A DNA stretch of 64,000 nucleotides from assembly GCA_053919585.1 (NCBI GenBank), contig CM132792.1. One strand, written 5' to 3'. A program made the translations under genes and the position numbers. Under the pieces are notes generated by a model. The model was given only the letters and a program-made list of their open reading frames with translations, was not told the origin of the DNA and searched no databases. The DNA is from Euprymna scolopes. Lineage: Eukaryota. Each line of letters opens with the position of its first letter. The first letter of the stretch is position 1. This document shows, piece after piece, positions 1 through 64,000 of the stretch.

Positions 1-523
1 AAGAATTTTTCTAATAGACTAGTAAGGCGTTGACCGGACTCATAAAAAGTAAAATAGAAATTAAATAGTGTGTGCATCATATGAAAACTTCTATCAATTT
101 TTCTCTTGTTCCATTCCTGTCTTCGTCTCTTCCTCCCTATCCCCCCTGCCTATGCCATTTCTCTTGTAATATATAAAAAAAGAATTTCTACTCCTCTCCC
201 ACTAATTTTTCAATAATATGAAGATGATTTATGTTGATAAAGACAATAGTCCAAAGACATTTAATATATACCACTTACTAAATGTAAAACTGTAATCTTA
301 CATATAGAGGACGTTAATAATGAAAACTCTACACGATTTTTCATAAAGTAATAGCCTTCAAATGGCACATGTTAAGATTTTAGTTCTCTCCCACTGTAAG
401 AACTTAGACACCAGGGTCGGGAAGTGGGATTGAGAAATCAGCACCCCGAGGTAAGGTATTCTGACCTGCAAAACGTGTCCGGCCAGCCCCGTTGGCATTC
501 CCCAGTAAGGGCGCCGCAGGCGA

Positions 524-1063
524 TTAGCAATAGACTAAACACTTTTCAAAGAGAGATGGCAAAGCCTGGGAGGGTGGACTCCCTGAAACTGCACAGAACT
601 GAACTCCTCTTTCCTATTATTGAAATGATCTAATATGAACATTATTTAAGTAAAGTTGCTGTTGGCAGATATCAAAAGAATGAAAACACCTGAGAATAAT
701 GGTACATGCCAGGCATTTTAGAAACTGTCATTTTAGTATTCTTTTCAGTTTATTTATAGCTCAACTGATCGGATAGTTGAGCTATTTAGTAGTCAGTGCT
801 CAGCTGATCCGACAGTTGAGCGCTGACTAAATTCAATATATGAAGGCTCAGAAAAGATTTAATTTTATTAATTATAACATTCTTTGGTTGCAGTACTTGT
901 TTACAGTAATGTTCTCGCCATAAATAGTGTCATTGATTGTTTTTATTTAATTATGTAGGAAACATCTGATGATGATGTTTCAGTTCAGTTCTGTGCAGTT
1001 TCAGGGAGTCCACCCTCCCAGGCTTTGCCATCTCTCTTTGAAAAGTGTTTAGTCTATTGCTAA
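524..1063. repeat. Inverted repeat, 82-bp arms (524-605 / 982-1063), spacer contains two related hairpins
   Basis: TTAGCAATAGACTAAACAC...CAGAACTGAACT at 524-605 is the reverse complement of 982-1063 with no mismatch visible by eye. Confidence 0.9.
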
Positions 1064-1119
1064 AAATATGATGTGAACAGTTGATTTAGAACAGTTGGAA
1101 ATGACTTATATACCATACA

Positions 1120-1474
1120 TTACGACCATGTAATCTCTACAGCCATCTACCTTGAAAATGCAGCTGTCAAACCTCACATAATTATATGGAATAAGTCAAA
1201 GAGAGTGGCAACCTTGGTTGAAGTGAGTGTCGCTAATGATGGAGGTCTGAACAGAGCTGAAAGGGAGAAACAGACCAAATATCAAGGTCTCATGTATGAT
1301 ATGAAAAGACACTGGAACCTTAGGGAGATATCAATCATACCAGTTATTATAGGTGCCACAGGGCTTATGAAGAACAACTTAAAGACCTATCTAGCCAGTA
1401 TTTCTGGTGATAAAAGTGCAAGAGAGATCCAGATAATTGCACTTAAGGGGACAACAAAGATCCTGAAAATGTAA
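1120..1474 (+). pseudogene. C-terminal restriction-like endonuclease (RLE) fragment of an R4/Dong/NeSL-type non-LTR retrotransposon
   Basis: Translation KPHIIIWNK..LVEVSV.ND...EREKQTKY..L..W..IIPVIIGATG matches the PD-(D/E)xK RLE pattern (PD degraded to PH). A second partial copy (AAGTGCAAGAGAGAT..ATTGCACTTAA) with a possible 3' UTR lies at ~2074-2210. Confidence 0.75.
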
Positions 1475-1982
1475 TGTTATGACCCTTTTAGGCTGTGATC
1501 ATAGCGTAGTATCTGTCAACTGTGGCAAGGGGATCATGGGTCAAAACATTATTGTTATTATTAATTTATTTGAGCGACGGATGGTCACTGGATCAGTTAT
1601 TATGATTAGAAGAATAAACAATTAAATTGGGGAAGAGATGATTGACGTATTAATCACAAAAGGAATGTGAAAATAGAAATAGATGTAAACATTATTTTGG
1701 GATTTTAATAAACAAATAACTAGATGTGGGTTAGGTTGGTCGGAGAATTGTAATGAGGTGACGTAAGAGAACATGTGATGTAGTTAGTTTTGAAGAGATT
1801 CAGGGATCGAGATTTGATTGTCAACCAAGCGGACACAACAATATACTCCTCTCTCTCTCCCACTCTTCTCTTTCTCTATTTACCATAACAGAGAAACAAC
1901 GAAGAATAAAAACGGACTGTTGCTTTTACCAAATGTGTTGTTGAGTATTTGAATTCTAGAAAAAAATGTTCATAATATAACA
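1475..1982. mobile_element. Possible solo LTR inserted at the end of the RLE fragment
   Basis: Begins TGTTAT and ends ATAACA (6-bp inverted ends), ~500 bp, with internal AATAAA. No clear TSD. Confidence 0.35.
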
Positions 1983-4193
1983 AGAATAGCTTTCAGTCAA
2001 AGTCAATAAAAAGCAGTTGCATGTTGGCAGCTGGTTTCGCCAAAAATAAGGCAATTAAAAAAAAAAGTGAACCAAGTGCAAGAGAGATTCAAACAATTGC
2101 ACTTAAAGGGAAAGCGAACGTGTTGGAATTGGAATATATGAGATCGTCTGGCATCCGGCAGGATGCTCTATCCTCAGCTTGAACAAACTGATAAGAAAAT
2201 TGAAAAGAATAACAAAAAGGTTCTAAAATTCATTAAAAATGATGCAGACTACTGAAAATGGCTAAAATATGGAATACGAAAAGACATACAACACTAAATA
2301 ACATTGACATTGGTATCATTTAGTGAATAGGGCAGGGTCAAGCATGATACATCGAAGCAATTAGATAAACCAATAAACTTACCCCATCGACTCAGATTTT
2401 GATGTCTGTCACACCTGGCAGCAAAAATGTCTATTTTTACATCAGTTTTATTTTATTTCAGTTAGGTGATAAAAGTTGCTCGCCTGTTTAAAAACTTGTT
2501 CAGATTTCAAGGATTTCTCTGTGTGTCACCTGATGTGTTATGGGTACTACTGCTATCTATGAGAATAACAAGATTGTTATCGAGGTTTAGTTCTCTAGAT
2601 CCGCTGTGCTCTATCTATGCCCATGTATATTAACAGCATTACCTCTGTGGGGAGGCTGTTGCAAACTGCAACTGCAAAATATGTTACTTTATGCATCATA
2701 TTGTGCATGATGCATGATGACTAGTCGAGAACGCTACAGAAAGTCGACTCAGAAAGATACTACCCATCTTTAGATAAGCAAATAAATAGACCAAGAGAAA
2801 TATACTATAAATCATTGGAACGATAATGATTGACTATCCAACTGTACAGGTTTCCATGGTTTACATACGTCTGCCTTTTGGCGATTGCTCTTATGTAAAA
2901 CAACCATAGTTTAAAGCAATTTTTTAATGGTTGAATGCTCCTCCTAACACCAACCTCTCCAAATGGATATTTTCCTAAGACATTATCTAGACCATAGTTT
3001 TCTGCTAACCTGTGCATTGTGCTTACCCGTTGTCAAAGAATATGATCATCCATAAAACCACACTATTCTCTGACCAGTTACCACTCTTTTGTTGGATGCC
3101 ATACGAACTACTCTTACTCGTAGGAATAACAGGATTGTTTTTCAAGGTTTATTCTTCTAGATCAGCCGTGTTGTGTCCATGCTCGTGCATATTAACAAAA
3201 TTATTTTTTTGAAGAGTGTGACCCTTTGCCATGCATGGATTGTCATTGCATTTGAATAATAGTTTTTTGTTTGGTGTGGAGGAGATTGTGCAAAAAATAC
3301 TCTGGTAAAATTCCGGTGTGTACATGTTATGGTAAATTAAATACTTACGTTAGGGTTTTATAAAAGTGATACGTAAAAGTACCTTTTTTTTACACAAAAA
3401 GGAAGGAGGGGAAAAAGGCAAGAAAGCAAAGTGACTCCGTAACGCGCAACAATATTCTTCAAAGATTCTCCTAAAGCAGTCTGTTTGCCTTCTATACGCG
3501 GGTTACTTTTATGCAGTCAATCTGCACATGAACAGCGAGATTTTGTGTGACTTTGCGAGATCACTAGTCATAAATGTTGTGCGCACTGTCATTTTTTTCT
3601 TCCCCTTCTGGCACCTTTATTCCACATGATGCACAGACGCTTTAACATTTAAAATAAGACAAAGCTGTTATAGTTTTAGTATTATTAATAATAATCAATA
3701 ATAGTAGTAGTAGTAGTGATACAAATAATAATCATAATAATAGACATATAAAACCTGTTAAAATTTTTATGTTTTCATGTCAGATTATGTGAAAAAAAAT
3801 AAAACACTAAATGTGTCTTTTTAGTATAAATAAAAAACACATAACGTGCCATGGCATCTTTTTAATAAAATTGTTAGGTGAAAGTACAGAATACCTGGCG
3901 ATATCAATTCTCCTCCCCATCTTTTATGCTGATGAGGAGACGATATCCAGAAATATTTTAATTATTTCTTGATGCTTTTATTTGTAAATATCTAATAAAT
4001 AAAAAGATATAGTTTCTGAAACGATCGTACATGAAAAAATTGGATTTTATGTTTCCCCCTATGCAAACTTGATGATTTCACAATTATTAATTCCTTACCT
4101 TTTCTATATATAGCTCTAAGGAACAACACTTATTGGGCTTTTCATAACTGCAAATTTCCTTGCTCTTATAGACCTTGTCTATAACCCTCTATA

Positions 4194-4238
<45 letters not shown>

Positions 4239-4240
<2 letters not shown>

Positions 4241-6458
4241 GTAAAACTCCTTTAATTTGAATGGACTTCCTCTCATTTGGACTTCTTCTAAACCTGGACT
4301 TTCTCTAAACTTGAACTGTCTTGTCATTGAAATTGTATTAGCATATTTGATGCGGAGTTGCAGTAAAACTATTTACATGGTTTAGTCAGATATTGTACAG
4401 AAATATTAATATTGGTACTATGTAATTAATGTAGATTAGCTATTGATAATTAATTTACACAAACTGTAATTATTTTTTTTTCAGATTGCTATATTTAAAA
4501 TAGTATAAAACAACCCATCACAGTTGCTTGCAACTCTAAAAGAAAACAAGTGACACTGACTTTACTCGAAAAACGTCAAATTATAGAAAAATTAGATGCT
4601 GGAGTTGAAAATAGCGTTATATTAAGAGATAAGATAAGTGCACTGCTTAACATCAGAAAGAAAAAGGAGGAAATATTGAAGACTGCTCCTTTCTCTCCAA
4701 ATAAAAGACATGTCAAAAGAAGGACTCTTCGCAGACCGAAACAAGTTGAATTCGATCGAATATTGCATGAGTGGTTTGTAGCAAAACGGAATGAAGGTGT
4801 AGCAATATCTGGGCCCATGTTAATTTTTAAAGCAAAATCTTTTAAGGAAGAGTTGAATATCGCAGAAGATATGAAATTCAGTGAAGGCTGGCTTAGGAGC
4901 TTTAGAAGTGGTCTAAGACAACTAACAATGTCAGGCAAACAACGGTCTGCTGATACACACGCAGCATCAAATTATTGTGACAAATTCAAGACGGTAATTG
5001 CCGATTATGGTTTAACACCAGAGGATGTTTACAACACTGATGAAAGTGGCGTAAATTGGAAGTGCTTACCTACAAAACCATTAGCCGGATCCGAGGAGCA
5101 GAAAATAAAAGGATTCAAATTAAATTAAAAAAAAAGACTAACAGTGATGGTATGCGCTAATGCTTCTGGAACTCATAAACTTAAGCTTCTTGTCATCGGC
5201 AAATCAAAATGTCCCCGAGCATTCAAAGGAGTTTCGCCTTTGCCAGTATCCTATTATTCTTCACGAAATAGATGGATGAATCAACAGTTGTTTAAAAAAT
5301 GGGTTTTGCAAGAATTTGTGCCAGTTGTCCAGAGGCGTTTTCTTGAATTATGTAAACCTGATTCAAAGTGCTTGCTTCTGTTGTCAGAACTAGTGTCATC
5401 TTGCGGGAATATTTTTGTGTGCTACTTACCACCTAATGTGACTTCTCTCCTCCAACCTATGGATCAAGGGATTATTTGGAACTTAAAATATTTCTACAGA
5501 AATGATTTCATGATGAATATGATAAATAGTACAGTGAGTATAAGCGATTTTCGGCGCCATTTTACTATCAAATATGCCATATTTTCTCTCACAAGTGCAT
5601 GGAATCAAGTTCGAGCAAGCACATTAACATGGGTAAATTATGCTCACATAGCATGGGGTAAATTATGCCCAGCGCCAAAGGCTTCTGAACCAAAAGAATC
5701 AGAGAATACATCTGGTCTAGAAAAAATTCTTGAAACTAAATGGTTATCGACCAACCACGCTGTTCTTAAATCACTTAATGCAAATGATGTTTAAATGTGG
5801 GTGCAACAAGATGAGGAAACTACTGATCAGTATCCTGAAGGCGGTAATGGTGATGAAAATAGCGACAGCTCCCATTCTCTTGACCCTAATGTAAATAACC
5901 AAGAACATTCTGATGAAGCAATATCATGGGACGATGCAGAAAAGTCTATGGAGACGGTTATAAAATTTCTAGAAAAAAGTTCTTATTTTAGTGACAACTA
6001 TGTTTTGCAAGCAATGTCACTCCGAAGCTACAGAACTAAGAAATTGTAGATTTTCGTGATTGCTTACGAAATATAATGGCAGCGCCCGAGAGCTCAATCG
6101 ATGAAAATAGAAACTGCGATGAGACTCATTCAATGAATAACTAAAAAAACTGTATTTTACATAAATGTATGACTTCTGTAGATGATAACTTAGGTAATAA
6201 ATACCTAACAAGTAAGAGTAGATTTAATTTATTTTCAATGCTTGTGTCCCTGGTAATAATATTTAACAATTCTTACTTGCAATATATCGTAAACTCAACT
6301 TAATATATACTTGAAGTATCATATAGCAATGAATTTCATTTACTATTTCTTAATTCTTAGAAAATTAAAGTTAACTGCAGCACATTTTTTTTATCACGAA
6401 ACCTGAACAGCATCCTCTAATTTGAACAAAGCAGATGTTCAAATTATAGGCGTTATAC

Positions 6459-6460
<2 letters not shown>
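4239..6460 (+). mobile_element. Tigger/pogo-family DNA transposon (decayed, near full length)
   Basis: TIRs CAGTAAAACTCCTTTAATTTGAA (4239) and revcomp CAGTATAACGCCTATAATTTGAA (6438-6460), 20/23 identical. Encloses transposase ORF fragments. Confidence 0.9.
4550..6049 (+). pseudogene. Tigger/Jerky-like transposase pseudogene (HTH-psq, CENP-B HTH, DDE_1)
   Basis: Collinear ORFs 4550-5128, 5144-5794 and 5795-6049 with motifs LTLLEKRQII, FSEGWL..F, YNTDESG, CANASGTHKLKLLVIGKSK.PRAFK, YLPPNVTSLLQPMDQGII. In-frame stops are present and the second catalytic D region appears deleted. Confidence 0.9.
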
Positions 6461-6519
<59 letters not shown>

Positions 6520-7561
6520 TTTCTTTTTTGTTTTATTACAGTAGCAGTTGGATTGTTCATTCTTCTCTTGCGCCAAGGTATTAATTATTTATGACTAAAA
6601 TAAGTCCTAACCTAGAAACCCCAATTTCTCAATCATTGTTCCATGTCAATATCATCAAAGTTCTGCTGCTGAGATTTTAATTGGCATAAAACGAAATATG
6701 ATACAATATGATAAAATTTGCTCCTGCTGATAAACTAAGACGTACAATAAATAATTCAAATCTGACCCAATTTAATTGTCTTCTTCCAAACCATACAAGA
6801 CAGGAATACAATTTGCGACTTACAATTGCTGGAAGCAATTTCACTGGGATCAAATGTTCAATCAGTGTGATTCCTGATGTTTCATAAACATTGGACAATG
6901 GAGATTTGTCAATAGAGATTTTCTCAAGCCTTGCAAATGGATGCCAATGACCAGTTCATTCTAATACGTTCAGGTCAAATGACCTATGTAGACCCCAATT
7001 AATGGAGGAGCTGTTCTTGAAAGATTTGAGGTGAATCTCGACCAATTCCTCATGGTGTGTTGTCAACAGATCTGAACGAAATACAATTTTGCCTCATAAG
7101 TGTTTTAACCATACATGCGCAGACTGTTGATTTTATGCTTTCCTATAAGGTGGAGCGATCTGGTAGAGGAAATAATGGTTTCCATTTATCATTAAAGCTA
7201 TATTTTTCTGTAAAACAATTGAGTACTATCAGTTGTAACCAACTGGGGGGGGGGGGGGTTGTATACACGGGCAAAAAAAAAATGTGCAGTTACCCTAAGT
7301 ACCAGTTGCAACACCCTAAACTTCGTCTAATGCTGGATTCCTCAAAATAGAACCAGGCACTCACTGGTTACTGGAATTTACCACTCTAATGTGCTGAGTG
7401 CACAAAACGCACAATGACCTTAAGTCCGTGTGGCAATATCTTTAACGCACTAGCTGGTCTGTGACCTTACTTGCTGTTACAGTCATTGTGGTAGGAAACT
7501 TCCTTTGTAGATGCTTTAGGTATCAGGATAGGTCTGGAAACAACAAGCAATTAATAATTAG

Positions 7562-7646
7562 CAAAACATTGGAGATAATTTTATTATCAAAAAAACATTG
7601 GAGATAATTTTATTATCAAAAAAACATTGGAGATAATTTTATTATC
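7562..7646 (+). repeat. Tandem triplication of a ~29-bp unit (AAAACATTGGAGATAATTTTATTATC)
   Basis: Three adjacent near-identical copies. Confidence 0.9.
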
Positions 7647-8047
7647 AAAAAAAAAAAAATGTTCATTTGCATAAAATAATTCCATATATATAGCTTTCTT
7701 CCACTTAGCAATTTCGAAGATAGTTCTAAAAATTCCTTCTTAAAAAAATAACTTAGAAGACAGAAGAGGCCTGTATCTTTTAGCCGGGCAGAAAGAAAAG
7801 GCACCTGGTTTTCATGAAGTCGGCTATTTCTCCTTTTATTACCATTTTCTCCCCTTTCTTTTTTTCCCCCCTTTACATCATTCTTTCTTCTAAAATCGTT
7901 TTCTTTTTCTATTTCCTCCTAAAAATTGATTACTGGCTATTTTGTATTTTTGCGATCCCCTTCTAGCATCATTTAAATTATTTCTTATCATCTCAACTTC
8001 TCGCGTTGATATGTGCTTACCAACTCCCTATCAACTCTGAGGAAAAT

Positions 8048-8350
8048 CTTTATCTGTGCCTAAACCTAAACGTAGATTCCATGAACAAAGCTTCTTTCTT
8101 AGAACTGCACGCCTTTGGAATTGTCTTCCGTTTTCCTGCTTTCCAGCTGACTACAATATGGTTGTCTTCGAGTCTAACGTAAACAAGTTCTTGATGAGGC
8201 GTTCCATATAAGTTAACAAATTTACCGAATTTTCATTACTAATGATTACTATATTGTCCAATTTTTACCCTACACTCTTTAACCCTTATCCTCGAGTGGC
8301 CTCTTGGCCTTGATAATGTGGTGATGCCTGTGTAAAAAAAAAAAAAAAAA
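8048..8350 (+). mobile_element. 5'-truncated LINE 3' end (CR1/jockey-group) with poly(A)
   Basis: Encodes SFFLRTARLWNCLP..FPADYN..F.SNVNKFL, followed by a 3' UTR and poly(A). Homologous to copies at 10191, 11395 and 15729. Confidence 0.85.
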
Positions 8351-8729
8351 TCAACATGCCATTTTTAGATTTTTCATTTCCATAAATTTATCATCAACAA
8401 AGAGCTGTATTTAGTTTTGCAAATATAAAACAGATGGCCGTTAGTTGAGGATCCACTTGTCATTTCTACACATTCTAAGACCTTTATTTTTCTAATATCT
8501 TCAAAAATAAATATCTTATCCTTCCTTGGGCGATCTGGCCAATGTGTCAACCCATAATATGATGAACATACTTGGCTCGCTGAGTTTGCCCAGCAAGGTA
8601 ATCCAGCATCGCCCAGCATCATAAATAGTGCTACAGTTATCAGTATCGTAAAACAAATATAAATTAATCGGATATCTTAATTTTAAATATGCTTCCTTTG
8701 TTTTATTGTTTATTCCTCATATTCTATGT

Positions 8730-9075
8730 GCTATGCTTCTGCCAGAGGAGGAAGAATTGCAGTTTCTTGGTTAGAATCTATCCATCTCGCACTTATTGTT
8801 GGTCCTGGATATGACCTTAAACTATATCCAGTGGTGAGGTTCCAGCTTGCGGGCTTTGGGGAGTGTGGAGCCACCCTTTAATTACCATTGCCCCCAGGTC
8901 CACTCTGAGCCGGAGTGGTAGTACCTGTTAGGGTCCCAACTATGGGTTAAATAGAAATTAATTTGAAAACAACAAATATATTCTATTAAAAAATTTTTCT
9001 TCAAAATCTTTGGATTCAGCATTAAATAACCCGAAAAGGGTTGATATGCCGTAAAACAAAAACAACCAACCAACC
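8730..9075 (+). mobile_element. SINE-like interspersed repeat with GGGTTGATATGCCGTAAAACAAAAACAACC tail
   Basis: GC-rich body (GGATATGAC..CCCAGGTCCACTCTG..GGAGTGGTAGTACCTGTTAGGGTCCCA) with a simple-repeat tail. The tail recurs at 15535-15630 and ~47229. Confidence 0.6.
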
Positions 9076-9676
9076 ACACTTATTGTTAGCTGGTTTTTGA
9101 TCTTAAAGTAGTATTTTTAGCTCTTTACATCAAGTGGCTCCACGCCTTGTCTATCAGTTTCATTTGCTTAGTTGGGAAGCAATCGATCGCCATTAACTGG
9201 GGATTTGATTTCGAATCTTACTATGTCTAGCGTTACCACTGTGTTGTAGACATAACGAAATGTCTGTTGATAACTATATCGTAATAAAATGGGTATTTTT
9301 GTAGTATATATGATGATTGCAACGTCTTGTCAGACGAGTGCCACTCCCTCAGAACTTAAAGTCCATGAGCTCAAAATGACTTCCATCGCCACAGGACCAT
9401 CGCCACAGGATCAGGACAAATGCCTGAGGGAGTATCTATACACAGATATCTTAGCTTTGTATGACAGCTAAGTCTCTCTCTCGGTTCAAAATGTTGAGAT
9501 CCAGCAACAAGCAAGAGCAAGATAGCCAGCAGCAAGTTAAACTGCAGACCAGCTTAATGCGGATACTGGTCTCCCGCTTTGTGTTTTTTTAAAATGAAAG
9601 ATTTGCTTCTCCTAGAAAGGTTGCCTTCACCACAGCTTACGGGAGCCCTCTCCACCCCAACACACGTGTGTTTGTA

Positions 9677-9739
<63 letters not shown>

Positions 9740-9791
9740 AATTCTTGGTACAGCAAAATGGAAGGAGAAATTTCAGAGGAAACATAATTTA

Positions 9792-10115
9792 ATTTAAATA
9801 CCAAAGAAACAACAAAAAAAAAACGGGCAGGTGGAATTATTAAAATTTCCGTAAGGCCTTATCGTCTGACCCTCTAAGAGGAAACGTCAGAATGATAAAT
9901 TAAAAGCTAAGAATCGAATGAGGAAAGAGGGGAATTTGGTTTCAGTTGGAAGACCAGTGAGAAAAAAAAAAAAAATTATAATCTCACTGTTCAGGTGGTT
10001 TTAAATCAGTAAATATTTCCAACTGATGTTTCAAAATAGGGTCAGACGATAAGGTCTTAAGGAAATTTTAATAATTCCACCTGCCCGTTTTGTTTTTTTT
10101 TGTTTCTTTGGTATT

Positions 10116-10120
<5 letters not shown>
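9792..10120. repeat. Inverted repeat (9792-9873 / 10038-10120) between (TA)n tracts, Penelope pLTR-like
   Basis: Arms are reverse complements and contain a variant hammerhead-like core CAGACGA-TAAGGCCTTA-CG-GAAA. Confidence 0.8.
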
Positions 10121-10156
<36 letters not shown>

Positions 10157-10190
10157 AAAGGAGAAGCAGTGTATACCTGATATAAGCAAT

Positions 10191-10522
10191 CTTTCACGAA
10201 AAACACCCGTCTAGCTGAATCCACTGTGAAAAATTTCCCCCACTCTATATCTGTGCCTAAATCAAAATGCGGATTCCATGAACAAAGCTTCTTTCTTAGA
10301 ACTGCACGCCTGTGGAACTCTGTTCCGTCTGCCTGCTTCCCTCCGGACTACAACTTGGATGTCTTCAAGTCCAATGTTAACAAATTCCTAATGAACCGCC
10401 CCCTTAAGTAAACACTTCAGCAAATCTCCTTACTAACTTAATGTACTTGCAATAACCCTTATCCCTGAGTGGCTTCCGGGCCTTGATAAGTTGTGATCAC
10501 TGTGTAAAAAAAAAAAAAAAAA
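10191..10522 (+). mobile_element. 5'-truncated LINE 3' end with poly(A)
   Basis: ORF 10226-10411 FFLRTARLWNSVPSACFPPDYNLDVFKSNVNKFL, then poly(A). AAGCAAT on both sides is a possible TSD. Confidence 0.85.
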
Positions 10523-10626
10523 GCAATGGTAAACTTCAATCTAATATAAATACCAGTATTTATATATAGATATTTTAATCCCAACAAAATAAAAGCTCAA
10601 TACACGCACAATACAAAGTAGAGCTT

Positions 10627-10912
10627 ATTATAAAAGAAAAGAAATTAAAACTGTAAGTTGAAATTGATAATTAAATTTATTGTTCGACCGAATACTCTAA
10701 AAAAACAATTGACAAAGTCCTTATTCCACAGAGTTTAAAAGAATAATATTCTTCCTATTCTTCTCATCAGAGGACAGAAAGACATCAGCATAATTTGCAT
10801 TCTTTGAAACTCCGCGGAATAAGGACTTTGTAAATTGTTTTTTGGAGTATTCGGTCAAACAATAAATTTGATTGTAAATTTCAACTTACAGTTTCAATTT
10901 CTTTTTTCTAAT
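10627..10912. repeat. Inverted repeat (~10627-10745 / ~10799-10912) abutting (TA)n, with hammerhead remnant
   Basis: Arms are imperfect reverse complements. The minus strand at 10717-10775 reads GTCCT-CTGATGA-stemII-(T)AAAC-..-TA-AGGAC. Confidence 0.8.
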
Positions 10913-11394
10913 ATATATATATAAAGCAGGTCATCCTTGATCAAGATGTAGCACTTGTTAGCCCCTCCCCCACCTCCTTAATGTTCCAGAGGATTATCAG
11001 ACGGGAATAAGTGAAACTCCTCAGCAATGGTGAAGTAACTCATCTAGGAGAAGGAAACTCTGATGAAAAACGAAAAAACGGGTAAAAAGAGTCTCTAAGG
11101 TCTGTAATGCAATCTTGAGATGGTGTCACAAACAAAACACCTACTTTCGATTTGTCATGAGCCAGCATGAAAGTAGTAAGGCTTTAAAACTGTCGTGAGA
11201 ATGCCATGTCTGTGTATAATCTGGTCTAACCGGAGATAACAAAGCATAAAAATATATAAGCAAACTATTATTTACATACTTATATGAGTTAGGAATGTGT
11301 ATATGTTTATATCTTTGCATGTTCTGAATCGACTCCTTAACTATTTACATCATCAATACTTATGAATTCCAGAACGCAGCTGCTAAGTGTAAGA

Positions 11395-11741
11395 AGAAAC
11401 ACTCGTCTTGCTGTAAACACTATCAATAATTCCCCCCACTCTTTATCTGTGCCTAAACCTAAACGTAAATTCCATGAACAAAGCTTCTCTCTTAGAACTG
11501 CACGCCTGTGGAATTGTCTTCCGTTTTCCTGCTTTCCGGCTGACTACAATATGGTTGTCTTCAAGTCTAACGTAAATAAGTTCTTGATGAGCCGTTCCAT
11601 ATAAGTTATCAAATTTACCAAATTTTCATTACTAATGATTACTATATTGCCCAATTTCTACTGTACACTCTTTAACCCTTATCCTTGAGTGGCCTCTTGA
11701 CCTTGATAATGTGGTGATGCCTATGTAAAAAAAAAAAAAAA
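11395..11741 (+). mobile_element. 5'-truncated LINE 3' end with poly(A)
   Basis: ORF 11362-11604 has the same C-terminal motif, and the UTR is nearly identical to the 8048 copy. Confidence 0.85.
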
Positions 11742-12028
11742 GAGAGGTCGTAATTTGGTTTAATTTAGTTTTCTACAACAGGTGTAAAAAAAAGGGTACG
11801 AGTCCACTTGTGTGGTTTATGGCATTACTTTTTGCTCATCTTAGAACGGGCATTCTGCTAAACAATGAAACAGTACTGTTTGTAGATGATATGTTTTACT
11901 CCCTACGTTCGTAGAGTACTCGTAAGACATTTCTCATTAGGTAAAATCTTAGTTTGAGCGCTCCGACCTGCTGAAAAGATATTTATATTGTTGACATTGA
12001 AATTTCGCTTATATTCACCAGGTGTTCT

Positions 12029-12150
12029 ATGATAGCTCAGCGATAGAGGCGTAGACTGTCAGCTCAACAGTCAGGTTTTGATCCCGGTTTGAAGCACTTG
12101 CTTGTCTAGCCGCACTGATGGTCTGTAAACAGTGAAACAGTACTGCTGCG
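12029..12150 (+). ncRNA. tRNA-like head followed by a degenerate type I hammerhead (family 2)
   Basis: TAGCTCAGCGATAGAG (A-box-like), GGTTTTGATCCC (B-box-like), then CGCA-CTGATGG-T-CTG-TAAA-CAG-T-GAAA-CAGTACTG-C-TGCG. Confidence 0.5.
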
Positions 12151-12162
12151 AACGATGTGTGT

Positions 12163-12188
<26 letters not shown>

Positions 12189-12193
<5 letters not shown>

Positions 12194-12989
12194 AGGTAAA
12201 ATTAAAAGCCAAGAACAATGCGAGATTTTTTTTTTATAGAGTAAAATTAAATGAAAACAAAAGAAATAAATTTCTTTTTTTTTGTTGTTTGTTTTTTCTT
12301 TTTCACACAAATTTTAACTCTAAACAACAGTATTTTTTTTTTCTGTTGTATTCAATGGTGTTATAAATCTCAATATATTTCAGACCTATTAGTCCTTTTT
12401 CAAGAGAAGACAGCGGAAGAGTGTTCAAAATTGGAAAAGCAGCCGCAGAGTTTGTCACGTGATTTTTTTTTGGGTTTTTTTATTATTATTTTAATTATTG
12501 TTTTTCTTATGTTTTAAACTTATATTATAAAATAATTATAATGTAAGTTTAAAACATAAGAAAAACAATAATTAAAATAATAATAAAAAAAAACAAAAAA
12601 AAAACCCTTGCTTGAATAGTCATCTCCCTTGATTCACAAACGCAACAAGTATTTCAAACATCAACTGATTTATTTTAACGTTCTCCTAACGTCATTTTTT
12701 GCTCTATATTTCGCGGTATCACGTGGCAAACTCTGCGGCTGCTTTTCCAATTTTGAACACTCTTCCGCTGTCTTCTCTTGAAAAAGGACTAATAGGTCTG
12801 AAATATATTGAGATTTATAACACCATTGAATACAACAGAAAAAAAAATTACTGTTGTTTAGAGTTAAAATTTGTGTGAAAAAGAAAAAACAAACAACAAC
12901 AAAAAAGAAATTTATTTCTTTTGTTTTCATTTAATTTTACTCTCTAAAAAAAATCTCGCATTGTTCTTGGCTTTTAATTTTACCTTATA
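12189..12989. repeat. ~270-bp inverted repeat (12189-12463 / 12718-12989) with a nested second palindrome (12463-12604)
   Basis: Mirror ORFs 12251(+) and 12930(-) have near-identical translations. Flanked by (TA)n tracts. Confidence 0.9.
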
Positions 12990-13051
12990 ATTTTCTTCAA
13001 CAATGCTTCAAGCAAACTACAATCTACTTATATATATATATATATATATAT

Positions 13052-13076
13052 ATCTGTACACCTATTAAAGTGAGAA

Positions 13077-13107
<31 letters not shown>

Positions 13108-13226
13108 ACACTTCTCAACCTATATGCTCAATGAATTTTTGATCTATAGATTTGAAATTTGGTATATAGGGTATTCAAATATGTGCAGAACTTTTTAATC
13201 AGTTTTTATCTAGAAAAGGAGCTGCT
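13052..13226 (+). mobile_element. 5' fragment of the non-autonomous Helitron-like family also seen at 56943
   Basis: AAAGTGAGAAT..ACACTTC..AACCTATATGCTCA..TTTTGATCTA..CTTTTTAATCAGTTTT shared with 56943-57120. Confidence 0.6.
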
Positions 13227-13971
13227 AAGTGAGTATAGTGAGTATTGAAATCACAATTTATTTGAATTTTTTAAAATAAATGCTATTCATGAAAAAAATG
13301 TTATAGAAAAGTGTATTTGGATACTAAAAGTATATGTAATCGTTTAAATTGTAAAATTTGCAATTTAAAATTAGAAGAAAATTTTTTTTAATTCAAAATC
13401 ATTTTACAATTCTGCAACTACTCTATTAAAAATATAATAACCTCTAATTGCAAACAAAAATGTAAATTCAGAAAGCAAATCATTAATTTGTTTTATATTC
13501 CGTTTTCTTCTGTTCAAGTTAGGCATTTAGTGAATGACTACACACTTCTTTTGTCTGTTGCCATTTGGATTGTGCTGTCTGTCAGGATCAGACCGTCATC
13601 ATCTTATCCTCTCTATGTCTTAAGCATGTTACTGCATGGCTTTGGATCAAGGGCATTGATGCTAGAACACACTTTTGAGCGTTTCGAATGACTGACGGCC
13701 GGTGATATGGTTGTATCAGTTGAGACGTCGTTATGCAATGTAATTTCTCATGTAGGCCTGTACTGTGAGATCAGCACTTTTCGACATATGATGCACTGAT
13801 GCTCGGATTGAAGTTTTGTTGGCAACCATGTCTTGCAGCCTTACAAAAGTATGATTTTCATGTCATTTTAACTGCTAGTGTTAAAAAGAAAAGTGATACA
13901 TTATATTTTGCTTTTTCTATTTCACACTTCATAATTTCATGTGTGCATGTACGTTATCACCCGTACAAATT

Positions 13972-14696
13972 TTTGGTCCACCAACATAAGGAGGGTGGAC
14001 CTGTAAATTCACCCTCGTCCGTTCGTCTATCCACACTTTTTCAAATAACTATGCCTTGGAATTTTTTGAAATTTTGCACAAACATTAAACACGATATAAA
14101 AAAGTAACAGAATGGATTTTCCAGGAAAACTCCAGTTGCACCACTCGGGTTGCCTTTCGGGTTAAAATGGCTTAAATTGACACTTTTGTGCTTATTAAAA
14201 AAAATGATGCCATGGATTTTTATAAAACTTTCTGAAAAGTTGTAACTAACTGATTTCTATATAATTTTGTTTGTCTATACTTTGCGATAACTCTTGAGTA
14301 TGCCCCAGAGGCTCTTTTAGGGCTAATAAAAACACTCCATTTTTGGGACTATTTTACCATATTTGTCCAAAATTTTCTGTGTATGTCTATTTAGCAGTTT
14401 TGCATGGTGCTGAACTCAAATTTAAATATGTTAAGGCCTTGAGGACATTTGAGGGCTAAATGGGTGGGGGGAGAATGATTGACTTAGCTATTTCTTTTTT
14501 TTTTACATGGTGCAGAACTCAAATTTATTTATGTTAAGGTCTAAAACTGCACCGTTTGTTCATTTCCACCAGGATTTGACGTCCTCTGGAAACTTCTGGA
14601 GTTAAATAGGGGGAAAGGCAAATGCTGAACTTAGTCAGGGTTTTTTTATGCCTCGTTCACTGTGCACTTATAGGGGACCATGCATGCTTCCCTTGT
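13972..14696 (+). mobile_element. DINE-1/Helentron-like non-autonomous element
   Basis: 5' TTTT-GGTCCACC..GGTGGACC hairpin followed by a GTCC/GTCT-type microsatellite remnant. 3' AGGGGA..TTCCCT stem-loop followed by TGTT. Confidence 0.4.
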
Positions 14697-15390
14697 TCAA
14701 ATTAAAATTTTTGTTGTGTATTTTTCTTTGATCAAATCATATTTTGGTTATCCGTGTATTTTTTTTTTTTTTTTTTTAATTTTTATTGTGGTAGATATTT
14801 GCATGATATTCCTCCTGTGACTAATCCGAGAACCATCTTTTTCTGTAACTGTTAAGAATAATAGAAAAAGAGAAGTGTTTGTCTGAGGAGTTGAGTCGCA
14901 GATTATTCTGTTGCTCTACTTGAAGGAAACAAAAATGATTATGAAAGAAATCTTTTGTGCTACCTGAAACAGACAATAGCGTTGTAGCAATTTTTTGTTC
15001 TCTTGTACAATCTTCGGCATTGCCTGCATAGTGCTCTTTGGCACCAGACCATTTCATTCTTTCATTCTTCATAATTAAAGAAAGGCATGAATTGCATTCA
15101 ATAATGTTGGGAACCATTCATATCGTCTACACAGGAAAACGAAAATAGTCACTGGGTGCTGCAAGAAAAATTCAATAGTGAATGTTCCTATTTACCGGTC
15201 TCCCTGCGAGAGCCGAGTGAGACACAAGGTTGGTTTTTAATGGAGGGTAAAGCCATATACCCTCAAAAAAGACAGCAAAAATTACCCCCCCCCAAATTAT
15301 AACCACCGGAACGTATCTGAAGATATTATTTTAGTAAATAAAATTAAAATATATTTTCATTTCTCAATGTGTGTGTGTGCCTATACATAC

Positions 15391-15630
15391 ATATATGGCT
15401 CAATCACATTGACATACCGGCTCTTGCCAGATCACCGAAGTTAAGCAACGTTCAGCCTGGCCAGTATCAGATGGGTGACCATTTGGGAAGGCTAGGTGCT
15501 GTATATACGGCGCTGTGTTTAGAAACTGACTTGAAAAAATATATTCTATTAAAGAATTTTTCTTTAAATAACTGGATTCGGCATTAAATAACCTGAAAAG
15601 GGTTGATATGCCGTAAAACAAAAACAACCA
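15391..15630 (+). mobile_element. 5S rRNA-derived head (15391-15504) fused to the tail of the 8730 SINE
   Basis: GATCACCGAAGTTAAGCAACG..GCCTGG..AGTA..GATGGGTGACC..TGGGAA..GGTGCTGTA is 5S-like. The tail matches 8975-9070. Confidence 0.8.
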
Positions 15631-15728
15631 AACCTGGAGTAGGAGTTCTCTTTGCTGCCGTTTCCATAAAATACTTATTTTGCGAGAAAGCGCCGTTAGC
15701 TCTATGCTCAACTCCCAACCTGGAGGAC

Positions 15729-16125
15729 TTTTATTTTTACATAGGCATCACCACTTATCAAGGCCTAGAGGCCACTTGAGGATAAGGGTTAAAGAGTGTA
15801 CAGTAGTCAATTGGACAATATAGTAATCGTTAGTAATGGACATTTGGTAAATTGGATTACTTAAGTGGAACGACTCATCAAGAACTTGTTTACACTGGAC
15901 TTGAAGACAACCACATTGTAGTCAGCTGGAAAGCAGGCAAACTAAAGACAGTTCCACAGGCGTGCAGTTCTAAGAAAGAAGCTTTGTTCATGGAATCTAT
16001 GTTTAGGTTTAGGCACAGATAAAGAGTGGGTGAAATTATTGATAGTGCTTTCAGCTAGACGAGTGTTTCTCGTGAAAGTTTGGTGAGGGGGGGACCATAG
16101 ATTGGAGCTTAGACGAGAACTTTCA
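15729..16125 (-). mobile_element. 5'-truncated LINE 3' end
   Basis: Reverse complement of the 11395 copy, extended upstream (SSKLQSMVPPHQTFTRNTRLA). Confidence 0.85.
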
Positions 16126-16544
16126 CTCCTGCCGGCATAGCTCTAGGGATCATTGAAATGCTCTAGCAACAAGGTAATCCAAGAAGGAAACATACCGAGA
16201 AAAAGGCTTCAAAAAGTTAATATGTAAATATTGCTTGACTGAAACCAAAAACCAGAGTATAAGTAGTAATATCGTCCAGGCATCGTCATTAGGAAAGTGA
16301 CAGTGACTGACAACCTGGATGTGCCAAGTTCGCATCCATTGCATTCTACAAAAAAACGCGTTTATTTATTTATGTAAGCGACCTTAATGTGGTTTCTCCT
16401 ATAAGTACACAATGTCTTTCTAGAAAGAATTCTAACTATAAGGATATCAAGGAAACGAATACCAATAATCGAATCAACTGATCTATCGATCGATACCTTT
16501 ATTCAATCTCATGAGACAATGGATACCCTATGCACGTGTACATG

Positions 16545-16775
16545 GGAAGCAAGGGGTGTGCAATCCCCAACCACACCTGTCCTGAATCGGTACTGCTTAA
16601 ATCCAGTAGCAAGGATGAGTCTAGAACGACTGGAAACAATGTAAATATAAGCAGAGAACACATACAGCACCTGGAATTCCGAAATAGTCACTCATTTTAG
16701 TATTGGCCAGACTCAATGTTGCTTAACTTCAGTGATCTAACGGGAACCGGTGTGTCGATGTGATTATGCTGTATA
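16545..16775 (-). mobile_element. 5S rRNA-derived SINE (SINE3): 5S head plus ~115-bp body
   Basis: 5S-like head at 16660-16775. The body TTGTTTCCAGTCG..GGTGTGGTTGG.GATTGC is shared with the 49982 copy. Confidence 0.8.
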
Positions 16776-17478
16776 TAACTGATTTATACAAGAGGAATAA
16801 ATGAATGATGCTCTACAACACTAACAGCACCACACACCACTAAACCAATGCCAGCAAAATACGTCTGGACATTGTCCTAATTACTCCCTCACAATAAATC
16901 GCGTGTATGCGGCCATTTGTTAATTCATGAATATTTAAGTGTAAATAGAGTGGTCATCATTGGAGGAAAAATGGATTAGATTTAACGTTCTGCTTGCTAT
17001 AGGTATTATCTTTTGCTTACTAGAGACTCTCTTTTTTTATTTTATTTATTAGAAACTTATATTTTATACCAGCTTACTAAGTTTACTATTTCAAAGGAGC
17101 AGGACTAATTTTCATTGATTCAAAATTGTACAAATCACACCTTTATGTGAAATTATGGTCTTCTCATTTCGATAGAATGTTGTTGCACTTGCATAAATTA
17201 TAAATTTTAAGAGGTTAAAGTAGTTTGCTTAAAGCATTGTTTACTGTAAATACAAAAGCAGAACAATAAAGGGATGTAACAGATAACTTCAAACTGAAGT
17301 AACTTTAAGTATAATGATCGAACCGACCATGCAGTTTCACTTTATTGAATCAATATATGTGTGTATATGTACAATGATATATAACATTCTACATGTAATA
17401 TGTTAAAGGGGAACGATAAAATTGTTGACATAGAAAAGACATGATTCCATTTCCGTTTTATGAAAACCGGTTTTCTTA

Positions 17479-20400
17479 TATTGGTGTAGATAACCTATTA
17501 GTTGACTAGTGTACAAATATTGTTGATGACCATCTACTAGTTGACTAGTGTACAGAAATTGTTGATGACCATCTACTAGTTGATTAGTGTACAAATATTG
17601 TTGCAGACCATCTACTAGTTGACTAGTGTAAAAATATTGTTGATGACCATCGACTAGTTGACTAGTGTACAGAAATTGTTGCAGACCATCTACTAGTTAA
17701 CTAGTGTACAAATAATGTTGCAGACCATCGACTAGTTGACTAGTGTACAGAGATTGTTGCAGATGATCGACTAGTTGACTAGTGTACAGGAATTGTTGCA
17801 GACCATCGACTAGTTGACTAGTGTACAGAAAGTGTTGCAGACCATCGACTAATTGACTAGTGTACAAATAATGTTGCAGACCATCGACTAGTTAACTAGT
17901 GTACAAATAATGTTGCAGACCATCGACTAGTTGACTAGTGTACAGAAATTGTTGCAGACCATCGACTAGTTGACTAGTGTACAAATAATGTTGCAGACCA
18001 TCGACTAGTTGACTAGTGTACAAATAATGTTGCAGACCATCGATAGTAAACTAGTGTACTAATAATGTTGCAGACCATCGACTAGTTGACTAGTGTACAA
18101 AAAATGTTGAAGACCATCGACTAGTTGACTAGTGTACAAATAATGTTGCAGACAATCGACTAGTTGACTAGTGTACAAATAATGTTGCAGACCATCGACT
18201 AGTTTACTAGTGTACAAATAATGTTGCAGACCATCGACTAGTTGACTAGTGTACAGAAATTGTTGCAGACCATCGACTAGTTAACTAGTGTACAGAAATT
18301 GTTGCAGACCATCGACTAGTTGACTAGTGTACAAAAATTGTTGCAGACCATCGACTAGTTAACTAGTGTACAAATAATGTTGCAGACCATCGATAGTTAA
18401 CTAGTGTACAAATAATGTTGCAGACCATCGACTAGTTAACTAGTGTACAAGTAATGTTGCAGACCATCGACTAGTTGACTAGTGTACAAATAATGTTGCA
18501 GACCATCGACTAGTTGACTAGTGTACAAATAATGTTGCAGACCATCGACTAGTTGACTAGTGTACAAATAAAGTTGCAGACCATCCACGAGTTAACTACT
18601 GTACAAATAATGTTGCAGACCATCGACTAGTTTTTAGTGTACAAATAATGTTGCAGACCATCGACTAGTTAACTAGTGTACAAATAATGTTGCAGACACT
18701 CGACTAGTTGACTAGTGTACAAATAATTTTGCAGACCATCGACTAGTTGACTAGTGTACAAATAATGTTGCAGACCATCGACTAGTTGACTAGTGTACAG
18801 AAATTGTTGCAGACCATCGACTAGTTGACTAGTGCACAGAAATTGTTGCAGACCATCGACTAGTTGACTAGTGTACAAAAATTGTTGCAGACCATCGACT
18901 AGTTAACTAGTGTACAAATAATGTTGCAGACCATCGATAGTAAACTAGTGTACAAATAATGTTGCAGACCATCGACTAGTTGACTAGTGTACAAATAATG
19001 TTGCAGACCATCGACTAGTTGACTTGTGTACAAATAATGTTGCAGACCATCGACTAGTTGACTAGTGTACAAATAATGTTGCAGACCATCGACTAGTTGA
19101 CTAGTGTACAAATAATGTTGCAGACCATCCACGAGTTAACTACAGTACAAAAAATGTTGCAGACCATCGACTAGTTTTTAGTGTACAAATAATGTTGCAA
19201 ACCATACACTAGTTGACTAGTGTACAAATAATGTTGCAGACCATCGACTAGTTGAATAGTGTACAAATAATGTTGCAGACCATCTACTAGTTGACTAGTG
19301 TACAAATAATGTTGCAGACCATCGACTAGTTGACTAGTGTACAGAAATGGTTGCAGACCATCGACTAGTTGACTAGTGTACAGAAATTGTTGCAGACCAT
19401 CGACTAGTTGACTAGTGTACAAATAATGTTGCAGACCATCGATGTTAACTAGTTTACAAATTATGTTGCACACCATCGACTAGTTGACTAGTGTACAAAT
19501 AATGTTGCAGACCATCGACTAGTTGACTAGTGTACAAATAATGTTGAAAACCATCGACTAGTTGACTAGTGTACAAATAATGTTGCAGACCATCGACTAG
19601 TTGACTAGTGTACAGAAATTGTTGCAGACAATCGACTAGTTGACTAGTGTATAAATAATGTTGCAGACCATCGACTAGTTGACTAGTGTGCAAATAATGT
19701 TGCAGACCATCGACTAGTTGACTAGTGTACAGAAATTTTTGCAGACAATCGACTCGTTGACTAGTGTACAAATAATGTTGCAGACCATCGACTAGTTGAC
19801 TAGTGTACAGAAATTGTTGCAGACCATCGACTAGTAAACTAGTGTACAAATAATGTTGCAGACCATCGACTAGATGACTAGTGTACAAATAATGTTGCAG
19901 ACAATCAACTAGTTGACTAGTGTACAAATAATGTTGCAGACCATCGACTAGTTGACTAGTGTACAAATAATGTTGCAGACCATCGACTAGTTAACTAGTG
20001 TACAAATAATGTTGCCGACCATCGACTAGTTAACTAGTGTACAAATAATGTTGCAAACCATCGACTAGTTGACTAGTGTACAAACAATGTTGCAGACACT
20101 CGACTAGTTGACTGGTGTACAAATAATGTTGCAGACCATCGACTAGTTGACTGGTGTACAAATAATGTTGCAGACTATCGACTAGTTGACTAGTGTACAA
20201 ATAATGTTGCAGATCATCCACTAGTTGACTAGTGTACAAAAAATGTTGCATACCATCGACTAGTTGACTAGTGTACAAATAATGTTGCAGACCATCGACT
20301 AGTTGACTAGTGTACAAATAATGTTGCAGACCATCCACGAGTTAACTAGTGTACAAATAATGTTGCAAACCATCAACTAGTTGACTAGTGTACAAATAAT

Positions 20401-23400
20401 GTTGCAGACCATCGACTAGTTGACTAGTGTACAAATAATGTTGCAGACCATCGACTAGTTGACTAGTGTACAGAAATTGTTGCAGACCATCGACTAGTTG
20501 ACTAGTGCACAGAAATTGTTGCAGACCATCGACTAGTTGACTAGTGTACAAAAATTGTTGCAGACCATCGACTAGTTAACTAGTGTACAAATAATGTTGC
20601 AGACCATCGATAGTTAACTAGTGTACAAATAATGTTGCAGACCATCGACTAGTTAACTAGTGTACAAATAATGTTGCAGACCATCGACTAGTTGACTAGT
20701 GTACAAATAATGTTGCAGACCATCGACTAGTTGACTAGTGTACAAATAATGTTGCAGACCATCGACTAGTTGACTAGTGTACAGAAATTGTTGCAGACCA
20801 TCGACTAGTTGACTAGTGCACAGAAATTGTTGCAGACCATCGACTAGTTGACTAGTGTACAAAAATTGTTGCAGACCATCGACTAGTTAACTAGTGTACA
20901 AAAAATGTTGCAGACCATCGATAGTAAACTAGTGTACAAATAATGTTGCAGACCATCGACTAGTTGACTAGTGTACAAATAATGTTGCAGACCATCGACT
21001 AGTTGACTAGTGTACAAATAATGTTGCAGACCATCGACTAGTTGACTAGTGTACAAATAATGTTGCAGACCATCGATTAGTTTTTAGTGTACAAATAATG
21101 TTGCAAACAATACACTAGTTGACTAGTGTACAAATAATGTTGCAGACCATCGACTAGTTGAATAGTGTACAAATAATGTTGCAGACCATCTACTAGTTGA
21201 CTAGTGTACAAATAATGTTGCAGACAATCGACTAGTTGACTAGTGTACAGAAATTGTTGCAGACCATCGACTAGTTGACTAGTGTACAGAAATTGTTGCA
21301 GACCATCGACTAGTTGACTAGTGTACAAATAATGTTGCAGACCATCGATGTTAACTAGTTTACAAATTATGTTGCACACCATCGACTAGTTAACTAGTGT
21401 ACAAATAATGTTGCAGACCATCGACTAGTTGACTAGTGTACAAATAATGTTGCAGACCATCGACTAGTTGACTAGTGTACAAATAATGTTGCAGACCATC
21501 GACTAGTTGACTAGTGTACAGAAATTGTTGCAGACAATCGACTAGTTGACTAGTGTATAAATAATGTTGCAGACCATCGACTAGTTGACTAGTGTACAAA
21601 TAATGTTGCAGACCATCGACTAGTTGACTAGTGTACAGAAATTTTTGCAGACCATCGACTCGTTGACTAGTGTACAAATAATGTTGCAGACCATCGACTA
21701 GTTGACTAGTGTACAGAAATTGTTGCAGACCATCGACTAGTAAAATAGTGTACAAATAATGTTGCAGACCATCGACTAGTAAACTAGTGTACAAATAATG
21801 TTGCAGACCATCGACTAGATGACTAGTGTACAAATAATGTTGCAGACAATCTACTAGTTGACTAGTGTACAAATAATGTTGCAGACCATCGACTAGTTGA
21901 CTAGTGTACAAATAATGTTGCAGACCATCGACTAGTTAACTAGTGTACAAATAATGTTGCCGACCATCGACTAGTTAACTAGTGTACAAATAATGTTGCA
22001 AACTATCGACTAGTTGACTAGTGTACAAATAATGTTGCAGACACTCGACTAGTTGACTGGTGTACAAATAATGTTGCAAACCATCGACTAGTTGACTGGT
22101 GTACAAATAATGTTGCAGACTATCGACTAGTTGACTAGTGTACAAATAATGTTGCAGATCATCGACTAGTTGACTAGTGTACAAAAAATGTTGCATACAA
22201 TCGACTAGTTGACTAGTGTACAAATAATGTTGCAGACCATCGACTAGTTGACTAGTGTACAAATAATGTTGCAGACCATCGACTAGTTAACTAGTGTACA
22301 AATAATGTTGCAGACCATCGACTAGTTGACTAGTGTACAAATAATGTTGCAGACCATCGACTAGTTGACTAGTGTACAGAAATTGTTGCAGACCATCGAC
22401 TAGTAAAATAGTGTACAAATAATGTTGCAGACCATCGACTAGTAAACTAGTGTACAAATAATGTTGCAGACCATCGACTAGATGACTAGTGTACAAATAA
22501 TGTTGCAGACAATCGACTAGTTAACTTGTGTACAAATAATGTTGCATACCATCGACTAGTTGACTAGTGTACAAATAATGTTGCAGACCATCGACTAGTT
22601 GACTAGTGTACAAATAATGTTGCAGACCATCGACTAGTTAACTAGTGTACAAATAATGTTGCCGACCATCGACTATTTAACTTGTGTACAAACAATGTTG
22701 CAAACCATCGACTAGTTGACTAGTGTACAAATAATGTTGCAGACACTCGACTAGTTGACTGGTGTACAAATAATGTTGCAGACCATCGACTAGTTGACTG
22801 GTGTACAAATAATGTTGCAGACTATCGACTAGTTAACTAGTGTACAAATAATGTTGCAGACCGTTGACTAGTGTACAAATAATGTTGCAGACCATCGACT
22901 AGATGACTAGTGTACAAATAATGTCGCAGACAATCGACTAGTTAACTAGTGTACAAATAATGTTGCAGACCATCGACTAGTTGACTAGTGTACAAATAAT
23001 GTTGCAGACCATCGACTAGTTGACTAGTGTACAAATAATGTTGCAGACCATCGACTAGTTGACTAGTGTACAAATAATGTTGCAGACCATCGACTAGTTA
23101 ACTAGTGTACAAATAATGTTGCCGACCATCGACTAGTTAACTAGTGTACAAATAATGTTGCAAACAATCGACTAGTTGACTAGTGTACAAATAATGTTGC
23201 AGACACTCGACTAGTTGACTGGTGTACAAATAATGTTGCAGACCATCGACTAGTTGACTGGTGTACAAATAATGTTGCAGACTATCGACTAGTTGACAAG
23301 TGTACAAATAATGTTGCAGACCATCGACTAGTTAACTAGTGTACAAATAATGTTGCAGACCATCGACTAGTTGACTAGTGTACAAATAATGTTGCAGACC

Positions 23401-26400
23401 ATCCACGAGTTAACTAGTGTACAAATAATGTTGCAGACCATCGACTAGTTGACTAGTGTACAAATAATGTTGCAAACCATACACTAGTTGACTAGTGTAC
23501 AGAAATTGTTGCAGACCATCGACTAGTTGACTAGTGCACAGAAATTGTTGCAGACCATCGACTAGTTGACTAGTGTACAAAAATTGTTGCAGACCATCGA
23601 CTAGTTAACTAGTGTACAAATAATGTTGCAGACCATCGATAGTAAACTAGTGTACAAATAATGTTGCAGACCATCGACTAGTTGACTAGTGTACAAATAA
23701 TGTTGCAGACCATCGACTAGTTGACTAGTGTACAAATAATGTTGCAGACCATCGACTAGTTGACTAGTGTACAAATAATGTTGCAGACCATCGACTAGTT
23801 TTTAGTGTACAAATAATGTTGCAGACCATCCACGAGTTAACTACAGTACAAAAAATGTTGCAGACCATCGACTAGTTTTTAGTGTACAAATAATGTTGCA
23901 AACCATACACTAGTTGACTAGTGTACAAATAATGTTGCAGACCATCGACTAGTTGAATAGTGTACAAATAATGTTGCAGACCATCTACTAGTTGACTAGT
24001 GTACAAATAATGTTGCAGACCATCGACTAGTTGACTAGTGTACAGAAATTGTTGCAGACCATCGACTAGTTGACTAGTGTACAGAAATTGTTGCAGACCA
24101 TCGACTAGTTGACTAGTGTACAAATAATGTTGCAGACCATCGATGTTAACTAGTTTACAAATAATGTTGCAGACCATCGACTAGTTGACTAGTGTACAAA
24201 TAATGTTGCAGACCATCGACTAGTTGACTAGTGTACAAATAATGTTGCAGACCATCGACTAGTTGACTAGTGTACAAATAATGTTGCAGACCATCGACTA
24301 GTTGACTAGTGTACAGAAATTGTTGCAGACAATCGACTAGTTGACTAGTGTATAAATAATGTTGCAGCATATCGACTAGTTGACTAGTGTGCAAATAATG
24401 TTGCAGACCATCGACTAGTTGACTAGTGTACAGAAATTTTTGCAGACAATCGACTCGTTGACTAGTGTACAAATAATGTTGCAGACCATCGACTAGTTGA
24501 CTAGTGTACAGAAATTGTTGCAGACCATCGACTAGTAAAATAGTGTACAAATAATGTTGCAGACCATCGACTAGTAAACTAGTGTACAAATAATGTTGCA
24601 GACCATCGACTAGATGACTAGTGTACAAATAATGTTGCAGACAATCAACTAGTTGACTAGTGTACAAATAATGTTGCAGACCATCGACTAGTTTACTAGT
24701 GTACAAATAATGTTGCAGACCATCGACTAGTTAACTAGTGTACAAATAATGTTGCCGACCATCGACTAGTTAACTAGTGTACAAATAATGTTGCAAACCA
24801 TCGACTAGTTGACTAGTGTACAAACAATGTTGCAGACACTCGACTAGTTGACTGGTGTACAAATAATGTTGCAGACCATCGACTAGTTGACTGGTGTACA
24901 AATAATGTTGCAGACTATCGACTAGTTGACTAGTGTACAAATAATGTTGCAGATCATCGACTAGTTGACTAGTGTACAAAAAATGTTGCAGACCATCGAC
25001 TAGATGACTAGTGTACAAATAATGTTGCAGACCATCGACTAGTTGACTAGTGTACAAATAATGTTGCAGACCATCCACGAGTTAACTAGTGTACAAATAA
25101 TGTTGCAGACCATCGACTAGTTGACTAGTGTACAAATAATGTTGCAAACCATCGACTAGTTGACTAGTGTACAAATAATGTTGCAGACCATCGACTAGTT
25201 GACTAGTGTACAAATAATGTTGCAGACCATCGACTAGTTGACTAGTGTACAGAAATTTTTGCAGACCATCGACTAGTTGACTAGTGCACAGAAATTGTTG
25301 CAGACCATCGACTAGTTGACTAGTGTACAAAAATTGTTGCAGACCATCGACTAGTTAACTAGTGTACAAATAATGTTGCAGACCATCGATAGTTAACTAG
25401 TGTACAAATAATGTTGCAGACCATCGACTAGTTAACTAGTGTACAAATAATGTTGCAGACCATCGACTAGTTGACTAGTGTACAAATAATGTTGCAGACC
25501 ATCGACTAGTTGACTAGTGTACAAATAATGTTGCAGACCATCGACTAGTTGACTAGTGTACAGAAATTGTTGCAGACCATCGACTAGTTGACTAGTGCAC
25601 AGAAATTGTTGCAGACCATCGACTAGTTGACTAGTGTACAAAAATTGTTGCAGACCATCGACTAGTTAACTAGTGTACAAATAATGTTGCAGACCATCGA
25701 TAGTAAACTAGTGTACAAATAATGTTGCAGACCATCGACTAGTTGACTAGTGTACAAATAATGTTGCAGACCATCGACTAGTTGACTAGTGTACAAATAA
25801 TGTTGCAGACCATCGACTAGTTGACTAGTGTACAAACATTGTTGCAGACCATCGACTAGTTGACTAGTGTACAAATAATGTTGCAGACCATCGACTAGTT
25901 TTTAGTGTACAAATAATGTTGCAAACCATACACTAGTTGACTAGTGTACAAATAATGTTGCAGACCATCGACTAGTTGAATAGTGTACAAATAATGTTGC
26001 AGACCATCTACTAGTTGACTAGTGTACAAATAATGTTGCAGACCATCGACTAGTTGACTAGTGTACAGAAATTGTTGCAGACCATCGACTAGTTGACTAG
26101 TGTACAGAAATTGTTGCAGACCATCGACTAGTTGACTAGTGTACAAATAATGTTGCAGACCATCGATGTTAACTAGTTTACAAATTATGTTGCACACCAT
26201 CGACTAGTTAACTAGTGTACAAATAATGTTGCAGACCATCGACTAGTTGACTAGTGTACAAATAATGTTGCAGACCATCGACTAGTTGACTAGTGTACAA
26301 ATAATGTTGCAGACCATCGACTAGTTGACTAGTGTACAGAAATTGTTGCAGACCATCGACTCGTTGACTAGTTTACAAATCATGTTGCAGACCATCGACT

Positions 26401-29400
26401 AGTTGACTAGTGTACAGAAATTGTTGCAGACCATCGACTAGTAAAATAGTGTACAAATAATGTTGCAGACCATCGACTAGTAAACTAGTGTACAAATAAT
26501 GTTGCAGACCATCGACTAGATGACTAGTGTACAAAGAATGTTGCAGACAATCTACTAGTTGACTAGTGTACAAATAATGTTGCAGACCATCGACTAGTTG
26601 ACTAGTGTACAAATAATGTTGCAGACCATCGACTAGTTAACTAGTGTACAAATAATGTTGCCGACCATCGACTAGTTAACTAGTGTACAAATAATGTTGC
26701 AAACCATCGACTAGTTGACTAGTGTACAAATAATGTTGCAGACACTCGACTAGTTGACTGGTGTACAAATAATGTTGCAAACCATCGACTAGTTGACTGG
26801 TGTACAAATAATGTTGCAGACTATCGACTAGTTGACTAGTGTACAAATAATGTTGCAGATCATCGACTAGTTGACTAGTGTACAAAAAATGTTGCAGACC
26901 ATCGACTAGTCAACTAGTGTACAAATAATGTTGCAGACCATCGACTAGTTGACTAGTGTACAAATAATGTTGCAGACCATCGACTAGTTAACTAGTGTAC
27001 AAATAATGTTGCAGACCATCGACTAGTTGACTAGTGTACAAATAATGTTGCAGACCATCCACTAGTTGACTAGTGTACAGAAATTGTTGCAGACCATCGA
27101 CTGGTAAAATAGTGTACAAATAATGTTGCAGACCATCGACTAGTAAACTAGTGTACAAATAATGTTGCAGACCATCGACTAGATGACTAGTGTACAAATA
27201 ATGTTGCAGACAATCGACTAGTTAACTTGTGTACAAATAATGTTGCATACCATCGACTAGTTGACTAGTGTACAAATAATGTTGCAGACCATCGACTAGT
27301 TGACTAGTGTACAAATAATGTTGCAGACCATCGACTAGTTAACTAGTGTACAAATAATGTTGCCGACCATCGACTATTTAACTAGTGTACAATGTTGCAA
27401 ACCATCGACTAGTTGACTAGTGTACAAATAATGTTGCAGACACTCGACTAGTTGACTGGTGTACAAATAATGTTGCAGACCATCGACTAGTTGACTGGTG
27501 TACAAATAATGTTGCAGACTATCGACTAGTTGACTAGTGTACAAATAATGTTGCAGACCATCGACTAGTTGACTAGTGTACAAATAATGTTGCAGACCAT
27601 CGACTAGTTAACTAGTGTACAAATAATGTTGCAGACCATCGACTAGTTGACTAGTGTACAAATAATGTTGCAGACCATCGACTAGTAAACTAGTGTACAA
27701 ACAATGTTGCAGACCATCGACTAGTTGACTAGTGTACAGAAATTGTTGCAGACCATCGACTAGTTGACAAGTGTACAGAAATTGTTGCAGACCATCGACT
27801 AGTTGACAAGTGTACAGAAATTGTTGAAGACCATCGACTAGTTGACTAGTGTACAAATAATGTTGCAGACCATCGATAGTTAACTAGTGTACAAATAATG
27901 TTGCAAACCATCGACTAGTTGACTAGTGTACAAATAATGTTGCAGACACTCGACTAGTTGACTAGTGTACAAATAATGTTGCAGACCATCGACTAGTTGA
28001 CTAGTGTACAAATAATGTTGCAGACAATCGACTAGTTTACTAGTGTGCAGAAATTGTTGCAGACCATCGACTAGTTGACTAGTGTACAGAAATTGTTGCA
28101 GACCATCGACTAGTTGACTAGTGTACAAATAATGTTGCAGACCATCGACTAGTTGACTAGTGTACAAATAATGTTGCAGACCATCAATAGTTAACTAGTG
28201 TACAAATAATGTTGCAGACCATCGACTAGTTAACTAGTGTACAAGTAATGTTGCAGACCATCGACTAGTTGACTAGTGTACAGAAATTGTTGCAGACCAT
28301 CGACTAGTTGACTAGTGTATAAATAATGTTGCAGACCATCGACTAGTTGACTACTGTGCAAATAATGTTGCAGACCATCGACTAGTTGACTAGTGTACAG
28401 AAATTGTTGCAGGCCATTGACTAGTTGACTAGTGTACAAATAATGTTGCAGACCATCGACTAGTTGACTAGTGTACAAATAATGTTGCAGACCATCGACT
28501 AGTTGACTAGTGTACAAATAATGTTGCAGACCATCGACTAGTAAACTAGTGTACAAATAATGTTGCAGACCATCGACTAGTTGACTAGTGTACAAATAAT
28601 GTTGCAGACCATCAACTAGTTGACTAGTGTACAGAAATTGTTGCAGACCATCGACTAGTTGACTAGTGTACAAATAATGTTGCAGACCATCGACTAGTAA
28701 ACTAGTGTACAAATAATGTTGCAGACCATCGACTAGTTAACTAGTGTACAAATAATGTTGCAGACCATCGACTAGTTAACTAGTGTACAAATAATGTTGC
28801 AGACCATCGACTAGTTTACTAGTGTACAGAAATTGTTACAGACCATCGACTAGTTGACTAGTGTATAAATAATGTTGCAGACCATCGACTAGTTGACTAG
28901 TGTGCAAACAATGTTGCAGACCATTCACTAGTTGACTAGTGTACAAATAATGTTGCAGACCATCGACTTGTTAACTAGTGTACAAATAATGTTGCAGACT
29001 ATCGACTAGTTAACTAGTGTACAAATAATGTTGCAGACCATCGATAGTTAACTAGTGTACAAATAATGTTGCAGACCATCGACTAGTTAACTAGTGAACA
29101 AATAATGTTGCAGACCATCGACTAGTTTACTAGTGTACAAATAATGTTGCAGACCATCCACGAGTTAACTAGTGTACATATAATGTTGCAGACTATCGAC
29201 TAGTTACCTAGTGTACAAATAATGTTGCAAACCATCGACTAGTTACCTAGTGTACAAATAATGTTGCAGACACTCGACTATTTACTACTGTACAAACAAT
29301 GTTGCAGACAATCGACTAGTTGACTAGTGTACAAATAATGTTGCAGACCATCGACTAGTTAACTAGTGTACAAATAATGTTGCAAACCATCGACTAGTTG

Positions 29401-32400
29401 ACTAGTGTACAAATAATGTTGCAGACTATCGACTAGTTAACTAGTGTACAAATAATGTTGCAGACACTCGACTAGTTGACTAGTGTACAAATAATGTTGC
29501 AGACCATCGAGTAGTTGACTAGTGTACAAATAATGTTGCAGACCATCGACTAGTTGACTAGTGTACAAATAATGTTACAGACCATCGACTAGTTGACTAG
29601 TGTACAAATAATGTTGCAGACCATCGACTAGTTGACTAGTGTACAGAAATTGTTGCAGACCATCGACTAGTTGACTAGTGTACAAATAATGTTGCAGACC
29701 ATCGACTAGTGTACTAGTGTACAGAAATTGTTGCAGACCGTCGACTAGTTGACTAGTGTACAGAAATTGTTGCAGACAATCGACTAGTTGACTAGTGTAC
29801 AAATAATGTTGCAGACCATCGATAGTTAACTAGTTTACAAATAATCTTGCACACCATCGACTAGTTAACTAGTGTACAAATAATGTTGCAGACCATCGAC
29901 TAGTTGACTAGTGTACAAATAATGTTGCAGACCATCGACTAGTTGACTAGTGTACAAATAATGTTGCAGACCATCGACTAGTTTACTAGTGTACAGAAAT
30001 TGTTGCAGACAATCGACTAGTTGACTAGTGTATAAATAATGTTGCAGACCATCGACTAGTTGACTAGTGTGCAAATAATGTTGCAGACCATCGACTAGTT
30101 GACTAGTGTACAGAAATTGTTGCAGACCATCGACTAGTTGACTAGTGTACAAATAATGTTGCAGACCATCGACTAGTTGACTAGTGTACAAATAATGTTG
30201 CAGACCATCGACTAGTTGACTAGTGTACAAATAATGTTGCAGACCATCGACTAGTTAACTAGTGTACAAATAATGTTGTAGACTATCGACTAGTTGACTA
30301 GTGTACAAATAATGTTGCAGACCATCGACTAGTTTACTAGTGTACAAATAATGTTGCAGACCATCGGCTAGTAAAATAGTGTACAAATAATGTTGCAGAC
30401 CATCGACTAGTAAACTAGTGTACAAATAGTGTTGCAGACCATCGACTAGATGACTAGTGTACAAATAATGTTGCAGACAATCGACTAGTTAACTAGTGTA
30501 CAAATAATGTTGCAGACCATCGACTAGTTTACTAGTGTACAAATAATGTTGCAGACCATCGACTAGTTGACTAGTGTACAAATAATGTTGCAGACCATCG
30601 ACTAGTTGACTAGTGTACAAATAATGTTGCAGACCATCGACTAGTTAACTAGTGTACAAATAATGTTGCAGACCATCGACTAGTTAACTAGTGTACAAAT
30701 AATGTTGCAAACCATCGACTAGTTGACTAGTGTACAAATAATGTTGCAGACACTCGACTAGTTTACTGGTGTACAAATAATGTTGCAGACCATCGACTAG
30801 TTGACTGGTGTACAAATAATGTTGCAGACCATCGACTAGTTGACTGGTGTACAAATAATGTTGTAGACTATCGACTAGTTGACTAGTGTACAAATAATGT
30901 TGCAGACCATCGACTAGTTGACTAGTGTACAAAAAATGTTGCATACCATCGACTAGTTAACTAGTGTACAAATAATGTTGCAGACCATCGACTAGTTGAC
31001 TAGTGTACAAATGTTGCAGACCATCGACTAGTTAACTAGTGTACAAATAATGTTGCAGACTATCGACTAGTTGACTAGTGTACAAATAATGTTGCAGACC
31101 ATCGACTAGTTGACTAGTGCACAGAAATTGTTGCAGACCATCGACTAGTTGACCAGTGCACAGAAATTGTTGCAGACCATCGACTAGTTGACTAGTGTAC
31201 AAAAATTGTTGCAGACCATCGACTAGTTAACTAGTGTACAAATAATGTTGCAGACCATCGACTAGTTGACTAGTGTACAAATAATGTTGCAGACCATCGA
31301 CTAGTTAACTAGTGTACAAATAATGTTGCAGACCATCGACTAGTTGACTAGTGTACAAATAATGTTGCAGACCATCGACTAGTTGACTAGTGTACAAATA
31401 ATGTTGCAGACCATCCACGAGTTAACTACTGTAAAATAATGTTGCAGACCATCGACTAGTTTTTAGTGTACAAATAATGTTGCAAACCATCGACTAGTTG
31501 ACTAGTGTACAAATAATATTGCAGACCATCGACTAGTTGACTAGTGTACAAATAATGTTGCAGACCATCGACTAGTTGACTAGTGTACAAATAATGTTTC
31601 AGACCATCGACTAGTTGACTAGTGTACAAATAATGTTGCAGACCATCGACTAGTTGACTAGTGTACAAATAATGTTGCAGACCATCGACTAGTTGACTAG
31701 TGTACAGAAATTGTTGCAGACAATCGACTAGTTGACTAGTGTATAAATAATGTTGCAGACCATCGACTAGTTGACTAGTGTGCAAATAATGTTGCAGACC
31801 ATCGACTAGTTGACTAGTGTACAGAAATTGTTGCAGACCATCGATTCGTTGACTAGTGTACAAATAATGTTGCAGACTATCGACTAGTTAACTAGTGTAC
31901 AAATAATGTTGCAGACTATCGACTAGTTGACTAGTGTACAAATAATGTTGCAGACCATCGACTAGTTGACTAGTGTACAGAAATTGTTGCAGACCATCGA
32001 CTAGTAAAATAGTGTACAAATAATGTTGCAGACCATCGACTAGTAAACTAGTGTACAAATAATGTTGCAGACCATCGACTAGATGACTAGTGTACAAATA
32101 ATGTTGCAGACAATCGACTAGTTAACTTGTGTACAAATAATGTTGCAGACCATCGACTAGTTGACTAGTGTACAAATAATGTTGCAGACCATCGACTAGT
32201 TAACTAGTGTACAAATATTGTTGCCGACCATCGACTATTTAACTAGTGTACAAATAATGTTGCAAACCATCGACTAGTTGACTAGTGTACAAATAATGTT
32301 GCAGACACTCGACTAGTTGACTGGTGTACAAATAATGTTGCAGACCATCGAGTAGTTGACTGGTGTACAAATAATGTTGCAGACTATCGACTAGTTGACT

Positions 32401-35400
32401 AGTGTACAAATAATGTTGCAGACCATCGACTAGTTTACTAGTGTACAAAAAATGTTGCATACGATCGACTAGTTGACTAGTGTACAAATAATGTTGCAGA
32501 CCATCGACTAGTTGACTAGTGTACAAATAATGTTGCAGACCATCGACTAGTTAACTAGTGTACAAATAATGTTGCAGACCATCGACTAGGTGACTAGTGT
32601 ACAAATAATGTTGCAGACCATCCACGTGTTAACTAGTGTACAAATAATGTTGCAGACCATCGACTAGTTAACTAGTGTACAAATAATGTTGCAAACCATC
32701 GACTAGTTGACTAGTGTACAAATAATGTTGCAGACACTCGACTAGTTGACTAGTGTACAAATAATGTTGCAGACCATCGACTAGTTGACTAGTGTACAAA
32801 TAATGTTGCAGACCATCGACTAGTTGACTAGTGTACAGAAATTGTTGCAGACCATCGACTAGTTGACTAGTGCACAGAAATTGTTGCAGACCATCGACTA
32901 GGTGACTAGTGTACAAAAATTGTTGCAGACCATCGACTAGTTAACTAGTGTACAAATAATGTTGCAGACCATCGATAGTTAACTAGTGTACAAATAATGT
33001 TGCAGACCATCGACTAGTTGACTAGTGTACAAATAATGTTGCAGACCATCGACTAGTTGACTAGTGTACAAATAATGTTGCAGACCATCGACTAGTTTTT
33101 AGTGTACAAATAATGTTGCAAACCATCGACTAGTTGACTAGTGTACAAATAATGTTGCAGACCATCGACTAGTTTACTAGTGTACAAATAATGTTGCAGA
33201 CCATCGACTAGTTGACTAGTGTACAAATAATGTTGCAGACCATCGACTAGTTGACTAGTGTACAGAAATTGTTGCAGACCATCGACTAGTTGACTAGTGT
33301 ACAGAAATTGTTGCAGACCATCGACTAGTTGACTAGTGTACAAATAATGTTGCAGACCATCGATAGTTAACTAGTTTACAAATAATGTTGCACACCATCG
33401 ACTAGTTAACTAGTGTACAAATAATGTTGCAGACCATCGACTAGTTGACTAGTGTACAAATAATGTTGCAGACCATCGACTAGTTGACTAGTGTACAAAT
33501 AATGTTGCAGACCATCGACTAGTTTACTAGTGTACAGAAATTGTTGCAGACAATCGACTAGTTGACTAGTGTATAAATAATGTTGCAGACCATCGACTAG
33601 TTGACTAGTGTGCAAATAATGTTGCAGACCATCGACTAGTTGACTTGTGTACAGAAATTGTTGCAGACCATCGACTAGTTAACTAGTGTACAAATAATGT
33701 TGCAGACTATCGACTAGTTGACTAGTGTACAAATAATTTTGCAGACTATCGACTAGTTGACTAGTGTACAAATAATGTTGCAGACCATCGACTTGTTGAC
33801 TAGTGTACAGAAATTGTTGCAGACCATCGACTAGTAAAATAGTGTACAAATAATGTTGCAGACCATCGACTAGTAAACTAGTGTACAAATAATGTTGCAG
33901 ACCATCGACTAGATGACTAGTGTACAAATAATGTTGCAGACAATCGACTAGTAAACTTGTGTACAAACAATGTTGCAGACCATCGACTAGTTGACTAGTG
34001 TACAAATAATTTTGCAGACCATCGACTAGTTGACTAGTGTACAAATAATGTTGCCGACCATCGACTAGTTAACTAGTGTACAAATAATGTTGCTAACCAT
34101 CGACTAGTTGACTAGTGTACAAATAATGTTGCAGACACTCGACTAGTTGACTGGTGTACAAATAATGTTGCAGACCATCGACTAGTTGACTGGTGTACAA
34201 ATAATTTTGCAGACTATCGACTAGTTGACTAGTGTACAAATAATGTTGCAGACCATCCACGAGTTAACTACTGTACAAATAATGTTGCAGACCATCGACT
34301 AGTTTTTAGTGGACAAATAATCTTGCAAACCATCGACTAGTTGACTAGTGTACAAATAATGTTGCAGACACTCGACTAGTTGACTAGTGTACAAATAATG
34401 TTGCAGACCATCGACTAGTTGACTAATGTACAGAAATTGTTGCAGACCATCGACTAGTTGACTAGTGTACAGAAATTGTTGCAGACCCTCGACTAGTTGA
34501 CTAGTGTACAAATAATGTTGCAGACCATCGATAGTTAACTAGTGTACAAACAATGTTGCACACCATCGACTAGTTGACTAGTGTACAAATAATGTTGCAG
34601 ACCATCGACTAGTTGACTAGTGTACAAATAATGTTGCAAACCATCGACTAGTTGACTAGTGTACAAGTAATGTTGCAGACCATCGACTAGTTGACTAGTG
34701 TACAGAAATTGTTGCAGACCATCGACTAGTTGACTAGTGTATAAATAATGTTGCAGACCATCGACTAGTTGACTAGTGTGCAAATAATGTTGCAGACCAT
34801 CGACTAGTTGACTAGTGTACAGAAATTGTTGCAGACCATCGACTAGTTGACTAGTGTGCAAATAATGTTGGAGACCATTCACTAGTTGACTAGTGTACAA
34901 ATAATGTTGCAGACCATCGACTTGTTAACTAGTGTACAAATAATGTTGCAGACTATCGACTAGTTAACTAGTGTACAAATAATGTTGCAGACACTCGACT
35001 AGTTGACTAGTGTACAAATAATGTTGCAGACCATCGACTTGTTGACTAGTGTACAAATAATGTTGCAGACCATCGACTAGTAAACTAGTGTACAAATAAT
35101 GTTGCAAACCATCGACTAGTCAACTAGTGTACAAATAATGTTGCAGACCATCGATAGTTAACAAGTGCACAAATAATGTTGCAGACCATCGACTAGTTGA
35201 CTAGTGTACAAATAATGTTGCAGACACTCGACTAGTTGACTAGTGTACAAATAATGTTGCAGACCATCGACTAGTTGACTACTGTACAAATAATGTTGCA
35301 GACACTCGACTAGTTGACTAGTGTACAGAAATTGTTGCAGACCATCGACTAGGTGACTAGTGTACAGAAATTTTTGCAGACCATCGACTAGTTGACTAGT

Positions 35401-38400
35401 GTATAGAAATTGTTGCAGACCATCGACTAGTTGACTAGTGTACAAATAATGTTGCAGACCATCGATAGTTAACTAGTGTACAAATAATGTTGCAGACCAT
35501 CGACTAGTTAACTAGTGAACAAATAATGTTGGAGACCATCGACTAGTTGACTAGTGTACAAATAATGTTGCAGACCATCCACGAGTTAACTAGTGTACAA
35601 ATAATGTTGCAGACTATCGACTAGTTAACTAGTGTACAAATAATGTTGCAAACCATCGACTAGTTGACTAGTGTACAAATAATGTTGCAGACCATCGACT
35701 AGTTGACTAGTGTACAAATAATGTTGCAGACACTCGACTATTGACTAGTGTACAAATAATGTTGCAGACCATCGACTAGTTGACTAGTGTACAAATAATG
35801 TTACAGACCATCGACTAGTAAACTAGTGTACAAATAATGTTGCAAACCATCGACTAGTTGACTAGTGTACAAATAATGTTGCAGACTATCGACTAGTTAA
35901 CTAGTGTACAAATAATGTTGCAGACCATCGAGTAGTTGACTAGTGTACAAATAATGTTGCAGACCATCGACTAGTTGACTAGTGTACAAATAATGTTACA
36001 GACCATCGACTAGTTGACTAGTGTACAAATAATGTTGCAGACCATCCACTAGCTTACTAGTGTACAAATAATGTTGCAGACCATCGACTAGTTTACTAGT
36101 GTACAAATAATTTTGCAGACCATCGACTAGTTGACTAGTGTACAAATAATGTTGCAGACCATCGACTAGTCAACTCGTGTACAAATAATGTTGCAGACCA
36201 TCGACTAGTCAACTCGTGTACAAATAATGTTGAAGACCATCGACTTGTCAACTAGTGTACAAATAATGTTGCAGACCATCGACTAGTCAACTAGTGTACA
36301 AATACTGTTGCAGACAATCGACTAGTAAACTAGTGTACAAATAATGTTGCAGACAATCGACTAGTCAACTAGTGTACAAATAATGTTGCAGACCATCGAT
36401 AGTTAACTAGTGCACAAATAATGTTGCAGACCATCGACTAGTTGACTAGTGTACAAATAATGTTGCAGACACTCGACTAGTTGACTAGTGTACAAATATA
36501 GTTGCAGACCATCGACTAGTTGACTAGTGTACAAATAATGTTGCAGACCATCGACCTGTTTACTAGTGTACAGAAATTGTTGCAGACCATCGACTAGTTG
36601 ACTAGTGTACAGAAATTGTTACAGACCATCGACTAGTTGACTAGTGTACAAATAATGTTGCAGACCATCGATAGTTAACTAGTGTACAAATAATGTTGCA
36701 GACCATCGACTAATTGAATAGTGTACAAATAATGTTGCAGACCATCGACTAGTTTACTAGTGTACAAATAATGTTGCAGACCATCGACTAGTTGACTAGG
36801 GTACAAATGATGTTGCAGACCATCGACTAGTTAACTAGTGTACAAATAATGTTGCAGACCATCGACTAGTTGACTAGTGTACAAATAATGTTGCAGACCA
36901 TCGACTAGTTAACTAGTGTACAAATAATGTTGCAGACCATCGACTAGTTGACTAGTGTACAAATAATGTTGCAGACCATCGACTAGTTGACTAGTGTACA
37001 AATAATGTTGCAGACCATCGACTAGTTGACTAGTGTACAAATAATGTTGCAGACCATCGACTAGTTAACTAGTGTACAAATAATGTTGCAGACCATCGAC
37101 TAGTTGACTAGTGTACAAATAATGTTGCAGACCATCGACTAGTTGACTAGTGTACAAATAATGTTGCAGACCATCGACTAGTTGACTATGTGTACAAATA
37201 ATGTTGCAGACCATCGACTAGTTAACTAGTGTACAAATAATGTTGCAGACCATCGACTAGTTGACTAGGGTACAAATAATGTTGCAGACACTCGACTAGT
37301 TGACTAGTGTACAGAAATTGTTGCAGACCATCGACTACTTGACTAGTGTACAAATAATGTTGCAGACCATCGACTAGTTAACTAGTGTACAAATAATGTT
37401 GCAGACCATCAACTAGTTTACTAGTGTACAGAAATTGTTACAGACCATTTACTAGTTGACTAGTGTACAAATAATGTTGCAGACACTCGACTAGTTGACT
37501 AGTGTACAAATAATGTTGCAGACCGTCGAGTAGTTGACTAGTGTACAAATAATGTTGCAGACCATCGACTAGTTTACTAGTGTACAAATAAAGTTGCAGA
37601 CCATTCACTAGTTGACTAGTGTACAAATAATGTTGCAGACCATCGACTTGTTAACTAGTGTACAAATAATGTTGCAGACTATCGACTAGTTAACTAGTGT
37701 ACAAATAATGTTGCAGACACTCGACTAGTTGACTAGTGTACAAATAATGTTGCAGACCATCGACTAGTTGACTAGTGTACAAATAATGTTGCAGACCATC
37801 GACTAGTTGACTAGTGTACAAATAATGTTGCAGACCATCGACTAGTTTACTAGTGAACAAATAATGTTGCAGACCATCGACTAGTTGAATAGTGTACAGA
37901 AATTGTTGCAGACCATCGACTAGTTGACTAGTATACAAAAAATGTTGCAGACCATCGACTAGTTGACTAGTGTACAAATAATGTTGCAGACCATCGACTA
38001 GTTGACTAGTGTACAAATAATGTTGCAGACCATCGACTAGTTGACTAGTGTACAGAAATTGTTGAAGACCATCGACTAGTTGACTAGTGTACAAATAATG
38101 TTGCAGACCATCGACTACTTAACTAGTGTACAACTAATATTGCAGACCATCCACTAGTTGACTAGTGTACAAATAATGTTGCAGACCATCCACTAGCTGA
38201 CTAGTGTACCAATAATGTTCAGACCATCGACTAGTTGACTAGTGTACAAATAATTTTGCAGACCATCGACTAGTTGACTAGTGTACAAATAATGTTGCAG
38301 ACCATCGACTAGACAACTAGTGTGCAAATAATGTTGCAGACCATCGACTAGTCAACTAGTGTACAAATAATGTTGCAGACCATCGACTAGTCAACTAGTG

Positions 38401-41400
38401 TACAAATAATGTTGCAGACCATCGACTAGTAAACTAGTGTACAAATAATGTTGCAGACCATCGACTAGTCAACTAGTGTACAAATAATGTTGCAGACCAT
38501 CGACTTGTCAACTAGTGTACAAATAATGTTGCAGACCATCGACCTGTTGACTAGTGTACAGAAATTGTTGCAGACCATCGACTAGTTGACTAGTGTACAG
38601 AAATTGCTGCAGACTATCGACTAGTTGACTAGTGTACAAATAATGTTGCAGACCATCGATAGTTAACTAGTGTACAAATAATGATGCAGACCATCGACTA
38701 GTTGACTAGTGTACAAATAATGTTGCATACCATCGACTAGTTTACTAGTGTACAAATAATGTTGCAGACCATCGACTAGTTGACTAGGGTACAAATAATG
38801 TTGCAGACCATCGACTAGTTAACTAGTGTACAAATAATGTTGCAGACCGTTGACTAGTGTACAAATAATGTTGCAGACCATCGACTAGTTAACTAGTGTA
38901 CAAATAATGTTGCAGACCATCGCCTAGTTGACTAGTGTACAAATAATGTTGCAGACCATCGACTAGTTGACTAGTGTACAAATAATGTTGCAGACCATCG
39001 ACTAGTTGACTAGTGTACAAATAATGTTGCAGACCATCGACTAGTTAACTAGTGTACAAATAATGTTGCAGACCATCGACTAGTTGACTAGTGTACAAAT
39101 AATGTTGCAGACCATCGACTAGTTGACTAGTGTACAAATAATGTTGCAGACACTCGACTAGTTGACTAGTGTACAAATAATGTTGCAGACCATCGACTAG
39201 TTGACTAGTGTACAAATAATGTTGCAGACCATCGACTAGTTGACTAGTGTGCAGAAATTGTTGCAGACCATCGACTAGTTGACTAGTGTACAAAAATTGT
39301 TGCAGACCATCGACTAGTTGACTAGTGTACAAATAATGTTGCAGACCATCGATAGTTAACTAGTGTACAAATAATGTTGCAGACCATCGACTAGTTAACT
39401 AGTGTACAAGTAATGTTGCAGACCATCGACTAGTTGACTAGTGTACAAATAATGTTGCAGACCATCGACTAGTTAACTAGTGTACAAATAATGTTGCAGA
39501 CCATCCACGAGTTAACTACTGTACAAATAATGTTGCAGACCATCGACTAGTTTTTAGTGGACAAATAATCTTGCAAACCATCGACTAGTTGACTAGTGTA
39601 CAAATAATGTTGCAGACACTCGACTAGTTGACTAGTGTACAAATAATGTTGCAGACCATCGACTAGTTGACTAATGTACAGAAATTGTTGCAGACCATCG
39701 ACTAGTTGACTAGTGTACAGAAATTGTTGCAGACCCTCGACTAGTTGACTAGTGTACAAATAATGTTGCAGACCATCGATAGTTAACTAGTGTACAAACA
39801 ATGTTGCACACCATCGACTAGTTGACTAGTGTACAAATAATGTTGCAGACCATCGACTAGTTGACTAGTGTACAAATAATGTTGCAAACCATCGACTAGT
39901 TGACTAGTGTACAAGTAATGTTGCAGACCATCGACTAGTTGACTAGTGTACAGAAATTGTTGCAGACCATCGACTAGTTGACTAGTGTATAAATAATGTT
40001 GCAGACCATCGACTAGTTGACTAGTGTGCAAATAATGTTGCAGACCATCGACTAGTTGACTAGTGTACAGAAATTGTTGCAGACCATCGACTAGTTGACT
40101 CGTGTGCAAATAATGTTGGAGACCATTCACTAGTTGACTAGTGTACAAATAATGTTGCAGACCATCGACTTGTTAACTAGTGTACAAATAATGTTGCAGA
40201 CTATCGACTAGTTAACTAGTGTACAAATAATGTTGCAGACACTCGACTAGTTGACTAGTGTACAAATAATGTTGCAGACCATCGACTTGTTGACTAGTGT
40301 ACAAATAATGTTGCAGACCATCGACTAGTAAACTAGTGTACAAATAATGTTGCAAACCATCGACTAGTCAACTAGTGTACAAATAATGTTGCAGACCATC
40401 GATAGTTAACTAGTGCACAAATAATGTTGCAGACCATCGACTAGTTGACTAGTGTACAAATAATGTTGCAGACACTCGACTAGTTGACTAGTGTACAAAT
40501 AATGTTTCAGACCATCGACTAGTTGACTACTGTACAAATAATGTTGCAGACACTCGACTAGTTGACTAGTGTACAGAAATTGTTGCAGACCATCGACTAG
40601 GTGACTAGTGTACAGAAATTTTTGCAGACCATCGACTAGTTGACTAGTGTATAGAAATTGTTGCAGACCATCGACTAGTTGACTAGTGTACAAATAATGT
40701 TGCAGACCATCGATAGTTAACTAGTGTACAAATAATGTTGCAGACCATCGACTAGTTAACTAGTGAACAAATAATGTTGGAGACCATCGACTAGTTGACT
40801 AGTGTACAAATAATGTTGCAGACCATCCACGAGTTAACTAGTTTACAAATAATGTTGCAGACTATCGACTAGTTAACTAGTGTACAAATAATGTTGCAAA
40901 CCATCGACTAGTTGACTAGTGTACAAATAATGTTGCAGACCATCGACTAGTTGACTAGTGTACAAATAATGTTGCAGACACTCGACTATTGACTAGTGTA
41001 CAAATAATGTTGCAGACCATCGACTAGTTGACTAGTGTACAAATAATGTTACAGACCATCGACTTGTAAACTAGTGTACAAATAATGTTGCAAACCATCG
41101 ACTAGTTGACTAGTGTACAAATAATGTTGCAGACTATCGACTAGTTAACTAGTGTACAAATAATGTTGCAGACCATCGACTAGTTGACTAGTGTACAAAT
41201 AATGTTGCAGACCATCGACTAGTTGACTAGTGTACAAATAATGTTACAGACCATCGACTAGTTGACTAGTGTACAAATAATGTTGCAGACCATCCACTAG
41301 CTTACTAGTGTACAAATAATGTTGCAGACCATCGACTAGTTTACTAGTGTACAAATAATTTTGCAGACCATCGACTAGTTGACTAGTGTACAAATAATGT

Positions 41401-44400
41401 TGCAGACCATCGACTAGTCAACTCGTGTACAAATAATGTTGCAGACCATCGACTAGTCAACTCGTGTACAAATAATGTTGCAGACAATCGACTAGTAAAC
41501 TAGTGTACAAATAATGTTGCAGACAATCGACTAGTCAACTAGTGTACAAATAATGTTGCAGACCATCAATAGTTAACTAGTGCACAAATAATGTTGCAGA
41601 CCATCGACTAGTTGACTAGTGTACAAATAATGTTGCAGACACTCGACTAGTTGACTAGTGTACAAATATAGTTGCAGACCATCGACTAGTTGACTAGTGT
41701 ACAAATAATGTTGCAGACCATCGACCTGTTTACTAGTGTACAGAAATTGTTGCAGACCATCGACTAGTTGACTAGTGTACAGAAATTGTTACAGACCATC
41801 GACTAGTTGACTAGTGTACAAATAATGTTGCAGACCATCGATAGTTAACTAGTGTACAAATAATGTTGCAGACCATCGACTAATTGAATAGTGTACAAAT
41901 AATGTTGCAGACCATCGACTAGTTTACTAGTGTACAAATAATGTTGCAGACCATCGACTAGTTGACTAGGGTACAAATGATGTTGCAGACCATCGACTAG
42001 TTAACTAGTGTACAAATAATGTTGCAGACCATCGACTAGTTGACTAGTGTACAAATAATGTTGCAGACCATCGACTAGTTAACTAGTGTACAAATAATGT
42101 TGCAGACCATCGACTAGTTGACTAGTGTACAAATAATGTTGCAGACCATCGACTAGTTGACTAGTGTACAAATAATGTTGCAGACCATCGACTAGTTGAC
42201 TAGTGTACAAATAATGTTGCAGACTATCGACTAGTTGACTAGTGTACAAATAATGTTGCAGACCATCGATAGTTAACTAGTGTACAAATAATGATGCAGA
42301 CCATCGACTAGTTGACTAGTGTACAAATAATGTTGCATACCATCGACTAGTTTACTAGTGTACAAATAATGTTGCAGACCATCGACTAGTTGACTAGGGT
42401 ACAAATAATGTTGCAGACCATCGACTAGTTAACTAGTGTACAAATAATGTTGCAGACCGTTGACTAGTGTACAAATAATGTTGCAGACCATCGACTAGTT
42501 AACTAGTGTACAATTAATGTTGCAGACCATCGCCTAGTTGACTAGTGTACAAATAATGTTGCAGACCATCGACTAGTTGACTAGTGTACAAATAATGTTG
42601 CAGACCATCGACTAGTTGACTAGTGTACAAATAATGTTGCAGACCATCGACTAGTTAACTAGTGTACAAATAATGTTGCAGACCATCGACTAGTTGACTA
42701 GTGTACAAATAATGTTGCAGACCATCGACTAGTTGACTAGTGTACAAATAATGTTGCAGACCATCGACTAGTTGACTAGTGTACAAATAATGTTGCAGAC
42801 CATCGACTAGTTGACTAGTGTACAAATAATGTTGCAGACCATCGACTAGTTAACTAGTGTACAAATAATGTTGCAGACCATCGACTAGTTGACTAGTGTA
42901 CAAATAATGTTGCAGATCATCGACTAGTTGACTAGTGTACAAATAATGTTGCAGACCATCGACTAGTTAACTAGTGTACAAATAATGTTGCAGACCATCG
43001 ACTAGTTTACTAGTGTACAAATAATGTTGCAGACCATCGACTAGTTGACTAGTGTACAAATAATGTTGCAGACCATCGACTAGTTGACTAGTGTACAAAT
43101 AATGTTGCAGACCATCGACTAGTTGACTAGTGTACAAATAATGTTGCAGACCATCGACTAGTTGACTAGTGTACAGAAATTGTTGCAGACCATCGACTAG
43201 TTGACTAGTGTACAAATAATGTTGCAGACCATCGACTAGTTGACTAGTGTACAAATAATGTTGCAGACCATCGACTAGTTGACTAGTGTACAGAAATTGT
43301 TGCAGACCATCGACTAGTTGACTAGTGTACAAATAATGTTGCAGACCATCGACTAGTTGACTAGTGTACTAATAATGTTGCAGACCATCGACTAGTTAAC
43401 TAGTGTACAAATAATGTTGCAGACCATCGACTAGTTGACTAGTGTACAAATAAAGTTGCAGACACTCGACTAGTTGACTAGTGTACAAATAATGTTGCAG
43501 ACCATCGACTAGTTTACTAGTGTACAAATAATGTTGCAGACCATCGACTAGTTTACTAGTGTACAGAAATTGTTGCAGACCATCGACTAGTTGACTAGTG
43601 TACAAATAATGTTGCAGACCATCGACTAGTTGACTAGTATACAAATAATGTTGCAGACCATCGACTAGTTTACTAGTGTACAAATAATGTTGCAGACCAT
43701 CGACAAGTTAACTCGTGTACAAATAATGTTGCAGACCATCGACTAGTTGACTAGTGTACAAATAATGTTGCAGACCATCGACTAGTTAACTAGTGTACAA
43801 ATAATGTTGCAGACCATCGACTAGTTTACTAGGGTACAAATAATGTTGCAGACACTCGACTAGTTGACTAGTGTACAGAAATTGTTGCAGACCATCGACT
43901 AGTTGACTAGTGTACAAATAATGTTGCAGACCATCGACTAGTTAACTAGTGTACAAATAATGTTGCAGACCATCGACTAGTTGACTAGTGTACAAATAAT
44001 GTTGCAGACACTCGACTAGTTGACTAGTGTACAAATAATGTTGCAGACCATCGACTAGTTTACTAGTGTACAAATAATGTTGCAGACCATCGACTAGTTT
44101 ACTAGGGTACAAATAATGTTGCAGACACTCGACTAGTTGACTAGTGTACAGAAATTGTTGCAGACCATCGACTAGTTGACTAGTGTACAAATAATGTTGC
44201 AGACCATCGACTAGTTAACTAGTGTACAAATAATGTTGCAGACCATCGACTAGTTGACTAGTGTACAAATAATGTTGCAGACACTCGACTAGTTGACTAG
44301 TGTACAAATAATGTTGCAGACCATCGACTAGTTTACTAGTGTACAAATAATGTTGCAGACCATCGACTAGTTTACTAGTGTACAAATAATGTTGCAAACC

Positions 44401-45439
44401 ATCGACTAGTTGACTAGTGTACAAATAATGTTGCAGCCCATCGACTAGTTGACTAGTGTACAAATAATGTTGCAGACCATCGACTAGTTGACTGGTGTAC
44501 AAATAATGTTGCAGACCATCGACTAGTTGACTAGTGTACAAATAATGTTGCAGACCATCGACGAGTTAACTAGTGTACAAATAATGTTGCAGACCATCGA
44601 CGAGTTAATTAGTGTACAAATAATGTTGCAGACCATCGACTAGTTGACTAGGGTAGAAATAATGTTGCAGACACTCGACTAGTTGACTAGTGTACAGAAA
44701 TTGTTGCAGACCATCGACTAGTTGACTAGGGTACAAATAATGTTGCAGACCATCGACTAGTTAACTAGTGTACAAATAATGTTGCAGACCATCGACTAGT
44801 TTACTAGTGTACAGAAATTGTTGCTGACCATCGACTAGTTGACTAGTGTATAAATAATGTTGCAGACCATCGACTAGTTGACTAGTGTACAGAAATTGTT
44901 GCAGACCATCGACTAGTTGACTAGTGTACAAATAATGTTGCAGACCATCGAGTATTTGACTAGTGTACAAATAATGTTGCAGACCATCGACTAGTTAACT
45001 AGTGTACAAATAATGTTGCAGACCATCCACTAGTTGACTAGTGTACAAATAATTTTGCAGACCATCGACTAGTTTACTAGTGTACAAATAATGTTGCAGA
45101 CCATCGACTAGTCAACTAGTGTACAAATAATGTTGCAGACCATCGACTAGTCAACTAGTGTACAAATAATGTTGCAGACCATCGACTTGTCAACTAGTGT
45201 ACAAATAATGTTGCAGACCATCGACTAGTCAACTAGTGTACAAATAATGTTGCAGACCATTGACTAGCCAACTAGTGTACAAATAATGTTGCAGACCATC
45301 GACTAGTCAACTAGTGTACAAATAATGTTGCAAACCATCGACTAGTCAACTAGTGTACAAATAATGTTGCAGACCATCGACTAGTCAACTAGTGTACAAA
45401 TAATGTTGCAGACCATCGACTAGTTGACTAGTGTATAAA
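17479..45439. repeat. Satellite array, 39-bp unit TAATGTTGCAGACCATCGACTAGTTGACTAGTGTACAAA, ~717 copies, with higher-order duplications
   Basis: Continuous tandem repeat, 27,961 bp / 39. Shared variant patterns recur at kb scale. Confidence 0.98.
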
Positions 45440-45484
45440 TCACAAGAGCGATAGAAGCCTTCCATCATGTTTGAAAGTGACACT

Positions 45485-46028
45485 ATGTTCAGCGAGCAAG
45501 ATTAGAAATCCTCTGCTGTACAATTCATGCTCTCTATTGATCCAAATTATGGCAACAAGACCATTGCCAGCACTCAAAAATGCATCGCTGGATTGCCACG
45601 AATAACAGGAACATGTCCAGGGTGATGAAAACAAAGTTTCCCGCCACAGTTATGGTCTTTGCTGTGGTTCAAGTGAAGGTCACATCATGCCACATCACAT
45701 ATTTGATGTGGGCTTGAAAGTCTACACAAAAGTGTACCTGGATGCGTTGAAAAGTGCAGTCAGGTAGTCGATGGCAGACCCTGTTTGTATCCTTCTCTCA
45801 TTGCCCCCCCCTCCTTTCCCGACTTGAACATATTGGACTACTTCGTTTGATCATATGTCGAGAACATTACTAATATGACTTTACACAGCATCAACGCCAG
45901 CCTGATCGCCGCTGTTTGCCGAGTGTTTGCCAGCCAAGCTCCTGTCAGCGCTTGTGGAAAAGGCATGCTTCCAGCTCTAGACCTGCATAGAGGCGATGAT
46001 TGAAATTGAAGGCGGCTACATTGAATAG
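45485..46028 (+). pseudogene. Internally deleted maT transposase remnant
   Basis: Fragments MFSEQ..RVMKTKFPATVMV..SEGHIMP.HIFDVGLKV.TKVYLD..DLN.LDYFV..IEAMIEIEGGYIE*. Confidence 0.8.
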
Positions 46029-47686
46029 ATGTCAGCTCTACTACATAATCAAGTTACCTGAATTTATTTTTACAATAAAAATTTCAAAATAAAGCTGTAG
46101 TGTTGTTTTCTTTAGGGTGACAATTTTATCGTTCCACCGTGTAATATGAATAACCAACCCTCCTCTCGAAAATTCGGGAAGGTGATCTGAGCATAATATA
46201 GCATCCCAGCCTTTTCATAAACCGGCTTTTTAGTGTTCTTTTCAGTTTGTTTGTAGATCAACTGGTCAGACAGATAATCACTGACTACTAAATTCATTTC
46301 TCTTTTCTCTTTTAGATTATTGTTATTGCTATCGTTGGTTTAAAATATAAAAATAAAACTATTCTTAAACGATAAAATAAATTAACATTTTTAAGACAAC
46401 AAATAATGGACCCATTTCAAATGTAACAAATCTGTATTAAGTATCAAAGATTGTTGATTTTTCAAGTTTTTTTTTTTTTGCTTGTTTTGTTTCTTTTTGT
46501 TGCTTCTTTTTCTGTTTTCTTTCCATTCAACTACTATTGATCTGATTTCTAATCTAAGAAAGACAGCTGATGTACATCTAAGAATCGCATTTTCTTTAGC
46601 AACGCCAAATTTATTGTCTGCTTCTAATTCCCTCTTGATTTTTCTTGTTTTTTTATTTTTTTTTCTGAATTGGCCTCGTTTTATGATTTCAAGGTTTTAC
46701 TAAGAAAATAGAAACAATGAAATATTCGGTCTTCATGAAAAAGAAATAGAACAAATTTTGTGTCTTCATTTATGACAAATGAAGAAGTTCAATAGTGGAA
46801 AAATGTTGTTGTTTTTTTTTAACTTCCGGATTCTTTAGAATTTGTAGAAATTTTGATGGAAAAATATCTGAACTTTAAGATGTCATAGAAAAATCATTTT
46901 TCATTTAAACAACAAATAAAACAAAAAAAACCCTATTCACATGACTTTTAGATTAGTGATTCATTTAAAGAAAGGTGAAGTATGTTTTTATGGAAATCGT
47001 TCCAGACAAAGTGTGAAGTCACTTGGTGTGAGAAGCTAAAAAGGACAAAATAGGTTATTGCAAGAACAGAAGATGCCTATTGATATCAGTCTTTAAAAGA
47101 TCAATGCTATAAGTTGGGAAAAAAGCAATAACAAAAAAACGAAATTATTTTTTTATTTTATCGATAACATTGAACCGGGGATGGTTCATTTCTACAGAGC
47201 TGCCACTGGTACCAAATACCTCGCAGATGGTTGATATGCCGTAACACAACCCAAATTAAAATCGTGTAAACTTGATAAAGCAAAAATAGGGAGGTAGTTT
47301 TAGCATCGCAATGTTCGTCTCAGCCAATCTTTAATCCGTCAACTTTTCAACGTTTCAACAAACTCACTATTCCAACTATCTCCTCTGCCACCTTATTATA
47401 TATGCATGATTTTTAATCTTGTCTTCTCGCGCCATGTTTGCCGCTTGTTTTATCAGCGGATCAATCTGTGAGATTTCTAATGATTCCATTCAGCTATTGG
47501 CAGTAGATGGAAAATGTGCCGGGGCTTCTGCCAACAATACAACATAAGAAATGAAACACGGTTCTTTTTCAGGTAAGGATGATGCAAATCTATGTCAGTT
47601 CATTATCCCTATGGTCTAGTATAAAAAGAAAACAAACAAATGTAACAATGGCGCAATTAGCTGTAGTTTGCAAAGGAAAACATTAC

Positions 47687-47845
47687 NNNNNNNNNNNNNN
47701 NNNNNNNNNNNNNNNNNNNNNNNNNNNNNNNNNNNNNNNNNNNNNNNNNNNNNNNNNNNNNNNNNNNNNNNNNNNNNNNNNNNNNNNNNNNNNNNNNNNN
47801 NNNNNNNNNNNNNNNNNNNNNNNNNNNNNNNNNNNNNNNNNNNNN
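47687..47845. other. Assembly gap
   Basis: Run of N. Confidence 1.
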
Positions 47846-47922
47846 TATATATAATCATACTCTATATATATATAATTATACTATATTATATGTATATATT
47901 ATATTATATATATATATTATAT

Positions 47923-47965
<43 letters not shown>

Positions 47966-47970
<5 letters not shown>

Positions 47971-48217
47971 AATGTACAGAAGGTCAGGAAAACATTGGTA
48001 CCGTCGGTTTCAAGCCTACCATAAGGGCGACCAGTTAATTGAAAAATCGTAAATAATGTTAGGCTCTCGTCAGCCATGTTGTTTCTGCTTGAGGAAAACA
48101 GAAACATGGCTGACGAGAGCCCAACATTATTTACGATTTTTCAATTAACTGGTCGCCCTTATGGTAGGCTTGAAACCGACCGCACCAATGTTCTCCTGAC
48201 CTTCTGCACATTTAAAT
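47966..48217. repeat. ~250-bp near-perfect palindrome formed by two divergent hammerhead-containing arms
   Basis: 47966-48080 is the reverse complement of 48103-48217, flanked by (TA)n. Confidence 0.9.
47991..48080 (-). ncRNA. Type I hammerhead ribozyme with extended stem-loop II
   Basis: AACATGG-CTGACGA-GAGCCTA...TAGGCTT-GAAA-CC-GAC-GG-TA-CCAATGTT: the full core and stems I-III can be paired, GUA cleavage triplet. Confidence 0.75.
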
Positions 48218-48284
48218 AAATATTAAGCTCTTATATTGAAAAAAAAGTTTTTTCTTTGTTGGAATTCTTTCCCAAAAAACGGTA

Positions 48285-48337
<53 letters not shown>

Positions 48338-48341
<4 letters not shown>

Positions 48342-48679
48342 CAATAGAAAAATGCGAGTATGAAAAGTAATATGGTTAAGCTTAAACATGGAAAAGTAAA
48401 TGACTAGTTGTTAAAACTGGAAAAGAAAGACAAGATATTCTAGTAAAAACTATAATAAATTTATAACTTAAAATATTGTAGCATTAACAGTTGCTTATAT
48501 AATGTTAAATTGAATTAAAAAAGGTTCTTAATGCTGCAATATTTTAAATTATACATTTCTTATATTTTTTACTATAATATCTTGTCCTTTTCTTTTCCAG
48601 TTTTAACAACTAGTCCTTCACTTTTACGTGTTTAAGCTTAATCATATTACTTTTCATACTCGCATTTTTCTGTTGTAAT
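48338..48679. repeat. ~150-bp inverted repeat (48338-48488 / 48528-48679) starting at a (TA)n tract
   Basis: GAAAAATGCGAGTATGAAAAGTAATATG.. versus ..CATATTACTTTTCATACTCGCATTTTTC. Confidence 0.85.
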
Positions 48680-49368
48680 CCATGATTTTTCCAGGTTTCT
48701 AATAAATTCATTTGTTCTTTGTTTAATTTCAGTCTTATTTTTTTACCCCAATAAACACATATGTAATAATGTACGGCACTCGTCTGCTTTCAATAAAATC
48801 CCCCCAATTATCTCCCTTTCATGCTTGCATTCTCTCTGTTTCACTCGTTACATGTCTTTTCGAGACAACAGTGACTTAGTAGCAACAGTAGTCGCTGAAG
48901 CGACGTGGTTACTATAGTAATAAAGTGTTGCTCACCTCCTTACATATTTTTACGGTTTTGAACACCAGAAAATTCATAACTTTTGTTTTACTCAACGAAA
49001 ATTGAAAAAAAAAACAACAACTTTTTCTTCACGATATAGCTGAGGTGATCTATAAAGTGTAATAATTGTTTGAAATTTGGTCGAAAAATGAGTGAGCGGT
49101 GAAGCTTTAAAGCTGTCCTAAATGACTAAAACGGCCACTTAATCATATATTCAAACAATACCGTGTTTGAATGATATGCAACATTCACGACTTCTGCTCG
49201 TTCGAACACTCTGGATTGTCCAATGTCTGCACATGAATTCTGCGTTTATTAGTTGTTAATTCCCTTTATTCCTGTGGCAATTGTTTGGTGGCCTGGAGGC
49301 AAAGACTTAGCAAATGAAGCCAATGGTGACATGATTGAGTTTGAATCACCTGACTGGCACGAACTGAT

Positions 49369-49418
49369 ACCTATTACACTGATGATTGCGTAAGCATGAA
49401 ACGCTAGTGTTTGTAGGT
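49369..49418 (+). ncRNA. Minimal type I hammerhead ribozyme
   Basis: ACCT(ATT)ACA-CTGATGA-T-TGC-GTAA-GCA-T-GAAA-CG-CTAG-TG-TT-TGTAGGT. Confidence 0.7.
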
Positions 49419-49711
49419 AGTAAAATTATAATTATCATTTAACTACACCGATGAAGCCCTTTAAGAATGTATAAGGATTGGCACTGTCTATAAAATATGA
49501 ACTAAGAAGCAGTCAACTAGCGTTTATGCAACATTCACGACTTCTGCTCGTCAAAACATTTCGAATTCTCTAATGTCTGCGCTCGAATTGTGCGTTTATT
49601 AGTTGTTAATCCCTTCGTTCTGTGGTAGTTGTTTAGTGGCCCGGTGATAATGGCTTAGCAAATGAAGCCAAAGGTGGCTGAGTTCGAATCTCCTGACGGA
49701 CAGGAATTGTC

Positions 49712-49761
49712 ACCTCTTACACTGATGATTGCATAAGCATGAAACGCTAGTGTATGTAGGT
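49712..49761 (+). ncRNA. Minimal type I hammerhead ribozyme
   Basis: ACCT(CTT)ACA-CTGATGA-T-TGC-ATAA-GCA-T-GAAA-CG-CTAG-TG-TA-TGTAGGT, GUA triplet, palindromic loop 3 (CTAG). Confidence 0.75.
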
Positions 49762-49795
49762 AATAAAATTATAATTATTATTTAACTTATATATA

Positions 49796-49969
49796 TTAGA
49801 TTGGTGCAAAAGTAATGTCGTTATATATATATATAGGGTGTCCGTAAAGTTACTATACAGTCATGTTTGATTCAATCAATAAGACTGTATAGTAACTTTA
49901 TGGACACCCTGTATATACTTGAACATCGAAAACCGACACTTTTTTTTTTTTTGTTTTGCACCAACCTAA
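49796..49969. mobile_element. Mariner (MADE1/Hsmar1-like TIR) MITE containing a nested MITE
   Basis: TTAGATTGGTGCAAAA ... TTTTGCACCAACCTAA flanked by TA. Confidence 0.75.
49834..49911. mobile_element. 78-bp Tc1/mariner MITE
   Basis: ~29-bp TIRs (C/T)AGGGTGTCC(G/A)TAAAGTTACTATACAGTC, in a TA context. Confidence 0.8.
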
Positions 49970-49981
49970 TATATGTATATG

Positions 49982-50210
49982 GTATACGGCATAATCGCGT
50001 TGACACACCGGTTCTCGTCAGATCACAGAAGTTAAGCAAGGTTGAGCCTGGTTACTATCAGATGGGTGACCATTTGGGAATTCTAGGCACTGTATGTACT
50101 CTCCGCTTATCTCGGCATTTGTTTCCAGTCGTCCTGTACTTCACTTGCCACTGGTATTTAACAATGTCGTCTCAGGGGAGGTGTGGTTGGAGATTGCGCA
50201 CCTCTTGCCA
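49982..50210 (+). mobile_element. 5S rRNA-derived SINE (SINE3)
   Basis: 5S head CACCGGTTCTCGTCAGATCACAGAAGTTAAGCAA..GATGGGTGACC plus a body shared with 16545-16660. Confidence 0.8.
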
Positions 50211-50294
50211 CAAAAATTTTGCGCGCAAGCAACCCTTCTTGGGTATCCATAGTCTGTCCAAAACTGAAGGAGCCTGCTTTTTTGCTATATATAT

Positions 50295-50450
50295 GGCACC
50301 CTACGCTGGAGGTTTAATACTAGTCAACGAAGTCAAGGTTGACTTTGTAACTGGATTCAAATTATCCGTGTGGCAGTAATTATCACTAATTCCTACACCG
50401 ATGAGAACGTAAGACATGTATTTGTAGGTTAAAAGAAACAATAATTATTA
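50295..50450 (+). mobile_element. Degenerate copy of the tRNA-hammerhead family
   Basis: GAAGTCAAGGTTGACTTTGT..GGATTCAAAT..CCTACACCGATGA..TGTAGGT. Confidence 0.55.
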
Positions 50451-50811
50451 ATATTTATTTAAAACATAAAACACGTGCGTGTGATTGTGTTTATATATAT
50501 ATATATATATATATATAATCTCGTATGCTGTCTGTCCATTCCACTTTTTTCCGGGAACTACTGGGCCTATGTAGCTGAAATTTTATATGGACCTTTATAA
50601 TAAGGTGCAGAGAACTAAGTATTACGTATCCGTTCGATGTGCAGTGAGAGATTAATAGGGATTAGTACTTGATATAAAAATGAGTACATATTTAACCATA
50701 TATTAATTTGGCGTAAAGCACTCATTCCAATAATGAGCTGTAACTTTTGACCGTTTTTAACAGGCTAAAAAGTCGATTATATATACGTACACGTATTCTT
50801 TTATAACTTTA

Positions 50812-51198
50812 CTAGCTTTGGTGCCTGGCGTTGCCCGGGTGTTTGTTGGTGTTTGTTGAGAAAAAAAAAGTGGTAGTAGGCAGGCTGGCTCAAACCCGTA
50901 CCATGAATGAGGAATTGCGTCCATCGTCAAACCGGAAGTGACGAATGTTTAAATTAAGGCTAGTCAATCGAAAAGAAGGTATGACTTTCGAAAATATCGG
51001 CGAAAAAGCGACCCCTCCCTGTAGAAAAGTGCTAGTTGAGGGTGAAGGAATAAATGTTTTTAGCCGATTTTTTTATATTTGTTGTCCAGAGGGTCGGGCT
51101 TCAAAACGATACCAATCTCATGAAAATCTGTCGCTTCTGTCGAAAAGTTTAGGCAAACATGCAGACAGACAGACAGGTGAGATTTATATTATAGAAGA
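50812..51198 (-). mobile_element. Non-autonomous Helitron-like element
   Basis: Minus strand A|TC...CCCGGGCAACGCCAGG...CTAG|T, with a subterminal hairpin and no TSD. Confidence 0.7.
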
Positions 51199-51314
51199 TA
51201 ACAGTAAAATCAAACCTTTCGGCACAAATAAATTTTGGACATTCTTGACAAAATTAAACAATTTTTGATGGAATTTAATGAACTTGAAAGCAGAAAAGTT
51301 TAACTTTTAAACTA

Positions 51315-51755
51315 GATCTTGGAATTATAGCATTCTACTAGAATTGTATTTTAATTGTATTTAAATTGTATTGGAATTTATTTTAGAATTGCTTCTGGAA
51401 TTGTATCGCAAATGTTGTGGAATTGTTTAAGAATTTTTGGAATTGTCTTAAAACTGTTTTGAAGTTGAAACGGTCTTCGAATTATATTTGAATTATTGCC
51501 TAATTGTCTTTGGAATTGTCTTGAAATGGTCTTGGAATTGTTTTGGAATTTATTTTGCAATTGTCTTAGAATTTTATTGACATGGCTTTAAAATTTTTTG
51601 TAGAATTATCTTGGGAATCTGAAATTGCATTTGAAATTATTTTGTATTAAAAACGGCCTTGGAATTGTCTTGAAACGGTATCAGAATTGCCATGAAATGA
51701 TCTTAGAATTGTTTTTTTTTTCTGGAACTATATTAGAATTTTCCTTGGAATTTAC
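51315..51755. repeat. Degenerate ~11-bp tandem repeat (TGGAATTGTCT-like)
   Basis: Dozens of GAATTGT/GGAATT motifs at near-regular spacing. Confidence 0.7.
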
Positions 51756-51907
51756 TTTAAGTGGTGTGTGTGTGTGTGTGTGTGTGTGTGTTTAAAGTTG
51801 AAATAATTATTACCGGCTCTGTTAATTTTCTGTTATATACATACATACAGCGAGAAAAAGTGAAACGAGCAGACAGACACAGACTACACGTCATATGTTA
51901 TCTCTTA

Positions 51908-51940
<33 letters not shown>

Positions 51941-52888
51941 TAATCGCCTTTTTATACCTAGGCATTTCAAAGCCTAATACTTCTCTTCAGAAATAAATTC
52001 ATATATACCTATAATCATTTTATTGTTTAAAATTTTTTATGTTATGATCCACCCTTAAATGTTGAGCTTGATATATCATGAGAAGTTCCTATAAAAAGAA
52101 TCTATACATGTCCTTTAAACTCTTTTGGTACATATGAGAAAAGGCGATTTCTCTATGCATATATAATATATATTCTTCAACACGTATTTGTTTATTTAAA
52201 TATTTTTTTCTCTGAGCTTACACACACACATATGTGTGCATGTATATGTATGGGATATGTATTTGCTTTTGTGTGTATATATCTATTCAATGTTCGATAA
52301 TTACTGAATAGATATGTGAAACGAAAGGAACAATAAATGTGCAAATGCTGTCTGTGGAAGTGAAAATATATGAAGATGAGGATTTCCAGGTGGCACAGTG
52401 CCTTAATTGGTCACGTCATAAGCGGGAGAAGGCAGGGGAGTGTCTCCAAGATAAATCGGAATATGAAGGATGTGACCGTTACTATGCCAACCAGCGAAAA
52501 GAGTTTCTTCCACTCTTGTCTTTGAGTAATTGTCTTCACCAAAACTCATTACATTCAGCTGTGTGGGCGGGGCTGGAAATCTTTGGTATAATTTTCCAAA
52601 AGCGTAAGAACAACACGTTTTTGTGAAACTGCGATGCAGGGTCGGACTAAATTCCTGGTGAGGTTTGAAGAACTTACATGATTACGATGTCATCCCACAT
52701 ATAAAGTTTGAAGATCTCTGATTTGAGGAATAAGCAGAAAGACATACGTTATAGTCAAGATTGTCTGCTCTTTATGATTTCCGGTTTCTGCTCTGCAGAG
52801 AGGACGATGGAGACAAACACGATATGGTTCCTTTTAATTAATGATTATCTTCTTCTCGTATAATTTTAAAGACCCCCTCCTTTCCCCA

Positions 52889-52979
52889 AGGTTCAAGTGA
52901 GGGCCACATCTTGTCACCTCACATTTTCGGAGTCAGCTTGAAAGTCAGCACAAAAGTGTACCTGGATGTGCTGAAGAGT
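52889..52979 (+). pseudogene. Short maT transposase fragment
   Basis: SSEGHILSPHIFGVSLKVSTKVYLDVLKS, homologous to 45670-45755. Confidence 0.75.
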
Positions 52980-53099
52980 TTGATAAATCCTACAAAATGC
53001 TCCTCCATACAGGGCCACGCAATCAGTTATAGTTTTATCTTCTTTAGTAAACGCTGTCCCCAGTCACAAATCCTTCATCCACATAATGTCTTATATTAA

Positions 53100-55080
53100 A
53101 TCTGTGCTCTCCGAATTTTTTCACTTGATTCAGCCTCCATGAACCTTTTACTTGCTGAATATAAGGCATTTCAATTTATTCTAACCATTGATTGTTGAGG
53201 CGTCTAAATTTGGGCTATATCCGGAATTATTCTGAAGAGCATTTTCAGCACTAACAGCCCAAATCAAATCTATTGTGGTTCACATTTCTCATCTTCCAAT
53301 GTTTTCTCCATTGCTTCAACTAATATTAGACTGTGACGTTTCATAGTGCCATTGCTGAATTGACTTTCAGCGGCTGTGGTGCAAGTTTCAATATTCAATT
53401 TTTCATTCCTCTCTCTGTAACCATCGTTATTAAATTCTCTCCTATTATAATTCAAGAAGCGTTTGGGAACTCCAAAATATGTTATCTCCGTTAAAAATAC
53501 GTTGTAAATAATTTCTTCACTCTTCTTAGTTTTAATCAGCCTGGCAGCAGTGTACCTAGTGAATGTGCCAATTTGGTGTAAAATCCAGCATCCATCATGT
53601 CTGAATTCTTTGAAATCCATACATACAGTATCATTAAACCGGTTTTCAAGAGCCAATTCCATCAGCGGACGAAGATCTTCTAAGCCTTAGCCAAACTGAA
53701 CACAAATCACAGACATCCTTAATAGGAGCCATAAATTCTTTATCATCAAACGTCCTACTGCCGCTTACCAATGATACGAATTTTTCTTTTGATGCATGAA
53801 CAACCTGTTTATGTAATTTCTCAGCCTTCGTTCGTTTCCCCATTCTCGAGCATTTTTCTAAAGCTTCACAATGTAACAGTGTTGTGTCAGCTTGCAAAAA
53901 CATTTGTCAATGAAAGATTATAATATCCAGAAGCTATCTTTTGCAATTTAATAACAAGGGTTAATCATTTCCTCGTAACAAAGGTTAATCATTTTTTGAC
54001 AATATCAGCCTCTATGTATGCTGTGACACCTTTTATACCTCCTGTATAGTTATACCACCTATCCACTGTTGAATTGTGTAGTGGACTTTCGGTCAGCGTT
54101 CAAGTTGTGGATAACTTGACAAAGACTAAAGTTACTTCTCATGAAAGAGGAGAACTATTTATGGCACAATGGGAGATTCCATTGTGCACACATGGGCCAG
54201 TCTATTCCTTGGATTGTGATTGGCTGAATCACCTGATTGGATATGCTTGTACATAAATACAAGCCCTCAGTCCAGCTCAATCTGATGTCTGTCTTGTGCA
54301 TGAGCTGAACCCTTGGTAAGTGTTGCTGCTATTATTGTTGTTGTGTGTTATTGACTAACACAGTTCTTTTGATTATTCTACATCCACCACCAAAACAAAA
54401 TGTCCTGTTAGACTTAGTCTTTAACCCCTAATCTCAGTCATTTCATGTACCAAGAAATACATTAAACCAAAATTCTACAGTAACAGTTAAAGAACAAGCA
54501 CTGACATTTATTATATTACGATCATTCATCAATTTAATAAGAGGTGTACCTGGTTTAAAAAAATGTCTAATAGAATCACATTTGAAACAATGCAGTCTTA
54601 CCTTGCCTGTCTGTTAGATTTTTGTTTCCACAGTAGAACTTTTGTCTGTAATTATTTTTAATCCGTCAATTCAGCTGATATCTGTGATGTCCAAGTTTCA
54701 AACGCATTCTCATATAATTTGTGGCCGTGACAAAAATACTGCTGGGTTTTCTTTAGATAAATCAGTAAAAATAGACCACATACTTATGTGTTGTTTCCAC
54801 TCGGTGTACATTTCTTCACTTTGTTTAGTAAATGACGCCATCTTTCTTTCAACGGAAGTTGAACAGATATCATATCTGTCACACGAAAGAAGGCAGTTTG
54901 CTACCAATGCTAGTTAGTTCATTTAGTACTTGCTACAACGTAGGATAAATGTGTGTTACTGTTGACTGGACGGCATATTGGATGTCCATTACAAACAAGG
55001 GACATAACTGAATATATATAGAAAGAATCCACCAAGTTCGATAACTCCAACTCTAAGAGTTAGCATACATACACATAACA
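53100..55080 (-). mobile_element. Decayed Ty1/Copia (GalEa-like) LTR retrotransposon: 5' LTR, PBS, gag and integrase remnants
   Basis: Putative LTR TGTT...CA at 55080-54908, followed by PBS-like TGGTAGCA. Gag-like YTEWKQHISMWSIFTDLSKE. Integrase LHKQVVH..C..C, FNDTVCMD, FGVPKRF, EFNN, TTAAESQFSNG. Confidence 0.75.
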
Positions 55081-55217
55081 AAAATATGAGTTGGTTTTAG
55101 AGATGTGTCTGTGTTATTTTTACTGGCCTGTTTTTATGCTTATTCACTATACAATTTACTAAATTTTTCATCATGTTTGAAATTTAATTTTAAGTTATAT
55201 ATGTACACGTGTGTGTG

Positions 55218-55362
55218 TTATAATTATTCTTTAGACACTATTGCTTACACAATTATCAGTGTAGGATAACAATTCTTACCGGTCATAAGATTCGAACCCA
55301 GCCACAAAGCCACCTTTTGCTCCATTTGCTAAGCCTCTACACCAGGGCCACCAAACAATTGC
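55218..55362 (-). mobile_element. Copy of the tRNA-hammerhead family (hammerhead internally deleted)
   Basis: Revcomp GCAATTGTTTGGTGGCCCTGG..GCTTAGCAAATGGAGC..GGGTTCGAATC..CCTACACTGATAATTGTGTAAGCAA-TAGTGTC. Confidence 0.75.
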
Positions 55363-55432
55363 TTTGCTTTTGGAACGACACATATATATATAACTACAAC
55401 TAAGACCCACCAACATATAAATACATATACAT

Positions 55433-55510
<78 letters not shown>

Positions 55511-56911
55511 ACGAAATGACGCTCAACAGGTTAAATGAAATATTAAATTTATATAATTTAGGCAAATAATTTTGTGAGGACTAAAGGACAAAATAGAAAC
55601 GGCAGTCCTTTAGTCCTCGCATTCCATGAGTGATATATCTGATAAAGAGACAATAAATGCTATCCCTCTAACATTTATCATCGGCTAGTTTTTGACCTTG
55701 AAGTAGAATTTTTATAAAACTCCTTAGTGGCTTCATGCCTTGTCTGGAGCAATTTTCATTAAAAAGAATTTTATAAGAGTTTTTGAACAGTAGTAATATT
55801 AACAATTCCTACTTCTATGACAAACCCATATCATTTAATGCTTCATACCAGATTCTGAACAATTTTGTCAATTAGTTTTAGATCCTATAAGCGGCCTGCA
55901 AACAGACTATAGTATAGTTTCACTTTTTATTGTAACAACCCACTCCACAATAATTGTCCACTACCTCCAATCAAATTGAAGTTATTTAATTGCAGATATT
56001 CCTTCATCAGAACCTCAGTTATAGTCTATCCATTACCCATTCCATAAAATTGACCCTTCAGTTATCATCTCGTTTTATTTAATTAATCAGTGAATGTTTT
56101 GTCAGCCATATTGAAAATACTTGACTTCATTTTAAAGCCGATAAAATTTTTATGATGTTCAAGGTTTTCTACAATCAATTCTCTTGCATCTTCTTAGAAT
56201 TGCATTTCATTCTCTTTAAAGCCGCGATGTAGATATAGCAAACTATTTTCACTCAGCGAGTGAATACTGCAGTGGCGTTATTTTGTGTCCTGTCAGCCAA
56301 ACAAAATGCGTAAGCGTAGGAATATTTTTTTGCTGGACTATTTACACCAGACACAAAGTTGCTTGAAGCAGAATAGTCCTACATCGTCAACCTGAGAACA
56401 CTCTTCACTATTTCTTACCCACTTTGCTAGCTGGCAAAGTTAAAAATAGTAGCTTTCTGTTGTTATACGCCTACCTCAATCACAAACTTGCTGACTCAGT
56501 AACATCTCCTGTTTTATGGACTGAACATAGTTTCTTTCTCGCATATTCGACTAAACTCAGAGCTAGAGCCAATCAACACCGAGCTGTTAATTTATATATC
56601 TCATCCTTTTGCAATAAAAATTAATCGTGAAAGGAAGATCTTTAGTGATGCACTGTCTTCATTGCCGATTTCTGGTTTTGCATCATATTAATTCTGGACC
56701 ACTAAATCGTCAGTTATCAGATATGTGTGCTGACATTGCAAAAAAAAAAAAAAGTTTCCTAACAATTTTAGATCTTTCCTTTCAACATATAAGCAGCTTC
56801 AGCCAATTGTAACAAAGTCACTGACGAAAGGTAGCAGCAATAGCATCTCGAGTATTCAAACAATCAAGCCATGGCACGAGGTGACGTCACAGCGAAGAAA
56901 GGGGAGAAATA

Positions 56912-57727
56912 TATATAAAACATGACACTAGCAAAAGAAATATCTATATGTCTATAAAAGTGAGAATACACATATATGCGTGTGTGTTTGTGTGTAGACA
57001 CTTCCTAACCTATATACTCAGCGAGGTTTTGATCTACAGACATGAAATTTAGTATAAAGGGTATTCCGACAGGTGGAAAACTTTTTAATCAGTTTTCATC
57101 CGGAAAAAGGGGCTGCTCCGGGATGAAAATTAAAAAATGGGAACTTAGGGCTCATCAGATTTTTATTAGCTTGTGAACTGTTTCACAAGGTTTGAAAACA
57201 CCTTTTAAAATCGTAACAAGCTGGTCTGATGGTTATCGTACGTGACTCAATTGTCTTTAGGTTTGTGTTTCAATCTCAGTTCGAGAATTTTTTTTTTTTA
57301 CTTACAAGAAGTAAACTGTTTAGAAAAAAAACATAATACTCGCATGCACATGTTTCAGTTTCTTTCCGTTTTTTTTATTTCATTTTTTTAAAGGAATTTA
57401 ACATTAGGTTTAATATCTGGCAACGCCGGATGCATCTTCTAGTATCTTATAAAAAGCGAACTTCTCAAGATAGGAAAGATAAACACTTAACAAGAGTAAT
57501 TAAAAAATATTGATTAAAAAATGAGAAATGAAGGTTATATAACTTTATTATGACATCAGATCAATAAGGAATGAAAATAAGAAATTTTCTTTGCTTATTG
57601 ATTTGATGGTATATTTATTTCTCATCTTTTAATTAATATCTTTTAATTACTCCTGTAAAATGTTGTTCTTTCCTAGCTTGATAAGTTTGCTTTTTATAAG
57701 ATATATTTCTTTTGCTAGCGTCATTTT

Positions 57728-57733
<6 letters not shown>
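56912..57733. repeat. Fold-back inverted repeat between (TA)n tracts, left arm interrupted by a Helitron
   Basis: 56912-56942 joined to 57443-57570 is the reverse complement of ~57590-57733. Confidence 0.75.
56943..57442 (+). mobile_element. 500-bp non-autonomous Helitron-like element
   Basis: A|TC ... TCTGGC-AAC-GCCGGA hairpin ... CTAG|T. The empty site is recoverable from the opposite arm of the palindrome and shows no TSD. Confidence 0.85.
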
Positions 57734-57768
<35 letters not shown>

Positions 57769-57872
57769 GCGACATTCCAACTTCCGATCGTTAAATACTA
57801 TCTGATTGTTTGCTATTTATGCCCACTGATTTGGCATTTATAGATATTTATTTCCCTCAAATCTTGTGTTAA

Positions 57873-58010
57873 TTGCCGGTGGCCTTCATGTAAACCTATG
57901 GAGTCAATGGTGACTTTGTCGCTGGGTTCAAATCTCCCGACCAACAGTAATTATTACTACCTACATTGATGCTTGCATAAGCATAAAACATTAGTGTCTG
58001 TAGGTATAAG
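57873..58010 (+). mobile_element. Copy of the tRNA-hammerhead family (core mutated)
   Basis: GGTGGCC..GGGTTCAAATCTCC..ACCTACA-TTGATGC-TTGCATAAGCAT-AAAA-CATTAGTG-TC-TGTAGGT. Confidence 0.7.
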
Positions 58011-58830
58011 CATACTTAATATTTATTTTTAAAAAAATTATATATAAGAGAGAAAGAGATAACACGTCGAGATTGAATGATGCTCAACGAATGTTTTTAT
58101 TCTCGGTCCAATCAATGAAATAACCTATTTTTCAATAAAATCGGTTGGTTACCTGCTCTAATTAGGGACCCATCATGATGCACCTGAAAAAAAAGCTTTC
58201 CATGCCTCTTATAATGACTAAGTTCACAATATATTGTAGTCTACATTGCACTGTAGAGAACCTACTGTTGATTTTATAAAATTAATTTTGATATATAATA
58301 GCTTACATTAAAAGTTCAAATGGCAAAATAAAGTCTCATGCTTCAATTTTGCTCTGAACTTGAATGCGCCCTTATGTCAAATAACCATACTGTTGATTTT
58401 ATATGTCTAGCATTACTGCTTGTGCGGTGATAATGGCTTGAATTTGAGTGTAAAATAAAAAAAGTCATAGTATCATTGTGAAATTGTGCTTTAAACAGAA
58501 GCATTCATTTCGAACGTGCCCCCGTCATATCAAAGAACCTACTGCTGATTTTATATGTTTGGCTTTTTGGCTTGTGTGGTAATAAAATTTCTCAAATTTA
58601 CTTGTGGTGTTAGGTTGTGTAAGGTGTTAACTTTAGTGAAAATGGCCTGTTCCTCTTGCATCAGATTGTTTCGATTATCGATACTTATCAAAGACATTCT
58701 GACACAAAACCTATCTGAGAACACTACTAGATACATAGAGCACATTGGTGTGAAATTTCATAAAAATCGACTCAACCGTTTTTGAGCTCATAGGGAACAA
58801 ACACACAAAGTTCCATTTATATAATAGCAG

Positions 58831-58881
<51 letters not shown>

Positions 58882-59179
58882 GTGTGTGTGTATTAGGCAG
58901 TATTTTTTCATCTAAGCAAACATTAAAAATAACAAAATGCTTTTAATGATACCCTTTTTATTTTTTCTAATGATTTTGTTTGTTAAAATAAAAATGTGCA
59001 ATTTCCACATGTATCATGAACATTTTTGCTTCTCCTTTGAATCATCATTAGTTGAAAAAGCAAATGAACAGACAAAACTGGAGAAAAAAAAAAGAATTTC
59101 CAAAGGTAGCACTACTTGAACATTTCCACGCAGTTCCAGAAAAGCCGTTAACAATTTAAATTCTGTGATACCAAAATTA

Positions 59180-59843
59180 GCATCGATCAGGCTGGATTTG
59201 GTGTTGTGGTGTTCTCATCATATGATCAAACGAAGCAGTCCAGTGGGTTCAGGTCGGAGGAGGAGGGAATGAGTGGGAGAAAGGTAAAAAATTGTAGCAT
59301 TCCTTCTGAAACCAAACCTGGGTCCTTTAGACTTGCGGGCCGGCGCCAAGTCCTGCTGCCACACCCAGGGTCTGCCATCGACCATCTGATTGCACCAGGA
59401 GATCAAATGCTCTTCAGCGCTTTCAAGTACAATTTGGTATTGACTTTCAAGCTGACTTCAAAGATGTGAGGTGGCATGATGTGGCCCTCACTTAAAATCA
59501 CGTGGCTGGAAATTTTGTTTTCATCACCCTGGGCACGTCCGTTATTCATGGTAATCCAGCAATGCATTTTGAAGATGCTGGCAATGGTCCTGTTGTCATA
59601 ACTTGGATTGGTAGAGAGCATGAGTTGTACAGCGGCACATCTCTGATTCTGCTCGTTGAACATTGTGTCACTTTCAGACGTGATAGAAGGCTCCCATTGC
59701 TCTTGGGATTTGTACACAACTGGCCAGCTAGTAAATGGTCTCTTATCAAAAAAAAAAAAAAAAAAAAAGTAAACCGGTTTTCATCAAACGGAAATGAAAT
59801 CATGTCGTCTTTTCTAAGGTGATAATTTTCTAGTTCTACCTTG
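59180..59843 (-). mobile_element. Non-autonomous maT (DD37D) copy, 3'-truncated, carrying a single satellite-like monomer at ~59709-59748
   Basis: TIR-like end with TA at 59844-59845. Motifs RPWVWQQDLAPA..DLNPLD. Same internal deletion junction as the 45440 copy. Confidence 0.85.
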
Positions 59844-60270
59844 TAATCATCTATCTCGAATTCATTTAGAAACAGATTCATAAAAAAATCAATTAATTGA
59901 AACTAGAGCCCATGTCATTACTAATTAAAATATTTGCTCTAAACATTCGTCAAAGAATTGGTATGAAATGGATCCAGAAATCATGAGCAGTCTATAACAG
60001 ACAATTTCTATGTTACATTGAGAAAAATTTATACAGACATACATAGTGTAATATAATAGTTCTTAAAGTCCAAATTGTCAAGTGTTCTCTTTTGGTAATT
60101 TATTGCTTTTCAGAAGGTAACCATTACAATATTGTTTCGTTCGTGACTAACAAAACTGCAAAATTATGTCTTTGTTGCATTTTTAGTGACTTACTCATCA
60201 GATGTTCACCTTTAAAAATAACAACAAAAAAAAACACCAATTTGAACAACTTACATTGTTCATACAACTG

Positions 60271-60308
<38 letters not shown>

Positions 60309-60309
<1 letters not shown>

Positions 60310-61024
60310 TAGCAGGCCACCTGGTATTGCCCGGTCATAAAATACGCTTAAATATGATATTTTGAGTAATGCAGATATCGTATTTATTAGATTGGACTCA
60401 ATATATAGTAATTTTTTAAAAAGCTAAAAAAAAAAGACTCATGCGCTATCACCGAGAATTGAAATCAAAACATTTAGCTTATGATTTACTTTTCCCTTTG
60501 ACGTTAATGACTGTATTATGAAGACATGTTTACTGCAAAGCTAAATATTAAAACATGAACCTATAGATATTATTCCTTAATTGGAATTCATTTTTGAGAT
60601 GAGCATTATATATATTAATTTATTTTTTATTTCTGACTATTATTCTAATCTTTATTAGTTGTTGTTTTCATCTTTATTGGTTCTTGGCTGAAACATCGTG
60701 AAAAACAACCAGTAAAGATGAAAACAACAACTAATAAAGATGAGAATAATAGTCCGAAATGAAAATAAATGAATATGAACCTATAGCTATTACGTCACAC
60801 ATGTAAATTTGTAATGTCGTCGTTTGATCTTCACCTGACAAATTTCATTCTTTCACACTTCTGTACTGATTTTACCAGGCTAAAACCCAAATATAAAGTT
60901 TCATATGGGTTCGAATACCCTCTATATGAAGTTTGATGACTGTGGATCAAACAAACTGACAGAGGAGTTTGGTAGGCCAAATTTTTTAAACAAAAATATA
61001 TACGCATACATAAATATATATAGA
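60309..61024 (-). mobile_element. Helitron-like element (5' boundary uncertain)
   Basis: Minus-strand 3' end CCGGGCAATACCAGG..CTAG|T resembles the other Helitron-like ends. Confidence 0.5.
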
Positions 61025-63183
61025 AAGCGTTTTGCGTTTACTATAAGCTTTTTACACAAATATTACACAAGTATAAATCATGTAGAATACTTGCATGAAT
61101 ATAATTGCATGTAATGGTTAACTACAGATGATCATTCAATAAAAAAAACCGAAAACACTAATAGGGAATTGAGTAAAATCAATGTTTAAAAGAATATGCA
61201 AATTAACGAGATCTTTTTGCTAGTGAATGCTATTCCACAACCAATATATATAACAAAGTTGTATTTTCTTTTTAAGATCAAAGTGTAGTATCTGTTCCGA
61301 TGCTACTCTTAAGGTAATTTGTCTCCGTCAATGGAGGGGAAGCCCTCTATACTGATCAATTATTATTTTTGGTCCCAACACGAGTGCCCCTTTTACCTTC
61401 TTTTCGGGGATATGGTTCCTTCCCCACCCCACTCCACCCACATTAAAAATGACCTTGTGTCACATTTTGCTTTCGTGGGGAAGCAAATACATACTAATAG
61501 AAATAATACACAAAAAAGAACAAATTTATAGCAGTGTGTGTGTGTGTGTATATATATGTGTGTGTGTATATATATATATACACGCGCGCGCGCACACACA
61601 CACACACACACTTTGTGCAGTGATGTATTTACTTTCAATTAGTTTTGTTAGTTTTGTGCTTTTTTGCCTTAATCTTATATTTTTCGAAACAAAGAGAAAG
61701 AAGTGTGTTATGGGGAAATAACGTGGCCGTTATGCTCGAACAGTGTTCGTTAAGCATCAAACCTCTCTGGGGCCCCAATCTTTCCAGAATGCATGCAAAG
61801 GAACAAACAAAAATAAATCTGGCTTGGCTTCTTTTCTTGTTTTAGCAAAAGGCATTTATTATCGTTACTTTCCAAACAATGCCCGCTTTTTTTCTTTTTT
61901 TTTTTACTGTTCATTTTATGCCATGAGATTAACCGTCTCGACACCAGCTTAAGTCTTTTGCCACCACCACGGGGTCACACGTCCATCTCGCCCGGTGAAA
62001 CATTTCTTGCTAGCCATAGCCAGCTATTTTCCGTTTTTTTACTTACACATCCATCTTTCTCAACACGGACTTTGCTTCCCTCTTCGATCACATGCTGTCC
62101 CTTTTTCTTGTATTGCAAGCCTTCACACACTTGCTAATTTGCGTAGTGCTCAAACAGCTACTACTGTTGCTGCTAATACCTTTGTTAGCTATCTATTCTT
62201 TCAGCTGCAGCTGCTCTTTTCACATGCGCTCTATTATATAGTTACATCCACTTGTTTTATAAAATATTATTTTTCTCTTCCAAACACGCGAAGCAAATCT
62301 CTAAGGAACTAACATACACTTACTCCCATTTATTTTTTAAAAGTGACCTTACGAAAACAAATTCTATTATTTTCTGGATCGAATTCGCTCGGTTTACACT
62401 GTATTATTCTTAACAACATGATCTAACGTTCCACAAAATAAATTCGCTATTCCAAATAAAATATGGATTTTTAGGAAGGGCGACAATCTGACTGAATTTA
62501 CTTCATTATATACATGAAGGAGAGAGAGAGAGGGGGGAGGAAGAGAGAGAAAGAAAGAAAGAGGAGGAAGAAGAATATAAAACAGCTTAACTTAGTTAAA
62601 CTTTAACCTGAGGCTGGAATAGGCGCTGGAAACTGGCTTCATACTCTCGTTCTATGGGAAATCCATTTCCACTGTTTGGTAGATTATAAAGAGAAAATTA
62701 CAACGTTTGCTCGCGGCGATGGTTAATTGATTTTTATTGGCATCTCTCGGCTACCGTACATAAATTGTCTCACGACTGAATCGTTTTAAGAGTCTGATCT
62801 CGACGCGAAACAATGGTCTAACAACAAACATCTGTCTCTGGCTTCTCACAAAATTGCTTTTATCTAATTTATCATGCACTCTTCAGCAGCTTAGCTTCAA
62901 AGATGCGATACATGTACGATATAAACTGTATATATATTGCTAGACTTTCTTACTCGTTAAAAACGGGCGAAAGTTATGGTGCTTTGACTTAGAATGATTG
63001 CTTTAGATCAAACGTTTAGACTAAAAGATATATTGTGGTAACTAATCCCTATTAATTCATAACTGTGCATTGGACGGATAGCAAAATAGTTAAATAGCTG
63101 CACCATATAACAAAGGTTCATTAAAATGTCTGCCAGATCGGAGAGTAGTTTCCAAAATAAAAAAAAATGCAGAGAGACACAGA

Positions 63184-63219
<36 letters not shown>

Positions 63220-63360
63220 AATATGGTATACATGCATATGTGTGTGTGTAAAATATGGTATACATGCATATGTGTGTGTGCAAAATATGATATACATATA
63301 TGTGTGTGTGTGTGTGTGCAAAATATGATATACATATGTGTGTGTGTGTGTGCAGAATAT
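63184..63360. repeat. Compound minisatellite (TG)n-AAAATATG(G/A)TATACAT x4-5 next to a gap
   Basis: Seen directly in the sequence. Confidence 0.85.
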
Positions 63361-63384
63361 AATATACTATCTATATATGTATGT

Positions 63385-63552
63385 NNNNNNNNNNNNNNNN
63401 NNNNNNNNNNNNNNNNNNNNNNNNNNNNNNNNNNNNNNNNNNNNNNNNNNNNNNNNNNNNNNNNNNNNNNNNNNNNNNNNNNNNNNNNNNNNNNNNNNNN
63501 NNNNNNNNNNNNNNNNNNNNNNNNNNNNNNNNNNNNNNNNNNNNNNNNNNNN
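63385..63552. other. Assembly gap
   Basis: Run of N. Confidence 1.
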
Positions 63553-64000
63553 NTTTTTCAATTATGTTTCGCTGTTTGTGTAGAGCAATCCTTTTTGCTT
63601 GGAAACTCAGTGTATTTTAAAGATAGCAACACGGCGTATATAAAAGAACAACAGCATAGCTACATTCTAAGATTCAAATATTTATTTCTCATGCAAAACA
63701 GCTCCTCCAGAATGGTAAAATTTCGGTACATTTTTTTTTTTTTTTTTACAGATCCGTTTCGATATGCAGAACTAATCGGTTATTATTATGTCAATACCGA
63801 CTCTTTTCATGAATATACTCATAAAAAAAAATAGAAATTCTTTGCTTACAAAGAAAAAAAGGCATGACAATATAATGTCGGGAAAAAGAAAGAAAATTCA
63901 TAGTGGGCTCAACATCGTGTGTTTGTTCCGGTAGCAATCTTGGTTCATATTGTAAAGCTAGATAGGTTTTATTCAACGTTTGAATTAAAATGTTCTATAA

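What the first reader, a model, noticed from the sequence alone, without database searches (positions are those of the whole stretch)
17406..46141. A 28-kb satellite born inside a mariner-type transposon, with its unexpanded seed 14 kb away
Seen: the left TIR and leader (17406-17478, ..AGAAAAGACATGATTCCATTTCCGTTTTATGAAAACCGGTTT) run straight into the array. The last unit runs into AAATCACAAGAGCGATAGAAGCCTTC.., then the transposase remnant and right TIR. The sister copy at 59843-59180 (-) reads ..CATGATTTCATTTCCGTTTGATGAAAACCGGTTT-(T)n-GATAAGAGACCATTTACTAGCTGGCCAGTTGTGTACAAA-TCCCAAGAGCAATGGGAGCCTTC, i.e. one monomer at the same position. So a single 39-bp piece of the 5' leader, just upstream of the transposase start, was amplified ~700-fold in place, turning a ~0.8-kb element into a ~28.7-kb one that still has both TIR cores and TA flanks. 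Known: TE-derived satellites are reported. An intact before/after pair at this scale seems unusual (inference), and the unit could in principle be mobilised as cargo.
Basis: seen in the sequence. Interest (0 to 1): 0.88.

Follow-up and report, generated by a model that had tools for sequence, protein, structure and literature searches.

The report
Satellite array grown inside a transposon
A 28-kb block of about 718 copies of a 39-bp unit grew in place from a single stretch of the untranslated leader of one dead Tc1/mariner-type (maT-like) transposon copy in a mollusc genome; this is a very clean example of a process that is already known.

Summary
TRF finds one 39-bp x 718.5 array at 17499-45440, with no N. 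It lies between a left inverted repeat plus leader (17406-17473) and a decayed transposase remnant plus right inverted repeat (45441-46141).

More than 2,200 database ORFs belong to this transposon family. Over 45 of them read through the 5' UTR, and each shows leader, poly-T, one copy of the seed, about 25 nt, then the start ATG. Two reading frames fix the family seed as a 40-mer. The array unit is this 40-mer with one T>G change, a 3-bp deletion and two substitutions. The ancestral T survives almost only in the left-edge units.

Corrections:
- The family is maT-like (DD37D), not mariner proper.
- The short form is an internal-deletion derivative, not a classic MITE.
- The "sister" copy is just one of thousands of paralogues (76-81% identical), not the progenitor.
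- The left end needs two 1-bp gaps to keep a TA flank.
- Nothing supports mobilisation as cargo.

TE-derived satellites of this kind are known, for example Xenopus miDNA4 and Arabidopsis ENSAT1. The scan noted similar, unchecked cases elsewhere in this genome. This is a new member of a known kind.

The parts
17404..17405 (+). Putative left TA target-site duplication
   Evidence: Read directly. It holds only if the left inverted repeat has two 1-bp gaps relative to the right end and the sister.
17406..17433 (+). Left terminal inverted repeat; the outer 8 nt are damaged and the 16-nt core is intact
   Evidence: The exact 16-mer occurs only here and at 46120-46135 on the opposite strand.
17441..17473 (+). 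5' UTR leader (ATGATTCCATTTCCG...AAAACCGGTTT), conserved across the family
   Evidence: 81% identical to the sister. It translates as MIPFPFNENRF at the start of more than 30 family ORFs.
17474..17518 (+). Degenerate poly-T remnant and a first, strongly diverged unit
   Evidence: Aligns to the sister's poly-T plus seed. Unit list.
17499..45440 (+). 39-bp satellite array, about 718 units. Left-edge units carry the ancestral CATCTACTAG. Two internal segmental duplications: 18754-22801 ~ 23456-27498 and 34037-37229 ~ 39286-42397.
   Evidence: TRF; unit analysis.
45441..45466 (+). Remaining 5' UTR between the last unit and the start codon (TCACAAGAGCGATAGAAGCC...)
   Evidence: In register with the sister's TCCCAAGAGCAATGGGAGCC and with the family translation KSQER.EPSIM.
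45467..46028 (+). Decayed transposase remnant. It is the short form lacking residues 42-179 of the full protein, and it has frameshifts, stops and a further ~71-bp deletion that removes the WQQD (second D) region.
   Evidence: Translations; tblastn with P0335; alignment to the sister; 2,240 family hits with E down to 2e-56.
46114..46141 (-). Right terminal inverted repeat (reverse complement reads CACGGTGGAACGATAAAATTGTCACCCT)
   Evidence: The junction with the flank is present in contigs of X1, X2 and X8.
46142..46143 (+). Right TA target-site duplication
   Evidence: Read directly.
59180..59843 (-). Paralogous, 3'-truncated family copy with a single unexpanded seed (59747-59708) after a poly-T run. 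Its start codon is mutated to ACG.
52890..53015 (+). Third, short fragment of the same transposon family
   Evidence: blastn 82% over 90 bp; tblastn to P0335 residues 207-246.

Best explanation
An old, non-autonomous copy of a maT-like (DD37D) Tc1/mariner element inserted at a TA site. In this family the 5' UTR runs: inverted repeat, leader, poly-T tract, a ~40-nt segment (TGTTGCAGACCATCTACTAGTTGGCCAGTTGTGTACAAAT), about 25 nt, then ATG.

In this one copy that segment plus about 2 nt of the poly-T side was duplicated head to tail, probably by replication slippage or unequal exchange. Unequal crossing-over and gene conversion then expanded and homogenised it to about 718 units (27.9 kb). Two multi-kb intra-array duplications account for roughly a quarter of the length.

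The array is a by-product of tandem-repeat dynamics. It is not a functional part of the transposon, and the host element is dead: no first or second catalytic D, frameshifts, a damaged left end.

Shown: the array; its position between the two ends of one element; homology and register of the unit with the family's single-copy seed; ancestral states at the array edge; presence of the family in three organisms' reads but of the satellite in only two.

Inferred: the molecular mechanism of the first duplication and of the growth.
For: - Array and its bounds.
- Family identity: 2,240 ORFs at E<=1e-3. The full-length 354-aa member P0335 has D163/D255/D293, with 37 residues between the last two. DDE_3 and HTH Pfam hits.
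- The seed is family-wide and single-copy. Of 55 hits to the UTR translation, more than 45 read ...(F)n-CCRPSTSWPVVYKSQER.EPSIM-SESDTMF. These include long-form copies that continue into the HTH region absent from the short form (P0122, P0125, P0167, P0170). None shows two seeds in tandem.
- Two frames (CCRPSTSWPVVYK and VADHLLVGQLCTN) fix the 40-mer.
- The unit matches it in 14 + 8 + 9 contiguous bases, with T>G, a 3-bp deletion and 2 substitutions.
- The ancestral T is in units 2, 3, 4 and 6 at the left edge, and in only about 5 of the other ~700 units.
- The last unit joins the UTR in the same register as the sister and the family.
- Direction of origin: run X3 (organism C) has the transposon family at very high depth and a single-seed copy (joint letters TGGCCAATTGTGTCGAAATCCCAAG), but zero depth for the main satellite variant. 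X1 and X2 have it at about 70 times the single-copy contig depth.
- Growth by block duplication.
Against: - No read or contig was shown to span the array or the array/transposon junctions. The length and the linkage of the two ends rest on the assembly alone.
- The left end lacks a clean TA plus inverted-repeat terminus.
- All units, including the edge ones, already share the 3-bp deletion. The progenitor state is therefore inferred, not seen.
- The family evidence comes from ORFs of one ENA assembly (ERZ21867824). Its species is not known to me and its DNA could not be fetched.
- Contig depth is a poor copy-number measure.
Confidence: 0.85

Rival explanations
1. Capture in the other direction. 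A pre-existing 39-bp satellite donated one monomer to the ancestor of the transposon family (the model proposed for Xenopus miDNA4). The element here would sit at, or have recombined with, the mother array.
For: This direction was proposed for a Tc1/mariner MITE in Xenopus (as summarised in PMC12628747). All array units share derived features that are absent from the family seed.
Against: - The seed is single-copy in more than 45 family members, including long-form ones.
- Organism C has the family and the seed but no detectable satellite.
- Both array edges join the UTR in register.
- Edge units carry the family's T state.
- Depth fits about one array's worth of units.
Confidence: 0.04
2. Assembly artefact. 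The two ends belong to different loci, or the array length is inflated or collapsed by the assembler.
For: No spanning read was seen. Arrays of 28 kb of 92%-identical 39-mers are hard to assemble. Two multi-kb near-duplicate blocks lie inside the array.
Against: - There are 199 unit variants in a non-periodic order, and the duplicate blocks are not identical (15-19 of 20 units), which speaks against simple stutter.
- Both junctions are in register with the family structure. Even a chimera would need two elements, each expanded at the same site.
- Both flanks are AT-rich and share TAATATG next to the TA.
- The right inverted-repeat/flank junction is reproduced in three runs.
Confidence: 0.08
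3. The array is a selected, functional structure (for example centromeric or a regulatory RNA source) rather than a neutral by-product.
For: RNA-labelled runs of organism A hold up to 0.21 of the sampled array words. The unit contains the palindromes ACTAGT (twice) and TGTACA.
Against: In RNA run X8 the satellite/flank depth ratio (about 100-130) is about the same as in the DNA runs (about 70). The untranscribed-looking flank is present too, so DNA carry-over explains the signal. There is only about one array per genome. No protein or chromatin data exist.
Confidence: 0.03

Closest known systems
miDNA4, a Tc1/mariner MITE of Xenopus tropicalis carrying a satellite motif (Scalvenzi & Pollet, as described in PMC12628747 and PMC9659126)
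   Same: A non-autonomous Tc1/mariner element whose internal segment exists as one monomer in most copies and as tandem arrays in some.
   Different: There the authors favoured capture of a pre-existing repeat, and many copies carry arrays. Here the evidence favours transposon to satellite, with a single, very long (28 kb) array in one copy. The family is maT-like, and the host form keeps a truncated ORF.
ENSAT1 satellite from the 5' UTR of the Atenspm (En/Spm-like) DNA transposon in Arabidopsis (Table 1 of PMC9659126)
   Same: A satellite derived from the 5' UTR of a class II transposon.
   Different: Different superfamily and kingdom. I did not read the primary paper, so the details of array position are not compared.
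Tandem-repeat-containing MITEs of bivalves (DTC84 in Donax trunculus, PMC3879986; pearl/CvA- and Helentron-associated satellites in oysters, PMC7492417)
   Same: Mollusc non-autonomous DNA elements with internal tandem repeats related to satellites.
   Different: In those, short arrays (a few units) are a regular part of many element copies and spread by transposition. Here the family has one unit, and a single copy expanded about 700-fold.
Tetris foldback transposon and its derived satellite in Drosophila virilis (PMC4079207)
   Same: Internal repeats of a DNA transposon expanded into long satellite arrays.
   Different: Tetris has internal tandem repeats as a standard feature. Here the source segment is unique in the element.

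Membership tests
Tc1/mariner superfamily | DDE/D transposase of the DDE_3/Tc1-mariner type with N-terminal helix-turn-helix domains | tested here: met
   Family members P0015 and P0256 hit PF13358, and P0170 and P0256 hit HTH_23. The window's remnant matches the family at E = 2e-56. On its own it gives no Pfam hit because it is decayed.
Tc1/mariner superfamily | Short terminal inverted repeats flanked by a TA duplication | tested here: inconclusive
   16-nt exact core at both ends. The right end is CACGG... directly after TA. The left end needs two 1-bp gaps to place a TA.
maT clade (DD37D) | 37 residues between the second and third catalytic aspartates, with D rather than E as the third | tested here: met
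   In the full-length family member P0335: D163, D255, D293, with 91 and 37 residues between them. In the window's own copy the first D is lost with the internal deletion and the second with the 71-bp deletion.
mariner sensu stricto (DD34D) | 34 residues between the second and third D | tested here: not met
   The spacing is 37.
MITE | Short, non-coding, high-copy derivative with inverted repeats | tested here: inconclusive
   High copy number is met (more than 2,240 ORFs; very high contig depth). But the short form is ~0.9 kb and many copies still carry a 216-aa ORF, so it is better called an internal-deletion derivative.
Transposon-derived satellite DNA | Head-to-tail array whose unit is homologous to a defined segment of the element | tested here: met
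   the unit against the 40-mer fixed by two reading frames of family ORFs.
Transposon-derived satellite DNA | Direction of origin is element to satellite | tested here: met
   The seed is single-copy in more than 45 copies. Edge units are ancestral. Organism C has the family without the satellite.
Transposon-derived satellite DNA | Spread to several loci or heterochromatic location | not testable with these tools
   No genome-wide DNA search of this genome was available. Depth suggests about one array.

The most novel reading that the evidence does not exclude
The 5' UTR of this maT-like family (poly-T tract followed by an ACTAG-rich segment) may be a recurrent hot spot for satellite birth in this mollusc genome. 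Several independent arrays would then have started from the same or neighbouring UTR segments in different copies. That would give a natural series of array ages from which the early steps of satellite birth could be reconstructed. Earlier scan notes mention a 3-kb array in the 5' UTR of a 'mariner MITE' and a 1.6-kb minisatellite from a mariner inverted repeat elsewhere in this genome. I could not see their sequences.
Probability: 0.2. Interest if true: 0.55.

Novelty: new member of a known kind. Interest (0 to 1): 0.38.

Why it matters
This is a clean, datable example of how a satellite starts:
- The source segment is unique in the transposon.
- Thousands of unexpanded paralogues give the ancestral sequence.
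- The array is still bounded by both ends of its host copy.
- The edge units keep the ancestral base.
- A related organism has the family but not the satellite.

That makes it useful teaching and calibration material for models of array birth and growth (slippage, then unequal exchange, then block duplication). It does not change what is known about transposon-derived satellites.

Tried and rejected
- Pfam on the separate reading-frame pieces and on an X-joined composite of the remnant gave nothing. Identity came from the protein search instead.
- My first guess that SESDTMF was the FSDE catalytic motif was wrong. It is the true N-terminus: P0335 starts MSESDTMF.
- The look-up of encoding contigs for P0002, P0096 and P0009 returned positions but no DNA, because the sample file is too large. 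The family seed was therefore deduced from two protein frames, not from DNA.
- A protein search with an ORF read from the array (window 24158-24706, minus strand) found nothing. This says nothing about other arrays.
- The search of earlier findings by sequence was blank.
- A text search of papers for four 20-mers of the unit found nothing.
- A 9-nt direct repeat TGTAATATG lies next to both ends (17395-17403 and 46140-46148). I considered it as an alternative target-site duplication and rejected it. On the right its first two bases belong to the inverted repeat (the sister and family ends start CA after TA), and the rest is TA plus an AT-rich flank.
- Transcription: RNA-labelled runs hold the unit, but at the same ratio to the flank as the DNA runs. 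Not shown.
Full report
**1. What is there**

Tandem Repeats Finder reports a single array of period 39 with 718.5 copies, 92% matches and no indel share, at 17499-45440. The window's only N runs are far outside it.

I cut the array at the conserved GTGTACA. This gives 720 units and 199 distinct variants, and the commonest variant occurs 159 times. Random pairs of units are 91.8% identical and neighbours 93.0%.

There is no strict higher-order period. Two large internal duplications stand out: 18754-22801 against 23456-27498, and 34037-37229 against 39286-42397. In each, 15-19 of every 20 units are identical. About a quarter of the length therefore came from block duplication.

**2. The frame around the array**

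- The 16-mer GGAACGATAAAATTGT occurs exactly twice in the window, at 17410-17425 (+) and 46120-46135 (-).
- The right end reads, on the reverse strand, TA then CACGGTGGAACG.... The paralogue at 59843 reads TA then CAAGGTAGAAC....
- The left end reads TA then AAGGGGAACG and needs two 1-bp gaps to align.
- After the left repeat comes a leader (17441-17473) that is 81% identical to the paralogue. A degenerate T-rich stretch and a diverged first unit follow.
- The last unit runs into TCACAAGAGCGATAGAAGCC..ATG (ATG at 45467), in the same register as the paralogue's TCCCAAGAGCAATGGGAGCC.
- A 9-nt repeat TGTAATATG sits beside both ends. I read it as TA plus an AT-rich target, not as a longer duplication, because on the right its first two bases belong to the inverted repeat.

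**3. What the element is**

Pfam sees nothing in the decayed pieces. A composite translation with X at each break finds 2,240 proteins at E<=1e-3. Nearly all come from one ENA assembly, most are 216 aa long, and several carry PF13358.

A cluster-mate, P0335, is a full 354-aa transposase that starts MSESDTMFNERDRR.... Its catalytic residues are D163, D255 and D293, with 37 residues between the last two. The closest full-length relatives from other animals show the same spacing. The family is therefore maT-like (DD37D) within Tc1/mariner, not mariner proper.

The 216-aa form lacks residues 42-179, that is the second helix-turn-helix and the first D. The window's array-bearing copy is of this short form. 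It also has frameshifts, stops and a 71-bp deletion that removes the WQQD region. It is dead.

**4.

I searched with the first 48 residues of a family ORF that happens to read through the UTR. This gave 55 hits.

More than 45 of them read MIPFPFNENRFS-(F)n-CCRPSTSWPVVYKSQER.EPSIM-SESDTMF.... Others start within the inverted repeat and read through the same stretch. So the UTR order is leader, poly-T, one seed, about 25 nt, ATG.

Several of these ORFs continue into the N-terminal region that the short form lacks (P0122, P0125, P0167, P0170). The seed therefore belongs to the UTR of the full element and is not a scar of the internal deletion. None of the ORFs has two seeds in tandem.

A few copies are read in the next frame (VADHLLVGQLCTN). 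The two frames together fix the family seed as TGTTGCAGACCATCTACTAGTTGGCCAGTTGTGTACAAAT.

The main array unit is AA + TGTTGCAGACCATCGACTAGTTGACTAGTGTACAAAT. That is the same sequence with one T>G change, a 3-bp deletion and two substitutions. It is closer to the family seed than the paralogue's own, more mutated, seed is.

**5. Direction and history**

At the diagnostic base (CATC[T/G]ACTAG) the family state T is found in units 2, 3, 4 and 6 at the left edge, and only about five times in the remaining ~700 units, which carry G. Array edges are expected to escape homogenisation, so this fits origin from the UTR.

I laid Logan contigs on 45320-46900:
- The transposon part has enormous depth in runs of organisms A, B and C.
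- A single-seed copy is visible in C (letters TGGCCAATTGTGTCGAAATCCCAAG at a joint).
- The main satellite variant has summed contig depth 2,218 in X1, against 12-31 for single-copy contigs.
- It has depth 343 in X2, against about 5 for single-copy contigs.
- It has depth 0 in X3 (organism C).

The satellite is therefore younger than the family. Its abundance is of the order of this one array, as far as such depths can be trusted.

The right inverted-repeat/flank junction is present in contigs of X1, X2 and X8, about 98% identical to the window. The insertion is thus shared by organisms A and B.

RNA-labelled runs hold array words. In X8, however, the satellite-to-flank ratio is about the same as in the DNA runs, so transcription is not shown.

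**6. Mechanism**

Inferred, not shown: a first head-to-tail duplication of the ~40-nt segment, by slippage or unequal exchange next to the poly-T tract. Unequal crossing-over and gene conversion then followed, and later multi-kb block duplications. The host element plays no active part.

**7. Comparison with what is known**

Reviews list satellites that arose from MITEs, inverted repeats and UTRs of transposons (PMC9659126; PMC12628747). Examples include:
- a Tc1/mariner MITE in Xenopus tropicalis (miDNA4) whose internal motif occurs as one monomer or as arrays;
- ENSAT1 from the 5' UTR of an En/Spm-like element in Arabidopsis;
- bivalve MITEs with internal repeats (PMC3879986, PMC7492417).

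The present case is a new member of this kind. Its merits are its size, its completeness (both element ends are present) and the strength of the ancestral-state evidence. The unit itself was not found in the paper library.

**8.

- The copy 14 kb away is one paralogue among thousands, 76-81% identical, and a third fragment lies at 52890-53015. It is not the progenitor.
- The left TA flank is not clean.
- Mobilisation as cargo is unsupported.

Earlier scan notes (s1-288653, s1-280721) report similar arrays in 'mariner' elements elsewhere in this genome. I could not check them.

**9. Open points**

No read spans the array, so linkage and length rest on the assembly. The family DNA could not be fetched. 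A protein search with an array ORF found nothing, which is not informative.

Noticed in passing
window 15391-15507 (+), 16659-16776 (-), 49982-50098 (+): Three full-length matches to the 5S rRNA model, above Rfam's gathering score (57-66 bits), dispersed and in both orientations. Two lie within 2 kb of the left flank of the array. They could be 5S-derived SINEs or 5S pseudogenes.
   Followed up: no
window 45207-45400, against the rest of the array: Units at the right end carry ACTAGTCAACTAGT, the exact reverse complement of the usual ACTAGTTGACTAGT. This is a 2-nt flip between two ACTAGT palindromes, as if by a small palindrome-mediated inversion or template switch.
   Followed up: partly
family ORFs P0015, P0002 etc. 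(ENA assembly ERZ21867824): Dozens of copies of the internal-deletion form keep an intact 216-aa ORF: 41 N-terminal residues fused to the C-terminal catalytic half, without the first D. The breakpoint falls at a shared W (IW/RW). So one deletion derivative amplified massively while its ORF stayed open in many copies.
   Followed up: partly
window 17395-17403 and 46140-46148: The same 9-mer TGTAATATG lies beside both element ends. I read it as an AT-rich target plus TA, not as a 9-bp duplication.
   Followed up: yes
window 4550-5794 (+): Two adjacent long ORFs (192 and 216 aa), possibly another mobile-element remnant. Not examined.
   Followed up: no
window 46592-46697: In all three DNA runs a ~100-bp stretch of the right flank has contig depth 100-3,000, far above its neighbours. 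It looks like another dispersed repeat.
   Followed up: no
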